IMG/VR virus record: IMGVR_UViG_3300025828_004167
Span: 8,805-72,804 of that record
Length of the DNA: 64,000 nt
Direction: 5' to 3' (one strand)
Source of the DNA: a virus
Positions 1 to 64,000 of the stretch are shown one piece after another. Both the position numbers and the translations under genes were made by a program. Positions within the stretch are counted from its first letter, which is position 1. Each line of letters starts with the position of its first letter. The notes under the pieces were generated by a model. That model ran no database searches and was not told the DNA's origin. It saw nothing but the letters and a program-made list of their open reading frames with translations.

Positions 1-847
1 TGTCAAACAGTCCCATGTCTGCGAGCACCCGGTTGGCGGCACAGTTCAATGCCACTCCTCCAGCATACACCAGATTACGTGATCCGTATCGGCTGGCTCT
101 CGTCCATAAATCAGCGAGTAGTTCCTCCGTGACTGCTTGTATACTGGCGGCTATGTCCATGACATCCGCGTTTGTCTCCCAGTCACTCAATCCCCTGTGT
201 AGATTCTTCTTGAGACTGAAAGGTGATTGATTGACAAATTCATCATAGATTTTCTGCTTGTACTTGGGTGTGCCATACGCGGCCATTCCCATCAGGATGT
301 ACTCCTCTTCCGCCGGTTTCAATCCACAACGATGTGTGAATGCCGAATAAAGTATTCCTATGCTGTGTGGATACTTGATTGTCTCTTTCCTATCGATCCA
401 TATCTTGTCTGCTGTGGATATAGACACGGTGTCCCACTCACCAATGGCATCCACTGTAAGTATTGTTGCTCCCTCGTCCTTGAACGGTGATGTGAAATAC
501 CCCGCCGCCGCGTGTGAGTCATGGTGCTTTACGTACTCGTCAATCTTTATGTCAAAGTGATCCAAGTGCCACTGTGGCATCTCGGTATAGCTCATGGCAA
601 GTCCATACTGTCCCGCGTAGAACTGCCTGGTCTTTTTCAACAATGGCTTCTCGTAGTACACCACCTTGTCGAAAGGTCCAAAGGTACGTGCCTCGTCCAC
701 TATCTTTTGGTTGAGGTAGTGGTCATTCTTGACCTTGCTGTATCTCTCCGCGTGTGCGGCCCACAGGATCTCTCCTATGCCTGAACTATAGTCAACCACT
801 GCCATGGCGGCATCATGATTCATGCAGTTAATTCCCAGTATTCTCAT
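1..847 (-). CDS. Carbamoyltransferase (NodU/CmcH/TobZ family), N-terminal part, runs off the window
   Basis: Absent from ORF track; translated by hand from ATG 847: MRILGINCMNHDAA...AERYSKVKND...HHDSHAAAGYFTSPF...TVDAIGE...LMGMAAYG...AGGVALNCAAN, the hallmark Kae1-like carbamoyltransferase motifs. Confidence 0.93.
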   Translation of the reverse strand, partial: MRILGINCMNHDAAMAVVDYSSGIGEILWAAHAERYSKVKNDHYLNQKIVDEARTFGPFDKVVYYEKPLLKKTRQFYAGQYGLAMSYTEMPQWHLDHFDIKIDEYVKHHDSHAAAGYFTSPFKDEGATILTVDAIGEWDTVSISTADKIWIDRKETIKYPHSIGILYSAFTHRCGLKPAEEEYILMGMAAYGTPKYKQKIYDEFVNQSPFSLKKNLHRGLSDWETNADVMDIAASIQAVTEELLADLWTRASRYGSRNLVYAGGVALNCAANRVLADMGLFD

Positions 848-995
848 CTTCCTCCTTGTGCCAACCTATGTCCTCTATGTTGTCACTGCTACACTTCGGA
901 CAGACGTACCATTCGTTTGCCGAATCGTCTTTGTCTAGTTCGTTAGCCACGCCCTTCCATTTACAATCGTAACAAAGAAAATTCCACCAGGTCAT
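828..995 (-). CDS. Small zinc-ribbon protein (55 aa)
   Basis: CYDC...CPKC; ATG 995 overlaps upstream TGA (ATGA coupling), preferred over ORF-track start 1040. Confidence 0.65.
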   Translation of the reverse strand: MTWWNFLCYDCKWKGVANELDKDDSANEWYVCPKCSSDNIEDIGWHKEEDENTGN

Positions 996-1555
996 GCTAT
1001 CCTCAAAACCTTTTTGGTTTTCTCCAAATATTTCTCCCACTGCTCCAGCGTGATGTCGTACTCGAAGTTCTGTGTGGTCTCGTTCTTTCTCAAAAGTTTG
1101 GCGCCATTCTTGATGTGGAACCGTTCCGCCATCTCCGTCAAGGGACTCAGCGTCACCAACCTGTCTATGTGATGTTCCCTCTTGAATTTCTTATATACTT
1201 CGTTGAGTATGTGTTTGCCACCACCCTTCTTTTTAGCCCATACTGTGTAGGCTATCGCTATCCTGCCCACCAGGCCGCCACGCAGTATGCTCTGGTTGTA
1301 GGCGTCATGTGACATCAACGCCATCTCCTCTACAGTGGCTGGCACATCATTAGTGAACGCTATACATATGATCGCGGCAGTGTCTCCCTCATCGTCTCGT
1401 AGTCCTAGTATGCGTTTGCCATTGCTCTTGCGGAACTCCACGCTCAGTTCTGGCCTCACTGGATCCTCCGTGACATCTATTTCTGTGAGATCCACCAATT
1501 CAAATCGCGGATTTCTTTTGAACAGATCTTTTAACTTCTGTTTTATCTTTTCCAT
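992..1555 (-). CDS. Hypothetical protein, GNAT-like fold
   Basis: 187 aa; YTVW..KKGGGKHIL and VTLSP..AERFH.KNG resemble acetyl-CoA-binding GNAT motifs. Confidence 0.5.
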   Translation of the reverse strand: MEKIKQKLKDLFKRNPRFELVDLTEIDVTEDPVRPELSVEFRKSNGKRILGLRDDEGDTAAIICIAFTNDVPATVEEMALMSHDAYNQSILRGGLVGRIAIAYTVWAKKKGGGKHILNEVYKKFKREHHIDRLVTLSPLTEMAERFHIKNGAKLLRKNETTQNFEYDITLEQWEKYLEKTKKVLRIA

Positions 1556-1558
1556 GTG

Positions 1559-1663
1559 CTATTTGTATATGAAAGGATCTTTTTTCTTAAGTTCTTTTAA
1601 TCTCTTCCTGTACCGAATCTCTTCTCTGATCTTGTTCCACATTCTCTTAAACCATCTGATCAT
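1559..1663 (-). CDS. 34-aa basic peptide MIRWFKRMWNKIREEIRYRKRLKELKKKDPFIYK
   Basis: Below ORF-track cut-off; strong AGGAGG RBS upstream, fills the gap between two operon genes. Confidence 0.75.
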   Translation of the reverse strand: MIRWFKRMWNKIREEIRYRKRLKELKKKDPFIYK

Positions 1664-2468
1664 TTTTTCCTCCTGTTATTTTTTCAAAAGTTGGTAACAT
1701 TAATTTTACAGCATCCGCATGCGCTTGGTCAAGTGGATGTGTGGTGCCACGTGGGTAGTCATTGAGCAGTGCCCATTGGTTGAAACCCATATAACGTTCT
1801 CCAAAAAAGAACCATTTGGTAAAATCTATCTCAGAATAGAGTGCTTTCATGAAGGGGTCCTGATCTTTGTGTGGTGTCAGTTCGTTATAGAAAAGGCTGT
1901 TATCTGCCAGTGTGAACATGAATGGTATTTTTTTCTTTTCCAATATGTTCTGCAACCATATGATAGATTTCCAACTGAGGTATATCTCGTGGTATTGGTT
2001 TGCCGCATATTTGTAAATGCTTTCGGCGAAATCCCTCACTCCAGTTTCACGGAAAAGTTCTTTCCTCACACGCCACTGTTCTTGTTGTGTCTCCGAACTA
2101 TGCATGGTCCTGAACGCCTCTTCGTTGCCTGCGTTTGTGTCCCATGGTGATATCGATGCCCATCTAGTATCTTCTAATACCTTGTGCCTGGGCATGGCCC
2201 AGTCGTACCTAGACAGAAAACTCCACATCACGACTACACAATCTATACGGTCATTGTTAGCAACAGCATTGAAAGTCCTTCTCGCTATAGCAGAATTACC
2301 TAATCCGCCAAAAGCGGAGCACAGATACACAGTATCATCGTCGTCCCTAGAAGTTTTGAATAACCTGTGTGCCCATGAGTTCTTTGATGGAGTCTTGCCG
2401 TCCTGATCGTCGCTGAGCTCGTTGCCCAATGTAAAACTGCATCCTCCCGCTATAAATTTCTTAGTCAT
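1647..2468 (-). CDS. SGNH/GDSL-like protein
   Basis: N-terminal GGCSFTLG, G.GN motif, C-terminal THP. Confidence 0.6.
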   Translation of the reverse strand: MTKKFIAGGCSFTLGNELSDDQDGKTPSKNSWAHRLFKTSRDDDDTVYLCSAFGGLGNSAIARRTFNAVANNDRIDCVVVMWSFLSRYDWAMPRHKVLEDTRWASISPWDTNAGNEEAFRTMHSSETQQEQWRVRKELFRETGVRDFAESIYKYAANQYHEIYLSWKSIIWLQNILEKKKIPFMFTLADNSLFYNELTPHKDQDPFMKALYSEIDFTKWFFFGERYMGFNQWALLNDYPRGTTHPLDQAHADAVKLMLPTFEKITGGKNDQMV

Positions 2469-3627
2469 ATATCTTCAACACTGTATTTAAAAGTGGGAAC
2501 ACCTCTCCAAAATTTTCCTTCCTGTACTGGTCCGTCTGTAGTATACGCTGTTTCCTCTGTTCTCTGATCTCGGCTGTGTCCCTGTCCGCGGCGTTCATGA
2601 AACGTATGCTGGGTTGATAATCTGTGAGCATGTGGTACCTGTCCGTCACTATGTCCTTGATCTGCCGTGGCAGTGTCTGTATGTTGAACACGTCTGGATC
2701 AAAACAGGTGTTCACATAGAAGAACTTGGGCTGATACTGTGCCACCCACAGGGCGATCTTAGCCCAGTTGAACACGTTGAATATCGAGACCGTTGAACAT
2801 ATCTGGAAGTCCATGTTCGCAGTCTTCATCTCCTTGAACTTCACAAGGTTGGCGCTGACCTCACGCCAGTTTGCCGGGTGCCTTTGGTACTCAAATGGTT
2901 CTCCCACGTCGTCTATGCTGAACGCTATTTCTACATGCTTGAAGTAACCCCATAGGTCGAATATGTCCTTGGGTGGTAACTGTGTGCCGTTGGTGTTGTA
3001 GTGTATGTCTATGTTCTTGGCGTAGCCCTTCTCCACACAGTACATCAAGATCTTGAAGTGATCTCGAATCATGAACGGCTCGCCTCCCGTGAACTCGAAG
3101 TACTCCACATGCTTGAGATCTTCCTTGAGGTCCTCGAAGAACTGTGGGTTACGTTTTGGCCATCCACCCTCACGCAGATTTTTCAGTGCCACAGGGTTCT
3201 TTCCGTAGTCCAGTTCCTCTTGTGCCCATTTGCTGGAACTCCAGGAACCGCATATCCTACACTTTAGATTGCAAACGTTGCCTAACTTAAAGTCAATGAA
3301 TTTCAACATTGGCTCGCTATTAGGTGTCCAGTCCGTCAAGCTCTTCTTCATCTTGTATATAGAGTTTTGTCTTTTACTCGTTTTTCCTGCGTCTTCTTCT
3401 TGCCAGCAACTCTGACAACCTACAGGACGTTCTCCTTTACGGAACTGCTCACGTAAATTTTGCATGTATCCAGTATCCTGTATTGATTTGAGGCTTTGTT
3501 TGTAAACTTTGACCTCTGGAACACTACCCTTGTAGAGACAGCAGGGAGATGCACCGCCGTTAACGTCTACTTCTAAGTGGGTCCATGGCAAGGGACAAAT
3601 GTTTGATTTTATATATTTGTCCACCAT
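2461..3627 (-). CDS. Radical SAM enzyme with N-terminal twitch/SPASM-like Cys domain
   Basis: CNLKCRIC, TGGEP, YNTNGT; N-terminal CPLPW..PCC..CQSC. Confidence 0.92.
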   Translation of the reverse strand: MVDKYIKSNICPLPWTHLEVDVNGGASPCCLYKGSVPEVKVYKQSLKSIQDTGYMQNLREQFRKGERPVGCQSCWQEEDAGKTSKRQNSIYKMKKSLTDWTPNSEPMLKFIDFKLGNVCNLKCRICGSWSSSKWAQEELDYGKNPVALKNLREGGWPKRNPQFFEDLKEDLKHVEYFEFTGGEPFMIRDHFKILMYCVEKGYAKNIDIHYNTNGTQLPPKDIFDLWGYFKHVEIAFSIDDVGEPFEYQRHPANWREVSANLVKFKEMKTANMDFQICSTVSIFNVFNWAKIALWVAQYQPKFFYVNTCFDPDVFNIQTLPRQIKDIVTDRYHMLTDYQPSIRFMNAADRDTAEIREQRKQRILQTDQYRKENFGEVFPLLNTVLKIYD

Positions 3628-4928
3628 TCTAGAATTTCCTTGTCTTTGGCTAATATTTTTTTAATGTCAGTTGCCCTCACCCGGTCAAGCCTTTCTACTG
3701 TTTCTTTTCCTGCTACCAACCCCTCTTTATACTTGTCATGGCCATATGTCTCCTCATATGTTGGTTTTTCCTTTAAATCTTTTAGAGCACTGAAAAAGTA
3801 AATGTGATTTTTAAGTCTTGACTTGTTCTTTTCTAAAAATTCATCCACGATTCTGTTGAGTATTTTACGTGGCAGGCACATCGGAGACCATATGTTAGTT
3901 GGATCAAAACCAAACACCCTTTTGGCCAGAAGATCAATGTCAAGCTCTTCAGCGGCGTCTAACATTTCCTGTAGACCTACCATACCCGGCATTGTCATTG
4001 TGAGATCCATCCTCAGGTCACGCCTTGTCTTTGTGAACTTCCTTGCGTACTTCATGTTCGCCACCCACTCTTGCCATTTCAATCCTGTACGCACATACTC
4101 ACCCACTTCGCCTGCACCGTCTATACTGGCAAGTATGCTCCAGTGTTTGAATTTACTCAGGATGTCATCGAACAGATTCATTCCAAAGAAATTGATCCTA
4201 CTCATATTGGAGTTGTACCTGATGCTGACACTGTCATGGTAGTCCAACTCAATTATCCTTTTCATCGACTCCCAATGTATTTTCCACATGAGTGGCTCTC
4301 CTCCACACCAGTAAATCTCTTTGATTGTCTTCGATTCTACAGCATCCTTGAACTCGTGTACAATGACTTTGTCATGGAAACTGTCTATTTCCGCCTTTAT
4401 GTCTTTCCGCATCCACATCTGCGAGGGCTTGTTTGGATCCCATTCGCCTGTATCTCTGTTCTCCGCCTCCCAACTAGAGCTTAACATGTCTCCACACATC
4501 CTACACTTGAAGTTGCAGAGGTTATTGAACCTGTAGTCCCAACTAGTTACTTTCATGTCAGTGTGTCCATCATCTCCTGTCTTTTCATAGGCTTCATCAA
4601 TCTGGGATTCAAACAACTTGTTGAAATGAGTCCTGTATGTTGCGACAGACAACAGTTTGCCATTACACACCTGGCACTGCGGTATCTCCTTGCCTTGCAT
4701 AAGATCTACCCTGACCTTCTTCATGTAATCGCTATTCCAATGTTCATCCAGTGTATCTGGAGAGAAAGGCTGTGACTTTTTGTTTAGGTCGATGTACTGG
4801 TTGAATGTTTTAGAATCCTCACGTGAACTGCAACACAGTCTACGCTCCATCTGTGGCGAAAGATATGTATGTGTCCATGGAGCCATACAAAAAGTTTTAT
4901 TGCCTTCGCTGGGTTTAATTCTCTTCAT
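3609..4928 (-). CDS. Radical SAM enzyme with N-terminal twitch/SPASM-like Cys domain
   Basis: CNFKCRMC, GGEP; N-terminal CMAPW..LCC..CQVC. Confidence 0.92.
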   Translation of the reverse strand: MKRIKPSEGNKTFCMAPWTHTYLSPQMERRLCCSSREDSKTFNQYIDLNKKSQPFSPDTLDEHWNSDYMKKVRVDLMQGKEIPQCQVCNGKLLSVATYRTHFNKLFESQIDEAYEKTGDDGHTDMKVTSWDYRFNNLCNFKCRMCGDMLSSSWEAENRDTGEWDPNKPSQMWMRKDIKAEIDSFHDKVIVHEFKDAVESKTIKEIYWCGGEPLMWKIHWESMKRIIELDYHDSVSIRYNSNMSRINFFGMNLFDDILSKFKHWSILASIDGAGEVGEYVRTGLKWQEWVANMKYARKFTKTRRDLRMDLTMTMPGMVGLQEMLDAAEELDIDLLAKRVFGFDPTNIWSPMCLPRKILNRIVDEFLEKNKSRLKNHIYFFSALKDLKEKPTYEETYGHDKYKEGLVAGKETVERLDRVRATDIKKILAKDKEILEWWTNI

Positions 4929-6198
4929 ACAACTCCATCAGTTCTGGGAACACTTCTAACATATTTTCATCTCTAATCGAGTCAAGTTTTTTCATTGTAT
5001 CCTTAAACTGCTGTATATCCTTGCTATTATCACGTCTCATCATGTAATCCATTCCTGACTCGTACCCCTTAGTTGCTCTAGTGAGATGATCTAACGGACG
5101 TAACCATTCTAAATGTTTTTCATATTTCTCTTTTACTTTCTGCTTGTAAGATTCCGGCAACAGGTCTATCCTCTGCGCATATGGAAACTGTAAAAGATTG
5201 AAGTTAAAGTCCTGTGGTTTCAAAAGACCTTGGTCTACCCAATTTCTGTGGAAATCTGGTATGTGTAGTGCATTAATCAGACCCACTGTTGAACTAATGT
5301 AGAAATCAACTTGTGGACATACCTCTAACATCCTTTTCCTGTTTGCTACCACATCCTCCCAAACAGTACCTTTACGCATCAGTTCTCCTCTTTTGCCTTC
5401 GGCATCTAAACTAGCACCAATCGACACTGAATCAAACTTGTTCCATAATTCAAGAACATCTATATCCTTATATTTGGTCTTTGTGAAATTGGTGTTGTAT
5501 ATCAGTCTTACATGGTACATCTTGCGCCTATCCAATTCTTTGAGTATCCTGTAGTGTTCCTCCATGATGATCGGTTCGCCGCCAGCAAAATAAAACTGCT
5601 CTACATGATCAAACTGTTCCAGCATCTGGGTCCAGATGTCGTCACTACTTCTGCCCACCCTCATAATCTTTGCATGATTAGGCGGAGCGCCTGTAAGTTT
5701 CTTGTGATCCTCGTACCAGTTAGAACTGAACCATGTGCCACAACTCCTACACGCAAGATTACAGAGATTGCTGAACCTGATGTCCCAGTACTTGATCATG
5801 AAGTCGGCCGTGCCGTCTGGTTGTGTGTTGTCCACCATGCCTATGTTGTGTCCGAAATGCTTGTTAGAACTCAATCTCAGACTGAAGAATCCCGACTTCT
5901 CCTGATCATAGCATTTTGTACAGTGTTTGCTGGGTTTGTTTGCCAGCATGTTATTCCTGATGCCTTTCATCTCGTTGTTGTTGAAAACTTCCGCCATTGA
6001 ATTCTGGTTGAGGTCACCCACTGGATACTTGTCCAACGCGAAACAGCAAGGATACGCCCTGCCGTCTGGAAAGGCGTGTATATGCAACCATGGCATCATA
6101 CAGAAAGTGTCGCTGTCTATCAACAGTTCTTTCTGTCGATCAGTCATGTCCTTGATTTTTAATTTCTCGGGCTCCTTGGCCCCGTAATCATATGCCAC
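4915..6198 (-). CDS. Radical SAM enzyme with N-terminal twitch/SPASM-like Cys domain
   Basis: CNLACRSC, AGGEP, YNTN; N-terminal CMMPW..PCC..CTKC. Confidence 0.92.
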   Translation of the reverse strand: MAYDYGAKEPEKLKIKDMTDRQKELLIDSDTFCMMPWLHIHAFPDGRAYPCCFALDKYPVGDLNQNSMAEVFNNNEMKGIRNNMLANKPSKHCTKCYDQEKSGFFSLRLSSNKHFGHNIGMVDNTQPDGTADFMIKYWDIRFSNLCNLACRSCGTWFSSNWYEDHKKLTGAPPNHAKIMRVGRSSDDIWTQMLEQFDHVEQFYFAGGEPIIMEEHYRILKELDRRKMYHVRLIYNTNFTKTKYKDIDVLELWNKFDSVSIGASLDAEGKRGELMRKGTVWEDVVANRKRMLEVCPQVDFYISSTVGLINALHIPDFHRNWVDQGLLKPQDFNFNLLQFPYAQRIDLLPESYKQKVKEKYEKHLEWLRPLDHLTRATKGYESGMDYMMRRDNSKDIQQFKDTMKKLDSIRDENMLEVFPELMELYEEN

Positions 6199-7543
6199 GA
6201 TACCATTCTCCTATGATCGGGAAAGTCTTTTCAAAATTTTTTCCTCTTCTTTTATCATATTGCACAAAGTAATTTTTGAACCATTTAACCACTTTGTCTC
6301 TATCCTTAATTTGATTAGATTCATTCTTAAGATACTCTATCAGTCTTTCTACTTGTTCCACCTCCATGGCATGAAGCAAGTGTGAATTTCTATTTTGCGA
6401 AAGCCAGTTAGTCAGCTCATCTGCAAATCTTTGTCTCAATTCATGTGGAAGTATCAAACAACTTTGAAAATTTGGAAACCTCAGAATATTTAAAGTGAAT
6501 GTGACCGCATCACTACTGTTGGCTTTTTGTTTTATTTCCAAACACCAATCTAAGTAGTCCACTAAACCTTCAAGAGACAATGCGCCAATTGTACACATAG
6601 AATGCATTGAGCTGAAAGACTTTGATTCAGCAATCTTGTTGAAATTTTTGACCCACATATTCCAATTCAATCCATCCCTGATGTACTCTGCTTTCTCTCC
6701 CATTGATTCGTTACTGCTATAAATGTGAAGTCCTCGGATAGTCTTTGCCTTTTGTATCAATTTTTCTATGAGTGATTCTTTACTATTTAAATTGGTGTTG
6801 ATTGCGAAATAGGAAACGTTCGAATCACCCAACGCCATGAGGTCCAACAACTTCCATGTGTGTTTGCTCATTAAAGGTTCGCCCCCTGTGAGTCTTAGAT
6901 GCGTTAGTGTGCGTTTTAGATCTGACTCCCACCATTTGAAGAAGGCCTTTACGTAAGGATTATTGTCCTCATCAAACCTACTAGCGTTGTCATGAGGATG
7001 GCCGTAATGATCATGACCGTTTGGTCCTATGTCTGTATAACCTTTGTTAGTTTTGATGTCCTTTGCCCAAGTGGTGGAAAATGCGGGGTTACAATAACTA
7101 CAAGCAAAATTACAAGTTCTGTCAAAGCTCAATTCCAAGTATCTAAGATCAAAGTCATCCTCCGGATCAGATTCAAATGCTTTTTGTAACTCGTCGTCTG
7201 TGTACAACACAGACTTGTAAACCCTATCGCTTATTTTGTCTGCGTTGAGGTTTTCAACACGCCAGCAATAATCACAACCGTTACACTGGATTCCTTTCTG
7301 CATCTCTGCACGTTCCTTTTTCTTTTGCGGGGTGTTGCTCAGCAGTTTTGGATTTTGTAACACTGCTTCAGCGTCTACCTGGTGTGGCAATGGATGGTGA
7401 CACGCCGTTGTCTGTCCTGTATTCAACCAAACCGTGGCGTAATACCATTTGGCTCCACAGAAGGAATTGCTTTTTGTGTCTAGCACTCTTTCTTTATACT
7501 GAGAAAAACTTTCTCCAGGCAATAAATGTTGATCACTACTCAT
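6188..7543 (-). CDS. Radical SAM enzyme, N-terminal C-x-A-K-W / C-H-H subtype
   Basis: CNFACSYC, TGGEP, NTN; N-terminal CGAKW..ACHHP..CDYCW. Confidence 0.92.
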   Translation of the reverse strand: MSSDQHLLPGESFSQYKERVLDTKSNSFCGAKWYYATVWLNTGQTTACHHPLPHQVDAEAVLQNPKLLSNTPQKKKERAEMQKGIQCNGCDYCWRVENLNADKISDRVYKSVLYTDDELQKAFESDPEDDFDLRYLELSFDRTCNFACSYCNPAFSTTWAKDIKTNKGYTDIGPNGHDHYGHPHDNASRFDEDNNPYVKAFFKWWESDLKRTLTHLRLTGGEPLMSKHTWKLLDLMALGDSNVSYFAINTNLNSKESLIEKLIQKAKTIRGLHIYSSNESMGEKAEYIRDGLNWNMWVKNFNKIAESKSFSSMHSMCTIGALSLEGLVDYLDWCLEIKQKANSSDAVTFTLNILRFPNFQSCLILPHELRQRFADELTNWLSQNRNSHLLHAMEVEQVERLIEYLKNESNQIKDRDKVVKWFKNYFVQYDKRRGKNFEKTFPIIGEWYRGI

Positions 7544-8171
7544 TTGTCAAAAAAACTATTGCCTTTCTTTTTGATCCTGGCGGAAACCATGCACTGGCAT
7601 GTAGGTTGACTCGGGGCCAATGTATCGCAGAGCCTACCTCCCAATGCAGAACCTTTTTGAGATTGAAGGGCAGACTGTCTGCCTTTAGATGCGGTAACCA
7701 TTTTTCTTGATCTTGCTTTGACATCGTCGAATTGGATCTAGGTAGATCTACCTGTTCGTAACTTAGTATACCTTTCTGTCCTAGTCCTGTCGCTCCATTG
7801 TAGGTGATGGCCTTTTCACTCGTTTCTTCAAAAATCAAAGTGGCGTTTTCGCTGTATTCTGATTCCAAAGGTATCAAAAAAGTATAACCTAGTTTGCCTT
7901 TCTCTGGGGTGCTTACCCAGCCATCCGAATGGATGCCACCGGGATGATAATCACTGTATATAGTTGCGTGTGTGATCCAACCAGAATAGTGTGGTTTTAG
8001 AAACTCCTCTAACTTTTGTCTGAACATTTTGCTAAAATCTTGCTCAACAAAAGTATTTGCATTGATTCTCAGCCCATTATCTTTTTTAGGTAGAGAACCG
8101 AACTTTTCTAAAAGTTCTTGGACCATGTACGAAGGGAAAAAATTATCTATTTTGCCTATTTTATTTTTCAT
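7536..8171 (-). CDS. Putative Fe(II)/2OG oxygenase-fold protein
   Basis: HSD...FLIPL...LH...KRK facial-triad-like pattern; similar layout to 18957..19841. Confidence 0.55.
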   Translation of the reverse strand: MKNKIGKIDNFFPSYMVQELLEKFGSLPKKDNGLRINANTFVEQDFSKMFRQKLEEFLKPHYSGWITHATIYSDYHPGGIHSDGWVSTPEKGKLGYTFLIPLESEYSENATLIFEETSEKAITYNGATGLGQKGILSYEQVDLPRSNSTMSKQDQEKWLPHLKADSLPFNLKKVLHWEVGSAIHWPRVNLHASAWFPPGSKRKAIVFLTNE

Positions 8172-8183
8172 TGTTGTGTGCTA

Positions 8184-8193
8184 TATTTAAATA
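8184..8193. promoter_or_regulatory. Palindromic TATTTAAATA, overlapping divergent late-type TAAATA elements
   Basis: Perfect palindrome in the 33-nt gap between divergent genes; TAAATA lies 11-12 nt from each ATG. Confidence 0.55.
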
Positions 8194-8204
8194 CCATATA
8201 AATC

Positions 8205-9683
8205 ATGAAAGACCAATCTGACATAGTACTTTGTAACATTCCTTTTATGAGTGTTGCTTACGCACCAGCCGGCACTAGCCTTCTTAAAGCATGCCTGCAG
8301 GAACAAGGTTTTACCTGTACAGTAAAAGATTATAACATCAAATTATGGGATAGTCTATCTGATAAAAAAATCATCGATGATCTTGAAAACTATTTCACAG
8401 TCAATACCTCGCTAGACACAGACACACAGGTTTTAGTTGATCAGTACTATGAACTTATTGTGTCCGAACTGGTTAAACTAGATCCCAAGTGGATAGGATT
8501 CAGTGTATTCACATTCCAATGCCAGAGAGCTACCACAGAGATACTACAGAGGTTGAGGGGTAGATACAGAGGTAAAATAATGGTGGGTGGTGCTGGAATA
8601 AGCACCAGGGGTATAGCAAGTTCAAACGCCGATTATGCCGAAAAACTCATAAAAGACAACCTCATAGATGCCTACATCAAAGGTGATGGAGATATAGCGT
8701 TAATCGAATTACTGAAGGGCAATCTAGAATTTGCAGGTATAAACGGCAATCCATACAAAGGAGTGCCTGACTTAAACGTAATTCCGAAGCCAGACTGGAG
8801 CGATGTAATAGATTTGCCATACAGATACCATGATAGGAAAATTTTGCCTATCACTGGTAGCAGGGGTTGTGTAAGACACTGCACATTCTGTGACATACAT
8901 GAATTTTGGACAAAATTCAAATTCAGGTCAGGCCAAAATATAGCCGACGAAATGATAGAAAATTACAAAACGCACGGTATCACAGATTTCTATTTCATGG
9001 ACAGTCTCATAAACGGCAGTATGAAAGCATTCAGAGAACTTTGTCATACTTTAGTAAACTATTACAAAGAAAACAACTTGCCCGAAAAATTTTTTAGATG
9101 GGGCGGGCAGTTTATTGTGCGTTCGAAAACACAGATGCTTCCTGAGGATTTTGAAGTGGCGGCGAAAAGTGGATGTGACAACCTTTGCTGGGGTGTCGAA
9201 TCTGGCAGTGAAAAAGTTAGGAATCACATGCAGAAACAATTCTCAAACGACGACCTAGACTACTGCATGGAACAAATGAGCAGAGTAGGCATGCACTGCT
9301 ATTTTTTTATGATTATAGGGTATCCAACGGAAACAGAAAAAGATTTCCAAGATAGTCTAGATATGTTCAGCAGATATCAGAAATATGCTATAGAAGGAAC
9401 TTTGTACGGAGTAAACCTTGGTGCGTTAGCCAGCATAGACGATGGTACACCACTTTTTAAAAATTCTACCGAGCTAGGATTGACCCCTATACTTCCGGCA
9501 GAACACGCTCATGGATTAAACTGGCAAAGTAAAAAAAATCCAGTAAGTTTAGAAAAAAGAATATTGCGCAGAATATTGATACAGGAACACTGTATCAAAT
9601 TGAAATACACCGTGTGGAATGCTGACATGCATTTAAAACGTATTAAAGCAAGTTACGAAAAGATAAAAAACAAAACCTATTAA
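8205..9683 (+). CDS. Cobalamin-binding (class B-type) radical SAM enzyme
   Basis: N-terminal B12-binding-like region (IGFSVF, IMVGGAG, GDGD), SRGCVRHCTFC, GVESGS, IIGYPTET. Confidence 0.9.
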   Translation: MKDQSDIVLCNIPFMSVAYAPAGTSLLKACLQEQGFTCTVKDYNIKLWDSLSDKKIIDDLENYFTVNTSLDTDTQVLVDQYYELIVSELVKLDPKWIGFSVFTFQCQRATTEILQRLRGRYRGKIMVGGAGISTRGIASSNADYAEKLIKDNLIDAYIKGDGDIALIELLKGNLEFAGINGNPYKGVPDLNVIPKPDWSDVIDLPYRYHDRKILPITGSRGCVRHCTFCDIHEFWTKFKFRSGQNIADEMIENYKTHGITDFYFMDSLINGSMKAFRELCHTLVNYYKENNLPEKFFRWGGQFIVRSKTQMLPEDFEVAAKSGCDNLCWGVESGSEKVRNHMQKQFSNDDLDYCMEQMSRVGMHCYFFMIIGYPTETEKDFQDSLDMFSRYQKYAIEGTLYGVNLGALASIDDGTPLFKNSTELGLTPILPAEHAHGLNWQSKKNPVSLEKRILRRILIQEHCIKLKYTVWNADMHLKRIKASYEKIKNKTY

Positions 9684-10691
9684 TTACCATTCGGTGGCAT
9701 GGATCAAATTCCATTTTGCCGATGAACATTTTTCAAAACATTCTTTAGGACCTTCTCCTATTAATAAATCTGTCTGTAATTTTTTCCATTTTTCATCCTC
9801 AAGAACATCAGGCAATTTCCTATCAAAATCTATGTAATCAAAAAGTTTTTTGTTGTGAGAATATCGTAAACCTGTCCAGCAACAGGGAAAGAACTTACCT
9901 TCAGCGTTTATATAAAGGCCCTTGTTTCCAATCAAGCATAACGGAACCACACTTCTCTTAGAAACGTCCATCTCATGAAATCTTTTCGTGAAGATATCAA
10001 GAGTAGAATCTTTCCACTTGCGTGTTGACAAAGATGTAAATTGCCTGGTAAACCTTCCCTGTGCCACATATTCGTCACTGGGTTGTAATGGATCATTGGT
10101 GGGATATCCACTGTAATTTTTTCCAAACTTTGTGCTTAGGGTAAGTTGGAATCTGTCAAAACGCAAAGCCAGTGCCATTTGCTTCATGTATTCTATTTTT
10201 TGCTCATTGAATTTAAAAGCAATAGCGGCCCATGTCTTGTATGGTCTGCTCAATTGTTTTATACCATTGACAATAGATTCCCAATTGCAATTGATTCTAT
10301 AGATTTCATTTGATTCTTGATCCCAACCATCTAAACTAAAATGCACATTATCGTTTTCATCTAGCAATGAATTTAATTTCATCCACCAATCTCGGGTTTT
10401 GAAACTGCCGTTCGTGACAATAACAAATTGTATCTTTGGATTTTCATTTTTCAACCATTCAATGATCGAAAGCAAATCCTTGGCGTATATCGGATCGCCG
10501 TCGTCTCCACAGAAAGTGATCTTTTTCACATCTTTTGCGAATATAAAATTTTCCTTGAACCATTCCAAGGACAGCTCTTTGTTAACAAACCCAGGCAATT
10601 CTTGTCTGGTGCATCTAGGACATTTCAGTGGACATTTACCACTTATTTCAATGTGCCAATGTTCCAGCGGCCAATTATTGTGATTTTCCAT
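9684..10691 (-). CDS. Radical SAM enzyme with C-terminal SPASM/twitch domain
   Basis: CPLKCPRC, GDDGDP, TNG; C-terminal C..PCCW..CFEKC; ATG 10691 follows GAGGA. Confidence 0.9.
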   Translation of the reverse strand: MENHNNWPLEHWHIEISGKCPLKCPRCTRQELPGFVNKELSLEWFKENFIFAKDVKKITFCGDDGDPIYAKDLLSIIEWLKNENPKIQFVIVTNGSFKTRDWWMKLNSLLDENDNVHFSLDGWDQESNEIYRINCNWESIVNGIKQLSRPYKTWAAIAFKFNEQKIEYMKQMALALRFDRFQLTLSTKFGKNYSGYPTNDPLQPSDEYVAQGRFTRQFTSLSTRKWKDSTLDIFTKRFHEMDVSKRSVVPLCLIGNKGLYINAEGKFFPCCWTGLRYSHNKKLFDYIDFDRKLPDVLEDEKWKKLQTDLLIGEGPKECFEKCSSAKWNLIHATEW

Positions 10692-11184
10692 CTTGTTCCT
10701 CCACAATTTTGCCAAAGTATTCCTTCATCTCGTACAATAGATCCATGTTGTATGATCCCATGTTGCTACTGACCTTTGCTCCATGGGTATGGTAATCTAG
10801 CAAGAAGTCTATAACGGGTGACTGCATATTATATTCTATGTAACCATTATGTCCAAGGTACAAATTGGATTCCCATTTGAAGTCATTCTTATCTTGCCAA
10901 CTAGGGATCTCAGGTACTTGGGTAGTTTCCCACAACATGTTTTTTATGTCAATGTCGTTAAAGTATATCTTTTTGACTTCTACAAATTTTTCACTTTCTT
11001 TCTTCATATCTTTGCCATAGTGCATGATACAGAATTTGAATGTCCCCTTGCCTACACAAAATTCAAAGTCCTCCGACACATTGTCTCCCACAAAATCATG
11101 CGCTACCTTGCCATTAACCAACACTTTGCATTTTGGATTTCCAAATGCTTCATAGTCTATCCTACATTTAATTCTTTCTTCCAT
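10675..11184 (-). CDS. Hypothetical protein
   Basis: 169-aa ORF overlapping both neighbours in the operon. Confidence 0.7.
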   Translation of the reverse strand: MEERIKCRIDYEAFGNPKCKVLVNGKVAHDFVGDNVSEDFEFCVGKGTFKFCIMHYGKDMKKESEKFVEVKKIYFNDIDIKNMLWETTQVPEIPSWQDKNDFKWESNLYLGHNGYIEYNMQSPVIDFLLDYHTHGAKVSSNMGSYNMDLLYEMKEYFGKIVEEQDGKSQ

Positions 11185-11911
11185 CTTTTCCTTTGAAGTA
11201 ATCTTTCAGTTTATTGTATTCATCATCCGGACAGAGGATGTCACTCTTGAACATCACGTCTTTGACCCAGTGGTAGTGTGCTATAGGAGGTGGATGTGAC
11301 TCGCCGGGTATGTAGTACTCCTTGTAGTGATCCTCCGCAAATTCCCAGAGTCCTGCCTTGTCCTTGTAGAATAAAAATTTTGTCCAATCGATTTGATTAT
11401 ATAAAGCTCGTTCACTCTCACTGTAGAAACTGTCACGTAGAACATCCTTGTTGAATATCATCATCGTATAAGGTATTTGCTTTTTATCTAGTACCAGTTG
11501 TGTCCTTTGTATATGTTCAAGTGTCCTGTAATACTGATGCTCTTCATCCCAGAAATGTCTACGATAGTATTCATGCTTGTCTTTTTCCGGGTGTCCCCCG
11601 TACCAGGTGCTCCACTGAAAGTCCTCGTCCCACACATAGTAAGTCACACGTCCTTTGACCTCATCTGCCCCTTTGTCTTTTGTGATCACTTCGTACCTAT
11701 CTGTGCCCGACCACATGATGTATATGTGATCTACCTGAGTGTGTTTCATCGCACTGTTGATCGCCGCACGTGATATCGTCTCATTGCCGCTACCTGACCT
11801 GCCCTTGTTCAGCATCGTGATACCACCATTGAACCAAGGCACGAATTTGGGCCAGCATGGCCACGCGTACCTGGTGAAACTGCAACCGTGTGCTATGGTC
11901 TTGTTATGCAT
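11168..11911 (-). CDS. SGNH/GDSL-like protein
   Basis: HGCSFT, GSGN, C-terminal SHP..AH; same pattern as 1647..2468. Confidence 0.6.
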   Translation of the reverse strand: MHNKTIAHGCSFTRYAWPCWPKFVPWFNGGITMLNKGRSGSGNETISRAAINSAMKHTQVDHIYIMWSGTDRYEVITKDKGADEVKGRVTYYVWDEDFQWSTWYGGHPEKDKHEYYRRHFWDEEHQYYRTLEHIQRTQLVLDKKQIPYTMMIFNKDVLRDSFYSESERALYNQIDWTKFLFYKDKAGLWEFAEDHYKEYYIPGESHPPPIAHYHWVKDVMFKSDILCPDDEYNKLKDYFKGKDGRKN

Positions 11912-13274
11912 TCCTACACTCCTCCCAGAACTCCTCCATCTCAGGGAAGGTGTTAAGGAACCTTGTTAGCCGCCTGCGATCGTGTTCGTTGAAGAAAGCG
12001 TAAAAATTCTTTTTATGCTGTACGCTCGCGTCAGCGTTCTCGCGCCAGTAGGCGAGGTTGCGTCGCATCTTTTGTATCTCGAAGTCCTTGAAAATGTGTA
12101 GCCCGTTTTCTTCGCCAGAATTCAGTTCCATGTACTTGATGTTGTCCTCGTGTATGCTCTGGTACGACTCTGGCAGTAGTGTGATCTGTTGCCATGCGGG
12201 TTGGCGTAGTAATGGCACGTCGAACCAAACACGTTGGTATGTCTTGCTATATTTTTTACGCAGATCCAATATCTTCTCCAGCAGTTTATCCATGCTGGTG
12301 ATACTCAGGTTGTTGTAGGTGCATATAAACGTTATCGAGTTACGGACAGGAATGCGATCCAGAAACTCCTCCACGTTGTCCATCATGTAGTTGAAATCTA
12401 ATCCATTCCTTATGTATTCGGCTCGTTTGCCAAACGCATCCACAGAAACAAACTGCATCATGTGTTCCACTTTCTCCTCCATGCAGATGTTCTGCACCAT
12501 GTTGAAGTACTTCTTTTTCAGTTTCTCGTCGGCCGGACACATGTTGGATGTGACATTTAGATGTAGGTCCTGTTTGGGGTGGTCCATTATGTACTGTAGC
12601 ACCCGGTAGGTGTTGTGATCCATCATGGGCTCGCCCCCGGTCATGCGGAAGTGTTTTAGGTTCTTGTACAGTTCTGGCCACCACTTCCAGAAAGCATCAA
12701 CATATGGGTTGGATTCCCTGTTGGGTATTGGACTCCTACGCCCTTGGAAGTGCTCGGGCGCGTTGTGTGGAGGGGTAGTCGGGTACTCCCCATAGCGTTC
12801 CGTCTCCTTGCCCCAGGTGGTGGAGAACTGTGGCGAACAGTAACTACACTTGAAATTACAAGCGTGGTTGAAGTTGACCTCCACGTACCTGGGTGTCCAT
12901 GTCTCAGACAATGGATTCTTAACAATTTCTTCGAAGTCCTGCATGGCCCATGGCTCACCGCTACGATAATGCCTGTCACTCATCTCATTAGCGTCCTCCA
13001 GTTTCCAGCAATAACTACAACCTTTGGGTCTTTCGCCCTTCAACATCTGTTCCCTTTGCTCCAACTTCTCTGAGGTGTTGTGCAGTGCGGCTGGATTGCT
13101 CTGTAGTTTCGTAGCATCTATCTCGTGCAGTGGCGGGTGGTAGCAGGAATTGGTCAGTCCCGTTGGCAGGTGCAGTGACGTCTGGTTCCATTTGGCCAGG
13201 CACATGGTGGGAGAAACTTGTTTAAGTTTTTCCTTGGCCCGCAGTGCGTCTGATTTGTAATCACTAGTACTCAC
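11904..13274 (-). CDS. Radical SAM enzyme, N-terminal C-x-A-K-W / C-Y-H subtype
   Basis: CNFKCSYC, TGGEP; N-terminal CLAKW..SCYHP..CSYCW; paralog of 6188..7543. Confidence 0.92.
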   Translation of the reverse strand: MSTSDYKSDALRAKEKLKQVSPTMCLAKWNQTSLHLPTGLTNSCYHPPLHEIDATKLQSNPAALHNTSEKLEQREQMLKGERPKGCSYCWKLEDANEMSDRHYRSGEPWAMQDFEEIVKNPLSETWTPRYVEVNFNHACNFKCSYCSPQFSTTWGKETERYGEYPTTPPHNAPEHFQGRRSPIPNRESNPYVDAFWKWWPELYKNLKHFRMTGGEPMMDHNTYRVLQYIMDHPKQDLHLNVTSNMCPADEKLKKKYFNMVQNICMEEKVEHMMQFVSVDAFGKRAEYIRNGLDFNYMMDNVEEFLDRIPVRNSITFICTYNNLSITSMDKLLEKILDLRKKYSKTYQRVWFDVPLLRQPAWQQITLLPESYQSIHEDNIKYMELNSGEENGLHIFKDFEIQKMRRNLAYWRENADASVQHKKNFYAFFNEHDRRRLTRFLNTFPEMEEFWEECRNA

Positions 13275-14166
13275 GATCTTGCACTCCTTTGTTGACGTGC
13301 GGTGGCATGCAGTATTTGAAAAAACGACTCTGCTCTGCGTCTAGCTCTGCTACCGGAATATCCAACCGGGTCCTTATACTCTCTCCGTACAATTTTAATT
13401 CTTCATCCAAGTTTGTCATGTGGTCCTGCAGGTTTTGGTCATAGATGTCCTTCATCATGTCGAGATCAGATATCTGATACAGGCTGTCGTCTCCAAGTGC
13501 GGTTTTGTAACAACCAATTCTTGCACCCAACATGGCATACTGACCGTTTTCGACCTCTGCACCCACCGACATCCAAGTTGTGAGAATCTTTAAATTTGCC
13601 GCCCATATCCTTTGTCTGAATTCTGATGGGGAGACCCTCTCCCCCTTCTCCAAACTCATCTTAACACCTTCCCTGTATCCGGCCACAAATGCCTGTCTTG
13701 GCGTGGAATTGATCACTGTCTGCGAATAGCAGTTGTGTAAATTCTCGTGTTTGACTGTCCAGCAGAAATCTAATTTGGCTCTTGAATCTTTTGCGTTCTC
13801 GTGTGTATGCATATTCAAACAAGTTTCCTTGTCCCATCCTACCAAACCACCATTGCCGTACACAAGACCGTTTATGCTGTTTTTTGCCCTCCATCTGTGC
13901 ACCGCTTTTTTGTCTGTCTTGGTCCAATCTAGTGTCTCCAACAGGAACTTCTCGTCAATAATGTTGTCACCGTCAATGCTTATGAAGAAGTCGGTCTCCG
14001 CCACGTCGGCCGCGGCCTTGTGTGCGTTGTCGAAGCCGACCACACCGTCCACACGCTTGGCCCAGGGCACCTTGTTCTTGAGGTCCACCCAGTTCTGTTC
14101 CTTGTTGGGTTCCTTGAACGAGATGTACACGAAGTCCAGATCGCTTACTCGTACTCTATCAACCAT
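13264..14166 (-). CDS. Glycosyltransferase-like protein (GT-A fold)
   Basis: FISIDGDN DxD motif after a beta strand; AHKAAA; YGNGG. Confidence 0.65.
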   Translation of the reverse strand: MVDRVRVSDLDFVYISFKEPNKEQNWVDLKNKVPWAKRVDGVVGFDNAHKAAADVAETDFFISIDGDNIIDEKFLLETLDWTKTDKKAVHRWRAKNSINGLVYGNGGLVGWDKETCLNMHTHENAKDSRAKLDFCWTVKHENLHNCYSQTVINSTPRQAFVAGYREGVKMSLEKGERVSPSEFRQRIWAANLKILTTWMSVGAEVENGQYAMLGARIGCYKTALGDDSLYQISDLDMMKDIYDQNLQDHMTNLDEELKLYGESIRTRLDIPVAELDAEQSRFFKYCMPPHVNKGVQDREY

Positions 14167-14459
14167 GTCTCTCCTCCATTCACTATTCCATTGGGCCAGT
14201 GTATATCGCCCTGTTCAAAACTGTAGCCTTTCCTTGCTTTCTGCAAAACGCTGTAACGTGTTTTGGGTTTGGGTTTGGGTTTGAGAACAAACTCCGTACC
14301 AAGTTCCCCAGTTTTGATTGTGTAATTTTCCTCACCGTGTTGCATTATCTCCAGTTTCTTTTTGAGAGGCACATCGTATTGTTTGCCCTGTATGATCACG
14401 AAATGTTTCTTCTCCGGTGGTTGCGGTAATCCCTGTAATGCTTCAAGAAACTCTGACAT
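14145..14459 (-). CDS. Hypothetical protein
   Basis: 104-aa ORF coupled to neighbours. Confidence 0.65.
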   Translation of the reverse strand: MSEFLEALQGLPQPPEKKHFVIIQGKQYDVPLKKKLEIMQHGEENYTIKTGELGTEFVLKPKPKPKTRYSVLQKARKGYSFEQGDIHWPNGIVNGGETWLIEYE

Positions 14460-15237
14460 TCATCCCCTTATCGAAGTAGTGCCACGCCCTAGAAACCCTT
14501 TTGTCTCCTAGGTAGAAGGCATCCTGATGTTTGTTTGGGTACAGATAATTGTTTTGATCTTTCATGTTGTCTAGCCCATTGACCGACGGCTTGTGATGTA
14601 AGAACTTAAACCATTCGTAATCGATCAGTTTTTTGTTTGTGGGATCGATCATCCTGTATGCGAGTGCGAACACCACGTCAGTGCTTGGATATTCGTCGTG
14701 ACAGTTTATCAACATGGTTTTCCTGATCTGTTGCCAGTTCTGTGTGATGTGCCGTGTATGCTCAAAGAAGTTTTGTGCCCATTTACTTTTTCTGAAGTAC
14801 ATCAAACCATTGTAGATGTTTGGCAGGTAATTCCTACGGAATAGACTCCTATAGGGTGTTTGCTTGACCACTTGATCCTTGTAGTTCCTGCAATTCACAC
14901 TGAACACTAGATCATGTTGCCATAGATGATACCACCACCAATCCGTGGTGTCCGTCCATAGTATGTCGGCCTCTAACTTGATCGTGTGGGTGAACGGGCT
15001 CATATAGAAAGCCTTATGTTCGTTGGCCCATTTGATCTCATGATCTACGCTGTCATCCTGTTTTAACACTTTCACAACGTCCACCGATGGGTGTTCGAAC
15101 CTGCTCTTTTCATCTGTGATCACACAGATCTGGTTATCTTTATTCCAACGCTTGATGCTCTCCGCGAGTTTTATGCTCAACCCAACATAATCCGTGGTAT
15201 CGTTGTTCTGCGCAAACCATAGGAAACCCCTAGACAT
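14443..15237 (-). CDS. Nucleotide-diphospho-sugar transferase-like protein
   Basis: SPFTHTIKLEAD (DxD variant), YNGLMYF, STDVVFA, FLHHK. Confidence 0.65.
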   Translation of the reverse strand: MSRGFLWFAQNNDTTDYVGLSIKLAESIKRWNKDNQICVITDEKSRFEHPSVDVVKVLKQDDSVDHEIKWANEHKAFYMSPFTHTIKLEADILWTDTTDWWWYHLWQHDLVFSVNCRNYKDQVVKQTPYRSLFRRNYLPNIYNGLMYFRKSKWAQNFFEHTRHITQNWQQIRKTMLINCHDEYPSTDVVFALAYRMIDPTNKKLIDYEWFKFLHHKPSVNGLDNMKDQNNYLYPNKHQDAFYLGDKRVSRAWHYFDKGMNVRVS

Positions 15238-15979
15238 CGGCCAACTCCTTGTTCAAAACGTGTACGTCCTGGTGTTCCGTGTAGTTGATCTGATCGTTGT
15301 ACTGCCAGGCGATGCCGGTGTCGGTGAATTTTACTACCTTGCAGTCAGACGGCAATGTGGACAACCTAATAGGCAATGTGTCATAACTTATAAATCCATT
15401 CGCCTGTTCTAATGCAATAGCGAACGCATAATCGTTACGGAAGTTTTTGCCATATACTCTGTACATCTCGTTGAAATAATGGTAATACTGTTTGACATAT
15501 TTCACAGTGTCAAAAATACGTTTGGCCTTTTTGCCCTTACGGAATATGAACACCGTGGCCCACACCATATCTATCATGCTCCAACGCCTCTGATCGAAAC
15601 TGTTTCTGTTAGTGAGATCATATGCATCCTTTGATATCAGAAAATCGTAATCAGTGTCCAGGAACTGCCTAAGATTGTCTGTGAATGGGAAATAGTCGAT
15701 GTCCATAACGAGTGTGACGTCATAGGGTGACAGTTCGTATGCCATGTGGCGATCCACGTTACGCCATTCAGATCCGTTCTTCCTATTGCCCAATTCCGGT
15801 TCGATGAATTTGTAATTGATGAAGCCTAACGGACGTAATTTTCTATACGTGTCGTAGTTTGTAACCACCGTGATTTCTAACTGTAAATTTTTCTTAATTA
15901 GGGTTACACACTGCTCCAATATCCTATGATAGGAAACATCCTCTGTGTCAAAACAAAATAATAATACACCCTTGGTCAT
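15230..15979 (-). CDS. Nucleotide-diphospho-sugar transferase-like protein
   Basis: SPYDVTLVMDID, WATVFIF, FRNDYAF, HVLNK; paralog of adjacent gene. Confidence 0.7.
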   Translation of the reverse strand: MTKGVLLFCFDTEDVSYHRILEQCVTLIKKNLQLEITVVTNYDTYRKLRPLGFINYKFIEPELGNRKNGSEWRNVDRHMAYELSPYDVTLVMDIDYFPFTDNLRQFLDTDYDFLISKDAYDLTNRNSFDQRRWSMIDMVWATVFIFRKGKKAKRIFDTVKYVKQYYHYFNEMYRVYGKNFRNDYAFAIALEQANGFISYDTLPIRLSTLPSDCKVVKFTDTGIAWQYNDQINYTEHQDVHVLNKELADV

Positions 15980-16296
15980 CAACCACCTCGTTTTCCAAAC
16001 GTCTTTGACATTTGGTGATACGTGTTGATGGCTTCTTGATTACGAGAGATCAGCAGTTCCAGAAATTCCGTTGGATCAATTATTTCTACTGGATTGTCAT
16101 TCGTGTCCAATACGAAAAATTTTTCCATGGTTTCCTTCAGTGTTCTGACCAGACAGATGGTTTCAGCATCCGCACGGAATATGTGTTCTCGGTACACCAC
16201 AACCATCCGTGAGTGTGCCTTCTCCAGGGCGTTGCGCTTGGCAACGGCTATATCATACGAGAGGTCAGATTGTTTTTTTAGTTCGCCAATGTCCAT
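15979..16296 (-). CDS. Hypothetical protein, first gene of GT cassette 1 (possibly fibre-assembly related)
   Basis: ATG 16296 lies 6 nt after a TATAAT box; stop overlaps next start; function is inferred from position only. Confidence 0.65.
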   Translation of the reverse strand: MDIGELKKQSDLSYDIAVAKRNALEKAHSRMVVVYREHIFRADAETICLVRTLKETMEKFFVLDTNDNPVEIIDPTEFLELLISRNQEAINTYHQMSKTFGKRGG

Positions 16297-16302
16297 ACCA
16301 CA

Positions 16303-16331
16303 ATTATACAATAATTATGGTGGAAATTCAA
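16303..16331 (-). promoter_or_regulatory. Sigma70-type promoter TTGAAT-17-TATAAT, probably leaderless transcript
   Basis: -35 at 16326-16331, -10 at 16303-16308, 17-nt spacer. Confidence 0.7.
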
Positions 16332-16344
16332 CCTGGTAAAATTA

Positions 16345-17301
16345 TTACGATGCTGAGTTTGAAACTTCCGTGTTGGAACTAGACTGGATATTCGCGCTCA
16401 ATCCCTCGGTGTTGTTGGGATAGAACTCGGTCAAGGTCAACGTCATCTGAGGAGCCTCGTTAGGGTTGGCTGGCACACCTGACGTGTTGGGTGAAGTGTA
16501 CGTGGTGTCATCCGCTGGGTCCTGTGCAATTTGTTGTATGGTCAATGTGACTGCTGTACCCACCGCCGCGTCCAGTTTGGCATTTATCTCTAAAGTGTTT
16601 GAATTGTAGTCAGCACCATTGTTTGAAGTTAATTTTAGTAATGTAGTGTATCCCGTTCCTAGGTCATGGAATCCATTGGCCAGACCGTCCGTGGTCAGTG
16701 ACTCACCCGATCCCGATCTAGTTGATGCTTGTGACTTGAGATCTATGTTACCAAATCCTGAAGCGAGTTCTGAGAACACGGTGTCCTTGTCACCATCCAC
16801 CGATCCCGTTATCGTGGGTGCGATCCTGATGTAGCCGCCAGCGTTGAAGAAGTGTCTCATAGCGTCCGCTGATGCCCAAGTGATCGATCTCTCAATGGTA
16901 GAAGTAGTGTTCCATGTGCCGGAGTTGGTCGATGCACCCGCCGCCTGTGAAGAAATAGCCGTTGCGTTTGGTGATCCCGCCGCTACCGAAGCCGCCAGTG
17001 TTGCTAGGTCAGCCTCCACGGCCGCCTTGATGGCTATGGTGTCTCCTGCCGATACCTGTGATCTTGTAGTCAGTGTGTCGTTGGTGTGGTTGGCGATGTT
17101 GTCCATCGAAGTGAATAAGGTGTTCCAATGTGATGCAAGGATGGTGTCTCCCGCGCCCACTGTTGGTATCGCGGCCTGTCCAAGACCATATACCCCTGAT
17201 CCTGTGCCCGCGAAATGGTTGTACCCGTATGGTGAACTTGAACTGTTCACAAACGTGTTGTATTCGTCATCTAAAATTTTTTCTCCTGCTACGTATCCCA
17301 T
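16345..17301 (-). CDS. Virion tail-associated structural protein
   Basis: 318 aa, S/T/G/A-rich, directly downstream of the fibre gene. Confidence 0.6.
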   Translation of the reverse strand: MGYVAGEKILDDEYNTFVNSSSSPYGYNHFAGTGSGVYGLGQAAIPTVGAGDTILASHWNTLFTSMDNIANHTNDTLTTRSQVSAGDTIAIKAAVEADLATLAASVAAGSPNATAISSQAAGASTNSGTWNTTSTIERSITWASADAMRHFFNAGGYIRIAPTITGSVDGDKDTVFSELASGFGNIDLKSQASTRSGSGESLTTDGLANGFHDLGTGYTTLLKLTSNNGADYNSNTLEINAKLDAAVGTAVTLTIQQIAQDPADDTTYTSPNTSGVPANPNEAPQMTLTLTEFYPNNTEGLSANIQSSSNTEVSNSAS

Positions 17302-17305
17302 AATG

Positions 17306-18946
17306 TTATTTCACTCCTATCACGCACTCTGTCAGTGCTGTTTCTTCGTTATATTTATGCTTAATCAGCCTGCCCAGGGTGTTAAAAGCGGTGCATTCGT
17401 CCAGGTTGGCTGTCCTAGCCTCCCCATTGCCTGCTGAAACTATGCGGTCTCCCGCCTGTCCTGTACCCTTGATCTTGACGAAAACACGCCCTTTCAGTGC
17501 TATCATGGGGTGTGTTTCGTTGTTGCCGGCCTGTGCGTTCATTAAAAAAGCCGGAGATTCTGATACGACACCAAACACGGCGTCGTCTAATTCTTTTGTA
17601 CACTTGGTTATCTCTGCATGTCCGCCTAAGATCACCACATCTCCCACTGCCAATTCACAATCGGCCTCATAACGCTCGGCCAAGTCAGCGTACTGCGCCG
17701 ATGTTGATACCGCATGTACCACGTTGGCCCTGATGTCCACCAGTGTTGGCGCGCCCAGTTCAGTGTCTGTGTTACCGGACTTGAATGCAGTCCAGGCACC
17801 GCCTGCGTTGCCGTAAATGGTTGTTCCGTCGTCTGCGAAGGTCTCGTCCCACACCCAGAAGAGATCCTGTTCCGTAGCACTTGAAGTTTCGCCCCTGTTG
17901 ACCTTCAGTCCTGAGTAGTTGGGCATTCCCGCCGCGCTTGATATGTTCCTGTTCAATTCTATGATGTTATCCTCCACTGTCAGCGTTGAAGTGTTGCTGG
18001 TCACAGTGTCGCCGTCTATGGTGAGGTTTCCTGTTATTCTTAAATCTCCTGACATGCTTACATTGCCGGTTGCTCCTGTCATGGTCATCACGGTCTTTGT
18101 GACCCCACCGTCATTTACCTTGAAACTGATGTCTCCGTCCTCCGTGACGTTGGCTATAGAGAAGTTGTCGCCCGACATGGTCATCTCTATGTCATTGCTG
18201 GCACCTATCCTCAATCCATTGTCGTTCTGTATCTCCAGGTGTCCCGTGGTTGAATCGTTCTGGTCAGATCTCAGGAAGTTGGCCACTGCGACGCCTCCTA
18301 ACGCATCTGAATCCGTTGCCGTGCCCCTGAACTTGGCGTTAGAAACTGTGCTTGAAAGTTGTATACCCTGAGCCACCGATGAGAATCCTGCCGCTATCAA
18401 GGCCGCCGCGTTCTCTTCTGTGGCGCTCGGTGTGAACGCAAGGTTTGATATCACGCCCACCACTGTGTCCTGTGTGACTAATTTAAGTATAGACCTGAAT
18501 ACTCCTGTGTTGTCCTGCACTACTTCTGTCACAACCTGTGTCACACCCGAACCCGCTATGGAAGTTGGACCGATCAAGGTCCACACAGATCCTGTGTAAA
18601 CATAGAGTTGATTGTTGGCCGTGTCAAACCATAGGTCACCCTGCACAGCATTCGTTGGTGAAGTTGAGGAGTTGGTAGTTGAACCCACTGGCTTCCACTT
18701 GGCCCCTGTGTAAACATTGATCTGTTTGTTGGTCTGGTCGAACCACAACTGTCCCTGTATCTTGTTCACAGGCGCTGATGTGTTGTTGAAATTCTCCAGT
18801 ACCTTTACGAAGTTTTCGTTCAGTCGTTCACCAAACCCGGCATAGCCCTTACCAAAAAGTGTTAGGTCTGTCGTGGCGGTGTCTATGGTGCCGTCTGGCA
18901 GAGTTACTAATAAAGTACCGAATGTGTTGTTAATTTTGTACGCCAT
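17306..18946 (-). CDS. Tail fibre/appendage protein with C-terminal intramolecular-chaperone (peptidase G2-like) domain
   Basis: N-terminal GKGYAGFGE..ENF..QGQLWFD anchor domain; C-terminal YADLAERY...GVVS..P...ALKGRV. Confidence 0.75.
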   Translation of the reverse strand: MAYKINNTFGTLLVTLPDGTIDTATTDLTLFGKGYAGFGERLNENFVKVLENFNNTSAPVNKIQGQLWFDQTNKQINVYTGAKWKPVGSTTNSSTSPTNAVQGDLWFDTANNQLYVYTGSVWTLIGPTSIAGSGVTQVVTEVVQDNTGVFRSILKLVTQDTVVGVISNLAFTPSATEENAAALIAAGFSSVAQGIQLSSTVSNAKFRGTATDSDALGGVAVANFLRSDQNDSTTGHLEIQNDNGLRIGASNDIEMTMSGDNFSIANVTEDGDISFKVNDGGVTKTVMTMTGATGNVSMSGDLRITGNLTIDGDTVTSNTSTLTVEDNIIELNRNISSAAGMPNYSGLKVNRGETSSATEQDLFWVWDETFADDGTTIYGNAGGAWTAFKSGNTDTELGAPTLVDIRANVVHAVSTSAQYADLAERYEADCELAVGDVVILGGHAEITKCTKELDDAVFGVVSESPAFLMNAQAGNNETHPMIALKGRVFVKIKGTGQAGDRIVSAGNGEARTANLDECTAFNTLGRLIKHKYNEETALTECVIGVK

Positions 18947-18953
18947 GTACGGG

Positions 18954-18959
18954 TATTTA
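18954..18959 (-). promoter_or_regulatory. Late-type TAAATA element
   Basis: 7 nt upstream of fibre ATG; contains the upstream stop codon. Confidence 0.55.
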
Positions 18960-19841
18960 TGCTGGAATCAAAGGCTTTGTGTACCTGCTAAACGGAGTGT
19001 AATATCCCTCTAGCCTGTTGTTGTAATTGACATCTCGCTTCATAAGATGCAGAGTGAGGCCTATCTTGTATGAGCAACCGTGCTTACGGTAGTCAGCGGG
19101 TGCGTGTAGCACACTGGCATCATGGACTATGGCACACTTTGGACGCCATGGCAATATCTTCTCTATGCTGAGACCCTCGTAGATGCTCATGGGTATGTGT
19201 GCGGGCATGATGTCTTCCAAGATCTGTTGATCGCGAGCGCTGTGTTCCAGATTCTCCACGCCATACTCCTCGTAACTCTGGTGGCGGATCACATTAGCGT
19301 AGTTGGCGAAACTGCCTATGTCCCTGCCCCTCATGAAGTGCGTGGCCCTGCCCCTGTAACGCTGATTAAATGTCACGTACTCTGACGCATCGATCTTGTC
19401 CAGTTCCACTGGTATTATTATGTCCTTGTAGGGTCGATATCCCGTGAGGTGTGTCACGGCATCTGTGTGTAATCCATAGGGTTTTACTGATTTGAAGAAC
19501 TGATCTCCCACGCTGATGGGATCCGACTGTGCGATGTCACTGTAAAAAATTACGTCATCACCAAAGTGCTCATAGATCTTAGGTCTTACTATGTCCGATA
19601 TCTTGGCTATCAACATGGGGTACGTGATGTGTAGTACGTGATCGTTGATTGTATGACCAATTGTGTCAAAATTATCACTAAAGAACGATGCCAATGTTTC
19701 GCATTCGTGATCAGTGATGAAATCGTCCACCACGTATGATTCTTCATTTTGGTCTTTGAACAAAGTCGTGTTTGGATCATGGATTACATCCATTGACTTT
19801 AATTCTTCCTGAGTGAATGGCCTATCTGTTTTGTATTTCAC
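18957..19841 (-). CDS. Putative Fe(II)/2OG oxygenase-fold protein
   Basis: LHTD...IIIPV...VLH...KIG. Confidence 0.55.
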   Translation of the reverse strand: MKYKTDRPFTQEELKSMDVIHDPNTTLFKDQNEESYVVDDFITDHECETLASFFSDNFDTIGHTINDHVLHITYPMLIAKISDIVRPKIYEHFGDDVIFYSDIAQSDPISVGDQFFKSVKPYGLHTDAVTHLTGYRPYKDIIIPVELDKIDASEYVTFNQRYRGRATHFMRGRDIGSFANYANVIRHQSYEEYGVENLEHSARDQQILEDIMPAHIPMSIYEGLSIEKILPWRPKCAIVHDASVLHAPADYRKHGCSYKIGLTLHLMKRDVNYNNRLEGYYTPFSRYTKPLIPA

Positions 19842-20310
19842 TTGGTATCCTCTCTATGATCTCTTGCCATGGATGTCTTATGCAGAACTTTAGCATCAGC
19901 CTATCGTAGTTGACCGGTTCCACCCAATGTTTCAGTTTGCCATTTTCCAACAAAACACACTCGTAGGGAACCTGCTGGTCCTCTACGACCATCACTGGTT
20001 GCGTGTCGAACAGGTTTATTTGTATGCTTGTCATGTCATCCTCGTCCACGTGTGGAGGCACATCGTTATTAGCGAAAAGATAGGCAAAACGGGGATAGGT
20101 GTTCATCCCCCATATGCCAAGATCCTGCTCCACTTCCTTTGTGAGGTATCTTATGTCCGATCCGTCTTTCAGGTACACTTTCCACCATGATAATTTTGGC
20201 TCGAACTTCTTCCACTGATACCATTCACCACGTTGGTGAATGTCGTAGAATATTTTCCTGTATTTCTCTTTGTCTATTCTGTAATCAAGATGGATCAAAT
20301 TCATAGGCAT
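19822..20310 (-). CDS. Small cupin/AspH-like oxygenase
   Basis: PHVD...KHWV....R. Confidence 0.55.
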   Translation of the reverse strand: MPMNLIHLDYRIDKEKYRKIFYDIHQRGEWYQWKKFEPKLSWWKVYLKDGSDIRYLTKEVEQDLGIWGMNTYPRFAYLFANNDVPPHVDEDDMTSIQINLFDTQPVMVVEDQQVPYECVLLENGKLKHWVEPVNYDRLMLKFCIRHPWQEIIERIPSEIQNR

Positions 20311-20767
20311 GATCTCCTTTAAAAAATTTTAAACACTTGTAAAATTCAATGCAGTCCTCTATGTCGTCATCAAACGATATGTTCAAATTTATCCGTTTGT
20401 TATTGTTGTTGAATACCGCGTGTCTGACCTGTGTGTTTAGGAACATGGGTTTTGAAATTTCCGCATGCTCAAAACTACAAGGGGCGTAATCCTCACTCAG
20501 GGGATATATCAAAGCAGTGTTACGTTTGCCACCATCGGTATGCCATTCCTGCACGGCGTTGGGACGTATCATTAAAAGATAACAGTTCCTCCCATGGAAC
20601 GTCATGTTTAGATCATAAAAGTTCAGCACAGTAGGTTTCCTGGTCTTCGTGGATTTATGCGTAGTCCAATCCTCGTCTTTGAGACTCATTCCTATTCTGA
20701 GCAGTCTGTCTTTGACTTCAGTATCTAGGAACTCAGGTAACTCATAATGGCTAAGATCACTAGGCAT
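20285..20767 (-). CDS. Small cupin/AspH-like oxygenase
   Basis: WHTD...LNT..RHAVFN....RIN. Confidence 0.6.
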   Translation of the reverse strand: MPSDLSHYELPEFLDTEVKDRLLRIGMSLKDEDWTTHKSTKTRKPTVLNFYDLNMTFHGRNCYLLMIRPNAVQEWHTDGGKRNTALIYPLSEDYAPCSFEHAEISKPMFLNTQVRHAVFNNNNKRINLNISFDDDIEDCIEFYKCLKFFKGDHAYEFDPS

Positions 20768-21413
20768 CTCTGTAGTCCTTTTCCATCATTTTCTTGTATG
20801 ACCTTTCAATTATCTGTGCAGGCACCTTTCCACTGTAAATGATATGTAACCGCTGTTCACTGCTGTTGTTCTCTACCCAGTGTTTATCGTAGAGATTCAT
20901 CATGTTGACCGGATTCGAATCAAAATCAATGATGCCTGCTCTCTCGTTATGGAAATGACATCCACTGGGATTGGTTATGGCGATGTTGGCTCCGTGCAGG
21001 TTACTATGCCGACTATCCCTGTGGACTGCGATCTTTCCTCCCGGCTCTAACAGGCTGAAATAAATCCTTCCCACAAAGTTGTCTTCTCCAAAGGTGTCCT
21101 TGAACCACTGTACGGTAACGGGACACTCATTAGCCACATCCTTCCAGACATGTCTGTCTTTGCTGACGAACCCATTTTTGTCTGAACTGACCGAGGTTTC
21201 AACCGACAGCGGAGCATAAAGTTCGAGGCTATTCCACCCCACGAATCTGGGATCGATCGATCCATCTGTTTTGCGGTGAGGTGATGCTCGATGCTTGACC
21301 GCCTCCCACTCCTTGAAGATCCTTTCCTTTGGAACTTCTATTTCAAGTGGCAAGTGGCTAATGCCACTTTTAAAGATTATCCACTCAGCATCTATAGTTA
21401 GATCACCAGGCAT
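20760..21413 (-). CDS. Aspartyl/asparaginyl beta-hydroxylase-like protein
   Basis: LEPGGKIAVHRD...HWVENNS..RLHII. Confidence 0.75.
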   Translation of the reverse strand: MPGDLTIDAEWIIFKSGISHLPLEIEVPKERIFKEWEAVKHRASPHRKTDGSIDPRFVGWNSLELYAPLSVETSVSSDKNGFVSKDRHVWKDVANECPVTVQWFKDTFGEDNFVGRIYFSLLEPGGKIAVHRDSRHSNLHGANIAITNPSGCHFHNERAGIIDFDSNPVNMMNLYDKHWVENNSSEQRLHIIYSGKVPAQIIERSYKKMMEKDYRDA

Positions 21414-22066
21414 CTTTGTAATCCTCTGATACTATTTGTTGGGAACTTGGTATCATGCCATTTGGCATTAAATCTCGCGGCCAGCCAATCGTCGTCATAG
21501 AACGACCATAACCACTTATCAGTCTTAATGTAGAACACATCATGGCTTTCTATGTCCTCCCACATGTTCGGCTCAAGGTTCTTCCATGTGCATATGGCAT
21601 CATAGGAGGGGCGGAATCTATTGGAATAATATGTCAGCAGTACCTGATCACAGTGTTTCTTCAACACATCTATTATGTCTCGAGTTTCCTCGAAAGTGAA
21701 ATGCGTGAATACCGAAAAGGCAACACACACATCGTAATGATTTTTTATCGTTGGCACCCGTTCCTGTCCATGTGGATTGTACATGTGATTGTATCCGTCA
21801 TAGTGTTCGAACTTGTACTGTGGTAATCGGAATTTATTTTTGTTTATAACCCCTAGATCTATGTCCATTCCTGTATAATTGCCATGTGATTCGAAACTGA
21901 CAAAGTTTGCTTCGCCGCACCCAAAATCCAACACACTCTTGCCTTCGAATTGAATGAATTGCTCAAAATATTTCCTTATCTGTCCCCTACCCCAGTACCT
22001 GCCATACAGGTCTGTATCGCCGTTAGACATATAAAGATAGTTTGCCTGTAGTCCGGGTTTAGTCAT
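21398..22066 (-). CDS. Class I SAM-dependent methyltransferase
   Basis: VLDFGCG, YTGMDID, FSVFTH. Confidence 0.85.
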   Translation of the reverse strand: MTKPGLQANYLYMSNGDTDLYGRYWGRGQIRKYFEQFIQFEGKSVLDFGCGEANFVSFESHGNYTGMDIDLGVINKNKFRLPQYKFEHYDGYNHMYNPHGQERVPTIKNHYDVCVAFSVFTHFTFEETRDIIDVLKKHCDQVLLTYYSNRFRPSYDAICTWKNLEPNMWEDIESHDVFYIKTDKWLWSFYDDDWLAARFNAKWHDTKFPTNSIRGLQRCLVI

Positions 22067-22763
22067 CGGTCTCCTTTATGGCAACACCACCTAAAAACAT
22101 ATGATCCATCCAAAACGGTTGGATCAAATTAAATCCCGCATCACTCAACATCTGGTCGATTTCCTTCCAGGAGTTAGGTTTTAACATGCTACGCAATTTC
22201 TTTTCCTTTTCCAATATCTCGTCGGAAGTAAAATGTTTGGATTTGTAATCATAGTAGTTGAATGTGAGCATTTCCTGGAATCTCGCATCACTGCACACAA
22301 TTTTTTCTGCGAAAATGAAGCATCCTCCCTTATTCAATCCTTTGTATATCTTTTCAATCATCGATGCTCTGTCCTTAACTGGCAAAAACTGGAGTGTGAA
22401 AAGTGACGTGACCAATGAACAGTTTGTGAATTTATAATCCCGTATGTCGCCATGTATGAAGGACAACCTAGTGCTTGGTTGTTTTTTGTAAACTAATTGC
22501 TTTGTATTATCTAGGGACTTTACAAAATTTTCCTCTATCTCGACGCCAACATACTCACAGTCAATGACATTCTTTGCAAAGATCTCATAAAGTAATTTGC
22601 CAGTGGAACAACCTATGTCTACAACTGTGGTATTCTGCTCGACGAAATACTGCGATAGATTGACAACGTCTTGTAATAAATTATCGTAACCACGTATGGA
22701 TTTCTTTATGTGTTCGTCAAAATTTTCCGCTTCGCCGTGTCCAAATGTAAACTTATGGTTCAT
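22059..22763 (-). CDS. CmoA-like SAM-dependent transferase
   Basis: FDEHIKKSIRGY, DIGCSTG, FTLQF, GG.FIFAEK. Confidence 0.8.
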   Translation of the reverse strand: MNHKFTFGHGEAENFDEHIKKSIRGYDNLLQDVVNLSQYFVEQNTTVVDIGCSTGKLLYEIFAKNVIDCEYVGVEIEENFVKSLDNTKQLVYKKQPSTRLSFIHGDIRDYKFTNCSLVTSLFTLQFLPVKDRASMIEKIYKGLNKGGCFIFAEKIVCSDARFQEMLTFNYYDYKSKHFTSDEILEKEKKLRSMLKPNSWKEIDQMLSDAGFNLIQPFWMDHMFLGGVAIKETDD

Positions 22764-23731
22764 ACTGTTTTACCTCCGAGATGACTGACCAAATCGTTGT
22801 ATTCCCACGAATGCACCTGATTACAATGTCCGTACTTCTGCATCAAAACAGTTCTACACTTTAGGTCGAAGTGCATTATATTTTCAAAACCCGTTTGCTT
22901 ACGCTCCTGTACAATATCAGGAAATCCTTCTTCATATATCTTTTTCTTGCTAAGTTCCACGTCTATCTCTCCCCATTCTCCACATTCTGCTAGGTGCTTT
23001 GTCCATGGATGATGTAAAAATGACAATAGAATTTCTGGTGTGTATATAAAGAACCCAGGCACTGCTGGTTTTTGTTTTAACATTGGATAACGAAAGATCG
23101 ACATGTGTCTTTCGTTCCTTTTGACGTACCAAGGCACTTTTGGATATTCTTTTATTTCGTTTTCGATCACTGTCATAGTCTTTAGATCCCACTTCCAATA
23201 TTTTGAAAAATCTCTGTGTACTACGTTTGTGTTGTAACCCAAAACAGGCACTCCCTCAACTTGATCATATAACCATAAAAATAAAAGCATCTGTGGTGTG
23301 GGACAACTTGACAAGTCTGCATATTCAAATGCTTCAGATTCCAAAAACTCTTCAATATCTAGTTTATGTATGATTGGTTTTATTCCGTTTGCATCACAGA
23401 ACTTGTACGCACATCCAACATCCTGCAGGTTGAGATTATCTGCAAATTCTACGACGTTTACATTGACCGGTATGTCTTGTTCTATGAAACTCCTCAACAT
23501 GACCTCACTGTCTGAACCTCCACTGTACAGTACGTCAACAGGCAACGACAGAGCATCTACTCTGTCTTTTATCATTCTGGCAACCCTAAAACATTCTTCC
23601 TTGAATGTTCCAACATTCCTTGACACGGTTCCGTATCCTGCCCAAAACTTGTCATCCTCGTTTTGCCTAGTGTTATATTCTAGACCGTTGTACCCAAATT
23701 TGAAGTGGTTATTTTCTGTGTATTCGAACAT
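22760..23731 (-). CDS. PP-loop (N-type ATP pyrophosphatase / asparagine-synthetase-like) protein
   Basis: LYSGGSDSE; C-terminal RKQTGFE. Confidence 0.65.
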   Translation of the reverse strand: MFEYTENNHFKFGYNGLEYNTRQNEDDKFWAGYGTVSRNVGTFKEECFRVARMIKDRVDALSLPVDVLYSGGSDSEVMLRSFIEQDIPVNVNVVEFADNLNLQDVGCAYKFCDANGIKPIIHKLDIEEFLESEAFEYADLSSCPTPQMLLFLWLYDQVEGVPVLGYNTNVVHRDFSKYWKWDLKTMTVIENEIKEYPKVPWYVKRNERHMSIFRYPMLKQKPAVPGFFIYTPEILLSFLHHPWTKHLAECGEWGEIDVELSKKKIYEEGFPDIVQERKQTGFENIMHFDLKCRTVLMQKYGHCNQVHSWEYNDLVSHLGGKTV

Positions 23732-24252
23732 CACGTTAACTCCTCGAACCCGATATCATGGATCCCCATATGAAATACTACTCTCTCTTTTGATGGAGGC
23801 CTTACTCCGTGTGGTTTCTTTGTGTTCAATACCACCATGGAATGATAAAGTATGCTGTCGCTGTTGGTACCGTCGTTAAAGTACAGCTCTCCTGTGTTTT
23901 CCGTTATGGGAATCACAAACGAACACTTACTCTTTTTATCAACGTGTATCGGCAACTCTCCTCCCGCCAGCACCCTGAAGAAATTACATCTGAATTCCCT
24001 GGGTCTGATCCCAAACTCGTTCCATATGTTTTTTATGAGTCTCAACAACTTGCGGTCGAAGTCGTGAATCTCTTGTACATAGAACTTGTTCATTTCCTTT
24101 CCGCCCGTCGCCTCATTAACATATTCGGAGTACAACTGGTTGCTGTCTTCCCACTTGCCGTTGAAATAACCGTTCCAGAAATCAGTAGGAACCTTGTAAT
24201 CGGTCTCTATAAACAAGTTTTTATGCCAGTTTTTTTGTATATGCCTTGTCAT
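23731..24252 (-). CDS. Cupin/AspH-like oxygenase
   Basis: LPIHVD...IPI...LNTKKPHGV....R. Confidence 0.6.
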   Translation of the reverse strand: MTRHIQKNWHKNLFIETDYKVPTDFWNGYFNGKWEDSNQLYSEYVNEATGGKEMNKFYVQEIHDFDRKLLRLIKNIWNEFGIRPREFRCNFFRVLAGGELPIHVDKKSKCSFVIPITENTGELYFNDGTNSDSILYHSMVVLNTKKPHGVRPPSKERVVFHMGIHDIGFEELT

Positions 24253-25063
24253 AATCAAATGCTATCCTGTGGAGTAATCTGTTTTTCATGCCGTCAAAAC
24301 TCCATCTTTTGTGTATGCTCAACCATTGCTCGGATATGACAAGATCGTTGTCCTGCCACGCATGATGGTAGATGTACTTTTCCTGTGTACAGTGTTCCTT
24401 GAGTAGTTTGTGTAACTCCTTCCATTCCTCTCTTGTTGCTCCTTCCACTATATCGTACACTTGCTGGAATGGAAAGTAAAGTCCTTTTTTACCCTCTTTG
24501 TTCGTATGAACAAGACTGATAGGGTTTTCATAATTTATTTTTTCCTTTGCTACTGCCATGTTGCTGAACGAACCCACTTTATACCCAGAAGCATATTTTA
24601 TAGTTTCCAGTTTTCTTTTCATTTCCATTGACAGGTCGTTGTATGCCATTTCCTGGTTTATCCAACTTGTACGTGATCCTGCACTGCCCTTAACGGCGTA
24701 CAGCCAGACGAATGGGTATCTCTTCACGGCATTGGCATGATGTGTGTGCCAATCCAGTTCCTCGTCGTGACCGAACAGTCCCTTGTCACCTTTAGCATTC
24801 AACTCTCCTGTGACTCTGATCACGCCTGGTTCGATCAGTATCCGTTCTTTCTCCGCGGCGTCCTTCCCATGATCCAGTTTTACTGTGCCAATGCTCGAAG
24901 CGATTCTCATCTGGTCCTGTATCGTTAGAGTTTGATCTCTGAATATCACCACAAAATGCCTGTTACACAATTTTGCGACTTCATGCAGTTGTGTTACAGA
25001 AAGGCTGTTGATGTCCTCGTGTATTGTTAGTGTCCAACCGTTACTGTCTATTGATGATTTCAT
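24221..25063 (-). CDS. TauD/TfdA-family dioxygenase
   Basis: VVIFRDQ.L, DWH, G..T.W, YHHAW..NDLVI, H.R, RLLHR. Confidence 0.8.
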   Translation of the reverse strand: MKSSIDSNGWTLTIHEDINSLSVTQLHEVAKLCNRHFVVIFRDQTLTIQDQMRIASSIGTVKLDHGKDAAEKERILIEPGVIRVTGELNAKGDKGLFGHDEELDWHTHHANAVKRYPFVWLYAVKGSAGSRTSWINQEMAYNDLSMEMKRKLETIKYASGYKVGSFSNMAVAKEKINYENPISLVHTNKEGKKGLYFPFQQVYDIVEGATREEWKELHKLLKEHCTQEKYIYHHAWQDNDLVISEQWLSIHKRWSFDGMKNRLLHRIAFDYDKAYTKKLA

Positions 25064-25865
25064 CCAAATCCTGCTGTCCTTGTAATGATATAATGATGTG
25101 TGACCTGGTTGTTGAACCTTTGTTCCATGCCGAATGCCTCATTCCTTGATTCAAAAACCAGCAGGATCCGGGTTCCATTTTTTGATAAACTTTTTCACCA
25201 GACTTGTCCACACAGTAGAAACCACATTTATCATTCGTAGTGATAGGTATATGGAAACGCACAGAGTAATCGGTGTTGTAGTCTATGTGTTCGGCCACGT
25301 ATGCTCCGGGATCCATGATCGCTATCCTGGCCCTCGTGGTCTCCGCCTTGAATGATGTGATCACTTCCTCGAGGTAAGTGCCTTTGACCCAATCCTTGAT
25401 CTTGTTGTAGTGTCTCTCATCAAGTCTACTCTTGGGTATCTTTTTATCGTATACCCTCGTCTCTTCGTCTGGATTATATTGAGTTAAGGCAATCTGTTTG
25501 TAGGGAGATCCATTGACCTCGTACTTGCCGTTCTCGTCCTTCTGTATGTAATTCTCAAAGGGCTTGACATAGTTCCTGTAGTCCCAAGCCATCCTCTTGT
25601 TGCCCAGTCCCTTGCGCAGTTCTGATTCTTCAACATCGTTGTCCTGTAGGAACTTGTAGGCGTCCTCTATGGAATCAAACTTCAAGCCGAATGCCTTCTG
25701 TAGTTTAGGTGATTTACCCCCAACCCTAACTCCGTATCCATATTTGGTTTTCAGATCATCCTCTGCGACTGGCATGTCCTGTACCACTTTGATCATCCTG
25801 TCAACGTCAAACGTTTGATCTAGTTTCAAGAAAGGTGGCAGTTCGTATCTAGTCTTTAATTTCAT
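25041..25865 (-). CDS. Aspartyl/asparaginyl beta-hydroxylase-like protein
   Basis: MDPGAYVAEHID...RFHIPI.TN...HSAWNKG..RSHII. Confidence 0.75.
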   Translation of the reverse strand: MKLKTRYELPPFLKLDQTFDVDRMIKVVQDMPVAEDDLKTKYGYGVRVGGKSPKLQKAFGLKFDSIEDAYKFLQDNDVEESELRKGLGNKRMAWDYRNYVKPFENYIQKDENGKYEVNGSPYKQIALTQYNPDEETRVYDKKIPKSRLDERHYNKIKDWVKGTYLEEVITSFKAETTRARIAIMDPGAYVAEHIDYNTDYSVRFHIPITTNDKCGFYCVDKSGEKVYQKMEPGSCWFLNQGMRHSAWNKGSTTRSHIIISLQGQQDLDEIINRQ

Positions 25866-26397
25866 AAGTCCCCTTGTATTGCCAACACGATTCATGTTTG
25901 GGATCACACACCGCAACCTTGCCTTCGTGCATTTTCCATTCCGTGTCAGTTTTTTCGCCCAATTCTATAAAGAGTCTCTTCATAAATCCCGGGTTTCTAC
26001 ATCTACTGATAAACACTTTATTGTAGCCTGCTTCCTTGGCAAATGTCAACTGATGTTTTACCGTGGCTACTAGGTGTGGCCTGGCGATCAATCTCCCATT
26101 CATCCTAAGTTTTGGATGTTCCCAGTACCTATTTAGAATACGTGCTTCTCCCTCATCATAATACTCAGGACGGTGCCATACAGAACTAAAACCAAGCACT
26201 TCTTTTTCCTTCAGTAGCACAGTGATACAGTCAAAAGCAAACCAATCTATGTTCTCATAGTTGCTGGCTATCTCTTCCGAACCAAAATCTATGTCTCTCA
26301 ACTGCTTGAGAATATCTGTACGATCCCCTGGGGCGAAAGTCAGCACATCGCACTCGCTGTTCTTGTTGGCAAAATTTTTATCTCCAGGCGTGAACAT
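25849..26397 (-). CDS. GNAT-like protein
   Basis: VLGFSSV...ARILNRYW...AKEAGYNKVFIS topology. Confidence 0.5.
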   Translation of the reverse strand: MFTPGDKNFANKNSECDVLTFAPGDRTDILKQLRDIDFGSEEIASNYENIDWFAFDCITVLLKEKEVLGFSSVWHRPEYYDEGEARILNRYWEHPKLRMNGRLIARPHLVATVKHQLTFAKEAGYNKVFISRCRNPGFMKRLFIELGEKTDTEWKMHEGKVAVCDPKHESCWQYKGTYEIKD

Positions 26398-26962
26398 TGT
26401 TCCAGAATTCCTTTTTCTTTTTACCATGCACCAGAAGATGCACACGTTCTTGATCTGAATTGTTCTCAACATAGTGCTCGTAGTGTATGTTTAAAACCAA
26501 CGGCATTCCGGGCACATAATCTACCTGTTTATTGTTTAAAACGAATCTGTTACCTTCGGGATAACTCAGACAGATGTTTAAAGGTTCTAACCAGTTGCGT
26601 TCTGGCACATCTATGTGCTTTGTGATATAACCGTTTGGTTTGATCACAAGGAATCTTATGTCATCTATCCTAGCGTATGGCAAACTCTTTACCCACTCTA
26701 TTGTGCGTGGACAACGTTCGCCAACATCAGTTACACCTGGCTTTTGTTTTTTGCGATCATACTCCCAATGGCTGTTTGTCTTGTCTGAAGCGAATCCATA
26801 AAGGGTCACGGCACACCAATCCTTGTGTCCGTCCTCTGGCCTGTGTATGACTAGCCTATCCTTGATCAGTTCGTATTCCGTCAAAATTTGTTTGACCGGG
26901 ACATCGAAGTCCATCTGCACGTATTCCACACTGCTGTTTCTATCAAATTTTTGAGTGTTCAT
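26378..26962 (-). CDS. Aspartyl/asparaginyl beta-hydroxylase-like protein
   Basis: KPNGYITKHID...HYVENNSDQERVHL; paralog of 20760..21413. Confidence 0.75.
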   Translation of the reverse strand: MNTQKFDRNSSVEYVQMDFDVPVKQILTEYELIKDRLVIHRPEDGHKDWCAVTLYGFASDKTNSHWEYDRKKQKPGVTDVGERCPRTIEWVKSLPYARIDDIRFLVIKPNGYITKHIDVPERNWLEPLNICLSYPEGNRFVLNNKQVDYVPGMPLVLNIHYEHYVENNSDQERVHLLVHGKKKKEFWNNVHAWR

Positions 26963-27506
26963 GATGATCCTTGTGGTTCCCTTCAAATGGTGCAACCAAA
27001 TTGATGAGGAATCTGTTTGCAGGACCCTTGGCATCATGTCCGTAAAAATTCAGTATACCAAAACCTACATATGAAAGAATGTATAACATTAGGTTAATTA
27101 TAACTGCATTTACGCCAAAAAGCAATGTTGTTATTATCCAGTGTGCGGCGAAAATAAGTTTGCCGTACCTGTGGAAAAACATCACTCTTGGATTTTTTAT
27201 TAGATCGTCAATATATTTTCTTGGTATTTGTTTTACCTTCCATAAACTGAAGAGAATCACATGCCAAGGATGATTCCTAGGACTGTGTGGGTCCTTGTCT
27301 GTGTCTGCATAAGCGTGGTGTATCCTATGAACACCTGCCCAGGTCAATGCACTCCTACCACCGCATAACAATCCAAGATATAGAAGTACGATTTCTGCCA
27401 ATGGACTGGCTTTGTAATCACTGTGTGAGAAGTATCTGTGGTATCCGTAGGTTATTCCAACTGCGGCCACAAGCCAATAAATCATGTATCCATATAATAA
27501 TATCAT
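26943..27506 (-). CDS. Membrane fatty-acid (delta-9-type) desaturase, compact
   Basis: Three His boxes HRYFSH, HRIHH..D...DPHSP, HKDHH; hydrophobic segments. Confidence 0.88.
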   Translation of the reverse strand: MILLYGYMIYWLVAAVGITYGYHRYFSHSDYKASPLAEIVLLYLGLLCGGRSALTWAGVHRIHHAYADTDKDPHSPRNHPWHVILFSLWKVKQIPRKYIDDLIKNPRVMFFHRYGKLIFAAHWIITTLLFGVNAVIINLMLYILSYVGFGILNFYGHDAKGPANRFLINLVAPFEGNHKDHHEHSKI

Positions 27507-27512
27507 GCTAGA

Positions 27513-27518
27513 TATTTA
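27513..27518 (-). promoter_or_regulatory. Late-type TAAATA element heading the oxygenase operon
   Basis: 6 nt upstream of desaturase ATG; no RBS present. Confidence 0.5.
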
Positions 27519-27539
27519 ACCGTCATTTCCTTCATGCTT

Positions 27540-27950
27540 TTACGATCCTACAAATCCTTTATTATTATTTGTTGTAATCATAGGTTGACCTGGTACATCA
27601 TAATGGTACTGTTCCATTTCAGACCAATTTCTTAAATCTTCACCTTCTTCAACACCACATTTTTCTCTACAAGGACGAGGTGCATTATTAGGATCATCAA
27701 ACATAATATCCCAAAATGCTTTCCATTCTTTAGAGTGAGTAATTTCTTTAATATCTTTTACCTTATCAAGATGTAAATGTTCACTATATAATGCTTCGTG
27801 TTCTTTTGTTAATGGTTTTTTAGATTGAAATGCTTTGCTATCGCACCAACAACAAGGTAACAAAAATCCTAAAGCACTATGACCCATAGTAACTCTATCC
27901 CCCACAACACATTTAGGTACTATCTTATCTATTTTCTTTTGTTTGGACAT
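27540..27950 (-). CDS. Stand-alone SPASM/twitch-like Fe-S protein
   Basis: PKC...LPCCWCD...PCREKC, matching the C-terminal domain of 9684..10691. Confidence 0.65.
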   Translation of the reverse strand: MSKQKKIDKIVPKCVVGDRVTMGHSALGFLLPCCWCDSKAFQSKKPLTKEHEALYSEHLHLDKVKDIKEITHSKEWKAFWDIMFDDPNNAPRPCREKCGVEEGEDLRNWSEMEQYHYDVPGQPMITTNNNKGFVGS

Positions 27951-28587
27951 AATTCTCTTTATTTTTAGGCACACCTGCTTCCATATAATGAAACCTAGAT
28001 GACTTTTTAAGTAACAATTTAATTTTTTTATCTTTACAAAATTTTTTTGCGTCTTCTATTTGACGTTCATTAAAAGAAAATATTATAAATTGCCACGCTA
28101 CATTAAAACCTAATTCTTTTAATTTTATCATAGTATCAAATAAAAATTCTGAGTCTTGGTTATGACGGTATATATGACTAACATCTGGAAAACCATCTAG
28201 TCCTATTTTCCAATATATTCTTTCAGGATATATTTCACTTATTTTTTTATACCAATCAAACTTTTTATTTTTAACGGTTGCGGCTGTGTGTATTGATAGA
28301 TAATTTATTTTATGTTCTTTGGCAATTTCTATAAATTTTGCTAGATTAGGATTAAAAATAGGATCAGATATTTGACCACATAAACATAAATGTTTAAAAT
28401 GTTTACATAGTTTTGTCCATTGAGAGATTGAAGTATCGTAACCAGGTATAGGTTTACCTGCAAATCTATTCGTTTGCCTAGAACAAGCAATACATTCTAA
28501 AGTACACTTATTACTAATATCTAAATTTACGCTAGGTCTACTAATAAATCTATTATATAATTGTTTATAATTTTGTGAATGACTCAT
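27925..28587 (-). CDS. Short radical SAM enzyme (core domain only)
   Basis: CTLECIAC, CGQISDP, IGLDG, WQFIIFSFNE. Confidence 0.85.
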   Translation of the reverse strand: MSHSQNYKQLYNRFISRPSVNLDISNKCTLECIACSRQTNRFAGKPIPGYDTSISQWTKLCKHFKHLCLCGQISDPIFNPNLAKFIEIAKEHKINYLSIHTAATVKNKKFDWYKKISEIYPERIYWKIGLDGFPDVSHIYRHNQDSEFLFDTMIKLKELGFNVAWQFIIFSFNERQIEDAKKFCKDKKIKLLLKKSSRFHYMEAGVPKNKENYVQTKENR

Positions 28588-29275
28588 AATCTTCCCAGTC
28601 ATGTGGTTTATTTGTGGCATGGGTAAAGTGCACCATTTTGATGTCTGGATGAAATTCACCACCCAAATAAACGTAGTCGTTGCCCGTGACCTTGTGGTAC
28701 AACTGACTGGTCTTGACCTTCCATTTATTTAAATCAAAATTTTTCACACCAATATCCTCTTTGGCGCACCATCTAGCGACCCAACTGTCAGGCACCGTGA
28801 TCAATTCCAGTTCCTCATTGACGTTGTCTTCAACGAAGTACTGCTCCCCATTCACCGGTCCCTTTGCTATGCCCCTCTTGATGTAGTAGCTCTGCCAGAA
28901 GTCTGGGTCTGACATGAACTTGTCATAGATATACCTGCAGTCCTTGGGATAGTACTTGAAGAACCCTCCATTTATCTTGTAGCGTTTCTTTTCTGTGTCT
29001 CTCCACCATCCCGGTATCGAAACAAACTGACCTTTCTTTATGGGATACTCAAAAAGTTCTTTATAGTTGTTGACCAAAAGCACGTCAATGTCCATTACAA
29101 CTATGGGTTCGTCAATGTCTAAAGACATACCATACATTTTATTCCATTGCAGTAATACACCTTCTTTTATTGGCTTTCGTATCCATATAAATTCATACTC
29201 CGGCAATTTTTCTTCCAAGTATTTCTCGTACTCTGGACCGTACCTGTCACCTATGCGCACTGCTACAATTTTCAT
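28565..29275 (-). CDS. Glycosyltransferase-like protein (GT8-like)
   Basis: IGDRYGPEY, WNK, MDID, NGGF, GEQ, MVHF. Confidence 0.7.
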   Translation of the reverse strand: MKIVAVRIGDRYGPEYEKYLEEKLPEYEFIWIRKPIKEGVLLQWNKMYGMSLDIDEPIVVMDIDVLLVNNYKELFEYPIKKGQFVSIPGWWRDTEKKRYKINGGFFKYYPKDCRYIYDKFMSDPDFWQSYYIKRGIAKGPVNGEQYFVEDNVNEELELITVPDSWVARWCAKEDIGVKNFDLNKWKVKTSQLYHKVTGNDYVYLGGEFHPDIKMVHFTHATNKPHDWEDYESFTKL

Positions 29276-29997
29276 CGCCATTTTATGACCTCATCTAATG
29301 TTGGCTTCGCCACCCAGCTCTTGTGATTGAATCTGTCATAGTCTCCATAGCCTATGCCCATGACGAACGCCAAACCAGATCTCAGTGTGATGTCATTGTG
29401 TATCGCAGGCTCATAGAAATAACATTTACAGAAAGAAACATCTAATCCCTGTTCCACAGCCAACATCGTTGTGACCATCGCGTTCATGCCCGCCTGCTGA
29501 TTGAATTGATCCTTATGGATTTTTTCAACCTTGTCAAAAATTTGTTGTAGTTTTCCGCTTTCCCAGTACTTGCCCTGTTTCTGAGATTTCCTCATTTTCT
29601 GTGTGGCCGGATAGTACGCCAGGAGATATGGAGCCGTGACCTGGTTGTTGAAGTGCCAACTGTCGTCCTTGATGTACTGCTTGGTCTTGTCTCCGTAATG
29701 ATAGGCCAACCAGTCATCATATCTCGTTTCCAACTCCTTGGCCATCTCCAGTGTCATGTTGCTCCATCTATTGTGATCATTCTTGTGTTTTCCACACACT
29801 GTGCTCATGGCCAATTTCTTCTTCTGCGCAGAATGTTCAGGACCATACACATCTATCTCGTAGTGCCAAAAATTGTTCTTGTGTGGTGTCAGCTCTTTTG
29901 CTTTTTCCAGTATTTGCTGTATCAAGGCAACATCGGGTATCCTGTCCTGTTTGAAGAAAGAAATGTTCCTCCTCTTTTTCAGCAGATCTTCTATCAT
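29272..29997 (-). CDS. Nitroreductase-family flavoprotein
   Basis: LLKKRRNISFF...P...AP...AVEQGLDVSF...MGIGY. Confidence 0.7.
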   Translation of the reverse strand: MIEDLLKKRRNISFFKQDRIPDVALIQQILEKAKELTPHKNNFWHYEIDVYGPEHSAQKKKLAMSTVCGKHKNDHNRWSNMTLEMAKELETRYDDWLAYHYGDKTKQYIKDDSWHFNNQVTAPYLLAYYPATQKMRKSQKQGKYWESGKLQQIFDKVEKIHKDQFNQQAGMNAMVTTMLAVEQGLDVSFCKCYFYEPAIHNDITLRSGLAFVMGIGYGDYDRFNHKSWVAKPTLDEVIKWR

Positions 29998-30650
29998 ATC
30001 TTCGTTCCTATTATCATGAATCTTTTGTATTTGCCGAAATCTTTCTCATAGAACTTGATGTTCCTCAATTTCGACACGTACTGATTCGCGAAATCCTCCA
30101 CCGTGTCCACACAATTGATGTGTTGTGTTATTTCCCTGTAGTTGTTGCTCTGCAACACGACCAATGTGTGTTCCTCTAATTTACTTATAGTGTCGTAGAT
30201 CATGGATTGATCAAGATGTTCACAGGATGTACATATAACAATGGAATTTTCAAACTTATCTATTTCTTTGATATCCTTTTCAACAAATTTAATGTATGTT
30301 AGGTAACCATTTTTCAAATTATCAGCATCAACTTTCTGCCATAGTTTTTTAGCCACAGTTTTGGCTTGTGGATCAAAATCTACACAATCTATGTGACCTA
30401 TCTTTTTCAGTGTCAATTTTTTTACCAACATGTGTGCCAACAGTCCATACCAACTGCCTAAAATAGAAACACTGATATTTTTATCCAACGTCTTGCATTT
30501 GAAATGGTGAGGATATTCATTTAATTTTTCAATCAGCCAGTCTTTACTAGCATACTGATTTGTGCTGAGACTATCAATGACGTCAATTATTCTGTCTGGA
30601 CATTTCTCTAACAGTCTCTTTACCGTGTCTAGTGTGTCCCTATCAAACAT
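29994..30650 (-). CDS. SAM-dependent methyltransferase-like protein
   Basis: ILGSWYG, CVDFD, CTSCEH, LQSNNY, RFMIIG. Confidence 0.65.
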   Translation of the reverse strand: MFDRDTLDTVKRLLEKCPDRIIDVIDSLSTNQYASKDWLIEKLNEYPHHFKCKTLDKNISVSILGSWYGLLAHMLVKKLTLKKIGHIDCVDFDPQAKTVAKKLWQKVDADNLKNGYLTYIKFVEKDIKEIDKFENSIVICTSCEHLDQSMIYDTISKLEEHTLVVLQSNNYREITQHINCVDTVEDFANQYVSKLRNIKFYEKDFGKYKRFMIIGTKI

Positions 30651-31218
30651 ATTTTTGATTGTGCAACAGTATTGTGTTGTGTTCCACTCCCTCCTGCCAG
30701 CTGGATATCTGATCTCCTATGAAATAGTTGTATTTGACGTCTTCGTTGTAGATGTATCTGTCTATACCAGAGTACAATCTCACATATAGATCTCTGTGTT
30801 TCATGAACTTTTCAAACACGTGCCGTTGATCGCTCCAACGCATTATCGAAGAGTTCACCAGCGTGTTCTGTGTCACACGGAATTTCAAGGGCGTCTTCAA
30901 AGATTCCTGTTTCCATGCACTGCTGTTGACCAAGGTCAACCCTTCGAAATCACTCGCTAAGAAATCAATGTTATCATTTATGGCTATGTCTAAATCAAAG
31001 AACAAGCACTGTCCCGTGAACTGTAGTAGGGATAACTTATGGAACACACCACGCAGTTCGGGGTGCGTGACTGGAATATCATACTCCTTCTCTGGTCTAT
31101 CTGTGAGACATCTAAATGTGTGATCTAATGTGAGATGTTCTGCGACAGAGTTTTTTAACTTTTTATCAAAGTCTCTGGTGTATTTCGTTCCGACGTTAAC
31201 ACAGTATACATCAATCAT
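30643..31218 (-). CDS. Glycosyltransferase-like protein
   Basis: VGTKY, CLTD, HKL, FFDLD, NSSIM. Confidence 0.72.
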   Translation of the reverse strand: MIDVYCVNVGTKYTRDFDKKLKNSVAEHLTLDHTFRCLTDRPEKEYDIPVTHPELRGVFHKLSLLQFTGQCLFFDLDIAINDNIDFLASDFEGLTLVNSSAWKQESLKTPLKFRVTQNTLVNSSIMRWSDQRHVFEKFMKHRDLYVRLYSGIDRYIYNEDVKYNYFIGDQISSWQEGVEHNTILLHNQKYV

Positions 31219-31681
31219 CAAAGTTATTGTAGGCCACCAACAGCTCGAGCGGTGTCTTTGCTGATCTTAGTTGAGATTTCTTTTCCTTGTCGGTAGACCC
31301 CTTCACTTTTTCTGTTTCAAATATTTCCACCTTGGTGGTGAACAACATTTCCTTACACTGTGCGTCGTTTGGATCAAAGTTCAGTATGCACTTGACGAAG
31401 TCCTCCACAGATACACGTTGTTTGATATCTGTTTTTGACTTTATGCCAGCGTCCACTATGTCGCTCAGTTGCTGTGCGTATCTCCTGTTCCGGGCGATCG
31501 TGGCCTCCGCTATCTTGTCCGTGCTGTATTCCGACACGAGGTCCTTGAAGTCTTGGTTGTTGTAATCAACCGGGAGATAATGATTTATCGCCCGCTTGCC
31601 GTCCTCATAGATCACCTCGACTGTGTTGTTTTCTGAATTTGCGAAATACGCCTCTATTATTTTTCCACTGAATATTGCCAT
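31211..31681 (-). CDS. Hypothetical protein, first gene of GT cassette 2
   Basis: 156 aa with AAAGGA RBS. Confidence 0.7.
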   Translation of the reverse strand: MAIFSGKIIEAYFANSENNTVEVIYEDGKRAINHYLPVDYNNQDFKDLVSEYSTDKIAEATIARNRRYAQQLSDIVDAGIKSKTDIKQRVSVEDFVKCILNFDPNDAQCKEMLFTTKVEIFETEKVKGSTDKEKKSQLRSAKTPLELLVAYNNFDD

Positions 31682-31704
31682 TTTTAATCCTTTGTTGCTG
31701 TGTT

Positions 31705-31733
31705 ATTGTAGCAGAACAACATCAAAAAGTCAA
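31705..31733 (-). promoter_or_regulatory. Sigma70-type promoter TTGACT-17-TACAAT with extended -10 TG
   Basis: -35 at 31728-31733, -10 at 31705-31710. Confidence 0.75.
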
Positions 31734-32666
31734 TTATGATTTCAGTATCTTGAATGTGTAGGTGTTTACAGTTGTGGGTGTTCCGTCTGGGAATTCCTGT
31801 GCCCGGTAGTCGTTGGAATTGACGAATCTGGTCTGGTAATTTCCACTTCCGCCAGTGAGCTGTGTGTTCACTATGGCTGTGCCCCTGGCCGTACCACTTC
31901 CGTCTATGTTGTATGAGATCTGGTATCCTGTCGAGGAGTTAACCACTTGATCTTTGATGTATTCCTGTAGCAGTACACCGATCTCCGCGCCCGAATACTG
32001 TTTGAGATTGTTAGACGCATCTATGTACACGGGAGGATTGTAGGTGGGTAACACCCCATCGATGACATGTAGGTAATAGTTGGTTATGGTCTGTGGCTGG
32101 TCCTGTGGCTCGCTTATATCAGCGGCCGAATACGCCGAGGTGTCTGCCCTGGTGTCAGTGAATATCGGTGTCGATGATACCAGTGTCGCTCCTGTAACAG
32201 AAGTAGATGTCGAAACGAAATATGTTCCTGCCTGGGCACTCGTTGTATCGCCCAATGACATTTGATTTATGGTTGGATACACGAATGTATCTATGAAATC
32301 CTGTTCGGTCATGGCCTGTACCTGTGTGCCATTCCAGTAGATTGGGAAGGTCTTGCCCGTATCTGTGGTGGTTATAGATGCTGATCCTGTGACCTGTGTG
32401 ATACGTTGGAACGAAGTCGTGACCACGCTGGGTTCATCTGTTGTTGCTTCAGACGGATAACCTCCACTTGCCGACAATCCCGCGCCTGCCTGTAGCCTAG
32501 TGTCGTCGATTGATGTTAGATTTCCCCCCGAACCAGACACTGTCAGTGTCCTTGAAGGTGATAATGAATAGTAATATGCGCCGAGGGTGTATATGTTGGT
32601 CAGATCACTGCTCTTCATCTGCTGAAGTTGTGCGCCGTTGTATATTAAAGGTGTTCTAACAGTCAT
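31734..32666 (-). CDS. Virion tail-associated structural protein
   Basis: 310 aa, S/T-rich, internal repeat (DDTRLQA/TDTRADT/VNTQLTG). Confidence 0.6.
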   Translation of the reverse strand: MTVRTPLIYNGAQLQQMKSSDLTNIYTLGAYYYSLSPSRTLTVSGSGGNLTSIDDTRLQAGAGLSASGGYPSEATTDEPSVVTTSFQRITQVTGSASITTTDTGKTFPIYWNGTQVQAMTEQDFIDTFVYPTINQMSLGDTTSAQAGTYFVSTSTSVTGATLVSSTPIFTDTRADTSAYSAADISEPQDQPQTITNYYLHVIDGVLPTYNPPVYIDASNNLKQYSGAEIGVLLQEYIKDQVVNSSTGYQISYNIDGSGTARGTAIVNTQLTGGSGNYQTRFVNSNDYRAQEFPDGTPTTVNTYTFKILKS

Positions 32667-32676
32667 ATGATTAGTT

Positions 32677-32705
32677 ATTATAAAACATTCCTAGGAACAT
32701 TTCAA
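32677..32705 (-). promoter_or_regulatory. Sigma70-type promoter TTGAAA-17-TATAAT
   Basis: -35 at 32700-32705, -10 at 32677-32682, 10 nt from ATG. Confidence 0.55.
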
Positions 32706-32713
32706 CCATAAAA

Positions 32714-33931
32714 TTACGCTCCTGCGCCGTATATGGTCTTTAGTACCGTTCCCGTACTGCTCAGGATTTGTAATGATGTGCTTGATGCGAACATGGTCGA
32801 TGTCACTGTGCCAGTGTCTCCAGTCGTTACCACTGTACCTGTGACGTTTGGTATGGTAATGGTCCTGTCCGCAGTTGGGTTGGCCACTGTGATCGTGGTT
32901 TCGAAAGCGTCATCTGATGATCCTTCGAAGATGATTGTACCACTGGTTGTGAGTTGTATGCCCGACGTTGTTACAGCACCTGTTAATGGTCCTGTGAAAG
33001 CGGTCGCGTTCACAGTGCCCGCCACATCCAGTTTGGTACTAGGAGTTACTGTGCCTATACCTACCCTAGACTCGGCTCCATCGATGGTCATCACCGTAGT
33101 GCTGGTTCCACCATCATTGACCTTGAACGTGATGTCTGTGTTCTGTGCCGTGTTTGACAATATCACACCGTTGCTGTCAACTGTGATAGAAAGGTCATTG
33201 TCAGCACCCACGGTAATACCTGAGTCATTGACAATACCCAGTGTGCCTGTTGTGGTGTCGTTGGCGTCTGATCTGAGGAACGATGCCGCCGCTATGCCGC
33301 CAAGTTTATCTGCGTCTGTGGCAGTACCGTTTAATTTGATTCCTGAAGGTGAAGTTGTGAATGTTATTCCCTTGTACACAGTTGGGAAACCTGTTATCGC
33401 TGTCTGTGGCGTAAACTCCGTGTCCGAAACTATGGCTATCAGCGTGCCATCACTGTACCATTTGGTTATGGGTTGACTAGCTGTGGTGGAATCTGTGACT
33501 GCTTCATACACGAAACCATTTAACGAACCTGTTGAAGTTGGTGGACCGACCAGCACACTCTGAGATCCGTCATAGTAGAACAGTTGTCCTACATCTGAAT
33601 CTATCCAGAGGTCTCCCTGTTGTATACCACTTGGTTGTGTGGATTGGTAGGGAATGTTACCCCCGGCAGGAACGAAAAGGTTCCCTGTGTAGACTTTCAA
33701 TCTGTCAACGTCACTGTCATACCAGAGTTGCCCTTGTACTGGTTTGGTCGGTGCCGAATCGTTGGCAAAATTTTCCAGTAGATGGAGGAAATTCTCCGCT
33801 ATCAGCTCTCCATAACCCGCATAACCCTTACCAATGAAACTGAGATCCGTCTGTGTGTTGACCACACCGTCCTGTACTATGTACTGGTTAGGTGAAGCGG
33901 CGCTGTTTGTCTTGTTTACTGTGTAAGCCAT
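32714..33931 (-). CDS. Tail fibre-like protein, paralog of 17306..18946
   Basis: Shared TDL..GKGYAG.GE..ENF..QGQLW.D..QGDLW.D, GTATD.D.LGG.A..FLRSD.ND.TTG, FKVNDGG blocks; different C-terminus. Confidence 0.75.
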   Translation of the reverse strand: MAYTVNKTNSAASPNQYIVQDGVVNTQTDLSFIGKGYAGYGELIAENFLHLLENFANDSAPTKPVQGQLWYDSDVDRLKVYTGNLFVPAGGNIPYQSTQPSGIQQGDLWIDSDVGQLFYYDGSQSVLVGPPTSTGSLNGFVYEAVTDSTTASQPITKWYSDGTLIAIVSDTEFTPQTAITGFPTVYKGITFTTSPSGIKLNGTATDADKLGGIAAASFLRSDANDTTTGTLGIVNDSGITVGADNDLSITVDSNGVILSNTAQNTDITFKVNDGGTSTTVMTIDGAESRVGIGTVTPSTKLDVAGTVNATAFTGPLTGAVTTSGIQLTTSGTIIFEGSSDDAFETTITVANPTADRTITIPNVTGTVVTTGDTGTVTSTMFASSTSLQILSSTGTVLKTIYGAGA

Positions 33932-33934
33932 CCG

Positions 33935-34660
33935 TTAGTATCCTGTGTTACCACCTGCTGTAGTTCCACTCACTGTATTCGAAGTTGACAGTGCTGTCGA
34001 GCTCGTCTCAGTGAACGTTGTTAAACTTTGAATTCTCAGTGTGTAGTCGATCTGTATCAACCGGTTAAGTGATTTCTGTACTGGGTGGAAGATCACGTGT
34101 GTCAGTAACTTGTTGGTCGCTCCGTTCTCAGATCCTTCCCATGACTTGAGACCCAGTTCATCAAACACATAGTCACCGTTGAAGTTGGTCGTGTTGTCGA
34201 ATGACGCCTGTCCTGTGGGTTCACCGTAGTCCAGTGTACATGTACACACGATGTCAGTGAATTTATTTCCTGTGATATGTCTCACTTCCATCTTGTTCCT
34301 TGTAGTATCTTTGTTTGTTGCGGAGTTGTTGTCGATGACTTTGTAATAGGTCTGGTTATATAGAGTGGCGTTTGTTCCAGTAGAGTTGGGTGTGAGGTAA
34401 GTTATGATACCTGTTGGGTCGACTGAAGTACCACCATTTCCAAAGGCCATCTCATGTATGAATCCCGTGCTCTTGTTGGCCAGCGAGTTGGCCATGGCCT
34501 GACTCATGTTCTCATAGTGTATGGCGTTGCGCTTGTCCACTATGACCTCACCCGTCTCTGGATCGAAAATCTTGATGTGCCCAGTCATCATCACTCCGGT
34601 GTGATCCTGTGGCTTCTTGTTCTCTTCTTTTGATTCTTGTGATTTGTTTTCCTGTGTCAT
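33935..34660 (-). CDS. Baseplate/tail structural protein
   Basis: 241 aa; MAFGNGG, LDYGEP, FDELGL, HVIFHPVQKS; lies between giant baseplate gene and fibre. Confidence 0.65.
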   Translation of the reverse strand: MTQENKSQESKEENKKPQDHTGVMMTGHIKIFDPETGEVIVDKRNAIHYENMSQAMANSLANKSTGFIHEMAFGNGGTSVDPTGIITYLTPNSTGTNATLYNQTYYKVIDNNSATNKDTTRNKMEVRHITGNKFTDIVCTCTLDYGEPTGQASFDNTTNFNGDYVFDELGLKSWEGSENGATNKLLTHVIFHPVQKSLNRLIQIDYTLRIQSLTTFTETSSTALSTSNTVSGTTAGGNTGY

Positions 34661-34666
34661 CTAGTG

Positions 34667-34672
34667 TATTTA
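34667..34672 (-). promoter_or_regulatory. Late-type TAAATA element
   Basis: 6 nt upstream of ATG 34660; includes stop codon of giant gene. Confidence 0.55.
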
Positions 34673-37600
34673 TTCAGGTGCGTTTGTGGGCTCCTCTGCT
34701 ATGAATTGGGCCTGTTGTGATGTAGAACCCTGTAGTCCTTTACCATCAGCAGGATTACCATCCTTCGCAGTGTACCATACCTGTCCTCTCTTGTGTAATA
34801 TCTTGATCTGTACGGCGTCAGCGGGTGCTGTGCTCAAAGTGACAACATTGGTGCTTCCGTCCACAGAATAGTTGATAGTTGATCCATCCTCGCTAGTGAG
34901 CAACAATCGTTGGCCACCAATGAATATGTCTAACTCACTAGCGAATGATGGGGTTTGTGATAGAGTGAACGCAATCGTACTGCCATCACCTGTGAAGGTG
35001 TTGGTGTATATCGTGTCCACGTAAGGGATGGTTTGAGTACCAGACGCGTCTACCACTGCTGTGCCTGATCCATGCTCCTTGACTCCTGTTCCCAACGTAC
35101 CACGCTTGATCTGTCCAAGTTGGTTGTTGGTCTTTGTAAAGTATTCGATTCTCTCCTTGCCTATGAACACCACTCCCGGTATTATGGTGCTAACCGTGGA
35201 CCCGTCTAGACCAATCACAGTCTGTGGGTTGGCCAATACTGACCCATCCGCCACCGTTATGGTCTCGTCATCCACTGATAAAGTCTGCGTCAGTTCCGTG
35301 GTGTGTGTCTTAGAGATACGCTTGTAGAAAGTCCTGTTCATCATGTCCTTGAATATCCTGTAACCGGTTGCGCCCGTGGCAGTCTCTAATGCGAAGTACA
35401 TCACATCTAATCTGTCAGATGACACGATTGTCTTGCCTGATATTGTGATAGTGCTTCCTGAAAGTGTGTAGTCGAATCCCTGTGCTAATTGCTGACCGTT
35501 CAACCACACGAACATGTATGAAGAGTTCAGTGGTGTGTAGTACAGTTCATGTACACCGCTCGGTCTCCCCTCCAGCACTTCTCTCCTCATCTTAGTTCCA
35601 AGAGCATTATTAAAAGTAGTCACCCTCAACACGGAACCGTTCGTAAGTGTGTGACCGTCTGCGGCGATTTGAGCAGTGTCTAGAACTAGTGCTGATGAAC
35701 TGTCCCCGCCGTCGATCGTATAATGTTTATCAACCAAGGTCGTTATGGCTATCACATCTCCCTCCACTGCACCTGTACCTTGCATATGCACAGTCTGTGT
35801 CACAAGATCAACTTCATAGTTTCCCTCCTGAGCCACGGTGCCCTCTACTAATTTCCTTCCGTTGTAGTGTACCTCGATCTGATCTTTACTGGTGATCACC
35901 TTGGCGGGATCCACCGTCGAACCATCACTCAGTCCAGATGTTACACCAAATGAGTATGTGGTTCCGTCACCCACGTAATATGTGGTGTCTGGCCCTCTTA
36001 AAACTTTTCCGTCCAGTTCCACTATTGTGAGTGCGTGGAAAGGCGAGACCGATCCCGGTGGGAATGTCATCGGCAAGGTTGTTGTGGAACCGTCGTATAT
36101 TATGTCCTCAGCTCTGATCTGTGCCACGCTCCTGGATATGCCTGTTTTCTGGAAACCTGCCACTTGTATGAAATCTCCTGCCGCTGGCGGTTCAACGAAT
36201 GTTATTGTCAAAGTGTTTGAGAAACTGCTTCCAGAAGACACGGTCGATGTGAACGCCGTTGTAGGTAATCCATTCTTGGTCACGTAGATCTCAGACGCTG
36301 TTGAATCTATGTTGAAGTCTTCCCTCACAGATGTTGCGAACTCCACAGTCGATCCATCACCCGTGTACTGATCCAACACCCTGTAATTCTGTCCCGATAT
36401 AGCAAACACTTTTGTTGTGATGATGCTAGTGTTTGCTGGTGCTGACGTGAATGTGATGGTCTTGGCCGCTACATCCACTGTGTAGTCTGCCGCTGTCGAA
36501 CCATCCAACGAAACTTTTTTAGTTACTCCGTCAACTGTCACCATGACTGATGCCAATGATCCTGGATATTCCCCTATAGAATAAGTGGTTGTGCTACCAT
36601 TACCTATGTAAGTTTTCTCTGTGATGAAAGGTACGCCCGATTCCGGTGAAGTGTACACCTTGATGTCCACTGTGTCAAAGATCTGTCCTGGCACGACTTC
36701 CTCCGGTGCGTAACTGGTTGTGGGAGATAGGAACTCATCGCCATCCACGTTGATGTCTGAAGGTGCTGATCCCAGCGCCGAAGCATACAGTCCATCCTTG
36801 GTGAACAGTCCGCCTTTGATTATGGAATCAAGTGTCCTATCGTCCGTTGGTGTTAACACACCGTCGTCATCCGCTGGTATGAATTCTACTAGTGCGTTCT
36901 CGTCTGGTGTAGTGCTCAAAGTGAATGTTGTCGTGCTACCGTCTCCCGTGATCACATCTGACAGTTTGGTTCTTGTGCTGTCATCTTTTGATGTGTAAAC
37001 GTAATACACTGATCCACTGGCCGGAGCCGTCGGGAAGGTATATGAGTTAGTTGATCCATCTGCTAGGAACGGCACCGTCCTTGATAATCCGTAATTGTCC
37101 CATGGGTAGTCATACCAAGCCGACTGATCCCAGCCCTGGCTCTGTGTGAATAATAGTCCTGTGACCATGGTTCCACCGTAGTCCACTCCCGACATTACCT
37201 GTGAAAGTTCGTTGCCCGGCATTCCCGCCGCCGGTGTGTAGAATCCCTTGATCCTGTCCGCCGCCGTCAATCCTGACTCATCACCATAGTACTTGCTGAC
37301 AGCACCTATGTTGTCGTCGAAGTCGGTGGTGGATGTGAAAGGACTGACCGCCTTGTACAATTCGTTGTCGTATCTGATCTTGTCACCGTAGGCGTAACTG
37401 GTGTTGGCCGCCCAGTTGACCACTGTTGACGTGCTGGCTATCCTATCAAACTTGATTGTGGTGTTGAAATCCCTCACCAGGTCATTGCCTAGATTAGCAT
37501 AGGCCTTGGCCACGTCTGTTGGTGTTGAACCGTCCGCCTTACCACCTGTTATGGTCACCGTTGGTGTGGTACTATAACCAAATCCTATACCCGTCACAGT

Positions 37601-40600
37601 GATTGAAGTCACCGCGCCACCACTTATGGTCGCCGTTGCTGTGGCAGATGTTGAGTCATCGCCAGTGATTGTTACTGTGGGTGCCACTTCATATCCGGAT
37701 CCACCGTAAAACACAGTTATAGATTGTACGTGCTTCCTGTGGTAGTCATACCACAACTGCCATGGGTACTGCGTGAGCCTGGTGGTCTCTGTGGCTGGGT
37801 TGATGGATCTTATCTTGCCAATGCTCTCGTCATAGAACGGTGGATTGTCGAAATCGGTTATGACACCATCGTGCTGTTCCGGCGCGTTGTAGCCCAGTTT
37901 GTACTCTCTTAATTTTGTGTGGAAAGGTTTGACCTCATTGATGTAGCTCTCTATCCAGTCATCCGTTCCCGTGGTGTATGTTTTCCTCTGGTCGAACTGC
38001 CTCACCTTGTTGACCGCTGTTATGAAACTGGTCTTGAACATCCAATCAACATAGGTCTGTTCTTCCAGCACCTTCCTCAATCCCGTGAAGAACAGTGTGT
38101 TGTACTCGAATTTAAGGTCACCTATGAACAGGTCATCCCTCAATGCCGTCAATATCTTTCTCGTCTCAGTAACCGGTTCTTGGTCAAAGGTGTTGTCATC
38201 AAAGTTGTCCTCACCATCATAACCTGTGGCGTCTTGTGAATAATCATAGAGCTTAGTGCTCAATCTAATTGTGCCGTTTTCCGTGCCCACGTTTTCCCAT
38301 CCTGTGGCCGTCCTCATGAACAGTTTCCACCCACCAGTGTCTGCACTGGTCACTTTCACATGTTTTCCAACTGCTAGGTCGAGGGCGTCAAGTTCGTACT
38401 CGAAGGTCACTTGTTTGTCGATCACGGTGTTCTCGTCGTGTACCATGTCGCCGTCGGTCTTATACCAGTCAGTGTAACTCCAGTAGTTTGATGTGTTGTA
38501 TGTCTGTATCCTCGTCCTAGACCATTCCGTGCCATCCCATTGGTATATCGCCCAGTAGTTGTTTGCGGTCTCGTCTGATTTCACGAGGTAGTTCACTGTT
38601 CCTGACAGGTCTCCTGTGTTCAAGTATCCCAACTCAGCATAGGTATCCACCTGCCCGTCCCATAGACCGCTGGCGCTGGTCGGCTCTGGCTCCTTGGCGT
38701 CAAGATTTGTTAGGCTTATCTGTCCCACCAGTTGGTTCTTCTTGAGAACCGAATTAGCGTAATCGATTATCTCCTTAAGTGCTGAGAATCTATCCACGTA
38801 CCAACTCTGTCTTGGTCTGATGTTGTTTCCATATTTCTGGTTCAAAGATAGATCCACGTCCGGAACGGCATCCCCCGAGATATTCTTACCACACAGTGAA
38901 TCCCACCAACGAGACTCGATCTGGTGTCCTGGCCTGTAGTCCGGATCTCCTTCTCGTACTAGTTTCCATACCGAGTGTGCGTCTCCGTCAAATGAGTTGG
39001 TTCTGATGTCCACGTTCAACACGATATCGCTGTTGACGAGATCGTTCACGCCATTTATGATCAATTTGTTGGTGTCTGTTACCGAGTAATATTTCATGCC
39101 TGAGTTTTCCGGGTTCCTGATCAGGTTCGCCACCAATGCCGTGGTGTTCTTCCTGTTCACCACCGAGTTTGACGGGATCGATGACCTGTTCTTGACCCAA
39201 AAGTAGTACCTGTTCACAAATGTATCTACTCTAGAATCGTATTTCTGCACCACTGTGAAGTTTTCAGATGCCTCTCCTGTCACTGATGAGAATGCACCCT
39301 CCTGTGTGCCTGACAGCGTGTTCCATTCAGTTGGAGTAAACTGAGATTCCGTCCATTCGTAAATGTCTATGCTGGATCCTGGGAAAGTTTTGCCCCAGTT
39401 GTTGACCTTGTATTCCTGCGTGCCTTGTTCGTACCATAACCATTTCACTGTTGAAAGGTCCCACCATACCTCACCAATGTGGTTTTCGGCCCATGGTGTC
39501 TTGGTGTTGGCATTGTCACCGGTATTGTACACTGCCGGATCCCATGGAGACTTGATGTTGATTTCTCTATCTGCCACTCCCAGTATCCTACCTTTCATTG
39601 GATCATATAAATCGTAGTAATCCCTGATCTGCTTGGTCTTGTTATCAAAGTCAAATACCTGTCCAAGTTTGGCTATGTCTACTAATACCGTTTCTGTTGT
39701 GATGTTCTTCCATGCGTACTCGTCCTCTACCTTTAGGTCATAACAATATACTGTACCGTCATTGGTCAAGCCAGTATTGCCCTCGTCCTTTGGTGCTCCT
39801 ATGAACAGGTTGTTGTCGATCATGCACACGCCCCTACCGAAGTCGTCGTTCTCCGAAACGTTATCTGATATTATTCTGTCATCCAATACAAACTTGGTAT
39901 TGTACACCGTGGCAGTGTATGCCGCACCAGAACCTGTGTTGAGGTCAATTATATTAGTGTCTTGTAGGTCGAAAGTGGTCTCACCTGAATCAAATTTCAT
40001 TGGTCTAGGATTGGCTGATTTCTCAGCACCTATGATCAATCTGGTTCCCGATTGGTTCATTGACAACGATGAACCGAACTTGGCATCAGAAATGTCCCCA
40101 GGCTCGTTTATGGTCTGATCCAATGTGTAGGTGTTGGTCGATCCATCCCTGTTCCATTTGTATATGTAGACTGCGCCCGCGTCGGCCTGATCTGCGTTAT
40201 CCACTCCTGGTGCGCCTATGGCCAGTGTCGTACCGTCCTTGCTCATCGCAATCGACTCACCGAACGACGTATTCAAAGTTGAACCATCTTGTTCAACACC
40301 TGTCAATGTCTGTGCCAGTGCGAATGAGTTGATCGTGCTCTCGTCATTTGCCTGTGATGTCCTCACGAATATCTCGACCTTGCCGGCATTGCCTGACGCC
40401 ACGGAACTCACGACAAGTATGTCGCCGTTGTCATTGACTTCTAGTTTGTGTCCAAACCTCTGTCCCGAACCACCCGCTGGAGCATCTATAATTAAATCCT
40501 GTGTCCATGTGTCATATGTAGAACCATCAGCGCCAATGCCCCAGGTGTACATGTACACCCTACCTGTGTCGTTGTTGTGTCCTGGTGCTGTCACAAACAG

Positions 40601-43600
40601 ATATTTCTGGTTGGTGCTTCTAGTTGAACTTGTTGTTGGTTCAGCAATCTTGTGTGCCCATCCAAAATTCAGATCTTCATTTGCTGTGGATCCGTCTGTG
40701 GGTGCAGTCAATGTTGAAAGAGGACCATACTTGAATGTGTCTGGATCCCATACGTAAATCTTGATTAGCCCTTCGTTGTAATACCTAGTGCTTCCGTCAT
40801 TGGTCAGTACATTCGTGTATGGTGCACCTGCGATCACGAAGTTCTCGTCTGTGCTGATCGACAATGATTCACCCAACCTGCTGGTGTTGTCATCGTTGTC
40901 GGTCATCGTGGTGGTGGCCTGTACGGAATATTCCGTACCAGCACTGTGACTAGATCTGAATAAGAAGTGTATTTCGCCTTGTCCTTTGCCTGGTGCCGAT
41001 ATGACTGCTGTCCTTCCGTCGTTACGCGCCACTACACGGTATCCGAAATCTTGATCTGCGGTCGTTGTGTCTGGGGACAGCGTCCTAAATTCTGTGTATG
41101 GATCCTGCTTCTCATAAACACGCCACAGCCCTGAACTGTCCGCGTCAGCGAAAACCTTGTCGCCCTCTACCTTGACCTGTTGGTTCTCATCCTTGTCATT
41201 GTAAACATTGTAGTTGATCCTGTCATTAACATTGTCCATCGAACTTAACCTCACGGAAACAAACTTGTAAACGTTGCCGTAACTGTCCGCCGTTGAACCG
41301 TCCGCCAGGGTCGGTATGAAGTCAACATTGTCATCGTAGTCCACTATCACGGTCTTGTGGTCCGGCACGCTGGCCACCTGGAACACCCTGTTCAGTGTCG
41401 TGGCCTCACTGTTTGAGATCGCGAAGTAGTCGGCCTCGGTGGTGTTTGATCCTGCTGACAGTCCATGTGAACCTGTGAACTGTATCAACAGTCTCGTGGC
41501 ATTCTCTGAAGTGCTAAGTTGATCTATCTTGATTCCGGCACTGGTCAGCCTGAACACGTCCCAGTCCTTGTTCTGCTTGTTGGCGACCCATATGAGATCA
41601 TTCTTTGTGATCGAGTTGATGTCAAGGTTCAGTAGGTCTGATATGTCAAACGCCGTGTGCTGTACCTGTTCCGTTTGTGGATAACCCGCTGTCTTGTACA
41701 CCTGTGCCTTGTCCCTGTCCACCCCGGCCTTGGTATAGTCTAGGAGTGAGAAAGTGCTGGCGGCCGTATACTCCACAGGTTTCCTGTAAAGAGTTTCCTT
41801 GATTACCGCCAATGATCTTCGATATTCTTTCGTGTCTGCTGTGTTATCTAATAACTCGATGCTCTGGGGATCTGCATTAACTTGATCATCACTCAAGGTG
41901 ATCTGTATGTTTTCCACGGAGTCTGTGTTGCCGAACACACCGGTCCTGATCATCCATTCTGGGTAGAGGCTTAGATTGATGTCTGAATTTTCATACTTGG
42001 CCTTGAGCAATTTATCGATCGCGGCCTGTGTGCCCTTCTCTCTGATGTATCCTTGATAAAACTTGTACTGTGATACGTCATTCACAAACAAGTTCTCTAG
42101 GTAATCCCTCGATTGGTAACCTATCAGCCTCTGTGCCAACTGTTGTTGTGATTCGTCGAAGTTGTTGGTCTCGAGATTGTAGAAATCATTGAACTGAGAT
42201 ATCTTGTAGTCGAAGTTGGGTATCAGTTGCGGTGCTGGCTTGTCTGCTTTCAGCGTCCAATTAGTGCTGTCAAATGTACCAGTCGAGTTATGATTGATCT
42301 TCGCAACATAGAACTTGCCTTGGTACTCTACAGAATCACCTATCCTATAATTGGTGTTGTCTTCCCAGTACGTGACCTGCGCGGCGTCGAAAACAAAACC
42401 TGGTGCGTAATAGTCGCCATTCCAGTTTGCTGTTTTCCAGCCCACTAGTTTCAACCTCTGTTGTCTGAATCCCGTGAATGGTTCATATATTATGTCTGAG
42501 AACACTGTGCTGTTGTCAAATATCAACACATGTTCCTTCTGAACTGTGTTTAATGAAATATTGTATAACCCGATGTCTTGGGATTTGACACTCAAGTCAA
42601 AAGTTTTACCAACACGTTTTGTTGATATCTCACGTATGTCTATCTTCCTACCTCCAGCGTCTAACAATGAGTAGTCGCCTGCAAGGTTCCTTAACCTACC
42701 AACTATGCTGTTGTTGGTATCTAATTCAAAACCGTCCGCGGCCGGTGACACTGTAATTGCCGAACCAGGTGACCACTCTTGTGTGGTCCAGAACAGGAAT
42801 TCTCTGACTGCGTTGGTCCAGTTGAGTGTCTCCTTTATCTCATTCGAATATTTGTTGAATCGGAAACTCTGCGATTCTAACCAGTGTCCATATCCCAGTA
42901 GGAAATCCGCCACGTCCTGAATGGTGCTGAACACATAACCATAAGGTATGGTCTGCACGGTCTCTTGATAATTCTTGTATTGTGAAACAGCCACTGACCC
43001 TGTTACAGATAATGTGCCAGCGACAGTGGATTTTGCTGGATAGTTGAACTTGAAGTAAGGTTTTGTTGTTGAGTAACCCAGCACTTTGTATCCTCCCAAC
43101 AGTGTCGACCCGTCTACACCTATGTCCGTGTTTTTTTCGATCAACACGCCTGAGTAGTTAAAGCTCTCAACCGGATTGGATGTTCTAAACAGAATCTTGT
43201 AGTTCTCGTCTGGTATGAATTTAGATCCCGAGGTGGATCCCGGAGAAACAGAATCGGTCAGTACCTTGATGTTGTCCTTGTCAGTGAACCCTCCCAACTT
43301 GTAGGCCAACTGCACATTCAAGTTTTTCATCTTGTCATAATAGAATGTTTTTGGATCTAGGTTCTTGGCCACCATGTGGTTTACCACAAAAACTTGGTAC
43401 CCCGCTGTCTGATATCTCGTTGTTATTCCCGTGTTGTTGTCCGTCAAAGTTTCGAGGTGATATTTCGCGTTCGAAAGTTGTTTCCTTATTCCCGTGTCGG
43501 CGTATATCTGGTTCCCGGCAACGTTTGTGGATAACCTGGAAACATCAAAGAAGTTCGAGAAGAACTTGGCCGGTTTTGTTATGGCCAGTGTCTTCATGAC

Positions 43601-46600
43601 CGTGAAAGGGTATGCTGACGACCTTCTCCATGCCGTCTCCGCTGGTGCTTGGTCACCAAACTTCCAAGGCTGTCTCCTGCTTGGTATGTCAAAATTATCT
43701 ATCAGTCTCGCCGCGATCGGATCGAGCAAGTTACCCGAAGCGTCCACTGGTAGATAGTTGGCGATGCCTGGCTTGCCATACCTGCCGGCCGCTGTGGCAA
43801 CCGCGTTCCATAGTATGTCATTGCCAGAAGTGTAGGGTGCTGGTCCGTAGGTGTCATCCCATGTGCTTGGTTTCTCGGAGTACCCCAACATCTCCCATGG
43901 TCTAGTGTGTGGTGCGTCTGTGTCGTAGTGGTACTTGTAGATGGCCCTCCAGTGTCCTGGCAGTTTAGCACCAGTCAGTCTGCCCGTCGAGTTGGCATAG
44001 TTGTAAGTGAACGGAGATCCCTCCGAGAACGTTGTGTTATTGATGTACTGCACACTGTTACGTCCCGCCCACACATAGAAGTCAGTGCCCATGATGTCAT
44101 CTATCTCTACGAGGGTGTAATCTGTAGATTTAAACGCACTTGGTAGGACATCATGTATGTCTAACAACGTGCTGTCGTATGCTGTCTTGCAGTTGTTGTA
44201 TATCCTCTTTTCGAGTTCCAGTATCAGATCATCACGTTCATCACCGTAGGCCTTGATTATAGATCCGTCGTGTCTTCTTATTACTGTAGTGTTGGTTGTG
44301 TATGTGTCATCCGTGAATAACTCGGGTTTGAATTTTGGATACATTCCCAACTTGGTAGGCGTTGGCGGTATGTAACTTCCAGTTGTGTCGGCGTAATCCT
44401 TGATCACTATTGTGTCGCCCACTGCAAGTGCTTTTGATATGTTTATACTATCGTCGGTTGTGCTGAATGTGTAATCTGTGCCCAATACAAGTTGTGTGTC
44501 ATTAAGATAAACGTATACCGCCCTGTTACTCAGTGTTGTGACATTGTGCTGTGAATCCATAGCGTAATCTTTTTGGGAAGTGCCCTGTACCGTGTATGTC
44601 CTTGTTGAGACGTTTTGTCCCCAACCCACCATATCCTCGTAGAAAAACGGAAATGAACTGTTCTTGCCTACGTTAATACTTTCGATTATCTCATCCACAC
44701 GATCTCTAGCCACACCCTCGTATGCCGTTCCGATTGCTTTTGTCAAGAATGCGTTGTACCATTTCTCGTATTCCTGGTTGACGTAGTCAATGGCCGCGAT
44801 GGCGTTTGCTTCCTGGTCCACTAGATTGAATATCGCTGGCACCAACGGTGCCTCGTGTTGGTGTATAGTACCACCTTTCAATCTCGCTTCCGGTATGTCC
44901 CTGAGATTCGTAGCACCTGGGACCGCGCCTGTGAGATCTTGGTTCTTGTCAAATATGTCAGTGACATGTTTCAGTATCTGTCCATACGTGAACGTGCCTA
45001 TGGTCTGGTTTAAACTGTTCGTTGAGAGGTTCTCGGGTATCTCATAGATGCCCTTGTTAGTGACCTTGATGGCACTGCTGTAGCCGGCTATCCTGATTTG
45101 ATCATTGACTTTCAGTTCTTTGACGAATCTCACATACTTGTTGGTTGTGCCGTTGACCAAGGTGTAGTCCGTGGTCAGTGTCTTCCTCACACCATTCACT
45201 GACACACTTATCTCCAGATCCGTTAATGACGCGGAGTTGGTGTAGAAATCAATTGGAAAGAGTCTCTTCTCTGTGTCATCGACTATATGCGTCCTGATCA
45301 CACGCTGTTTGCTCTCGTTGGTACGCTTGATCCAAGCACTCTTGCTATTGTGCGTGGTCCTGCCTGTTGTGTAGTGTAGGTGTCCCTCGGCCAAGTTCTT
45401 GGTCACTGTCTTGCCATCCACTTGATATGTGAACGTTCCTGACGTATGATCAGATTCGAAAACCATGTCTCCCACGTTATTGATGGTGTTGTACTTGACC
45501 TTTATACCCAGCACCGTGTCTGTGGTCGCAGTGTCTGACGTGGCATAGGCAAATACTTTGGCTCCTGCGAATGACGAGTTGGGATACGCCGTGGCGTCGT
45601 CGAAACTGGTGTGGTTGTTGTCGTACATGTTGAACAACGGCTGTTGGTTCAACGCTGTCTTCTGTTGTGTAATTTTCCATGTTGTGGAAGCGGCATCATA
45701 GTAGTATGACTTACCCTTGTTGTTAACTCCACCTTTGACAAACACCGTGTCCTTGTCCAGTGCCGTGCCGTTAGTGTCCTCGTTCAATGTCAACGACAGC
45801 ACCGTGGAATCACCTGCGTCGACGAAGTTGGCCACGTATACCTTACTCCTCACCAACGGATCGGTGTCCGCCGAGAATATGATCCTCATGCCGTCTGTTA
45901 TGGCAGTCTCGTCACAGAAGTATCCAAACTGTCCTGAGACCTGACTGAACGCGTCCCTGGTGGTCGTGTCGAAGAGGTCCACTGGATTCTTGGCCACTGT
46001 TCCTGAGTTGTACAGTGACAGTCCCGAATCAAATTCAATTATGGGTCTCTTGGCCCTGTCCGTCTCATCAAGAACCGTGCTTGTTCCATTTACCTGCGAC
46101 GCTTTTTCTATCACGGATCTGTGGAACCACCTGTTGTATCTTGACCATGCGTTGTGATCTAGTGAATCCCTCTTGATTGTTATGTAATCCTTATCCACCG
46201 GAGAACCATCCGTGGCGTAGCTCTCTGGAGTGGCCAGCACCGTGGTATCGGTCAAGGTGATTGCATCTCCAACCCCCTCTACGTAGTATTCCTTGTTCCT
46301 GTACGCGGCTGGGACCTTGCTGGAACTGAACTTGATCTTCATGCCGTTTGAAAATGCCAGTGTCCTCAATTTGTAATTCTTGACTCCCACTATGTCGTCG
46401 GCCACGTTGATCTGTGATGTGGAGGCCACTGTCCTTATGTGTAGTATTCCGTACATGCCGTCATGATTACCACACTGGTAATATAAAGTGTCGGGTGCTC
46501 CGTCTGGCACCACAAATGTCACAGTGCCCTGATCAGCACCGTTGTTGGTCACACCAGATGTGTACAACACCGATGTTGACCCATCAGCGCCAATACCGTC

Positions 46601-47308
46601 CCTGCTGGGCTCGGTCATTATGTAGAATGGATGTCCCTGTGCTTCCACTGTGAACTTGTAGGTGTTGCCCCTCCAGAGCGTCATGTCTGGATTCCTCTCG
46701 TTCTCGAGATGTCGGAAAGTGTATGCCCTTCCGGAAGATCCGTCATCGGGTAGTGCTTCCACCTTGTATTCCGCTACCGCACCTGTGCCGACTGAATCAA
46801 TTTCTATGGCGCTCGGTCCATTGGGTAGCCAGTAGTATTCTCTGTAGTTGACCAACTTGTCGTAGTCTATGGCCGGGTTCCAACTGTACACGGTCTCCTT
46901 GTTGAGCCTGTCATGGTTGTCGACCTTGCCTCCTAGGTACTGGATCTGATTGATGTAGTCGTCATACGTTCCTGTGAACTTGACCTGGTCCTCTGGATTC
47001 ACCGAAGTTGTGTCTCTGTCCGTGTATGTCACGGCTGGTTCCAATTGATATGCGAACCTATCCCTGCTGGTGGCGCCTATGTATCTGTCTGTGATCTGCC
47101 TGGTGTAAGCGTCCTGCCTTCCTACGAACCCGTCTAATCTCTCCAGTTGACCTTTCTGTACTAGTGGATCTAAAGTGCTGGCCAGGAAACGCTGGTTGGT
47201 GTCGGTCCTGTAAAACGCTGGTAGGTGCTGTACCGTCCTACGATACTCGTTCGTGCCCTGCTTGACGACTTCGTTGTTGGTCAGTGCGTTAATTGGATCG
47301 TCGGCCAT
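34670..47308 (-). CDS. Giant (4212 aa) baseplate wedge/gp7-like structural protein with cupredoxin-like domain, FG-GAP propeller and GDGST-type repeats
   Basis: Follows gp6-like gene; [10 protein letters not shown], multiple FG...GAP repeats, GxGY.xxPTVTITG repeats. Confidence 0.8.
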
Positions 47309-50300
47309 TAATATCCTGCCCCACTACTGCCGGTGCTTGAACCGGAACCTGTTGTAGTAGAGCCTGATACCGCTGATCCTGTGGTGGTGTTGATAGTGGC
47401 AGTTGATGTTGATGTGACCACAGTTCCCGAAGCCTCAAGTTGATTGGCTCCAAGCGCTGTTATTATTGACACATCATCAACGGTGGCCCCACTGATGAAA
47501 ATCTCGTCTGCCGCTGAGTTTATCTGAAACAGAGACCCAAAACCCTGTCCTGATTGGTTTGGTACTATCACAACCGTCAGTAAGTCTGGTGCTAACTGGT
47601 TGTGTACATATGCGGCTAATTCTGTGAAATAGAAAGTGTCTCCGAAGTCCCAGTTGTCTAAGGCAAAGAACTCGTTTATAGCGGCGATCACCCTGGTCTT
47701 GATCACTGCGTCTGTGACATTGGTTTTTGAGTTCTTCACGACCTTGAATGTTGCTTGAAGTTCTTCATTGGCACTTGTTCCAAATAATATCTTGTACTTG
47801 ACCGGATGATACACTATCTGATCGGACAGAGATTTCAATGGGTTTAACACACCCGAATAGTTTATACGCAGTGTGTCTGAAGTAGATGTTGTGGGTTTTG
47901 ATCCACCGTCCTGTAGCCAAATCCTGAATAGGTTGTCATAGGTCCTCTCCAATAGGTAGACATCCACTATGTTTGAAACGCTAGGATCTATCCTGGTCTC
48001 TTGTCCTGCGTGGTGTTTGTACTGGAAGTCTATAGAACTTCTGCCTCTCCTCGCATAGTAATCTGTGGTTGTTGTCAAAATGTTTGTGGTTGAACTGTAC
48101 TTCTTGACAACATTTTCCGTGTCTGCGTAAAAATAAAATAGTTGTCCGTCGGTGTATGTTGTTGTGTTTAGATTGATGTCAGTTTCGTTCTGTGTCACCA
48201 CGAAGTTACTCGCCGCGTAAGGTCGGAATCTTTCTATGGTGTCATATGAGATATACTTCTCGAAGAACACGAATTTTGTAGACACCGATGTGTCTGGTTC
48301 CACGAATATATCAAACAGTTCTGGGTTGTCTACGACGCCGTCGTCGTCACGGTCATAGAAACCAACCTTGATCTTCCTGTTGTCTTGGAATCCGTCGGCT
48401 TCGGTCACTGTGTCCGTGACCTGCCATGTGATGGGATGACCTATTGCGTTTCCTGAAGATAAAATAGAATTTGTCTTTAAAATTTTAACCGTATCTTTGA
48501 CCACATTACCGGTCTTGTAATCGTAGATTCTTTCCTCCGTGTCATAATGGAATTTGTTCTGTGATTCTGATTCAAAAATGTAGTCCAGTTTTCTGTAGTG
48601 CACTGTGTAGGTGTTGCCGTCATTGGTGAATTTGAACCACCAACTGGCGTCTAGATTGGTGCCAGCAGTACTACCAGTGTTTGCTAGACTGAACACAGTG
48701 CTGGTGCTTAGGTTGGTAGTTGTTATAACTCTCCATTCTTCGCTGTCCACATCATATCTAAGACCAAAGTCCTCATAGTTTTCTATCCTGTCTATGATAT
48801 CTGCCTCCAGCACAGTCGAAAAAGCAGTTGTGAAACTCGGGATCACCGCATTCAACACAGCACCGTTGGGTATAATATCATTCAGTGTGATAGGTCCCAC
48901 TCCTGTGGAAAGATTACCTTGTCCGTTGTTCGAACCATCTCCCACAACGTCTGATATCTTAGCCCAGGCTCTGTCCTCGGCGTTGTCTGTACCTGATGTC
49001 ACTAGTGTTCCGTTCAAGAACTTTCTAGTGTCTGGTGATGTAAATTTTATCAGAGCACCTTCCTTGGCATATTTGAGATTAGATGTTGCAAAATTTCCCA
49101 CAGCCAACGCACCGCCCGATGTGAAGTACCCAGTGTTAGTGTTGGTCGTGGTTGTTGTGGAATTCCATGTCGCTGTCAGTGACGTCAGGCTTTTGGCATC
49201 GTACTTGTCATAATAGAACTGCCTGGCATACGCTTCTTTTAATTTTGTTTCAACAGAACCATCAAGGACTGATTGTATTTCGCTCCTGTTGTTGAAGGTA
49301 AATGTGAATGTTGGTGTGCTCTCTTCCCTGTAGAGAATTCCGTCCTCAGCGAACACTGAAACGTTTGAATATGCCCCTGTTGGATCCAGTATCTCCTTGG
49401 CCCTTGAGATTCCCGAAGCGCTTCTGTTCACAGATCTAACCTTGACGATTTCTTGTGATGCCGACAATGGCACAACTTGGTAGTCTTCCGCTGTGATCAT
49501 CCTGTTCTGAGAGTAGTAAACCTGTGCCGCTTTTTCTCTGATCGAGTCATTTGATTCCGTCGCGGCCGAATTATAAACCGATTGTTTAAGACTCAAGGTA
49601 ATCGTCAAAGTCTGTTGTGAACCATTAGCGTCTATGTAAGGAACAGATAATGATACCGCCTGCATGTCGGCAGGTTGTATTGCATACTTGGCGTTGTCGC
49701 TGATCCTGTAGTATGTTCTAAAGTTGCCCAATGGTAGATTAGAGAAGTTGCCGTCGCCAAACACAAGATCTATCGTGTCGTTGTTTTTTGTGACAACATT
49801 GTAAATATTCCTTATATCTTTTGATAAAGAATTATAGATGGCGTTGTTGCCTGTCAGTGCTGGTACCTTGGTCCACTGTTCCGCAATCTGTCCAAACTGA
49901 TCCAATCTATACAACCATACATCGGTATTGTTAACATTACTGGTATCAAAACTTTTAACATAGTTTGTTATGGCGGTGTCTACAGAAAACTCCTGTCTCT
50001 CTATAGTTCCTTGTTTGAAAAGGAAAAAGAATCCTGTGCTGTTGGAACTATCTCCTGCTCCATCCGACCTATATGTGTATGTCAATCCGGTTCCGGGTAC
50101 TGGAGACGATTCATAGATCGACTCCGAATCTGTTATAGTACTCGACACTATTTCAAATGCCCTTGTTGTTCCACCAATGCTTTTACTGAAAGTGAATATC
50201 GGCAAATCCAGTTGATTGGAACTTAAAGTGTATACCTCTGTATCGACTCCACCTATCTTGTTTGCTTCTCTAGGACTGCCGAACAGTTGTCCGGTCTGGT

Positions 50301-50790
50301 TGGCCGCGTTCAATATAGCAATAAATTGTTCTCTGTAATTGGAGTTGGCGGAATCATTCCAAATTATAGTTTGGTTCGCTAAGTTTGTTCCCGAACTGTC
50401 ATTGACATTCTGTGTAGTAGATATAGAATCTACTTTTAATAGTCCTGTGGCTGGAAGGTTTCTCTTTGCGTTGTAGTTGATCAGACGTGCAAGCCTTAAA
50501 ATAGAATTCCTCCTCTCGGCTGTCTCTAGGAAGTTCTCCCTTGCGTTGAGATCAACCCTGAATGACAGGGCCTGTGCTATGTAGGCTATCAGATCTATGA
50601 GGGCCACATACTCAGAACTCTCAACGAAATCATTGAAGTCATCTGGATAGTTCTCCTGAAGATACGCCACCATAGTTCTCCTCAGTGTCTCGAAGTCGTA
50701 ACTTTTGAAGTCTGCCTGTTGGAAAGCCTGGTAGATCTTACGCCAATCCTCGGCTACTAGTAATCTGTTCTGTCTATCTGTTGTGGCCAT
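47308..50790 (-). CDS. gp6: Baseplate wedge protein, T4 gp6-like
   Basis: [24 protein letters not shown]...[20 protein letters not shown]. Confidence 0.85.
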
Positions 50791-50804
50791 TGTATATACA
50801 ACGG

Positions 50805-50812
50805 TATTTATA
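50805..50812 (-). promoter_or_regulatory. T4-type late promoter TATAAATA
   Basis: Exact consensus 14 nt upstream of gp6-like ATG. Confidence 0.7.
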
Positions 50813-50832
50813 TGCGAGGAAATGTGCGTATA

Positions 50833-51237
50833 TTAAGATAGACGTAGAAGCGAGTTCTCATCAAAGTTGAACCTCAGTTTCTCAGTGATGTTCAGGGGCA
50901 CATATGTTATAGTGGCCTGTATAGCCAAGCCCTTATCGGCTTCTGTGACCAGTATCTCCTGTGTGCTGATACGTGGATCCGCGTTAAGGTTTGCTGTGAC
51001 ATCCTCCACTATAGCCTCTTTCAATGCTTCCGTGAAGGGCTCAAACAACGCATCATATATTATAGTTCCAAACTCAGGATTCTCCACACGCTCGCCTTTC
51101 CTGACGGAAAGCCTGTTGATGAGGTCCTGTTTGGCAACCTCGAAGTCGTACAGTTTGAAGTTTTGCTTATCCGCACGGCTACTGAAACCCTTGAAGGTCA
51201 CTTTCCTGTTTGATAGGTCTTGGTTCTTCTCTGCCAT
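50833..51237 (-). CDS. gp25: Baseplate wedge subunit gp25-like
   Basis: KGERVENPEFG..I...LFEP, DPRI. Confidence 0.9.
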   Translation of the reverse strand: MAEKNQDLSNRKVTFKGFSSRADKQNFKLYDFEVAKQDLINRLSVRKGERVENPEFGTIIYDALFEPFTEALKEAIVEDVTANLNADPRISTQEILVTEADKGLAIQATITYVPLNITEKLRFNFDENSLLRLS

Positions 51238-53690
51238 TAGTTCAATCTCCTAAATTCCACGTCCACTTTATTATAGTCAACCATGTAGAATCCCGTGTCG
51301 GTTATAACACTGGCCCACGGCACCTCTTGTGCCATCACGCCCTGGTATGTGCCCGGCAACTGCTTGTATTTAAACTCGTAGATGTTGATTCCCTGTGCGG
51401 ATCTGCCGATTAATTTTATGTCTTCCTTCAATCTTTGGTCACTGAATTTAAATCCACTGAAGAAATTCTTGACCACACCACCTATGGCACCTATCTTGCT
51501 GGATAGATTCACTCCCACGTTCTGTAGGAAACTCTGTCCCAATCTAGAGGCGTCCCTGGCGTTGAACAGTCCCGCCTTGCTGGCCAGGCTCTTGACCTGG
51601 TTCATGCCCACTATCTTGCCACCTACAACACTTGAGTACGTCTGAGTTATACTGCTTAGGTTAGATATGCTTGGCACTATGTTGCCCGCTGAAAGATTCT
51701 TTGTGAGACCTTGAACAGAGTTCAAGGCGTTATTGGCCAAATCAATGTTGCCAGAAATTCCAGACAGTGTGTTATTACCCAGTGTGAACAGTTCACCTGC
51801 TTGATTGACGAAAACGTTGTCCTTGAACAGTTCCGTGCTCTTGCCCGTGAACGACTCCACCACCTGTGACGTTAGATTTGATGTCAGATTCTTAACATCT
51901 GTGTTGAATTCGAATCCTTTGATCTTCTCTGATATACTGTCCTTGATGTCGAAAGGTAGATTTATTTTATTTGTTATTCCGTAGATGTCATTGTACTTAG
52001 ATCCGAAGTCGGTGAGTAGTTGTTTGGCTTTGACTGCATTGGTGCTCGATCCCATCTTCTGTTTCACGTACTCCAGTGCGTCCGCTTGGTATTGCGCATC
52101 TCTAATCGCGCTGTTCTCACTCAGCCTGTTCTGCTGGTTGACGAATTCGGCCGTACCTGGTGTGTTGGCCAACTGGCTCCATCTCTTCTTGTCATCACTG
52201 TCCACCGGTATGATTCCATCATTACCGATCACGCTGGCCCTGAACATGGGTTCGTGTGTGACGAATCTGTGTACTGTGGTCTTGGTCTTCCTTGTGAACT
52301 GTTCTAGAGGTTTGATGCCTTTCTGTGTGAGCTCCACATCTCCCTCGTCCCTCAACTGCATTCCTGCTTTTTCTGGTGTGAGCCAATTTGGCCCCCACGT
52401 TGGGCTCGCGCTGGTCGAGTTGAAGTGAACCTGCGATCCCGCTAGGTGTATCTGTCCGGAAGCGCCATGTAACTGTGTGCCACCGGTGAATGATGATATT
52501 CCGTCCCTAGCATAGTCTCTTACAGATCCCGCCTGCGAACTATTAAGTATGCCCTTCTCTCCGAGGTTCAACAGTAGGTCAGCAGAGTGTATCATCTCCT
52601 TGGCCGAACTGAATCTTACCTGTCCGTTGGCATGCATGTTGATGTTGCTGTCTGAGTGCAGGTTGAAGTCTCCCTCTGTCCTCATATTGATACCACCCAC
52701 TCCGGAGTATAGATCTATCCTACCGTTGCTCTGCATCTCTATCCAGGCGTTTCCCGAACCGTTTGCTATGTACACAACACCCTCGGTGTCGTGCATCAAA
52801 AGTTGATGTCCCGAAGCAGTTCTTAACCTTGTCAGTTGGTTCGTACCGTTAACGGCACCGTCGTCCATAACAAACGTGTGACCTGTGGTCCTTGTCACGT
52901 AGTCGGTGGCTTCTGAATCTTTTGAACCCACTTTCTTCTTTGGTGTGCCGGTATCTTTCCTACCCGGTGTGCTTATACCAAACACCTGACTGGGTGTCTC
53001 TCTCCTGGCCGACGACGTCGTTGTTCCCCTAATTGGATCAGCTATCAAGCCCTGTTTCAACAACACATCCGCGAAAGGATGTATAGGTTTTGGGGTTGAC
53101 TCATAATTACCATTGGCGAGAGCACCAGGTGTGTTCCTGTTAAGTTCACCGGCTGGTACTGTTTTTGTTCCGTAATTTTTTTGCTTGTCGATTAAATCTT
53201 GTTGTGCGCCCGGGGGGCCTTCCTGTTCCCCGGTCACTTTGTCCCAAGTGTTGGCACTGGCCGCTATTCCCGGTGTCATGTGGTTGGTGTAGGGATCCTG
53301 AACACAACCTATCCAATAGGCCTGGTCCATCTTGCCCTCGGCAAATATGACGAGAACCTTGGTGTCTAGGTCAGGTGGCACCGCCCAGAAACCATACGAA
53401 TGTTGACTGTCCTCGAACTCCCTGGAAACACCGTTGGTGTACTGTGCGCCCTTGGCACCATAGAAAGGTGATAGGTAGTCACAGGTTATCAACTGCTTCT
53501 CTGTGGGGTTCTCTGTCTTTACTAGGCTTGGTATGAAAACCTTGAGCCTTCCCATCCTGGCTGGGTCCTTGTTGCCCTTGACTATGCCAAGGTAGGGTCC
53601 GGAGTTAGTGACCGACCATTCCTGGTTCCAGTTACTGCCCGACGGTTTGGGTGTCGAAGCGTGTCCTTTCAAATAATCTCTCTGTGCCAT
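51237..53690 (-). CDS. gp5: Central spike gp5/VgrG-like protein with C-terminal peptidase S74-type chaperone domain
   Basis: DP.RMGRLKV, VPPD..KVLV.F..G....YWIGC (OB fold), GH...MDD, RT.SGH; C-terminal SDQRLKEDI...GVMAQEV...VDY. Confidence 0.82.
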   Translation of the reverse strand: MAQRDYLKGHASTPKPSGSNWNQEWSVTNSGPYLGIVKGNKDPARMGRLKVFIPSLVKTENPTEKQLITCDYLSPFYGAKGAQYTNGVSREFEDSQHSYGFWAVPPDLDTKVLVIFAEGKMDQAYWIGCVQDPYTNHMTPGIAASANTWDKVTGEQEGPPGAQQDLIDKQKNYGTKTVPAGELNRNTPGALANGNYESTPKPIHPFADVLLKQGLIADPIRGTTTSSARRETPSQVFGISTPGRKDTGTPKKKVGSKDSEATDYVTRTTGHTFVMDDGAVNGTNQLTRLRTASGHQLLMHDTEGVVYIANGSGNAWIEMQSNGRIDLYSGVGGINMRTEGDFNLHSDSNINMHANGQVRFSSAKEMIHSADLLLNLGEKGILNSSQAGSVRDYARDGISSFTGGTQLHGASGQIHLAGSQVHFNSTSASPTWGPNWLTPEKAGMQLRDEGDVELTQKGIKPLEQFTRKTKTTVHRFVTHEPMFRASVIGNDGIIPVDSDDKKRWSQLANTPGTAEFVNQQNRLSENSAIRDAQYQADALEYVKQKMGSSTNAVKAKQLLTDFGSKYNDIYGITNKINLPFDIKDSISEKIKGFEFNTDVKNLTSNLTSQVVESFTGKSTELFKDNVFVNQAGELFTLGNNTLSGISGNIDLANNALNSVQGLTKNLSAGNIVPSISNLSSITQTYSSVVGGKIVGMNQVKSLASKAGLFNARDASRLGQSFLQNVGVNLSSKIGAIGGVVKNFFSGFKFSDQRLKEDIKLIGRSAQGINIYEFKYKQLPGTYQGVMAQEVPWASVITDTGFYMVDYNKVDVEFRRLN

Positions 53691-55918
53691 TAACTAAAAA
53701 ATCCTTTTATTTTAGAAATCAAGTCAGTGAACTTTCTTCCTATGTTACTTACATCCTTGTACACACCCTGCAGTTCGGTAACGAGTTTCTGTGCCTCACT
53801 GAAGGTTTTTACTTCAGATGTAGTGCCGTCTTTTGATAACACAACAGATGTGGGCACAGGGTTAGATATAGTCACTCCTTGATTGTTAAATCTTGTTATC
53901 TGTAATACGTTGGTGTATTTGCCGTCCGAGAAATTGTGTTCCACTCCGATCACCCTGTACAGTCCGCTGAACTCGGCCGACTGATCACTCTGGAGGTCAT
54001 ACACCCCTGTCCTGTCATTGAGATCTGTGGGCATCCTGAAATTCAGGAGCACGATGGGTTCCGCCACGTCGGGATTGTAGCAACGGAACTCATCGTTCCA
54101 TATCCTGTTCCTGGCACTCTGCCAGTAGTCCATGTCTGTGTCCCTGTGTATGCGTTTGGTACCAAATAATTCAGGACTCACTGGTATGAACTGGCTCTGT
54201 CCCAGCCATGCGGGATCGCCCAGTATCTCCATCCTGATGTTGACCATGTCCGCCAACGGGTGTGTCAACGTGTCAAGGAACGCGTCCAGTTCTGTGGGCG
54301 TGCCTCCGGTCTTGCCCGTGCCCGGGCTGGAGAATATGGTGGACTCGGTCTTCAGTAGTAGATTGCCATCTCCGAAATGTTCTTGTGCCGTCGTCCCTCC
54401 CGTGGGCTGACCCCTGACATTCTCCACCGTGTTCTTCCTGGTGTTGGTGGCCTGCACGTCCTTGAGTGCGCCTTGGTAATAAGCCACCCTGTAGTTGATG
54501 TTTAGGTCCAACACATCCACGTTGTCGCCCGTGAATATGTAGTTGTAGGTCTTGAACACGAAGTTCTTGAAGTTCTTTCCTGTGCTCACCCCTGGTATGG
54601 ACAACGAGTAGGCGTGTATCTTGTAGGGCTCTATGGTGAACTTGATTATCTTGGGATTGGTCGCACGTTTCAAATCAAAATTGCTGTCGTCGGGTATCAC
54701 ACTGGATTTTATCCTGAAGTATTTGAAATAGAATTCCTCGGCTTGTTCCAGCACCGCCTGTGCGCCACCCTTGAACTGTGCCAGGCCCAACTCCCTGGAT
54801 GCTTTCTGTCGGAACTCTTTGTATTTCTTTTCAGTGAAATCCGGATGTCCCTTCATTATCTCCTCGAGTACCTTGATGATGTTGTTTCCTGTGTTGACCT
54901 TCATGAATTCCACCGGAACGTCTCCTGTGTCCACCACACCAACCACCTCGGTCTGTTGCTTGTACATTCCTGTCTGATCTATGCTACTGACATCGAATGT
55001 CTTCTCAGGATTGAGATCCTCGTGTATGGAAATCTGATACTTGTCTGGTATACCGATCTTGCCCGCCGCTCGATCATCCTCCGCCCCTTGGTTCATGAGG
55101 TCCTCCAGCGCTTTGACAACATCCGCGACGGTCTTGCCCTGTGGGTAGAGACTGCCCGACGTCTTCAACTCCGTGTAGGTGTTGACGAACCCGAACTCGT
55201 TGTAGGGTATGGCCTTGACCGTGTAAACGGTGCCCGCTTGATTTACATCCATCTGCATGTCTATGATCTTGATCGGTATCACACGCTTGGTGGCATCCTT
55301 GCCAAATTGATTTATCACGCGCGACTGCTCGTCAAAACCTCGGAACTCCACCGTTAACAGATAGGGTGCGTCTAAGTGATCTAGATAATTGTTGTTGATG
55401 GCCGCCCCACGAATCCTCTCCAGGAGCGTAATGCCATAGGGCTCAACTATCTCCATGGTTATGTCAGTGACCGAAGTTAACCTGCGTTTCTCGTTCAATC
55501 CCGGTAGGGAGTTCATAATCACACTCTTGATGTATAAGTCTCTGTTCTGGCTGAGTACATTCCTGCTCTTGTCTACGGCGCCTTTTAATCGTTCGTTCTC
55601 GTTTATAATCTTTTTGTTATCAACATTAATATCAGCTCTGTCTTGGTTCTCGTTAGCACCTATGCCCGAGCTCCTGGCTATTATGTCGTGTGGTCTGGAC
55701 TTCAACAGCGTGGCGGTGTTCTCGAGATCCTTCTTGCCCAGACCACTCAGTGTGAATAGTGTGTTGTAGGACGCGAACTCGAACAGCATGTTGGGATCCG
55801 ATATGTTGGTCACATAGGTCTCGTTAGTTTTGTTTATGGTAGATTTGTTGGGTGCTACATCGTCCGCTGTCGCGTACTGCGGCTGTTGTGCAGATGTCTT
55901 GTTAAAATGATCTGGCAT
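53690..55918 (-). CDS. Baseplate hub protein (gp27-like position)
   Basis: 742 aa; EPYG..L, ILGDP.W, FSGLYRV..VEH.FS.G; adjacent to gp5-like gene. Confidence 0.65.
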   Translation of the reverse strand: MPDHFNKTSAQQPQYATADDVAPNKSTINKTNETYVTNISDPNMLFEFASYNTLFTLSGLGKKDLENTATLLKSRPHDIIARSSGIGANENQDRADINVDNKKIINENERLKGAVDKSRNVLSQNRDLYIKSVIMNSLPGLNEKRRLTSVTDITMEIVEPYGITLLERIRGAAINNNYLDHLDAPYLLTVEFRGFDEQSRVINQFGKDATKRVIPIKIIDMQMDVNQAGTVYTVKAIPYNEFGFVNTYTELKTSGSLYPQGKTVADVVKALEDLMNQGAEDDRAAGKIGIPDKYQISIHEDLNPEKTFDVSSIDQTGMYKQQTEVVGVVDTGDVPVEFMKVNTGNNIIKVLEEIMKGHPDFTEKKYKEFRQKASRELGLAQFKGGAQAVLEQAEEFYFKYFRIKSSVIPDDSNFDLKRATNPKIIKFTIEPYKIHAYSLSIPGVSTGKNFKNFVFKTYNYIFTGDNVDVLDLNINYRVAYYQGALKDVQATNTRKNTVENVRGQPTGGTTAQEHFGDGNLLLKTESTIFSSPGTGKTGGTPTELDAFLDTLTHPLADMVNIRMEILGDPAWLGQSQFIPVSPELFGTKRIHRDTDMDYWQSARNRIWNDEFRCYNPDVAEPIVLLNFRMPTDLNDRTGVYDLQSDQSAEFSGLYRVIGVEHNFSDGKYTNVLQITRFNNQGVTISNPVPTSVVLSKDGTTSEVKTFSEAQKLVTELQGVYKDVSNIGRKFTDLISKIKGFFS

Positions 55919-55921
55919 GAT

Positions 55922-56221
55922 CTAAATCCCTAGATCTTTGAGCAGATTGTCTTTCTTGGGCAACTGAACCGTCACTCCTGGTTTGAAGTCATAGATCGGA
56001 TCCTCTATCTGGTCTGGATTCCTCTGAGCGAACACCCACCAAAGCCTCGGTGATCCATATAAGTCATAGGCCAACAGATCTGGTCTGTAAGCGTAGGTTC
56101 TCTCAATGGTGTAAGATTGATCATCCTGCTCTGCTGTTATGGTCCTAGGATTCATTATGTCTAGATAGTTCGATATTTCACGTGTCTCGAAGTACGGCGA
56201 AGTGTTTGAATATTTGGCCAT
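55922..56221 (-). CDS. Baseplate gp53-like / LysM-type protein
   Basis: RPDLLAYDLYG..LWWVFA..N. Confidence 0.8.
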   Translation of the reverse strand: MAKYSNTSPYFETREISNYLDIMNPRTITAEQDDQSYTIERTYAYRPDLLAYDLYGSPRLWWVFAQRNPDQIEDPIYDFKPGVTVQLPKKDNLLKDLGI

Positions 56222-57048
56222 TAGATAAATCCTACCTCGCTACTGCCTTTGCCATTCAACTCACCCCTGACGAATTTCTTCATCGAGAAGTTTTTGATCG
56301 AATCTCTGCTGTATATTGGTGTGATCAAAACAGATATGTTAGAAAGTGTTGGAGCCCACGACTGTGAATCACCCTCGGCGTTCATAAAGAATCCTGCGTC
56401 CGCACCTGACAACTGTTTGTAAGGTGTATTAGTCTGTTTAGTCGAAATATAGTCTATGCCCGGTCTCAATTCAACGTTAAAAGAGTTGATCACCACCGGT
56501 ATCTTGTTGAACATGTGATCACCATAACCATAAAGGTGCATGATAGGTGGTGGGTTACCTTTCAACCCATCACCGTCGTCGTTGCCGAAAAACATTTTAG
56601 TCGCCGTCCTTAGAAAATTAACGGTGGCCACCCAATGTTTTGCGTCTTCACTGTTCTGCACAGGAAACTCTCCTATGATGTTCATCTGATCCACTTGTGA
56701 ATTTTGGTAAGCATAGTGTGGGTAATTGCTGTGGACCTGATCCATGGTGTTGTAGTTCGCAGAATGTTGTATCACGACTGCCGGTGTCAATGGCCAGAAA
56801 ATACCACGCGATTCAGCCAGTGGTGTCATCAGGGGATTGTTGTCAAAATCAAAGAACTTCTGTAATGGTGATGCTTCCGGCACTTGTAGCCTAACGCGCC
56901 AGTCGGTCTTGTCGTTCCTGCCCGACCACTTAGCCCTGGCCTGCACCAGTCTGGAATCTGTAGAAATACCAGCACCCGTGAGCCTGCTCAGGGTCTTGTT
57001 GAAGAAACTACCTGCTACGTTCTTTATTATTCCACCTAGTGTCGCCAT
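56221..57048 (-). CDS. Baseplate-tail tube junction/initiator-like protein
   Basis: WPLTP, HSNY, GNPPPI..L.GYG, IPVVI; first gene of baseplate operon. Confidence 0.6.
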   Translation of the reverse strand: MATLGGIIKNVAGSFFNKTLSRLTGAGISTDSRLVQARAKWSGRNDKTDWRVRLQVPEASPLQKFFDFDNNPLMTPLAESRGIFWPLTPAVVIQHSANYNTMDQVHSNYPHYAYQNSQVDQMNIIGEFPVQNSEDAKHWVATVNFLRTATKMFFGNDDGDGLKGNPPPIMHLYGYGDHMFNKIPVVINSFNVELRPGIDYISTKQTNTPYKQLSGADAGFFMNAEGDSQSWAPTLSNISVLITPIYSRDSIKNFSMKKFVRGELNGKGSSEVGFI

Positions 57049-57058
57049 GTATTATAGG

Positions 57059-57087
57059 TTGCTTTCCTTTGTAAAATTTCGTATACT
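57059..57087 (+). promoter_or_regulatory. Sigma70-type promoter TTGCTT-17-TATACT for gp55-47-46
   Basis: -35 at 57059-57064, -10 at 57082-57087. Confidence 0.55.
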
Positions 57088-57094
57088 TTAACTA

Positions 57095-57102
57095 TATTTA
57101 TA
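57095..57102 (-). promoter_or_regulatory. T4-type late promoter TATAAATA for baseplate operon
   Basis: Exact consensus; AAAGGA RBS lies between it and ATG 57048. Confidence 0.7.
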
Positions 57103-57202
57103 GGCACAATTTTAGGCGCACTTAATTACTCTAGCGGCACGATTCTAACCGACCTGTTTGTGGTCACTTTGCAGTACATTTTAATATAAAGCGAAAGAAT
57201 TT

Positions 57203-58183
57203 ATGAAAAGAGTCAAGTACCTAAACAACCGAGATCTACTGGCACAGATACACGCCAGCAAGAACACCTATTGCTCGTATGTCACGCCCGAAGATGCGCA
57301 GTACGATATCATCGTGCCCAATCTGAAGAAGATCAACACCAGGAGCATAGCAGAGGCCAAGAAGATCAAAGCCAAGCGCCTCACACAGGAGGCCTGGGAG
57401 CAGGCCAAGGCGGCGGGCATGAAAAAAATCAAACTGGCGGACTACACTGTGTCACCCCGGAAGATCGACAAGACGGAACTGGTGTTCCGTGTGATGATGT
57501 TCGATCACGTGCCCATGGACGACACACGTAAGAAGAACCCTAAGCAGACAGCAGACCATCACAGCAAGGTCAACTTCCCACCATTCCAACACTACAGACT
57601 GGACAAGAAGGGCAAACTTGTATGTGTTGGAAAATCACACTGGGTGGGCGGAATGAGTAATGGTCACTTCTCCGCGGACCATGGTAAGATGACCAACCAA
57701 CTGGCCTTGATGTACATGAAACTGTGTGAGAGGTATGGCACCCGAGCTAACTGGAGGGGCTACACATACAACGACGAGATGCAGTCACAGGCACTGATGC
57801 AGTTAAGTCAGATCGGATTACAATTTGATGAGTCAAAATCAGACAACCCTTTCGCATACTACACTGCGGCTATAACGAACAGTTTCACACGTATATTGAA
57901 CATAGAAAAGAAGAACCAGGCCATCAGAGACGACCTGTTGGAGTTCAATGGCATGATGCCGAGCTTCACCAGACAGAACGAGAACGAGACCACAGGTCCT
58001 TCGTACAAGAAAAAAATGAAGACCGCACACGGCGAGGTTCTACAAGTGAACAAAACAGGGATCGCTAAACTGAACAAGGTCCTAAAGAAAAAAGGTAAAC
58101 TGGAATCGTCAGATTTTGAAACTGTGAATTCCAGGAAAGTAGACATGACCAACCACAAACCCGTAGTGAAGAAGAAATGGTAA
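57203..58183 (+). CDS. gp55: Late-transcription sigma factor, gp55-like
   Basis: YLNNRDLL, NWRGYTY.DEM, FDESKSDNPFAYYT...F.RIL..EKK.Q; upstream of gp47-gp46 as in T4-like phages. Confidence 0.85.
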   Translation: MKRVKYLNNRDLLAQIHASKNTYCSYVTPEDAQYDIIVPNLKKINTRSIAEAKKIKAKRLTQEAWEQAKAAGMKKIKLADYTVSPRKIDKTELVFRVMMFDHVPMDDTRKKNPKQTADHHSKVNFPPFQHYRLDKKGKLVCVGKSHWVGGMSNGHFSADHGKMTNQLALMYMKLCERYGTRANWRGYTYNDEMQSQALMQLSQIGLQFDESKSDNPFAYYTAAITNSFTRILNIEKKNQAIRDDLLEFNGMMPSFTRQNENETTGPSYKKKMKTAHGEVLQVNKTGIAKLNKVLKKKGKLESSDFETVNSRKVDMTNHKPVVKKKW

Positions 58184-58186
58184 CCC

Positions 58187-59212
58187 ATGGCATTCTTTAA
58201 AAAGGTAGCCTGCTTCACTGACATACACTTTGGTCTCAAGGGCAACAGTCGTGTACACAACGACGACTGCGAATCGTTCGTGATATGGTTCATAGAACAG
58301 GCAAAGTTGCATGGTTGTGAGACCTGCATATTCCTAGGTGACTGGCACCACCACAGGTCCGCCACCAACGTTTCAACTATGAACTACACTGTGTCCAACA
58401 TAGAGAGGTTGGGCAAAGCATTTGAGAAAGTCTATGTCATAATGGGCAACCATGATCTATACTATAGGGACAAAAGAGAAATCAACTCCATGGAGTACAT
58501 CAGGAACATACCCAACATACACATCGTCAACGAGTGGTTGGTGGAGGATGATATCGCGATCATACCATGGGTGGTCGAGGACGAATGGAAACGGATCGAG
58601 AAGATGACACAGAAATATGTTTTTGGACACTTCGAACTGCCCTACTTCAAGATGAACGCCATGGTGGAGATGCCAGACACAGGCACGATACAGGCAGATC
58701 ATTTCGCGGGCTGTGGCCGGGTGTTCTCAGGACACTTTCACAAGCGACAGTACATGAAAAACATCACTTACATGGGCAACGCCTTCCCACACAACTACGC
58801 AGATGCGGGAGACGACGAGCGTGGCATGATGGTGTTGGAGTACGGTGGCGAGCCCAAGTTCATCAATTGGCCTGACATGCCTAGGTACAGGACCATAAAG
58901 ATAAGCGACCTTTTAGCGGATCCTGACAAGCACCTGAAACCAAAGATGTATGTAAGGGTCACATTAGATATCAAAATAAGTTATGAAGAGGCCAACTTCA
59001 TAAGGGAGACCTTCATAGACAAATACCAGTTAAGAGAACTACAACTGATACCAGAACAGATCGATGCCGCACAGCAACCACAGGTAGAGATACAGAAGTT
59101 TGACAGTGTGGACCAGATTGTTATAAAACAACTACAAGGAGTGGATTCGGAGGTGTATGACAAGAACATACTCACCGCGATCTACAATGATCTAGATGTC
59201 GAGAATCAGTAA
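58187..59212 (+). CDS. gp47: Recombination nuclease gp47 (Mre11/SbcD-like)
   Basis: TDIHFG, LGDWHH, GNHD, GHFE, SGHFH. Confidence 0.93.
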   Translation: MAFFKKVACFTDIHFGLKGNSRVHNDDCESFVIWFIEQAKLHGCETCIFLGDWHHHRSATNVSTMNYTVSNIERLGKAFEKVYVIMGNHDLYYRDKREINSMEYIRNIPNIHIVNEWLVEDDIAIIPWVVEDEWKRIEKMTQKYVFGHFELPYFKMNAMVEMPDTGTIQADHFAGCGRVFSGHFHKRQYMKNITYMGNAFPHNYADAGDDERGMMVLEYGGEPKFINWPDMPRYRTIKISDLLADPDKHLKPKMYVRVTLDIKISYEEANFIRETFIDKYQLRELQLIPEQIDAAQQPQVEIQKFDSVDQIVIKQLQGVDSEVYDKNILTAIYNDLDVENQ

Positions 59213-59360
59213 GCGTAAATTGATAAAAGCACTAAAGGGAAACCTAGAGATGCCCGTGAACAGGAAAACACTTTTGGATCAACTGGCCAAACCTGTGACC
59301 CAGGAGGAATGGCTGAGAGGATACAGAGAATGGAGAAGGAAACAACTTGCTGACGATTAA
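59196..59360 (+). CDS. 54-aa basic hypothetical protein between gp47 and gp46
   Basis: MSRISKRKLIKALKG...WRRKQLADD; overlaps both neighbours; not in ORF track. Confidence 0.55.
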   Translation: MSRISKRKLIKALKGNLEMPVNRKTLLDQLAKPVTQEEWLRGYREWRRKQLADD

Positions 59361-61122
59361 GGAAATAACGGTCAAGAACTTTATGAGCGTGGGCAACCAG
59401 GCACAGGCTATCGACTTCTCTAACAAGAGTTTAGTGTTAGTGATAGGCGAGAACATGGATCTGGGCGGCGATGACGCAGGAGCAAGGAATGGAACAGGCA
59501 AGACGACTATTATAAACGCTCTAAGTTATGTATTTTACGGAGAGGCACTCACAAACATCAGGAGGGACAATCTGGTAAACAAGACCAACGAAAAGGGAAT
59601 GTTGGTCAGCGTAAAATTTATAAAGAACGGTGTGACCTACACTATAGAGCGTGGTCGTAAACCACAGATATTTAGATTTTACGCCAACGACATTGAACAA
59701 AAAACAGATTCCAACGAAGCACAGGGCGAGAACAGGGAAACACAGATAGAAATTAATAAACTACTAGGCATGACCCACGCTATGTTCAAGAACATAGTGG
59801 CGCTGAACACCTACACACAACCTTTCCTTAGCACCAAGCAGGCGGAACAGAGAGAGATCATAGAACAGTTATTGGGTATCACTTTGCTGTCGCAGAAGGC
59901 GGACCTATTGCGTGAGAAACAGAAGGCCACCAAGCAGTTGCTGACAGAAGAGAAGATGAGATTGGATGCCAAAGTGGCGTCCAACGAGAAGATACAGGAG
60001 TCCATAGAGAGTCTGAAGATCAGATCGTCCGCATGGACAAAACAGAAGGCACAAGACATCGAGAGTTTTAAAGAGGCAATTTCAGAACTGGAGAAAGTGG
60101 ACAGCGAGATCGAGATTGAGAAGCACAAGAAATTACAGAAACACAACGAGATGCAGACGGCATTGCGTGGACTGATGAAAGAGAAGGCGTACCATGAGGA
60201 CTCATTAACCAAGGCAGAATCAATCGTGGAGAAGACCGAGAAGGACTTGGAGTTCGCGGAAGCGGCCAAGTGTCCCACTTGCGAACAGGCACTGCATGAC
60301 GACAAGCACGAACATCTCGTTGGCAAACTTAAATCCAACCTGACAGAGAACCGTGAATACGCAGACAAACTGCGAAGTGATCTTGCAAAAATACAACAGG
60401 CCATAGATGACATAGGTGATCTAGGACAGGTTCCGGACACCTACTACGACACCATAGACGAGGCCTATAACCACAAGGGCACACTACAGGACCTGAAAAG
60501 ACAACTGGAACAGACAGAGAAGAAAGAGGATACCTACGCGGAACAGATCGCAGAATTAGAGAGCAAGGCTATACAGGAAGTGGACTACGAGAAGGCCAAC
60601 GAACTGGAAGACCTGCACAGACACCAAGACTTCTTGTACAAACTACTGACTGCTAAGGACTCGTTCATCAGGACCAGGATCATAGAACAGAACTTGACAT
60701 ATCTGAACCAGAGGTTGGCGTTCTTCCTGGGCAAGGTCAAACTGCCACACACTGTGACATTCCAATCAGATTTAACTGTGCGTATCGAGGAACTGGGCAG
60801 GGAACTGGACTTTGACAACTTGAGTAGAGGTGAGAGAAACAGATTGATACTGTCATTGAGTTGGGCGTTCAGAGATGTGTGGGAAAGCCTTTATCAACAG
60901 ATCAACTTGCTGTTCATTGACGAGTTAGTGGATGCAGGCATGGACATATCAGGTGTGGAGAGTTCCATGGCGGTGCTGAAGGACATGGCAAGGACACAGC
61001 AGAAGAACATATTCCTTATATCCCACAAGGACGAATTGGTCAGCAGGGTAAACTCCGTGCTAAAAGTGGTAAAAGAGAATGGCTTTACCAATTATGCCAA
61101 CGATGTTGACATCATAGTGTAA
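59347..61122 (+). CDS. gp46: Recombination ATPase gp46 (Rad50/SbcC-like)
   Basis: KNFMSVG, NGTGKTT Walker A, CPTC zinc hook, LSRGE, LFIDE, ISH; TTG start. Confidence 0.95.
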   Translation: MLTIKEITVKNFMSVGNQAQAIDFSNKSLVLVIGENMDLGGDDAGARNGTGKTTIINALSYVFYGEALTNIRRDNLVNKTNEKGMLVSVKFIKNGVTYTIERGRKPQIFRFYANDIEQKTDSNEAQGENRETQIEINKLLGMTHAMFKNIVALNTYTQPFLSTKQAEQREIIEQLLGITLLSQKADLLREKQKATKQLLTEEKMRLDAKVASNEKIQESIESLKIRSSAWTKQKAQDIESFKEAISELEKVDSEIEIEKHKKLQKHNEMQTALRGLMKEKAYHEDSLTKAESIVEKTEKDLEFAEAAKCPTCEQALHDDKHEHLVGKLKSNLTENREYADKLRSDLAKIQQAIDDIGDLGQVPDTYYDTIDEAYNHKGTLQDLKRQLEQTEKKEDTYAEQIAELESKAIQEVDYEKANELEDLHRHQDFLYKLLTAKDSFIRTRIIEQNLTYLNQRLAFFLGKVKLPHTVTFQSDLTVRIEELGRELDFDNLSRGERNRLILSLSWAFRDVWESLYQQINLLFIDELVDAGMDISGVESSMAVLKDMARTQQKNIFLISHKDELVSRVNSVLKVVKENGFTNYANDVDIIV

Positions 61123-61131
61123 TTTTTCCTA

Positions 61132-61161
61132 TTGACAAAACCACATCATACGTGCTTTAAT
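61132..61161 (+). promoter_or_regulatory. Sigma70-type promoter TTGACA-18-TTTAAT with TG
   Basis: Upstream of Hc1-like gene; AAGGA RBS at 61201. Confidence 0.6.
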
Positions 61162-61213
61162 TAAGACGACGTTAATTAATGTTATCGTACGACAACAAGA
61201 AAGGACGTAAATT

Positions 61214-61408
61214 ATGTCAAATGAAACACATGAACAGATCATGACAGAGATACAGACTTACTCAGAAGAGAATGGTAAGTTCGTAGACAAGGGTGTAAAA
61301 GCATCGGCGACAAGGGCCAGAAAGGCACTTGCCAACCTTGCTAAATTGATCAAAGCAAGAAGAAAAGAGATTCAAGAAGTCAAGAACGCCGCAAAAGAGT
61401 CAGCGTAA
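61214..61408 (+). CDS. Histone H1-like Hc1-family small protein
   Basis: KF..KG.KASATRARKAL..L.KL.K..RKE. Confidence 0.75.
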   Translation: MSNETHEQIMTEIQTYSEENGKFVDKGVKASATRARKALANLAKLIKARRKEIQEVKNAAKESA

Positions 61409-61436
61409 TCGATCATTGGATTTTGCAAAACCATTA

Positions 61437-61468
61437 GACCCCCGGCTAGAGATAGTTGGGGGTTTTTT
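61437..61468 (+). terminator. Rho-independent terminator
   Basis: ACCCCCGGCTA-GAGA-TAGTTGGGGGT stem with G-U pairs, then T-tract; between convergent genes. Confidence 0.8.
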
Positions 61469-61874
61469 ACGACTTGAGGATTCCTTTACCGTGAACACGC
61501 ACACGGATGTGTCCGTTGTAGTAGTCATTTGATTCTAGAACTTTGCGTGCGAACTGTTCTCGTGCTTCTATATAAGAAAGTTCTGCTTTGGAATAACAGT
61601 AGAATAGTATCTCTCTAATGAATTTTTCCTTACCAAGTTTTAATACATCTGCTGAAAGTTCGTCACTACTTCCGTAGTAGTCCTGCCAATCCGAGTCCAC
61701 CTTGTACCTACGCTTGTTCTTCCTGCCTTTAAGCGGTGGTCTCGATCTCTTGAATCTGGCCAACTTCTTGCCGATGTACATCCTGCCGTTGGTGGTGTTG
61801 GTTATCTGATACACGAATCCCACCACGTCCTCAGGTAGGCTGGTAATTTCATTTCCTTGGTACTGCCAATTCAT
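61467..61874 (-). CDS. GIY-YIG endonuclease
   Basis: GFVYQITN..NGRMYIGKK, YYGSS, F.REIL, YYN; ATG 61874 lies 5 nt after TAAATA. Confidence 0.88.
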   Translation of the reverse strand: MNWQYQGNEITSLPEDVVGFVYQITNTTNGRMYIGKKLARFKRSRPPLKGRKNKRRYKVDSDWQDYYGSSDELSADVLKLGKEKFIREILFYCYSKAELSYIEAREQFARKVLESNDYYNGHIRVRVHGKGILKS

Positions 61875-61897
61875 TGTGGTATTTAAAGCCAAAAATA

Positions 61898-61926
61898 TTG
61901 ACCATCAAAGAAAACTCGTATAAACA
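61898..61926 (+). promoter_or_regulatory. Candidate promoter for the non-coding region
   Basis: TTGACC at 61898 with TATAAA at 15 nt or TAAACA at 17 nt; imperfect. Confidence 0.4.
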
Positions 61927-61929
61927 AGT

Positions 61930-62352
61930 GCGATAGGCAAACTACAACTTCTCAAAAAAATCTCATAGGCAAACATAGCATCGCAACCAGTGAGCAAGGA
62001 AATGCGGCTAACAAGCGACAGGTGAATCCTTTGATGCAAACGGCAAAAAATGATGGGGCTCTTAGAAAAAGATAATCCCCAGGTCCGCCAGGAACTATCA
62101 TACAAGGGTTTGGTGGGCTCGCGTTGTAATGAATGAGCTAACGGGTACAGCACAACCGCCCGACTACGGTAGCGATGTATGGTGACTGCGAACTCACCAC
62201 AGGGTTCAAGTCGGTTCGGCTAGAAATAGCCGAATTGTGACTGCTCATCTACCACAGGCGACGCATAAATGCGTCATTTAGTTTTACAACTGCGTAAGTT
62301 AAAAAAAGAAACGAGCGTAGCGAAGTTTCAGATGGCGTAAGCCGTCTCTGAC
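61930..62352 (+). ncRNA. Candidate large structured RNA, family unassigned (alternatively a replication-origin element)
   Basis: Within the only ~500-nt gap in a gene-dense window; 8 or more hairpins, GNRA loops and G-U pairs on + strand. Confidence 0.6.
62182..62258 (+). repeat. Two copies of GTGACTGC-N6-ACCACAGG
   Basis: 62182-62203 and 62237-62258, flanking a GAAA hairpin. Confidence 0.85.
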
Positions 62353-62372
62353 AGGTCATTAAGTACACTACA

Positions 62373-63143
62373 ATGGAACTACTCTGGGATCACACACTGG
62401 GCAAACAGGAACACACCGACGTGGTGCTGTGCCGACCCATGGCCATAGTGGACTCCGATGAGGAACACGAGGCCCTGGATCGCGGATGGTTGGCGCTGGA
62501 CCACCCCGTGATGAATCGGGAGGTGTGGTACCAGTCACGTAGCACCAGGATAAACCTGGACCTGTACAGACCCCGATACAAGCAACACCAATGGGACGGC
62601 CGGGACATCGGCATCAAAATCATCGACGCGAGCGAGATGGTGAGGTTGTTGGGACTGCCCACCATATACGACAACTACATGAAGAGGAAGGGCTTCTCGC
62701 AGGACTACACGCCGTTCGCGCACTACCATGACAGGGACCAGTTCATGCTGTTCTACGTGGGCACCGCGGACAACATCATAGGATTCACCAAGCAGAAGCG
62801 CTACAAGTACGAGATGGACCACTATAGCACCATCGACACCTACGACAGCCGGGACCTGGCGGGACTGGAATCGGTCATACACGCCAACACCGTGGCCATA
62901 TCAGACATCACCTTGGACATGGAGATATCGTGGGCCAGCGACAACTACGTCAGTTACTTCTACATGGGGTCGGGCTACGAGCGGAGCAGTATATACAAGT
63001 CCAACTTCCGGGGTTTCGAATGGTGGACGGGGACGAAATGGAGCACGGACAAGAAGCAGTATCGCAGGCTGTGTGAGCGTGACTCTAGGATCGACTCTTT
63101 TTCCGATCTCGGAAACCTTTCACTGATTCCAGATAAGTCTTAG
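62373..63143 (+). CDS. ATE1/Bpt-like aminoacyl-tRNA--protein transferase homolog
   Basis: ALDRGW, RSTRI, C-terminal YFYMG.GY....YK..F...E.W resemble the ATE/Bpt family signature. Confidence 0.62.
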   Translation: MELLWDHTLGKQEHTDVVLCRPMAIVDSDEEHEALDRGWLALDHPVMNREVWYQSRSTRINLDLYRPRYKQHQWDGRDIGIKIIDASEMVRLLGLPTIYDNYMKRKGFSQDYTPFAHYHDRDQFMLFYVGTADNIIGFTKQKRYKYEMDHYSTIDTYDSRDLAGLESVIHANTVAISDITLDMEISWASDNYVSYFYMGSGYERSSIYKSNFRGFEWWTGTKWSTDKKQYRRLCERDSRIDSFSDLGNLSLIPDKS

Positions 63144-63621
63144 ACCAGTTCTGATAGTAGGGGCCGGACTCCAGCATCTTGGAATACCTATTCAGTTTAG
63201 ATAATCGCTGTGCCAGGAACAGGGTGTAATGGCCGTTGTTCAATTTCACACCCTTTACCGATTCCTCTATGTCGGGATGATCCTCTAATATCACTATGTC
63301 ACGCGGCATGAACCGTTCGTTCAACACCTCCGCCATGCTGACGGTCGCCCGGGCGGTGAACTGCCGAGGATCCGCTATCACGCACAGCACGTCCTTCTCA
63401 TCGAAGTCGGTGTTCCAGATCAGTTGGTATATGGTGCGCCAGTCCGCCGTGGCATTCAGTTCCACGAACTCCACCCGACCGTCCACTATGGCCTTCTGGG
63501 CGTAGGGGCACGGGGGTAGGTCACCGAATATGGGATTGGGTTTCGTTACGAAATCACTGATCCACTTCTGGATCGTTTCCGTGGGTGTCTGTTTGTTGTT
63601 CTTGTTGTGTTGAGTCATCAT
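63085..63621 (-). CDS. DUF1415-like protein
   Basis: WI..FV........PCPYA, DHP motifs. Confidence 0.55.
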   Translation of the reverse strand: MMTQHNKNNKQTPTETIQKWISDFVTKPNPIFGDLPPCPYAQKAIVDGRVEFVELNATADWRTIYQLIWNTDFDEKDVLCVIADPRQFTARATVSMAEVLNERFMPRDIVILEDHPDIEESVKGVKLNNGHYTLFLAQRLSKLNRYSKMLESGPYYQNWSKTYLESVKGFRDRKKSRS

Positions 63622-63883
63622 GTATGCTTTTGATCCTGTCCAGTGCCTCCTGTAGCAGTCGATCCTTTGTGTCAAGTTTGGCCTCCAGGTTCGCTATGGT
63701 CCGGTTGAGCTCGCCTATCTTGTGTCCGCAACTTTGAACATCGTCGTTGCTGTGTTCCAGTTTGATCATCAGTTGCTTGATCCGGCTCTCTTTGGTCTTG
63801 GCGTTGGCCAGTGCGTCATCCCTATCCTTGGTGATGTCAGCGATTGTGGCCTTGAGTTCTTTGACTAGATCGTTAGTCGACAT
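63554..63883 (-). CDS. Coiled-coil hypothetical protein
   Basis: 109 aa heptad pattern; AGGA RBS. Confidence 0.65.
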   Translation of the reverse strand: MSTNDLVKELKATIADITKDRDDALANAKTKESRIKQLMIKLEHSNDDVQSCGHKIGELNRTIANLEAKLDTKDRLLQEALDRIKSIHDDSTQQEQQTDTHGNDPEVDQ

Positions 63884-63934
63884 AATGTCCTGTAATTATC
63901 TGCTTTTTTCTGCACCATAATAGTATACTATATT

Positions 63935-64000
63935 TTAGAAGAAAGGTTGACCGGTCTTTTTGGTGGTGTCCAGGTTCTCTTTTACCAATTGACCCGCTAT
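63935..64000 (-). CDS. 3' end of a gene entering from beyond the window
   Basis: IAGQLVKENLDTTKKTGQPFF-stop. Confidence 0.55.
   Translation of the reverse strand: MAGQLVKENLDTTKKTGQPFF

Follow-up and report, generated by a model that had tools for sequence, protein, structure and literature searches.

The region analysed here is best read as an island, linked to fibre genes, that builds and tailors a glycan. It belongs to an uncultured ocean jumbo myophage, itself best read as a member of the Rak2/Atu_ph07/XacN1 kind with about 350 kb of DNA. Two sets of genes for making and editing sugars adjoin the tail-fibre genes, and the fibres are most likely coated by an unusual sugar. That the soluble enzymes of the island glycosylate fibre or baseplate-distal proteins has, in our estimate, about an even chance of being correct. 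Enzyme families, folds, synteny, co-variation and a fusion protein were established in the analysis. The first-pass annotation had described the same layout occurring twice on the minus strand. The gene order indeed recurs, and on sequence comparison the two-module layout is real, yet it reflects analogy and not duplication: homology is confined to the fibre N-termini, and the S/T-rich, small and glycosyltransferase (GT) pairs are non-homologous between modules. To speak of two parallel cassettes is an overstatement, as module B forms a conserved core, while module A is accessory, a mosaic of oxygenase and methyltransferase genes. Within the window (the whole 64,000-nt stretch analysed), module A spans 18957-31681, and module B runs leftwards from fibre 2 to 5.2 kb past the window edge, the island continuing left of position 1, where 8.8 kb of contig remain.

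The upstream landmark of the island is a giant 4212-aa virion protein (34670..47308, minus strand; phrog_10938 virion structural protein, 1159 bits). It carries FG-GAP and CBM_5_12 repeats, comes after a gp6-like baseplate wedge and is positioned like the giant proteins of Atu_ph07, Phosso, RsoM2USA and XacN1. It is followed by a conserved 241-aa protein (33935..34660, minus; phrog_11259 of unknown function, 1e-75), 52% identical to Atu_ph07 gp177 and 35% to XacN1 ORF329, for which position suggests a structural role. The S/T-rich C-terminal tail of this protein is polymorphic, comprising ~23 aa in most of the distinct C-terminal sequences seen, poly-T in three, and being absent in six and in Atu_ph07. 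Fibre paralog 1 (405 aa, 32714..33931, minus) matches phrog_15511, phrog_14394 and tail-fibre phrogs, while fibre paralog 2 (546 aa, 17306..18946, minus) is conserved across the lineage and is a full-length homolog of Atu_ph07 gp176 (E 1.5e-36). The proposed common N-terminal anchor was borne out, residues 1-308 of fibre 1 aligning with residues 1-307 of fibre 2 at 41.6% identity (E 4e-71). Fibre 2 has 155 relatives in IMG/VR, and locus comparisons were drawn from the 80 kept (57-93% identity among them); many of these loci may repeat one phage type as near-duplicates, which means that counts are not independent.

Each fibre gene is followed, as originally described, by an S/T-rich gene and then by a small gene. 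In module A these encode a 310-aa protein (31734..32666, minus; 26.5% S+T) and a 156-aa protein (31211..31681, minus), neither with a match in Pfam, PHROG or NCBIfam; homologs of the former occur at 13/80 loci, accompanied by a homolog of the latter in 11. The module B counterparts are a 318-aa fibre-associated protein (16345..17301, minus; 24.8% S+T), a candidate acceptor or fibre tip, and a 110-aa protein (15979..16311, minus) homologous to RsoM2USA ORF354, with an invariant M6 and a conserved start that is probably codon 6. No homology was found by hhalign between the two S/T-rich proteins (0.2%) or between the two small ones (0.1%). S+T over all proteins is 14.1%, and the giant and gp6-like proteins reach 18.8% and 20.6%; because tail fibres are S/T-rich in general, such composition is weak evidence for an acceptor. 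Sigma-70-like minus-strand sites were matched in the gaps at 32705-32677 (11/12), 31733-31705 (10/12) and 16331-16303 (10/12). The second, TTGACT-17-TACAAT with TG, precedes the enzyme genes of module A and is a consensus match only; in the third, the -10 box stops 7 nt short of the conserved ATG. The sites exist as annotated, but such matches are common, numbering 67 in the sequence versus 43.6 +/- 6.5 in shuffles.

Module B combines three GT-like enzymes (two GT8-like, one GT-A-like) with five N-twitch radical SAMs, a carbamoyltransferase and DesI/DesII-like deoxy-amino-sugar genes. No island protein has a Pfam glycosyltransferase match at E<=0.01, and the earlier glycosyltransferase calls stand instead on predicted folds, paralogy and an Atlas lead. 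The product of 15230..15982 (minus) is, as modelled (pLDDT 94.4), a GT8-like GT-A fold; Foldseek relates it to GlyE, LgtC, alpha3GalT, UGGT and glycogenin (E about 1e-6, TM 0.45-0.52), and viral GT8/GT-A proteins also match. Its paralog 14443..15237 (minus; hhalign 95.6%) is a putative glycosyltransferase by virtue of that relationship, and an Asp and a His are invariant in both families. A 104-aa protein with no family match (14145..14459, minus; 63/80 loci, 23-72% identity) separates this pair from 13264..14166 (minus), a paralog of a 430-aa protein left of the window, with an invariant D-G-D. Its predicted GT-A fold (pLDDT 90.9), on which its putative glycosyltransferase status rests, gave VIA Z values of 10.4 for B4GALNT1 and 9.4 for WrtF, but also 8.9-9.1 for IspD/IspDF. 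Among bacterial homologs of this protein, a glycosyltransferase gene is adjacent or one small gene off in 5/7 contexts examined.

The adjoining radical SAM block (2461..13274, minus) contains five N_Twi_rSAM proteins (11904..13274, 6188..7543, 4915..6198, 3609..4928 and 2461..3627, all minus; NF033640, 287-415 bits, cut-off 170), which share an invariant CX3CX2C motif and four invariant Cys near the N-terminus. It further includes an rSAM/SPASM protein (9684..10715, minus), three proteins without an assigned family (11168..11911, 10675..11184 and 7536..8171, all minus) and the sole plus-strand gene of the island, a B12-binding radical SAM (8205..9683; Radical_SAM 6.5e-14, B12-binding 2e-5) matched by models of the PhpK family and of other class-B methyltransferases at 1.6e-25 or weaker, all below cut-off. 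A protein pair of conserved position (1647..2468 and 992..1555, both minus) has homologs in 5/5 and 4/5 extended relatives, respectively; homologs give only weak DUF6071 and MCD-C matches, and 1647..2468 is paralogous to 11168..11911 (E 2e-10). Beside this pair lies a NodU/CmcH-type carbamoyltransferase cut by the window edge (2..847, minus; Carbam_trans_N 1.6e-35), which in its entirety has 490 aa (Carbam_trans_C 3.7e-55) and is 29.5% identical to XacN1 ORF333. Further left, off the window, are an SDR epimerase/dehydratase (3e-42), the 430-aa GT-A paralog, a radical SAM resembling DesII (E 1.7e-67 against the solved DesII; TIGR04426 1.8e-94) and a DegT aminotransferase (3.6e-88). Glycan synthesis and tailoring by module B is supported by the GT-A folds together with the DesII-like, DegT, SDR and carbamoyltransferase proteins.

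The proximal enzymes of module A include two GT-A-like paralogs (30643..31221 and 28565..29281, both minus; hhalign 86.5%, E 4.6e-6) sharing an invariant D-x-D. Among named Atlas clusters, those nearest to them are PF03407/GT8 (score 0.95, a lead only), and by profile they are unrelated to the module B pair (hhalign 0.6%). Weak matches and motifs suggest a methyltransferase-like protein (29994..30650, minus), 29% identical to RsoM2USA ORF347, and a nitroreductase-like protein (29272..29997, minus). A radical SAM/SPASM gene is split in two overlapping frames (27925..28662 and 27540..27974, both minus; Radical_SAM 6.4e-7) that align with 9684..10715, the first with its N-terminal and the second with its C-terminal part. 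The distal tailoring run (18957..27506, minus; Pfam, NCBIfam and PHROG matches) holds three PF05118 hydroxylases (20760, 25041, 26378), TauD (24221), a methyltransferase (21398), a CmoA-like methyltransferase (22059; phrog_4752 'tRNA methyltransferase', 1e-63) and a desaturase-like protein (26943), the only cassette protein with predicted membrane segments. A PP-loop-motif protein (22760) and four HxD...H proteins (18957, 19822, 20285, 23731), all minus like the rest of the run, were recognised from motifs read by eye. Across the island, the radical SAM, oxygenase, methyltransferase and carbamoyltransferase assignments were upheld, whereas the SGNH and acyl-transfer genes had no family match. 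Family matches are significant for about 17 genes, and the remainder of the "about 30 enzymes" first counted needs motif-only calls.

The association of enzymes with fibre genes holds in relatives: all eight module B genes from fibre 2 onwards are in order in 53/57 related loci extending as far as the first radical SAM, and 5/5 extended records run on through 2461..3627 and 1647..2468 to the carbamoyltransferase, SDR, 430-aa paralog and an aminotransferase. As an accessory insertion, module A is complete at 10/80 loci and reduced at 9/80. Its GT-A-like pair shows presence/absence coupling, lying in or beside the post-fibre-1 interval at 19/80 loci; in the nine reduced forms it is on the opposite strand, beside homologs of 31734 and 31211. 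The suggested co-variation of fibre type with cassette content was found for one part of module B. The S/T-rich protein, small protein and GT8 pair are mutually correlated (rho 0.65-0.83; S/T-rich protein versus GT8 pair 0.67-0.77, small protein versus GT8 pair 0.80-0.83), but the three non-structural cassette genes reach just 0.15-0.37 against the flanking fibre 2 and 13264. Backbone genes across the block give 0.59-0.87, and GT8 identity is bimodal (46/69 and 23/69). These patterns suggest that the S/T-rich protein, small protein and GT8 pair swap as a unit, independent of their flanks. Neighbouring genes also co-vary by linkage alone, and co-variation is likewise expected if the glycosyltransferases changed a host glycan recognised by the fibre tip. 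A link between the enzymes and the fibre proteins is supported indirectly by synteny, co-variation, the RsoM2USA fusion and the XacN1 virion glycoproteins. The earlier proposal that each cassette makes a glycan on tail proteins is supported in part, namely as to a glycan pathway in module B, with an indirect fibre link, and the target of module A is less clear.

From these data we infer the identity of the sugar, the sequence of steps and, above all, the acceptor. An SDR dehydratase-like protein, a DegT/DesI-like aminotransferase and a DesII-like radical SAM, all soluble, would make an NDP-activated 6-deoxy-4-amino or 3-keto-4,6-dideoxy hexose. This sugar would then be edited by the carbamoyltransferase, the five N-twitch radical SAMs and the B12-radical SAM, and also by the module A hydroxylases and methyltransferases. 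GT-A glycosyltransferases would place it on S/T-rich tail-fibre or baseplate-distal proteins in the cytoplasm, before assembly. Each S/T-rich protein would form an exchangeable cassette together with the small protein and GT pair that accompany it; exchanged as a unit, the cassette would change fibre tip and coat together. In the published record and the present data, no glycan has been seen on any protein of this lineage.

Alternatively, the enzymes may remodel a surface glycan of the infected host at the cytoplasmic face (LPS core, O-unit or capsule precursors), blocking superinfection or keeping progeny off debris. The co-variation fits equally well here, since cassette and fibre tip would both be fitted to one host glycan. 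LgtC belongs to the GT8 fold class, GT8/GT9 enzymes include LPS-core transferases, and XacN1 has a GT9 and an HtrL_YibB-family protein, both families being tied to LPS core. However, the island contains no initiating phosphoglycosyl transferase, flippase, polymerase, ligase or Gtr-type membrane protein, and membrane segments are predicted only in the desaturase-like protein. Seroconversion is typical of temperate phages, whereas the kin of this phage are lytic jumbo phages. Neither the fibre-protein fusion nor the tight synteny across distant hosts is needed by this model, and XacN1 virions are reported to contain glycoproteins. For the analogous pelagimyophage host recognition cluster and cyanomyophage GT clusters, published views favour host-surface change. 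For the present island we regard it as unlikely, though a serious contender. A single target may also be lacking, module B being the only coherent pathway and module A a hypervariable island of unrelated auxiliary genes (2OG oxygenases, methyltransferases, lipid- or tRNA-directed enzymes), as in T4-like marine phages, which pile up between fibre genes because the site tolerates insertions. Module A is missing at 52/73 loci covering the interval, varies in content among the 10 having it and, beyond the fibre anchor, has nothing homologous to module B; moreover, its PF05118 proteins weakly match OlsC and LpxO and lie beside a desaturase-like membrane protein, and its CmoA-like gene matches a tRNA methyltransferase phrog. 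Against this, a minimal unit of S/T-rich protein, small protein, two GT-A-like paralogs and radical SAM/SPASM recurs in nine loci, its enzymes lying on the opposite strand, and the module A genes of the window are all tightly arrayed in tandem on one strand, preceded by a single promoter-like site. We consider this reading distinctly unlikely.

It is very improbable that the sugar or other groups go on nucleic acid, as DNA hypermodification against restriction or as tRNA modification. Phage glycosyltransferases are known to glycosylate DNA, and there are Campylobacter phages recorded as carrying 11-12 radical SAMs. As the first-pass annotation stated, no thymidylate-synthase-like hydroxymethylase, kinase or queuosine-pathway match occurs in the window, nor in the contig; its exclusion of nucleotide-modification genes is nevertheless too broad, given that the CmoA-like enzyme and PP-loop motif belong to families also acting on nucleosides. 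PF00303 was found in 0/5 partial relatives, which, as fragments of 29-55% completeness, could lack it for that reason. The island sits among late structural and not replication genes, and co-variation with the fibre tip would lack a rationale. Least probable of all is a diffusible aminoglycoside- or nucleoside-like molecule, or a matured peptide (RiPP), unrelated to the virion. The set of DesI/DesII, B12-radical SAM, twitch radical SAMs and carbamoyltransferase resembles antibiotic sugar pathways, an idea also raised for a cyanophage, and Atu_ph07 radical SAMs resemble peptide maturases. Yet the analysis revealed no scaffold-forming enzyme, exporter or recognisable precursor peptide, intergenic gaps are too short for hidden precursors save for one zinc-ribbon-like ORF, and the fibre linkage would be left unexplained along with the four to five GT-like proteins.

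Comparison with related phages places the preferred reading, glycosylation of fibre or baseplate-distal proteins, in context. Counting against it, Atu_ph07 and Phosso carry radical SAM/SPASM enzymes at the locus, with no GT relatives detectable there. In its favour, XacN1 has a GT9, a PF11397 glycosyltransferase and a carbamoyltransferase at the same locus; the accessible part of its publication reports at least two virion glycoproteins and does not name the proteins. The cultured Ralstonia phage RsoM2USA has a compact module B in the same gene order at 25-41% identity, with 13264..14166 being 41% identical to its ORF350. In this phage, ORF355, whose absence from the list of 10 abundant virion bands analysed by mass spectrometry speaks against the reading, is a single protein that joins the fibre anchor (residues 5-95) to a region homologous to 16345..17301 (residues 101-345).

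The first-pass annotation had proposed that one layout, a tail fibre followed by its own tailoring cassette, occurs twice on the minus strand. Herein, module A denotes fibre 1 (32714..33931) with the enzyme run behind it (18957-31681), and module B denotes fibre 2 (17306..18946) with the genes that continue leftwards past the window edge. The common N-terminal anchor of the two fibres was confirmed, with 41.6% identity over the first 307-308 residues (E 4e-71), as was the presence of a Ser/Thr-rich (S/T-rich) gene behind each fibre: the proteins of 31734..32666 (310 aa) and 16345..17301 (318 aa) contain 26.5% and 24.8% Ser+Thr, respectively, against 14.1% overall. Beyond the anchors, however, the modules share no homology. 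Comparison by hhalign gave probabilities of 0.2% between the S/T-rich proteins, 0.1% between the small proteins that follow them (31211..31681 and 15979..16311) and 0.6% between the glycosyltransferase (GT)-like pairs, so the recurrent layout reflects analogy and not duplication. Sigma-70-like matches were indeed recovered in short gaps (32705-32677, 31733-31705 and 16331-16303), and the -10 box of the last ends 7 nt ahead of a conserved start codon, but such matches are frequent (67 versus 43.6 +/- 6.5 in shuffles). Matches to the T4 late-promoter motif TATAAATA lie solely at 50805 and 57095 in the window, with no excess over chance. An Atlas look-up of 16345..17301 returned viral hypothetical clusters only. 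In four metatranscriptome runs, contigs identical to the window were found over fibre 2 and its S/T-rich gene (e.g., 17515-18934 and 16101-16705), and short pieces lie in enzyme genes (e.g., 14733-14956, 20743-21221, 27199-27544 and 29815-30181); DNA carry-over is possible, such contigs cannot rank genes, and gaps in their coverage are uninformative.

Family searches bore out the long enzyme run as five N-twitch radical SAM proteins, a B12-radical SAM (8205..9683), a radical SAM/SPASM protein (9684..10715), a split radical SAM, three PF05118 hydroxylases, TauD, two methyltransferases (one CmoA-like), a desaturase-like protein and a carbamoyltransferase. The acyltransferases named with them had no Pfam match, and the same search matched no glycosyltransferase or SGNH family among the window proteins. 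The SGNH and acyl-transfer labels were set aside, the search for them having yielded by-eye motifs and, in homologs, weak matches to DUF6071 and MCD-C only. The split gene (27540..28662, minus strand) lies in two frames with a 50-nt overlap, its two pieces aligning with the N-terminal and C-terminal portions of 9684..10715. A frameshift, a misassembly or a genuine split may underlie this arrangement. The island runs 5.2 kb past the left window edge before the strand switches. This stretch encodes the remainder of the carbamoyltransferase and, in addition, an SDR epimerase/dehydratase, a 430-aa protein, a DesII-like radical SAM and a DegT aminotransferase. Between the carbamoyltransferase gene and 992..1555, a 144-nt gap (~828..1040, minus strand) contains a small ORF with two CxxC pairs, zinc-ribbon-like. 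Past the strand switch left of the island there is a DUF2201 metallopeptidase/VWA-like gene (L001 371..1609, plus strand), and L085 has a gene of comparable size at a comparable position.

Transferase candidates emerged from structure prediction. The model of 15230..15982, built with alignments from related loci, shows a GT-A domain (pLDDT 94.4) whose best solved Foldseek matches are GlyE, LgtC, alpha-1,3-GalT, UGGT, LARGE1 and glycogenin (E ~1e-6 to 2e-5, TM 0.43-0.52); the predicted fold also matches viral GT8/GT-A proteins and is nearest to GT8-type GT-A enzymes. Its neighbour 14443..15237 is a paralog (hhalign 95.6%). No PF01501 match was found in the GT8-like candidates, for which Pfam at E<=5 gave just a faint DUF5672 hit (0.031), and comparison of the GT-candidate profiles with PDB sequences returned nothing useful. 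GT8-type enzymes arrange their metal site as a DxD plus a distal His. Candidate residues for such a site are D94-x-D96, invariant in the 15230 family, E-x-D in the 14443 family, and D96 and H241, invariant across both paralog families. In the third candidate behind fibre 2, 13264..14166, the model (pLDDT 90.9) shows a GT-A domain at the N-terminus, in which D-G-D is invariant; VIA gave Z 10.4 to B4GALNT1 and ~9 to WrtF and SunS/ThuS, and also ~9 to IspD-type nucleotidyltransferases. The PBCV-1 protein A64R was among the fold matches (GT-A fold, Z 8.6). Members of the 13264 family were found at 63 loci, in genomes of Roseobacter-group, Bdellovibrio-like and Photorhabdus bacteria, and in 5/7 annotated bacterial contexts a GT1/GT4 or GT2 gene adjoins the homolog or lies one small gene off. 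Four Roseobacter-group loci (L139, L136, L125 and L122) have the homolog in a small operon, in the order GT1 gene, 150-180-aa gene, homolog, with large caspase-domain/Sel1-repeat proteins on its flanks. The module A genes 28565..29281 and 30643..31221 form a paralogous pair (86.5% hhalign) with a conserved D-x-D; Atlas gave PF03407/GT8 as a lead for this pair, and Pfam found no match in members of the 30643 family. GT-like genes adjoin virion structural genes in both modules, three GT-A-like genes standing directly behind fibre 2 and its S/T-rich gene and two GT-A-like candidates behind the fibre 1 module.

The accompanying enzymes point to sugar chemistry in part. Left of the window edge, the DesII-like protein scored 317 bits (E 1.8e-94) against TIGR04426, below the equivalog cut-off of 450 bits, and matched the solved DesII structure 8hzv over residues 15-384 (E 1.7e-67); these scores mark it as closely related to DesII but short of a demonstrated equivalog. 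The DegT aminotransferase adjoining it matched PLP_DesI (3e-37) and PseC (4.7e-57), all under cut-off, and the SDR two genes away matched a dTDP-glucose dehydratase model (3.3e-28), again under cut-off. DesII is present in one of five extended relatives, and the DesII-like protein had no match in 50,697 phage records, nor by pattern in IMG/VR. The five N-twitch genes, in turn, match NF033640 (N_Twi_rSAM) at 287-415 bits over model positions 1-398, above the cut-off of 170. C146, C150 and C153 (CX3CX2C) are invariant in these paralogs, as is an N-terminal set of the kind expected for an auxiliary cluster (C33, C52, C93 and C96), and Pfam places the SPASM domain N-terminally. More than 6,600 homologs of one of these genes were found among metagenome proteins, and a literature search for N-terminal twitch radical SAM enzymes found no paper. 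In addition, three neighbours in module A (21398..23734, minus strand) encode a CmoA-like carboxy-SAM synthase, a small methyltransferase and a protein with the PP-loop motif SGGSDS, a trio that could attach a carboxymethyl group and amidate it. The CmoA-like and PP-loop proteins have homologs in 3/80 loci only, and the small methyltransferase is more widespread.

T4-type baseplate and replication genes occupy the right part of the window and encode a gp6-like wedge, gp25, a gp5-like hub, gp53, the gp55 late sigma factor and gp47/46. Downstream of gp46/47 lies a gene for a SegE-type GIY-YIG homing endonuclease (61467..61892, minus strand). Jumbo myophages (Atu_ph07, Phosso, PA5oct and GAP32) are nearest in three proteins, namely the gp6-like one (35-42% identity), the sigma factor (43-46%) and a 241-aa protein (33935..34660; 47-56%). 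No near match to the DNA of window 14000-34000 was found among phage records. The window is the final 64 kb of a 72.8-kb contig, rated by CheckV as 21% of the genome; since related records of 100-197 kb are rated 29-55% complete, the full genome probably measures around 350 kb. The wedge gene is followed by a 4212-aa virion protein (34670..47308), the 241-aa protein and then the fibre/enzyme island. The conserved 241-aa protein ends in a polymorphic S/T-rich C-terminal tail, seen in 33935..34660 and in its homologs from L009-L075: of the distinct C-termini observed, most carry a tail of ~23 aa, three a poly-Thr variant and six none, and the Atu_ph07 homolog is likewise tailless.

Comparison across 80 of the 155 fibre 2 relatives in IMG/VR separated a conserved from an accessory part, although many of these loci are perhaps near-duplicates, so that counts are not independent. 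The first radical SAM is reached by 57 loci, of which 53 retain the complete order of eight genes between fibre 2 and 11904..13274, these two included, and in the remaining four only the 104-aa protein went undetected. In all five extended records the island runs on past 2461..3627 and 1647..2468 as far as the carbamoyltransferase, the SDR, the 430-aa protein and an aminotransferase, and 992..1555 was detected in four of them. Module A is far more variable: its full version is present in 10/80 loci, while in 9/80 a reduced form has the 31734 and 31211 homologs followed, on the opposite strand, by two GT-A-like genes, two genes without assignment and a radical SAM/SPASM gene. The 31734 homolog stands alone in 2/80, 7/80 do not span the interval, and in 52/80 module A is absent, with a third fibre paralog in its place. 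In most relatives, this third paralog lies between fibres 1 and 2 and is followed by a ~484-521-aa protein (L021 6595..9580, L071 5964..9794, L065 6003..9797), behind which L064, L065 and L071 have an additional 292-aa protein; none of these is in the window.

Within the conserved part, the genes next to fibre 2 behave as a block. The predicted co-variation of fibre type with cassette content was borne out when identity to the window was correlated across loci (Spearman): the S/T-rich protein, the 110-aa protein (15979..16311) and the two GT8-like genes change together, with mutual coefficients of 0.65-0.83, whereas the three non-structural cassette genes reach only 0.15-0.37 with flanking fibre 2 and 13264..14166. 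Backbone genes on both sides of the cassette correlate with each other at 0.59-0.87, and GT8 identity is bimodal (33-51% in 46/69 loci, 59-85% in 23/69). The block thus appears to be exchanged as a unit. Neighbour linkage, or both parts being matched to one host glycan, would yield the same pattern.

Altogether, fibre or virion glycosylation is the most economical reading, to which we give an even chance of being right. A cytoplasmic pathway would make and edit an activated deoxy-amino sugar, which would then be transferred onto S/T-rich fibre or baseplate-distal proteins. Solubility argues for it, a hydropathy scan having found membrane segments only in the desaturase-like 26943..27506, as do the deeply conserved order of fibre protein and then transferases, the cassette exchange, the polymorphic tail of the 241-aa protein, a fusion protein in phage RsoM2USA and the glycoprotein report for phage XacN1 (PMC5852040). 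Against it, S/T richness is general in tail proteins, and the published opinion on analogous pelagimyophage and cyanomyophage islands favours a change of the host surface. Remodelling of host glycans, in line with that opinion, nonetheless seems unlikely here; GtrA/B/C, flippase, polymerase and initiating transferase had no Pfam/NCBIfam match in the contig (~21% of the genome).

That module A is a mixed-function accessory island, a reading that we consider distinctly improbable, would sit with its patchy occurrence. Modification of nucleic acid is very improbable. No thymidylate-synthase-like hydroxymethylase, DNA kinase or deazaguanine genes were found in the contig, in agreement with the first-pass annotation, and PF00303 occurs in 0/5 relatives, these being 29-55% complete. 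A small molecule or RiPP as the product is the most remote of these readings. For the N-twitch enzymes, a search found no named reaction for NF033640 and, for one of them, family matches carrying only the name 'radical SAM'.

If glycans do decorate the fibres, a chemistry ignored by structure-based host-range prediction would govern how common marine phages recognise hosts, how stable their particles are and how grazers or immune systems recognise them. The lineage is abundant, as judged from the >6,600 metagenome homologs of one radical SAM and the 155 IMG/VR relatives of fibre 2, and its island combines a radical SAM family for which no more specific name was found with a DesII-type pathway absent from 50,697 phage records. 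A more specific picture is tentative, and we lean against it: abundant ocean jumbo phages might coat their fibre tips with a carbamoylated, radical-SAM-edited deoxy-amino-sugar glycan and swap the acceptor together with its own GT pair as a plug-in cassette, so that a single recombination step would reprogram surface chemistry as well as receptor binding, with five N-twitch radical SAMs acting on sugar or glycoprotein chemistry without characterised precedent.

Among cultured phages, RsoM2USA of Ralstonia (344 kb; MG752970) carries a compact module B (ORF347-358) in the same order at 25-41% identity. In its ORF355, residues 5-95 correspond to the fibre anchor (39% to fibre 1) and residues 101-345 have their homolog in the 318-aa S/T-rich protein (hhalign 97.5%, E 8e-12), so that anchor and S/T-rich domain form one polypeptide, whereas they are separate proteins in the window. 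There follow homologs of the 110-aa protein, both GT8-like genes, 13264..14166 (41%), an N-twitch radical SAM (34%; one versus five in the window), a second 13264 paralog and 29994..30650, with an SDR nearby; none of the ORFs compared matches the window carbamoyltransferase, DesI or DesII. All of these cassette genes carry hypothetical annotations, and the RsoM2USA paper, among ten abundant virion bands analysed by MS, lists the giant protein, ORF356 and ORF359 and not ORF355 (PMC8504454). XacN1 of Xanthomonas belongs to the window's clade and likewise has its locus behind the gp6-like wedge and giant protein, with a weak GT2, a GT9, a 241-aa homolog (35%), an HtrL_YibB protein, a carbamoyltransferase (29.5%, E 1e-39) and a PF11397 GT; none of the proteins compared matches the window radical SAMs or fibre. 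According to its description, at least two virion glycoproteins were detected, proposed by the authors to be made by phage GTs, and the phage is said to be without tail fibres (PMC5852040). In Atu_ph07 and Phosso, a fibre 2 homolog precedes three or four radical SAMs. The Atu_ph07 enzymes are SPASM, peptide-maturase-type proteins without a BLAST match to the window's, and the hypothetical proteins beside them in Atu_ph07 proved unrelated to the window GT families.

The host recognition cluster of pelagimyophages and cyanomyophages is described as an island after a giant baseplate-associated protein in which fibres, GTs and radical SAM cassettes are gained and lost, its authors favouring host O-chain modification (Zaragoza-Solas et al., 2020, PMC7029224). 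The window island resembles it in starting after a giant protein and in holding fibres, GTs and radical SAMs, but one half is strictly conserved here, and the lineage is different, no cyanophage or pelagiphage appearing among the listed or tallied gp6-like and 241-aa hits. Its far border is a strand switch to DUF2201/VWA genes, with no gp14 in the contig, whereas the host recognition cluster extends from a giant VrlC-like protein to gp14. Virion O-glycosylation by phage GTs, directed at C-terminal parts of virion subunits, has been reported for mycobacteriophages (Freeman et al., 2023, as cited in PMC12619734). Those are siphophages of Gram-positive-like hosts with capsid and tail-tube targets; here, the S/T-rich C-terminal tail belongs to the 241-aa protein. 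The mycobacteriophage system comprises about two GTs, and neither sugar-tailoring nor radical SAM genes are known from it. Giant viruses encode their own nucleotide-sugar pathway and GT-A enzymes, with which they decorate their surface fibres or capsid, as in the PBCV-1 capsid GT A64R and the Mimivirus fibril glycans with 4-amino-4,6-dideoxy sugars; they are eukaryotic viruses, and similarity to the window was found in the GT-A fold only. Fibre islands with GT and radical SAM genes are already described in marine T4-like myophages, and phage-made virion glycoproteins have precedents, a proposed one in XacN1 and a reported one in mycobacteriophages. New are the separation of a conserved core from an accessory module, the exchange of a candidate acceptor-plus-GT cassette, the DesI/DesII-type branch, and cultured relatives whose compact cassette makes the question testable.

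Follow-up and report, generated by a model that had tools for sequence, protein, structure and literature searches.

The phage studied here is an uncultured marine jumbo phage (contig of 72,804 bases, genome roughly 300 kb), of which a window of 64,000 nucleotides was analysed. It encodes a giant baseplate protein in which one tetrapeptide, Asp-Gly-Ser-Thr (DGST), recurs in apparently unrelated domains, and this raises the question of what such a motif is for. A first-pass annotation of the sequence had proposed a loop tag for Ser/Thr O-glycosylation or Asp beta-hydroxylation by neighbouring glycosyltransferase (GT) and AspH-like enzymes, or alternatively a Ca-binding or beta-turn motif. The literature search yielded nothing on this phage lineage, on its giant protein or on a "DGST motif". 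DNA similarity to isolated phages is limited to a single 122-base match; judged by the Rad50-like protein, the nearest isolates are PA5oct-like phages (48% identity), not pelagimyophages.

The gene directly upstream of the giant encodes a gp6-like wedge protein (phrog_10646, baseplate wedge, E 2e-296, PHROGs). The same position after a gp6-like wedge gene is held by PA5oct gp355, Atu_ph07 gp180 and VrlC of pelagi- and cyanomyophages. PA5oct gp355 and Atu_ph07 gp180 are about 29% identical to the giant over 90% of its N-terminal 1500 amino acids (tblastn E 1e-98 with 90% covered for PA5oct gp355), and the annotation of PA5oct gp355 lists it as a structural component of the virion, detected by ESI-MS/MS. 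With a virion-proven homologue and a gp6-like neighbour, the giant has both features of a T4 gp7-like or VrlC-like wedge giant. Its homologues in metagenomes number more than 1252, the best 120 of which measure 4186 to 4347 amino acids.

Table 1. Features of the giant baseplate protein. Positions are those of the window. Orthologue counts refer to the best 120 of more than 1252 homologues (70-100% identity); class 1 denotes the hairpin that opens a C-terminal repeat domain.
Feature	Position	Strand	Context	Basis or orthologue count
Giant baseplate protein ORF	34670..47308	-	4212 aa; gp7-like/VrlC-like position	ORF translation
Cupredoxin-like domain	46367..46786	-	residues ~175-314	tblastn to cyanophage baseplate and fibre proteins
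Integrin-alpha-like seven-bladed FG-GAP propeller	39629..41356	-	residues 1985-2560; 6 DGST	Pfam, AlphaFold, Foldseek
CBM_5_12 carbohydrate-binding module	37322..37417	-	residues 3298-3329	Pfam 43 bits (cut-off 26.2), two stretches
Array of small C-terminal repeat domains (beta-sandwich)	34673..37126	-	residues 3395-4212; 10 DGST	AlphaFold, Foldseek
DGST-242	46574..46585	-	cupredoxin loop	DGST 104/120
DGST-1399	43103..43114	-		111/120
DGST-2003	41291..41302	-	linker before propeller, pLDDT below 50	118/120
DGST-2171	40787..40798	-	propeller, 6-residue loop TNDGST between two strands	114/120
DGST-2205	40685..40696	-	propeller, 13-residue blade-to-blade loop	DGST 71, DGSS 33
DGST-2261	40517..40528	-	propeller, 6-residue hairpin loop GADGST	112/120
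DGST-2341	40277..40288	-	propeller, 6-residue loop EQDGST	DGSS 85, DGST 35
DGST-2388	40136..40147	-	propeller, 8-residue hairpin loop NRDGSTNT	AlphaFold model; DGST 64, DDST 31, other D-x-S-[ST] 24
DGST-3259	37523..37534	-	after GGSGY-type repeats	DGST 56, DGTT 31
DGST-3417	37049..37060	-	class 1, domain-start hairpin, 6-residue loop	model
DGST-3456	36932..36943	-	class 1 hairpin	DG kept in 39/48 distant rows
DGST-3602	36494..36505	-	second hairpin of repeat domain, 8-residue loop	17/120
DGST-3651	36347..36358	-	class 1 hairpin	105/120
DGST-3739	36083..36094	-	class 1 hairpin	109/120
DGST-3795	35915..35926	-	19-residue loop	DDST 87, DGST 17, EDST 12
DGST-4035	35195..35206	-	6-residue hairpin loop, insertion	38/120
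DGST-4108	34976..34987	-	class 1 hairpin	117/120
DGST-4141	34877..34888	-	second hairpin of last domain, 6-residue loop	119/120
DGST-4150	34850..34861	-	next hairpin, 5-residue loop	83/120

DGST is present exactly 19 times in the giant, together with two DDST and one each of DEST, NGST and DGSS, which agrees with an earlier hand count; the sequence contexts given with that count (ADGSTS, NDGSTR, TDGSTA, ADGSTY, QDGSTL, RDGSTN, VDGSTL and LADGSTA) were all found. The expected number is 0.23 in an iid model and 1.37 in a first-order Markov model. In 2000 shuffles of the giant, DGST reached a maximum of 3 and any 4-mer a maximum of 7, and the runner-up 4-mers of the giant itself are ADGS with 6 copies (overlapping DGST) and several with 3. 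The giant is rich in all four residues (D 8.4, G 7.7, S 7.6 and T 11.2%), yet the 23 remaining orderings of D, G, S and T occur 0 to 2 times each (TDGS 2, GDST 1, others 0). The Ser codon is TCN in 15 copies and AGY in four, both families being represented among the three examples first reported (DGST-242, -2171 and -2205), which were found at the coordinates given for them, and a DNA repeat is excluded because only one of the coding 12-mers is present twice; gene conversion as the origin is likewise ruled out by the codon diversity. With the conservation across the best 120 orthologues added, the probability that chance, composition or a DNA-level repeat explains DGST is negligible.

The motif is confined to the giant. 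Among all stop-to-stop frames of 60 or more amino acids on the whole 72,804-base contig, it alone contains DGST; the gp6-like neighbour, as noted before, has none. The other 51 genes (16,005 amino acids) contain 57 DG dipeptides and no DGST, whereas 19 of the 49 DG in the giant belong to DGST (Fisher p = 4e-8). In further beta-rich virion proteins from these phages DGST stays at baseline, with 10 copies against 7.06 expected in 102,978 amino acids. DGST in the giant is a real, conserved and lineage-specific loop motif.

The domains carrying the motif are of different kinds. The cupredoxin-like domain is 52% identical to Bellamy gp29 (tblastn); its DGST-242 loop is longer than the cyanophage counterparts, and the Bellamy sequence is without a DGST loop. 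The propeller region matched Pfam FG-GAP_2 with 53.7 bits (cut-off 23), and its AlphaFold model (pLDDT 77, pTM 0.80) retrieved integrin alpha propellers with Foldseek (E 4e-14, TMt 0.62-0.65), so that both the Pfam repeats and the seven-bladed fold of an FG-GAP/integrin-alpha propeller are present. Each C-terminal repeat domain opens with a hairpin of the form aromatic-x-G-D-G-S-T-x-x-F/Y-x-L. The C-terminal array was modelled with moderate confidence (mean pLDDT 66), and its best Foldseek matches were a cyanophage A4 tail chain (E 1e-7), the N-terminal domains of CBA120 TSP4 and a T4 baseplate chain. For CBA120 TSP4 (residues 1-335), probabilities of 0.97-1.0 were accompanied by TMt values of only 0.16-0.25, low figures that reflect the multi-domain query. 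The PKD domain has the motif W-D-F-G-D-G-S; the PKD family was absent from the Pfam matches of the giant at E <= 0.1. A PDB sequence search with the whole giant returned a CBM match at E = 1 and nothing else, and a profile of the C-terminal alignment gave five matches to PDB sequences (E 0.36-0.94), none meaningful. One weak profile match is a designed beta-barrel that happens to have a DGS hairpin.

In the alignment of orthologues, selection acts on the DGST residues themselves. At 17 well-aligned sites, conservation of D (0.96), S (0.93) and T/S (0.96) is far above the baselines elsewhere in the giant (D 0.78, S 0.62, T 0.71), whereas Gly (0.89 against 0.85) is the least constrained position; the working motif is therefore D-x-S-[TS]. 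Substitutions to D, E, N, S or A are seen at position 2 next to unchanged D, S and T, and the 30 other DG dipeptides of the giant reach 0.65 for D and 0.75 for G. Motif identity is 0.97 against 0.53 in the flanks at DGST-242 and 0.94 against 0.47 at DGST-3739. The number of copies per giant among the best 120 orthologues ranges from 10 to 21. A concerted shift of all sites to a variant motif in some clades, which a drifting reader specificity would produce, was considered and rejected: by eye, the site-by-orthologue matrix changes site by site, not across whole genomes.

Two AlphaFold models cover 16 copies, and 13 of these lie in strand-loop-strand connections of 5 to 8 residues; of the remaining three, two belong to longer loops and the third to the unmodelled linker before the propeller. 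In the models, DDST-3442, NGST-3570, DGTT-3781 and DGTT-2358 likewise occupy short strand-flanked loops, and the beta-turn alternative of the first-pass annotation is thereby borne out. Polyprotein cleavage at DG|ST was also rejected, because the copies occur within blades of the propeller and within domains and not where domains meet.

The five class-1 copies are ancient and mark the opening hairpin of the C-terminal repeat domains, which distant giants have in common. In alignment rows below 45% identity, DG is kept in 39/48, 73/113, 47/109 and 46/85 cases at four class-1 sites, and DGST is the commonest tetrapeptide there (14/53 at site 3417; 28/113 at site 3651, where DG is kept 73 times); the form GDGST-x-x-F is common in distant giants. 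Altogether 64 distant giants contain 110 DGST, compared to 9.7 expected (median 1 per giant, range 0 to 7). The 52 further loci have 0 to 7 each as well, bar one locus of this same lineage, and none is found in Atu_ph07 gp180 (4384 amino acids read) or PA5oct gp355 (3857 amino acids). The 14 other copies are lineage-specific, often residing in loop insertions absent from distant homologues, a possibility already raised in the earlier annotation. Sites 1399, 4035 and 3602 are gapped in 53/55, 57/62 and 51/64 distant rows, so that these three copies sit in lineage-specific insertions; DGST-3602 is a recent gain. Gaps are also found at site 242 (28/42 distant giants) and site 2388 (51/74 distant rows), while the site of DGST-4141 holds no DGST in 29 distant rows. 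Giants of other lineages have no alternative dominant tetrapeptide, their top 4-mers being present mostly in 3 to 5 copies.

The best explanation, to which we assign a probability of about one half, is that DGST caps hairpin loops in a structural role resembling that of the Asp-box and was amplified in one lineage. D-x-S-[T/S], with x mostly Gly, would cap tight strand-loop-strand connections, typically of the six-residue type x-D-G-S-T-x; the Asp carboxylate and the Ser/Thr hydroxyls might form hydrogen bonds to the loop backbone and keep the hairpin tip rigid. At the opening hairpin of the small beta-sandwich repeats in the C-terminal part, this cap is the ancestral state. In one marine jumbo-phage lineage it would have become fixed in some 14 additional non-homologous loops (cupredoxin-like domain, FG-GAP propeller, linkers and second hairpins of repeat domains), often along with a short insertion in the loop, the added caps having since been retained through purifying selection. 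Enrichment, conservation, placement in loops and lineage specificity are established; the role itself may then be structural only, the motif stabilising exposed tips of hairpins in a very large external baseplate protein rich in beta structure. In favour of a cap are the uniform local structure across the modelled copies, the age of the class-1 copies, the selection on the motif residues, the Asp-box as a precedent and the lack of an enzyme that tracks the motif. Against it, the same folds work without DGST in Atu_ph07 gp180 and PA5oct gp355 and with a median of one copy in the 64 distant giants, the other beta-rich virion proteins show no excess, and Gly, the residue most needed in a classic Asp-Gly turn, is the least constrained one. 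Local stability alone does not explain the convergence of about 14 independent loops on one tetrapeptide.

The Asp-box is described as a short hairpin motif recurring in different folds (PMC2716378). Like DGST, it places Asp, Gly and Thr at a hairpin tip, with a function beyond structure that is unclear for the Asp-box, and the models show DGST recurring in non-homologous folds too (propeller and beta-sandwich repeats). The Asp-box (bacterial neuraminidase repeat) has the consensus S-x-D-x-G-x-T-W, whereas D and G are adjacent in 19/19 DGST copies, Ser is obligatory and Trp is not among the commonest flank residues (-6 to +11). Furthermore, the Asp-box is ancient and widespread, while heavy use of DGST is limited to one protein in one phage lineage. 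A second comparison concerns adaptor domains of tail fibres and tailspikes (T7 gp17 N-terminal domain PF03906, DUF4183 and the T4 gp10-like domains of CBA120 TSP4), to which the class-1 copies may correspond as start hairpins of small beta-sandwich domains. An Atlas lead connected the C-terminal repeats to clusters of PF03906 (T7 tail-fibre N-terminal) and DUF4183 with scores of 0.92-0.93; no Pfam match of the giant to PF03906 or PF13799 was obtained at E <= 0.1. Such a correspondence would cover no more than 5 of the 19 DGST.

It is conceivable, if rather doubtful, that the strand-DGST-strand tip is instead recognised by a lineage-specific modifying enzyme encoded in the phage genome or by the host, with Ser/Thr O-glycosylation, Asp beta-hydroxylation or another change at 15-30 decorated sites per chain. 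The conservation pattern (Asp and the two hydroxyl residues, not Gly), the restriction to one protein, the many copies in lineage-specific loop insertions and the homologous folds that manage without the motif elsewhere are consistent with such a sequon. Glycosylation sequons and AspH motifs share with DGST the short combination of Asp and hydroxyl residues, the exposed loop and the many copies in one surface protein, as well as AspH-like genes in the window. Established motifs are D-S/T-hydrophobic in Bacteroidetes, N-x-S/T, and the EGF frame C-x-D/N-x4-F/Y-x-C of AspH. DGST fits none of these patterns: for the EGF frame, taken as C-x-D/N-x-x-x-x-F/Y-x-C-x-C, no Cys stands beside any copy and an aromatic residue is found at +6 in 7/19 copies, not at +5. 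Autotransporter heptosyltransferases, which read a strand-loop-strand motif, provide a precedent for recognition of this kind. A further one may be CinX, presumably a PF05118 member, whose substrate cinnamycin presumably has Gly-Asn at residues 16-17. In cinnamycin, the residue hydroxylated by CinX is Asp15, and Thr18 and Lys19 are near it (PMC12837462).

The enzymes encoded near the giant bear on this case in both directions. Contrary to the first-pass annotation, no GT was found in the window: Pfam gave none above cut-off for 50 window ORFs and the giant, PHROGs none for 20 ORFs, and PF00535 and PF00534 had no match on the contig. The AspH-like genes were confirmed by Pfam as three PF05118 ORFs, and their presence, with that of a TauD-like protein and two methyltransferases encoded in the same window, agrees with a sequon. 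Neither Pfam nor PHROGs assigned a function to the ORFs at 28565-32666 and 13264-20767. The AspH/TauD/methyltransferase block is a variable insert: next to the giant, a BLAST match to AspH1 or to the desaturase-like ORF is present in only 3/37 fully flanked related loci. By HMM, PF05118 is present in 6/13 related contigs and absent from 7/13, one of the seven being without downstream DNA; the contigs are fragments (CheckV 2-55% complete), and the enzyme could be encoded elsewhere. The giants carry 15, 18, 10, 16, 16 and 18 DGST with PF05118, and 17, 17, 15, 17, 14 and 14 without it. Conversely, PF05118 is present in DGST-poor lineages (G014, G022, G025 and G026), with 0-3 DGST per giant. The first-pass annotation had itself named equal retention of the motif in orthologues lacking the enzyme island, as observed here, as speaking against its proposal. 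A link of DGST to the nearby modifying enzymes is not supported, because enzyme presence does not track the motif among relatives; the beta-turn character and the loop insertions stand, the tag for GT or AspH-like enzymes does not.

Other enzymes might serve as readers. A GT1-like ORF of 394 amino acids was found in 4/4 relatives searched, above cut-off in two. An array of N_Twi (N-terminal-twitch) radical-SAM enzymes is present in 8/8 contigs of the lineage and absent from Atu_ph07 and PA5oct. As a correlate of the motif this array was rejected: it also occurs in 6/13 contigs of DGST-poor lineages, including the 99%-complete genome G015, whose giant has 0 DGST. Possible readers are the GT1-like gene conserved in relatives, an oxygenase or a radical-SAM enzyme, and it is improbable that one of them reads hairpin shape plus D-x-S-T and modifies 15-30 loops per chain, thereby decorating the outer baseplate. 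The lack of a dominant tetrapeptide in other lineages' giants also speaks against a sequon. If it were true, the loop insertions would have been selected for adding acceptor sites, and DGST would be, for marine jumbo phages, the first acceptor motif of virion protein modification to be defined.

Unlikely as well is a use of the unmodified hairpin tips as putative binding sites. The ligand could be Ca2+ or Mg2+ from seawater, held by the Asp carboxylate and the Ser/Thr hydroxyls; alternatively, host surface glycans might be bound in a weak, multivalent manner, or N-terminal domains of tail fibres might dock on the C-terminal repeats. All three conserved residues carry oxygen ligands, and at position 2 any of G, D, E, N and S is accepted. 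The giant may be regarded as a surface-interaction protein because of its two CBM_5_12 stretches and the integrin-like propeller, and docking would agree with the Foldseek matches to CBA120 TSP4 and the T4 baseplate chain, which we assume to be docking modules, and with two fibre-like genes downstream of the giant that have a common N-terminal domain. However, no known Ca-binding or MIDAS pattern matches: DxDxDG occurs separately in one blade (by eye), and DxSxS suits copy 242 only. In addition, the blade topology suggests that the copies are on loops of both propeller faces.

In pelagimyophages, the VrlC-type giant is described as being followed by a hypervariable region that contains fibre genes, radical-SAM cassettes and genes of AspH type (PMC7029224), and the same layout is seen downstream of the giant described here. 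In these phages, the position of a giant structural gene beside an enzyme-rich island does not show that its product is a substrate of the enzymes: the island is hypervariable, and the enzymes are found both where the motif is present and where it is lacking. Hairpin motifs that recur, the Asp-box among them, have been described before, and their purpose is poorly understood. DGST provides an unusually clean case, one tetrapeptide having become fixed, and been conserved, in some 14 loops of one protein that are not homologous to each other. Its amplification arose in one abundant marine phage lineage, while sister lineages have the same folds without the motif, and by this contrast the choice between loop engineering and a surface tag becomes a testable question.

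The tetrapeptide DGST occurs exactly 19 times in the giant baseplate protein, accompanied by two copies of DDST and one each of DEST, NGST and DGSS; the approximate hand count and the coordinates of the copies in the first-pass annotation were correct. Ser is encoded by codons of both families, and nearly all of the 12-mers differ from each other, in line with the varied codons reported there. The expected number is 0.23 from composition and 1.37 from a first-order Markov model. In 2000 shuffles of the protein, DGST reached a maximum of 3 and any 4-mer a maximum of 7, and among the 24 orderings of D, G, S and T only DGST is enriched. No DGST was found in the other stop-to-stop frames of at least 60 amino acids on the whole contig, and DG is followed by ST in 19 of 49 cases in the giant protein versus none of 57 in the other 51 genes (p = 4e-8). 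The giant ORF of 80 related viral loci, partly cut in some of them, encodes 5 to 19 copies, and the remaining same-strand ORFs of these loci together contain 10 in 102,978 amino acids (7.06 expected); in a 196-kb relative, at most 2 copies were found in any ORF besides the giant one. Chance, composition and a DNA repeat are excluded as sources of the motif.

The giant gene is preceded by a gene for a 1160-aa gp6-like baseplate wedge protein (phrog_10646, E 2e-296), and the window covers most of the 72,804-base viral contig. Residues 1-1500 of the giant protein are approximately 29% identical, over 90% of the length, to giant virion proteins of jumbo myoviruses that resemble PA5oct and Atu_ph07. 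The Rad50/SbcC-like ATPase of the window, encoded in a replication and recombination module together with an unassigned 326-aa ORF and an SbcD-like metallophosphoesterase, is also nearest to PA5oct-like phages (48% identity). The 817-aa gp5-like protein carries a Peptidase_S74 intramolecular chaperone domain at its C-terminus. Homologues of the giant protein are very abundant in metagenomes: there are more than 1252, and the best 120 show 70-100% identity at lengths of 4186-4347 aa; three of the homologues come from contigs of 226-316 kb. Among the domains of the protein are a cupredoxin-like one common to cyanophage baseplate proteins, an integrin-alpha-like seven-bladed FG-GAP propeller (Pfam, AlphaFold model, Foldseek), two CBM_5_12 stretches (Pfam) and, in the AlphaFold model, a series of small beta-sandwich domains at the C-terminus. 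Foldseek neighbours of this series are a T4 baseplate chain, a tail chain of cyanophage A4 and the N-terminal domains of CBA120 tailspike 4. The cupredoxin-like domain shares 52% identity with the C-terminal end of gp29 of cyanophage Bellamy and matches about 100 cyanophage records, which the remainder of the giant protein does not; this suggests that the domain may be common to marine myovirus baseplates.

Features discussed in the text (window positions unless a residue or relative is named)
Feature	Position	Strand	Remarks
Giant baseplate protein, one ORF	34670-47308	-	4212 aa, translation
Class 1 DGST copies	residues 3417, 3456, 3651, 3739, 4108		first hairpin of repeat domain, aromatic-x-G-D-G-S-T-x-x-F/Y-x-L
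Cupredoxin-like domain	46367-46786	-	
Three AspH-like ORFs	26378-27037, 25041-25916, 20760-21413		PF05118
Fibre-like genes bracketing the insert	32714-33931, 17306-18946		shared N-terminal phrog_15511 domain
Five NF033640 paralogues	2461-3627, 3609-4928, 4915-6198, 6188-7543, 11904-13274	all -	287-415 bits, cut-off 170
Three further radical-SAM ORFs	8205-9683 (+), 9684-10715 (-), 27925-28662 (-)		8205-9683 is the B12-binding type, sole + strand gene in block
Carbamoyltransferase N-terminal domain	2-847	-	PF02543, E 2e-35; runs off window; end of conserved block
gp5-like protein	51237-53690	-	817 aa, Phage_base_V OB domain
Replication/recombination module	57203-61122	+	strand switch
GT1-like ORF in relatives	G002:C1:14849-15307, G005:C1:75197-75655		

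In 120 orthologues, the giant protein has 10 to 21 DGST copies, and alignment with MAFFT shows the motif to be kept far better than its flanks (identity 0.97 versus 0.53 at site 242 and 0.94 versus 0.47 at site 3739). At 17 well-aligned sites the identity is 0.96 for D, 0.93 for S, 0.87 for T (0.96 for T or S) and 0.89 for G, compared to 0.78, 0.62, 0.71 and 0.85, respectively, for the same residue types elsewhere in the protein and to 0.65 (D) and 0.75 (G) in its 30 other DG dipeptides. Since DGST is replaced mainly by DGSS, DGTT, DDST, DEST and DNST, the selected pattern is D-x-S-[T/S] with x mostly G; 19 to 32 such sites (mean 26) are occupied per orthologue.

Two AlphaFold models, built from alignments of 49 and 45 orthologues, cover the propeller (pLDDT 77, pTM 0.80) and the C-terminal part (pLDDT 66), and 16 of the 19 copies could be placed on their DSSP strings. 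Thirteen of these are predicted in loops of 5-8 residues with a strand on either side, most commonly as x-D-G-S-T-x; two more fall in longer loops, of 13 and 19 residues, and one lies in a linker without modelled structure. The variants DDST-3442, NGST-3570, DGTT-3781 and DGTT-2358 share the predicted local structure. The copies are not at an equivalent position of one structural repeat: judged by eye from sequence and DSSP, they occupy three different blade loop positions in the modelled propeller and at least three positions in the C-terminal domains. According to the models, the feature common to the copies is the local structure.

The sites fall into two classes. When the full library was searched with the last 818 aa of the protein, 911 relatives were found; in those less than 45% identical, class 1 sites mostly keep DG, with DGST as the commonest tetrapeptide, and nearly all DGST copies of distant giant proteins are of the class 1 form. 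The "familiar tail repeat" recognized in the first reading is this hairpin, found also in distant giant proteins; its motif is ancient. The other 14 copies are lineage-specific. At the latter sites distant giant proteins are usually gapped (53 of 55 at site 1399, 57 of 62 at 4035, 51 of 64 at 3602, 51 of 74 at 2388 and 28 of 42 at 242), which supports the proposed location of DGST in lineage-specific loop insertions; in the cyanophage counterpart of the cupredoxin domain, the loop is shorter and lacks DGST. The 64 distant giant proteins of at least 3000 aa contain a median of 1 DGST (range 0-7), 52 further viral loci 0 to 7 except for one locus belonging to this lineage, and Atu_ph07 gp180 and PA5oct gp355 none. 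The idea that other phages use a different motif found no support, as no substitute tetrapeptide was detected in the 64 proteins or the 52 loci.

We consider DGST to be a structural loop cap, with a probability of about 0.5. The hairpin-tip motif would derive from the hairpin of the repeat domains and would have been taken up, within this lineage, at further tight connections between strands, with an inferred hydrogen-bonding role for D, S and T. A structural cap leaves unexplained why the same folds elsewhere manage without DGST, why DGST stays at baseline in the phage's other beta-rich virion proteins, and why Gly is the least constrained motif residue. Because of these three points, a structural sequon, though unlikely, and a binding site are kept alive; neither has a positive computational result. 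Strand-loop-strand structures are recognized by autotransporter heptosyltransferases. Known consensus patterns are D-S/T-hydrophobic for glycosylation in Bacteroidetes and C-x-D/N-x4-F/Y-x-C in EGF domains; DGST fits none of the glycosylation and AspH consensus patterns compared. CinX is a PF05118 protein, and residues 16-17 of its substrate cinnamycin are Gly-Asn. In the description of this system, Asp15 is hydroxylated and Thr18 and Lys19 are nearby (PMC12837462).

The neighbouring glycosyltransferase assumed for such a sequon was found neither by Pfam or PHROGs on the window ORFs nor by PF00535 and PF00534 searches of the contig. Relatives encode a GT1-like 394-aa ORF some tens of kb (about 40 kb) away from the giant gene, and this ORF is absent from the window's own contig; PF00534 scored over the cut-off in two and below it in two more of four relatives searched. 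The AspH-like ORFs lie in a variable insert (window ~19,000-32,700) between two fibre-like genes, together with a TauD-like ORF, two SAM methyltransferases, a desaturase-like ORF and six ORFs without family. Most relatives lack the insert at the same place: among 37 related loci that are fully flanked, BLAST matches to one AspH-like ORF (AspH1) or to the desaturase-like ORF were obtained in just 3 and to the small ORFs at 28565-32666 in 7-8, compared with 37 of 37 for a fibre-like 546-aa gene at most ~7 kb downstream of the giant gene. By HMM, PF05118 is present in 6 of 13 related contigs, and one of the other seven contigs lacks any sequence downstream of the giant gene. The AspH-like enzymes proposed as modifiers do not track the motif load, which on these contigs, all of them fragments, is similar with PF05118 (15, 18, 10, 16, 16 and 18 per giant protein) and without it (17, 17, 15, 17, 14 and 14). 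PF05118 is also present in lineages with 0-3 DGST per giant protein (loci G014, G022, G025 and G026). With the related contigs 2-55% complete (CheckV), a modifying enzyme could be encoded elsewhere in the genome.

Eight radical-SAM ORFs are encoded in the window, five of them NF033640 members (radical SAM with an N-terminal twitch/SPASM-like domain; four in tandem, the fifth ~4 kb on). The B12-binding ORF has P-/C-methyltransferases as best NCBIfam matches, far below cut-off; the rest of its trio comprises one radical SAM/SPASM and one small 245-aa radical-SAM ORF. The carbamoyltransferase-domain ORF has homologues in the related loci G001 and G002. The radical-SAM array is found in 8 of 8 contigs of the lineage and is absent from Atu_ph07 and PA5oct. 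It was rejected as a correlate of DGST, being also present in 6 of 13 contigs of DGST-poor giant-bearing jumbo-phage lineages; a 99%-complete 353-kb genome has the array and a giant protein with no DGST. In pelagimyophages, the giant baseplate gene is described as being followed by a hypervariable region that carries fibres, radical-SAM cassettes and an AspH-like core gene (PMC7029224), and adjacency of giant gene and enzymes is therefore expected and says little.

A binding site is still less likely than a sequon and is kept alive by the three points given above. Domains of the gp10-like type have a docking role.

The PKD domain carries the motif W-D-F-G-D-G-S, and no PKD profile matched the giant protein in Pfam. 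A full-text literature search found no paper on a "DGST motif". Like the Asp-box, described as a defined hairpin recurring across different folds (PMC2716378), DGST recurs in different domains; by its consensus it is not an Asp-box. We count DGST among a known kind, the recurrent beta-hairpin motifs; it is unusual in its limitation to a single protein of a single lineage and in its association with loop insertions.

Follow-up and report, generated by a model that had tools for sequence, protein, structure and literature searches.

Between the genes for a GIY-YIG protein and an ATE-like protein, the 64,000-nucleotide stretch of viral DNA analysed here (the window) leaves a gap that an earlier note had singled out as a structured non-coding element. 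What this locus encodes, and what its product might do, is the question we address. The ORF-free stretch lies where the note had placed it: 61893-62372 (480 nt) is the longest interval in the window between ORFs of at least 120 aa, and no + strand ORF of 30 aa or more is found inside it. Minus-strand ORFs of 82, 49, 36 and 39 aa do occur in the gap, and conservation of their frame is absent. Comparison of 42 homologues revealed no conserved reading frame in the element; the longest open frame ranges from 53 to 129 codons and shifts strand and frame from one copy to another, and the conserved blocks tolerate 1- and 2-base indels.

The conserved module is discrete and corresponds to window positions 61877-62365 (+). 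Variable insertions in relatives sit precisely near 61870 and 62370, which bounds the element at these points. Judging from these comparisons, the module holds an RNA gene at approximately 61928-62350 (+), about 420 nt in length and non-coding, which is a member of a large family of jumbo-phage RNAs. A group I intron was considered and rejected; 61700-62500 gave no match to one in Rfam at E up to 10, and no + strand CDS or RNA gene is interrupted, the upstream GIY-YIG gene lying on the other strand and the downstream ORF being intact.

Conservation and distribution

At least 222 distinct related phage and metagenome loci carry the element after removal of duplicates and chance matches. It is found by blastn in 68 of 110 related loci with 72-97% nucleotide identity, often above that of the flanking proteins; in locus L007, for example, the element is 94% identical in nucleotides and the adjoining protein 81% in amino acids. 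A covariance model scores 166.6 bits at the element, the next match in the window reaching 12.8 bits, and finds one copy per contig. Among the matches listed, nhmmer confirmed 122 of 125 loci retrieved by scanning metagenomes and genomes. Scanning IMG/VR with a degenerate 19-mer also picks up chance matches, which were filtered by eye or with nhmmer: L124, L129, L135, L145, L155, L160, L176, L200, L201, L203, L209, L213 and L228 were removed (L124 and L160 being uncertain), and three of the seven genome-contig matches were due to chance, in GC-rich chromosomes.

Marine, estuarine and freshwater metagenomes are rich in the RNA, with at least about 118 stretches in each of two collection scans. 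Among cultured phages, blastn returned no match to the window's element or to two sister-lineage RNAs, and the covariance model found none near gp46 or elsewhere in the whole genomes of PA5oct and Phosso, which may reflect divergence past the reach of the model rather than absence. An alignment of 70 sequences across lineages shows AAUGA, GCUCU and GCG to be invariant; GGGUAC.GC...ACCGCCC is invariant too, but these columns are the search pattern. The segments UACAGC..ACCG, AAUGA and GCUCU are conserved to an extreme degree while gp46 drops to about 50% amino acid identity. The RNA belongs to the syntenic core of an entire clade of uncultured aquatic jumbo phages. We found no description of it in the literature covered, which includes the tabulated entry of the 2010 motif catalogue discussed below.

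Structure of the RNA

The real evidence for a fold is comparative, not single-sequence folding, which is only modestly better than for shuffles (z = -1.91 on the + strand, -0.57 on the - strand). A structure model of 76 pairs was tested on 63 sequences with 500 shuffles as control. Paired cells amount to 95.4% against 84.3% in the shuffles, none of which reaches 95.4%; 48 pairs show changes on both sides, where 29.5 +/- 2.3 are expected from the shuffles; and the covariation score is 0.372, against 0.159 when shuffled and at most 0.090 when the partners are slid. Many pairs alternate with G-U (UG 44 / UA 16, UA 38 / UG 25, GU 33 / AU 24), and since the opposite strand would have C-A mismatches at these positions, it is the + strand that acts. 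One hairpin also exchanges UNCG and GNRA tetraloops between homologues. The note's proposal of a structured, single-stranded non-coding RNA read from the + strand is thus upheld by covariation in 63-70 sequences, by two pseudoknots and by the lack of a conserved ORF, and its choice of strand by the G-U alternation and the loop swaps. The RNA folds into three 5' hairpin domains (H1, H2 and H3) and a core with two pseudoknots; behind the core come the two UGACU-N8-ACCACAGG copies, one on either side of a GAAA hairpin, and lastly two 3' hairpins.

The RNA opens with two single-stranded UAGGCAAAC boxes (61934-61942 and 61966-61974, +), exact repeats absent from the rest of the window's + strand. 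Each member of the family, in all lineages and also in the Agrobacterium phage Atu_ph07 described below, begins with two or three AGGC(A/U)A boxes. H1 (61978-62037, +) consists of an outer GCAUC/GAUGC helix, a middle AAGGA/UCCUU helix and a variable apical hairpin, with conserved internal-loop strands GGAAAUGC and AGGUGAAUCC; these three model helices are 98.0%, 96.2% and 83.8% paired, with both-side changes in 2, 3 and 3 pairs. An AAAAUGA strand leads into H2 (together 62047-62081, +; model helices 4-5), formed by UGGGG/CCCCA and an inner CUU-AGAAA-AAG. The GGGG/CCCC hairpin of the note is borne out here by compensatory changes and gains the inner CUU/AAG stem. GCUCU is invariant family-wide in this region, as are columns A15, G18, A19, G24 and C25 of the 70-sequence alignment. 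H3 (62083-62118, +) is a long hairpin, predicted earlier as GTCCGCCA/TGGTGGGC, in which 11 of 12 pairs show both-side changes and 96.2% of cells pair.

The core contains two pseudoknots. In pseudoknot 1 the apical loop of H3, CAUAC (62099-62103), pairs with GUAUG (62177-62181, +); all five pairs are compensatory (for example UA 31 / CG 28 in 63 sequences), 98.4% of cells pair, and visual inspection of lineages B, C and D and of the L210 type showed matching complements. In pseudoknot 2, the partner of GUUGU (62123-62127, +) is ACAAC (62152-62156), which lies within the loop of the core hairpin CGGG-UACAGCACAACCG-CCCG (62142-62162, +), which is near-invariant in the family. This second pseudoknot is 92.5% paired in 70 sequences from all lineages and compensatory across them, U-A becoming C-G in 7 sequences and G-C becoming A-U in 16. 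The core hairpin belongs to a three-way junction (62137-62173, +; model helices 9-11) with a GCU/AGC stem and a small hairpin, AC-UACG-GU, the one whose loop swaps UNCG for GNRA. The helix written earlier as CGGGT/GCCCG keeps its compensatory changes as CGGG/CCCG but is 4 bp long, not 5. Such a core, with its two pseudoknots and its unpaired bases that do not vary, would be just as much at home in a ribozyme or a ligand sensor.

Several other pairings were tried. A first 'closing helix', GCGUU/GACGC, was dropped for pseudoknot 2 because it never covaries, and its 5' strand is better explained by that pseudoknot. Alternative folds of 62174-62266 (GGTGA/TCACC, AUGAGC/GCUCAU, AGUC with the second GACU, and a long-range GGUGA/UCAUC) show no convincing covariation.

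Downstream of the core, a hairpin GGUUCGGCUA-GAAA-UAGCCGAAUU (62213-62236, +) lies between the two repeated units; its 10 pairs are 99.4% paired with 5 both-side changes, in agreement with the CGGTTCGGCTA-GAAA-TAGCCGAATTG hairpin of the note. The terminator-like hairpin GACGC-AUAAAU-GCGUC (62260-62275, +), picked up by a terminator scan and followed by a T-rich tail, is 88.0% paired where present; 15 of 63 sequences have gaps in its 3' half (13-15 gaps per pair). An A-rich linker then leads to the hairpin GAAAC-GAGCGUAGCGAA-GUUUC (62300-62329, +), in which five of five outer pairs show both-side changes and a GAGCGUA(A)GCGAA motif is kept family-wide. The 3' GAGCGTAGCGA loop pointed out earlier likewise proved to be a real motif, conserved across the whole family. 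The terminal hairpin AGAUGGC-GUAA-GCCGUCU (62330-62347, +; 92.4% paired, 3 both-side changes) is followed by a U run in many homologues and is likely the 3' end or a terminator.

Six of the nine hairpins listed in the note are accordingly backed by compensatory changes, among them GAAAC/GTTTC and AGATGGC-GTAA-GCCGTCT. The remainder fared less well: 78.8% of cells pair in GGTGA/TCACC, where one pair is open in 25 and another in 35 of 63 sequences; GCTC/GAGC falls outside the supported model because its bases serve other helices; and GACGCA-TAAA-TGCGTC is optional.

Two identical variable segments

The RNA carries UGACU-N8-ACCACAGG twice. Unit 1 (62183-62203, +) comprises UGACU at 62183-62187, 8 nt and an ACCACAGG segment, which we call the address, at 62196-62203; unit 2 (62238-62258, +) repeats this arrangement with UGACU at 62238-62242 and the address at 62251-62258. 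A variable part of 6-9 nt differs among phages and is identical within each parsed RNA. Three variable address positions agree between the units in 42 of 42 sequences, their states being AA 39 / GG 3, CC 33 / GG 9 and CC 38 / UU 4, and the units share at least 6 identical nt in the 165 parsed true members. Variants include ACCACA, AGCACA, GCCACA, AGUACA, ACUACA, AGAUGAU/G and ACAUGAU, together with AACGUGAUG, GUGUCAAGU/GGUCAAGU and GGUAAAGU. Segments that are always identical and yet change fast constitute an unusual evolutionary signature.

No partner for the addresses was found within the RNA, where there is no complement to them and mutual information against all columns returns only the other unit. 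Nor does their reverse complement occupy a consistent position in the 1.5-15 kb of DNA around 151 loci, where extra copies are scattered as by chance. The segment between the repeats, about 55 nt, has stop codons on both strands, so that no repeat protein is encoded. A weak hairpin, GAACUC/GGGUUC, may hold unit 1 in its loop. The helices around it are 98.4% (1 pair), 85.6% and 78.8% paired, with both-side changes in 1 of 10 pairs, and since they are weakly supported we infer, rather than observe, that the addresses are single-stranded.

Relation to known RNAs

Rfam matched 0 families at gathering thresholds in the whole window, and at E up to 10 the interval 61700-62500 gave only a chance snoRNA match (E 3.7). 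ARAGORN found 0 tRNA or tmRNA genes in the 64 kb, and there was no Rfam match on the window to RNase P RNA or to the GOLLD, ROOL, HEARO or known self-cleaving ribozyme models. The earlier statement that no tRNA, tmRNA, RNase P or intron signature is present therefore stands. The description of the RNA as novel needs qualification: the window has no Rfam match, but through its invariant core the RNA is homologous to RNAs that bear the 5' domain RF01718 (Polynucleobacter-1), and the Rfam search that the note recommended does succeed in a sister lineage.

RF01718 is matched in 7 of 7 lineage C loci with 88-95 bits (gathering 37), about 110 nt upstream of the same invariant core and on the same strand; L210, from a further lineage, matches at 38.3 bits. 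Homology of the whole RNA is indicated by the shared core, architecture and synteny and by pseudoknot 2, which covaries across lineages. The RF01718 model also starts with a box of the AGGC(A/U)A type (AGGCUA), as the window RNA does, and both share an aquatic distribution and a position downstream of gp47/gp46. In contrast, RF01718 is 141 nt long and represents one lineage's 5' domain, without the pseudoknots, core hairpin, two units or 3' hairpins, and it gives no match to the window's own 5' domain even when E values up to 10 are allowed. As a 5' domain that precedes the same core in lineage C, the catalogued motif is part of a larger RNA. Up to now, catalogues have held only a fragment of the RNA, from a sister lineage. 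In the part of the 2010 catalogue covered here, Polynucleobacter-1 is marked as a possible cis-regulator (Weinberg et al. 2010, PMC2864571), a suggestion that does not fit the convergent downstream genes described below.

A probable distant homologue, unannotated, lies in the 489.8-490.4 kb region of the cultured Agrobacterium phage Atu_ph07, between genes for IF3 (PF00707/PF05198) and ribosomal protein S21 (PF01165). It is among translation genes, about 17 kb from gp46. No S21 or IF3 gene was found in the window's contig or in one relative, these contigs being 21-27% complete.

Resemblances to other large RNAs were also considered. GOLLD and ROOL are large ornate phage-associated RNAs, according to the part covered of a cryo-EM preprint (10.1101/2024.12.08.627333). 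Like them, so far as that source goes, the window RNA is several hundred nt long and phage-borne, with many helices and pseudoknots and a function likewise unassigned; it differs in the lack of a model match and of tRNA genes nearby. The omega-RNA and HEARO systems also place a large structured RNA with short variable segments beside a small nuclease ORF, whereas here the GIY-YIG domain is widespread in the absence of the RNA, the variable segments lie inside the RNA and in two copies, transposon ends were not observed, and the Atu_ph07 RNA is apparently without the nuclease. Concerted identical repeats are, to our knowledge, not a described feature of GOLLD or ROOL.

The specifier codon of a T-box comes with a 3' purine, and the addresses can be read as triplet plus A (CAC-A, UAC-A, AUG-A, GUG-A, GUC-A, GUA-A). 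The neighbours would be in keeping with tRNA binding, being a relative of aminoacyl-tRNA transferases here and IF3 and S21 in Atu_ph07. However, there is no T-box model match, the segment is present in two copies rather than one, and the two bases 5' of the triplet change together as well, something that pairing of codon and anticodon would not account for; no conserved element for pairing a tRNA 3' end was found. We regard the similarity to T-boxes as a resemblance.

Genomic context and transcription

The RNA lies downstream of gp47/gp46 in all lineages, its strand fixed relative to gp46. Upstream in the window is the divergent gene for a SegE-type GIY-YIG protein of 135 aa (61467-61874, -; Pfam PF19835, 3.3e-35), which consists of the nuclease domain only and has a T4-late-like TAAATAC motif (61878-61890, -). 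Such an ORF (135-150 aa) abuts the RNA in 120 of 166 loci with enough upstream DNA and is within 3 kb in 152, 13 loci having no such gene nearby. The window's lineage has this ORF divergent from the RNA; lineages B, C and others have it in tandem, on the RNA's strand. Among cultured phages, 458 records contain the same GIY-YIG family, with a single copy in each genome (43-60% identity among the matches listed), and the two of these inspected, Melnitz and P-SSM2, have no comparable non-coding gap beside the gene. The complete genome of Atu_ph07 (490 kb) has no PF19835 match.

Downstream, a TAAGTAC late-promoter-like motif (62360-62366, +), common to at least 7 other window genes, precedes an ATE/GNAT-like ORF of 256 aa (62373-63143, +); the protein itself has no Pfam match, and its neighbours in a protein atlas carry PF04377 (ATE_C). 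In most loci of the window's lineage this gene follows the RNA on the same strand after about 25 nt; it is upstream and divergent in L115 and L227, and insertions of 0.7-1.4 kb part it from the RNA in several loci. This relative of aminoacyl-tRNA transferases adjoins the RNA in the window's and 'mid' lineages, in either orientation, and the RNA is present without a detectable ATE-like neighbour in lineages B-D. All 7 of the 7 lineage C loci have their next downstream ORF of at least 60 aa on the opposite strand, as do the D and other-type loci that reach beyond the RNA; over the 21 C, D and other-type loci examined, 14 have a convergent ORF, 3 a small same-strand ORF first, and 4 contigs end early. 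A T4 baseplate homologue is among the convergent genes.

The candidate promoter of the note, TTGACC (61898-61903), a 15-nt spacer and TATAAA (61919-61924) on the + strand, is present and conserved in a 42-copy alignment, but a strict sigma-70 scan (16-18 nt spacer, T at position 6 required) does not list it. Lineage B RNAs are preceded by a similar TT(G/A)AC(C/T)-N16-17-ATAAAC. In lineages B-D the RNA begins directly after the same-strand GIY-YIG ORF, which makes co-transcription or processing possible there. Metatranscriptome contigs fall on the element in 4 of 4 runs from 4 studies (for example 62109-62317, 62103-62267 and 62049-62268), contigs that show neither strand nor ends and that DNA carry-over could produce. 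In one run the contig word depth was 95-136 in element bins and 0-29 in the flanks, a quantity that cannot rank regions, and the hole in contig cover at 62356-62628 in the same run proves nothing.

Possible functions

We tentatively favour an independent gene for a non-coding RNA of about 420 nt that acts in trans as a folded scaffold, a reading we hold with less than even confidence, and we disfavour three alternatives: that it is a replication origin, that it is a 5' leader, and that it guides the neighbouring GIY-YIG nuclease. Transcription would proceed from the RNA's own promoter-like site (61898-61924) to the terminal hairpin (62330-62347), and the near-invariant core of the folded product would bind a conserved component, perhaps one of the translation or tRNA apparatus, judged from the gene neighbours. 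The two identical 6-9-nt addresses, if single-stranded, would serve as binding sites, either for one partner sequence present twice or for the two halves of a dimer. An address would be free to vary among phages, but its two copies would have to stay alike. The link with translation comes from neighbours in one cultured genome and from one gene family.

It is conceivable, if unlikely, that the RNA is instead a double-pseudoknot machine, either a ribozyme or an RNP core, with two identical, freely reprogrammable 6-9-nt guides that capture a nucleic-acid target occurring as a repeat or a dimer. Such a target might be a pair of tRNAs, on behalf of the neighbouring aminoacyl-tRNA transferase or of translation factors, or else, on behalf of the GIY-YIG nuclease, the two strands of a DNA site. 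We give a similarly low probability to a self-processing or trans-acting ribozyme in which the nested double pseudoknot is the catalytic core and the two repeats are substrate or junction sites. Covariation of both pseudoknots, the extreme conservation of the core segments relative to gp46, and a size and ornate fold like those of known large ribozymes and unexplained large RNAs would all suit such an enzyme, but the Rfam ribozyme families give no match, not even at E up to 10, a search for a guide within the RNA that could pair with the two sites found none, and the ends of RNA-library contigs are uninformative.

A cis-acting leader, similar to a riboswitch or T-box and governing read-through into the ATE-like gene, appears rather improbable. 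Alternative pairing of ACGC (62261-62264) would make or block the terminator-like hairpin at 62260-62275, a proposal in line with that hairpin's T-rich tail, with the same-strand gene about 25 nt behind the RNA in most loci of the window's lineage, and with the catalogue's label for Polynucleobacter-1. The competing switch helix never covaries, however, and its 5' strand is used by pseudoknot 2; the hairpin loses its 3' half in some homologues; and the window's downstream gene has its own late-promoter-like motif. The ATE-like gene itself is elsewhere upstream and divergent or separated by insertions, and the downstream genes of lineage C, and of the D and other-type loci that extend far enough, are convergent.

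The note's suggestion of an origin or primer RNA, in the manner of plasmid primer RNAs or T4 origin transcripts and with the AGGCAAAC boxes as iterons, finds no support here and seems very unlikely. Repeated boxes do lie by an A-rich stretch, an A-rich purine tract precedes the 3' hairpins, the place beside the recombination/replication genes gp47/gp46 is fixed in all lineages, and the relative Phosso has a 1-kb gene-free gap adjoining its RNase HI gene. Against this, the strongest constraint is on RNA pairs rather than DNA repeats, including G-U and tetraloop swaps that a DNA site would not need; the strand is fixed relative to gp46; and the probable Atu_ph07 homologue is remote from that gene. 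The cumulative GC-skew minimum is at about 56-58 kb, 4-6 kb from the element, where gene orientation switches, in a profile that tracks gene strand on a contig representing 21% of the genome.

Still harder to sustain is a guide or partner RNA of the stand-alone GIY-YIG nuclease with the addresses as guides. Their frequent adjacency may be inherited rather than functional, since the whole region is syntenic, and each appears to occur without the other: the nuclease family in cultured phages, the two inspected (Melnitz and P-SSM2) having no such RNA gap, and the RNA in loci without the gene nearby and probably in Atu_ph07. Scarcely credible is a template RNA for a polymerase that switches template between the repeats (telomerase-like or rolling-circle reverse transcription): template jumping would call for just such arbitrary but identical repeats on either side of about 55 nt, but PF00078 (RVT_1) is absent from complete Atu_ph07 and three partial contigs (controls positive in 3 of 14 genomes), and by eye both strands between the repeats are closed by stop codons.

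Large, highly conserved structured RNAs are rare, and time and again those whose function was solved have proved to be ribozymes, riboswitches, guide RNAs or self-assembling particles. For this family, the comparison means that the orphan motif Polynucleobacter-1 represents one piece of a phage RNA of several times its length, and that it is probably no bacterial cis-regulator. The two identical segments provide a direct experimental handle on its function, and the probable homologue in the cultured phage Atu_ph07 would open the question to bench work.

A conserved RNA element between the GIY-YIG and ATE-like ORFs

No other gap between ORFs of at least 120 aa in the window is as large as 61893-62372, which holds no plus-strand ORF of 30 aa or more, as expected from the earlier note, which had singled out a long ORF-free stretch. 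Nor was a conserved reading frame found across homologues of the element. The single-sequence fold only mildly beats shuffled sequences (z = -1.91 on the plus strand, -0.57 on the minus strand) and by itself proves little. We collected 110 related loci via the two flanking proteins; blastn detected the element in 68 of these at 72-97% identity, often above that of the adjacent proteins. Larger alignments of the window with loci L002-L111 revealed variable insertions in relatives at window positions ~61124, ~61470, ~61870 and ~62370, and since two of these (~61870 and ~62370) bracket the element, 61877-62365 constitutes a discrete module. The four hot spots are sharp points separating gp46, an Hc1-like ORF, the GIY-YIG gene, the RNA and the ATE-like gene, with 0.7-3 kb of extra DNA in relatives.

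Scanning IMG/VR, metagenomes and MAG contigs with a core 19-mer pattern supplied many further loci. Of 125 loci that came out of the metagenome and genome scans, nhmmer confirmed 122, and 222 distinct loci remained after removal of duplicates and chance matches. Four true matches came from ‘genomes’, all short contigs (L350, L354, L355 and L356; GTDB genome_contigs of 2-10 kb). The MAGs into which they were binned belong to four unrelated phyla and bear the labels Neomarinimicrobiota, Pacearchaeota, Pseudobdellovibrionaceae and Betaproteobacteria. The contigs carry the RNA together with phage neighbours and are probably misbinned phage DNA. Part of the stretch is present in six metatranscriptome runs, and contigs on the element occur in all four runs examined, from four studies; being assembled contigs, these show that the sequence is present but define neither a discrete transcript nor its ends or strand.

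A covarying fold with a double-pseudoknot core

A hand-built model of 76 pairs in 15 helices was tested on 63 distinct sequences aligned with MAFFT. Standard pairs fill 95.4% of cells compared with 84.3% in column shuffles, none of 500 shuffles reaching the observed value, and the covariation score is 0.372 against 0.159 in shuffles. Two measures are least inflated by relatedness: the count of pairs changed on both sides, and the control in which partners are slid. Sliding the 3′ partners by 1-3 columns lowered the covariation score to 0.048-0.090, and the covariation across related phages for which the earlier note had suggested looking is present, with 48 pairs changed on both sides versus 29.5 ± 2.3 in the control. 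The alternation of G-U pairs and swaps between UNCG and GNRA loops identify the plus strand as the functional one, upholding the earlier view on this point.

On this strand the 5′ hairpin domains are H1 (61978-82/62033-37 and 61996-62000/62027-31, plus an apical hairpin), H2 (62054-58/62077-81, inner stem 62061-63/62069-71) and H3 (62083-92/62109-18 and 62095-96/62105-06). They are followed by a three-way junction (62137-39/62171-73; core hairpin 62142-45/62159-62; 62163-64/62169-70), an inter-unit hairpin (62213-22/62227-36) and two 3′ hairpins (62308-12/62325-29 and 62330-36/62341-47). Pseudoknot 1 joins CAUAC in the H3 apical loop (62099-62103) to GUAUG (62177-62181), and all five pairs are compensatory, for example U-A in 31 and C-G in 28 of the 63 sequences. 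Read by eye, it is present in all other lineages with differing letters: UUUGAA/UUCAAA, CUUGAA/UUCAAG, CAACUA/UAGUUG, CAAUUA/UAAUUG, CUACAUAU/AUAUGUAG, CUACAUCU/AGAUGUAG and AUCUAUC/GAUAGAU. In pseudoknot 2, GUUGU (62123-62127) pairs with a stretch of the core hairpin's 13-nt loop, ACAAC (62152-62156). It is almost invariant inside the window's lineage; an alignment of 70 sequences from all lineages puts its pairing at 92.5%, and C-G replaces U-A in 7 sequences and A-U replaces G-C in 16. We conclude that this large structured RNA is real and abundant and has a double pseudoknot at its core.

One RNA family in several phage lineages

Outside lineage A, to which the window belongs, and a ‘mid’ group, at least four other lineages (B, C, D and others) share a common order. 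AGGC(A/U)A boxes, a lineage-specific 5′ domain and AAAUGA are followed by H2 with an invariant GCUCU, H3 and the pseudoknot-2 strand, then by the invariant core hairpin and the pseudoknot-1 strand, and finally by a hairpin flanked by two UGACU-plus-address units, another of GAGCGUA(A)GCGAA type and a terminal hairpin. In all lineages the RNA lies downstream of gp47/gp46 on the same strand.

The Rfam Polynucleobacter-1 motif (RF01718) matches all seven lineage C loci at 88-95 bits (gathering score 37), stopping ~110 nt before the core, and one locus of another lineage (L210) at 38.3 bits. Its placement just ahead of the core in lineage C makes RF01718 the 5′ domain of one branch; it is related to the RNA family, but the phage RNA is much larger. 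The novelty proposed earlier holds in part: RF01718 does not match the window's own 5′ domain; the lineage C relatives carry it. In the 2010 paper, Polynucleobacter-1 appears only as a table entry, a possible cis-regulatory RNA from Burkholderiales and fresh water or estuary (PMC2864571).

Two identical addresses

The RNA carries an unusual pair of co-evolving identical segments. Unit 1 (UGACU-GCGAACUC-ACCACAGG, 62183-62203, plus strand) and unit 2 (UGACU-GCUCAUCU-ACCACAGG, 62238-62258, plus strand) end in the same variable segment, here called the address. Its three variable positions agree between units in all 42 aligned copies (AA 39/GG 3; CC 33/GG 9; CC 38/UU 4), and no other RNA column in these copies covaries comparably. 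When 169 distinct sequences were parsed and 4 chance matches removed, every true member had at least 6 identical nt across both units. The variants are ACCACA (85), GCCACA (18), AGCACA (17), AGUACA (8), ACUACA (1), AGAUGAG (7), AGAUGAU (4, plus 3 scored on a neighbouring repeat), ACAUGAU-type (7), AACGUGAUG (4), GUGUCAAGU (3), GGUCAA(GU) (5) and GGUAAAG(U) (3). Because the flanks of the two units differ, and remain different, the pattern suggests that selection, and not gene conversion, keeps the addresses identical. A complement to the address turned up neither inside the RNA nor at any consistent position in the DNA available around each locus. All units can be read as a triplet then A, a lead only, since the two preceding bases change in concert as well.

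Phage and gene neighbourhood

The window makes up the last 64 kb of an IMG/VR contig of 72.8 kb, whose completeness rating of 21% implies a source phage genome of several hundred kb. The gp46/Rad50-like protein shares 48% identity with that of Pseudomonas phage PA5oct and 43-47% with those of Agrobacterium phage Atu_ph07 and Sinorhizobium phage Phosso. Local gene order starts with a 326-aa ORF, placed where PA5oct, Atu_ph07 and Phosso have their late sigma factor, followed by a gp47-like phosphoesterase, the gp46-like SMC/Rad50 and a 64-aa ORF of the Hc1 histone H1-like family (61214-61408, plus strand; PF07432, E 3.7e-12), hence a histone-like protein of the phage. The Hc1-like ORF is kept beside gp46 in most relatives and is also covered by RNA-library contigs. 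A 135-aa SegE-type GIY-YIG ORF (61467-61874, minus strand) separates it from the RNA, and a 256-aa ATE-like ORF (62373-63143, plus strand) lies directly past the RNA. A Pfam search of this last ORF gave no domain; its protein-atlas neighbours bear an ATE_C/GNAT aminoacyl-tRNA transferase domain. Elsewhere, a single ORF of 4212 aa (34670-47308, minus strand), the predicted gene of a giant protein, is followed by ORFs of 1160, 817 and 742 aa.

At least seven window genes besides the ATE-like gene have a TAAATAC-like motif 6-13 nt ahead of their ATG, in the pattern TAAATAC-N6-13-ATG (ORF starts 2468, 8171, 8205, 18946, 34660, 50790 and 61874; ATE-like gene, 62373). The motif resembles T4 late promoters, and its closeness to the ATG implies very short leaders. 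The conserved block beside the RNA at 61878-61890 is the minus-strand motif of the GIY-YIG gene; that of the ATE-like gene is the variant TAAGTAC.

A probable homologue in Atu_ph07

A core covariance model of 177 positions scores 166.6 bits on the window, where no second copy was found, and has no match in PA5oct or Phosso. Atu_ph07 gave one match (24.7 bits, E ~2e-4 per genome by rough calibration) at 490132-490282 on the minus strand, inside an unannotated gap of ~600 nt that lies at the record's end (NC_042013.1 489783-490380, corresponding to L363:1784-2381, minus strand) between IF3 (gp001) and S21 (gp713). By eye, the stretch contains AGGC boxes, AAAUGA, H2 with GCUCU, a GGGUACAGGACAACCGCC core, two repeated units (AUGAAU..AAAGAUUA) on either side of a long hairpin, and two 3′ hairpins with loops of AAGCGUAAGCG type. 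As parts of the middle are arranged differently, we grade it only a probable distant homologue. IF3 lies upstream of this RNA, ribosomal protein S21 and other genes downstream, and ClpX, ClpS and a ThrRS fragment nearby; gp713 is annotated ‘hypothetical’ and matches Ribosomal_S21 (E 1.8e-12). Phosso has a gene-free, hairpin-rich 1-kb gap (PV764938.1 229759-230772; L230:7410-8425) between Holliday-junction resolvase and RNase HI genes, a few kb downstream of gp46. This gap has no covariance-model match but could hold an analogous RNA.

Possible functions

A ribozyme is one of two main rivals to the reading that we prefer, and an unlikely one. The other, a cis-regulatory leader, we consider slightly less probable still. 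Several arrangements argue against a conserved 5′ leader. All seven lineage C loci have a convergent ORF as the next one of at least 60 aa downstream, as do those D and other-type loci whose sequence continues beyond the RNA. In L115 and L227 the ATE-like gene lies upstream in divergent orientation, and in the window it has a TAAGTAC motif of its own. In the synteny table, no ATE-like gene was detected beside the RNA of lineages B-D. A search of the complete Atu_ph07 genome turned up no reverse transcriptase. As for the origin or primer RNA proposed earlier, the skew minimum lies at 56-58 kb, so the element is not obviously a replication origin. A guide for the neighbouring GIY-YIG protein is probably not the answer either. 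Among 166 loci with sufficient upstream sequence, 120 have this gene abutting the RNA and 152 have it within 3 kb, but the same protein family occurs, one per genome, in 458 cultured phage records, both cultured phages inspected lack such an RNA beside the gene, and Atu_ph07 has the probable RNA without such a gene. This small SegE-type protein is named ‘NAD synthetase’ in many cyanophage and rhizobiophage records and in PHROG 447, which looks like a propagated misannotation because Pfam gives a GIY-YIG nuclease domain.

We tentatively favour an independent trans-acting scaffold RNA, although at less than even confidence. Its conserved core would bind a conserved cellular or phage component, and its two addresses a repeated or dimeric partner. 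The invariant core at 62143-62162 (GUACA..ACCGCCCG) may resemble a universally conserved segment of the 16S rRNA decoding region (~1392-1406), with a few extra bases in the middle. Together with the IF3 and S21 neighbours in Atu_ph07, this possible likeness may make the comparison with 16S rRNA worthwhile.
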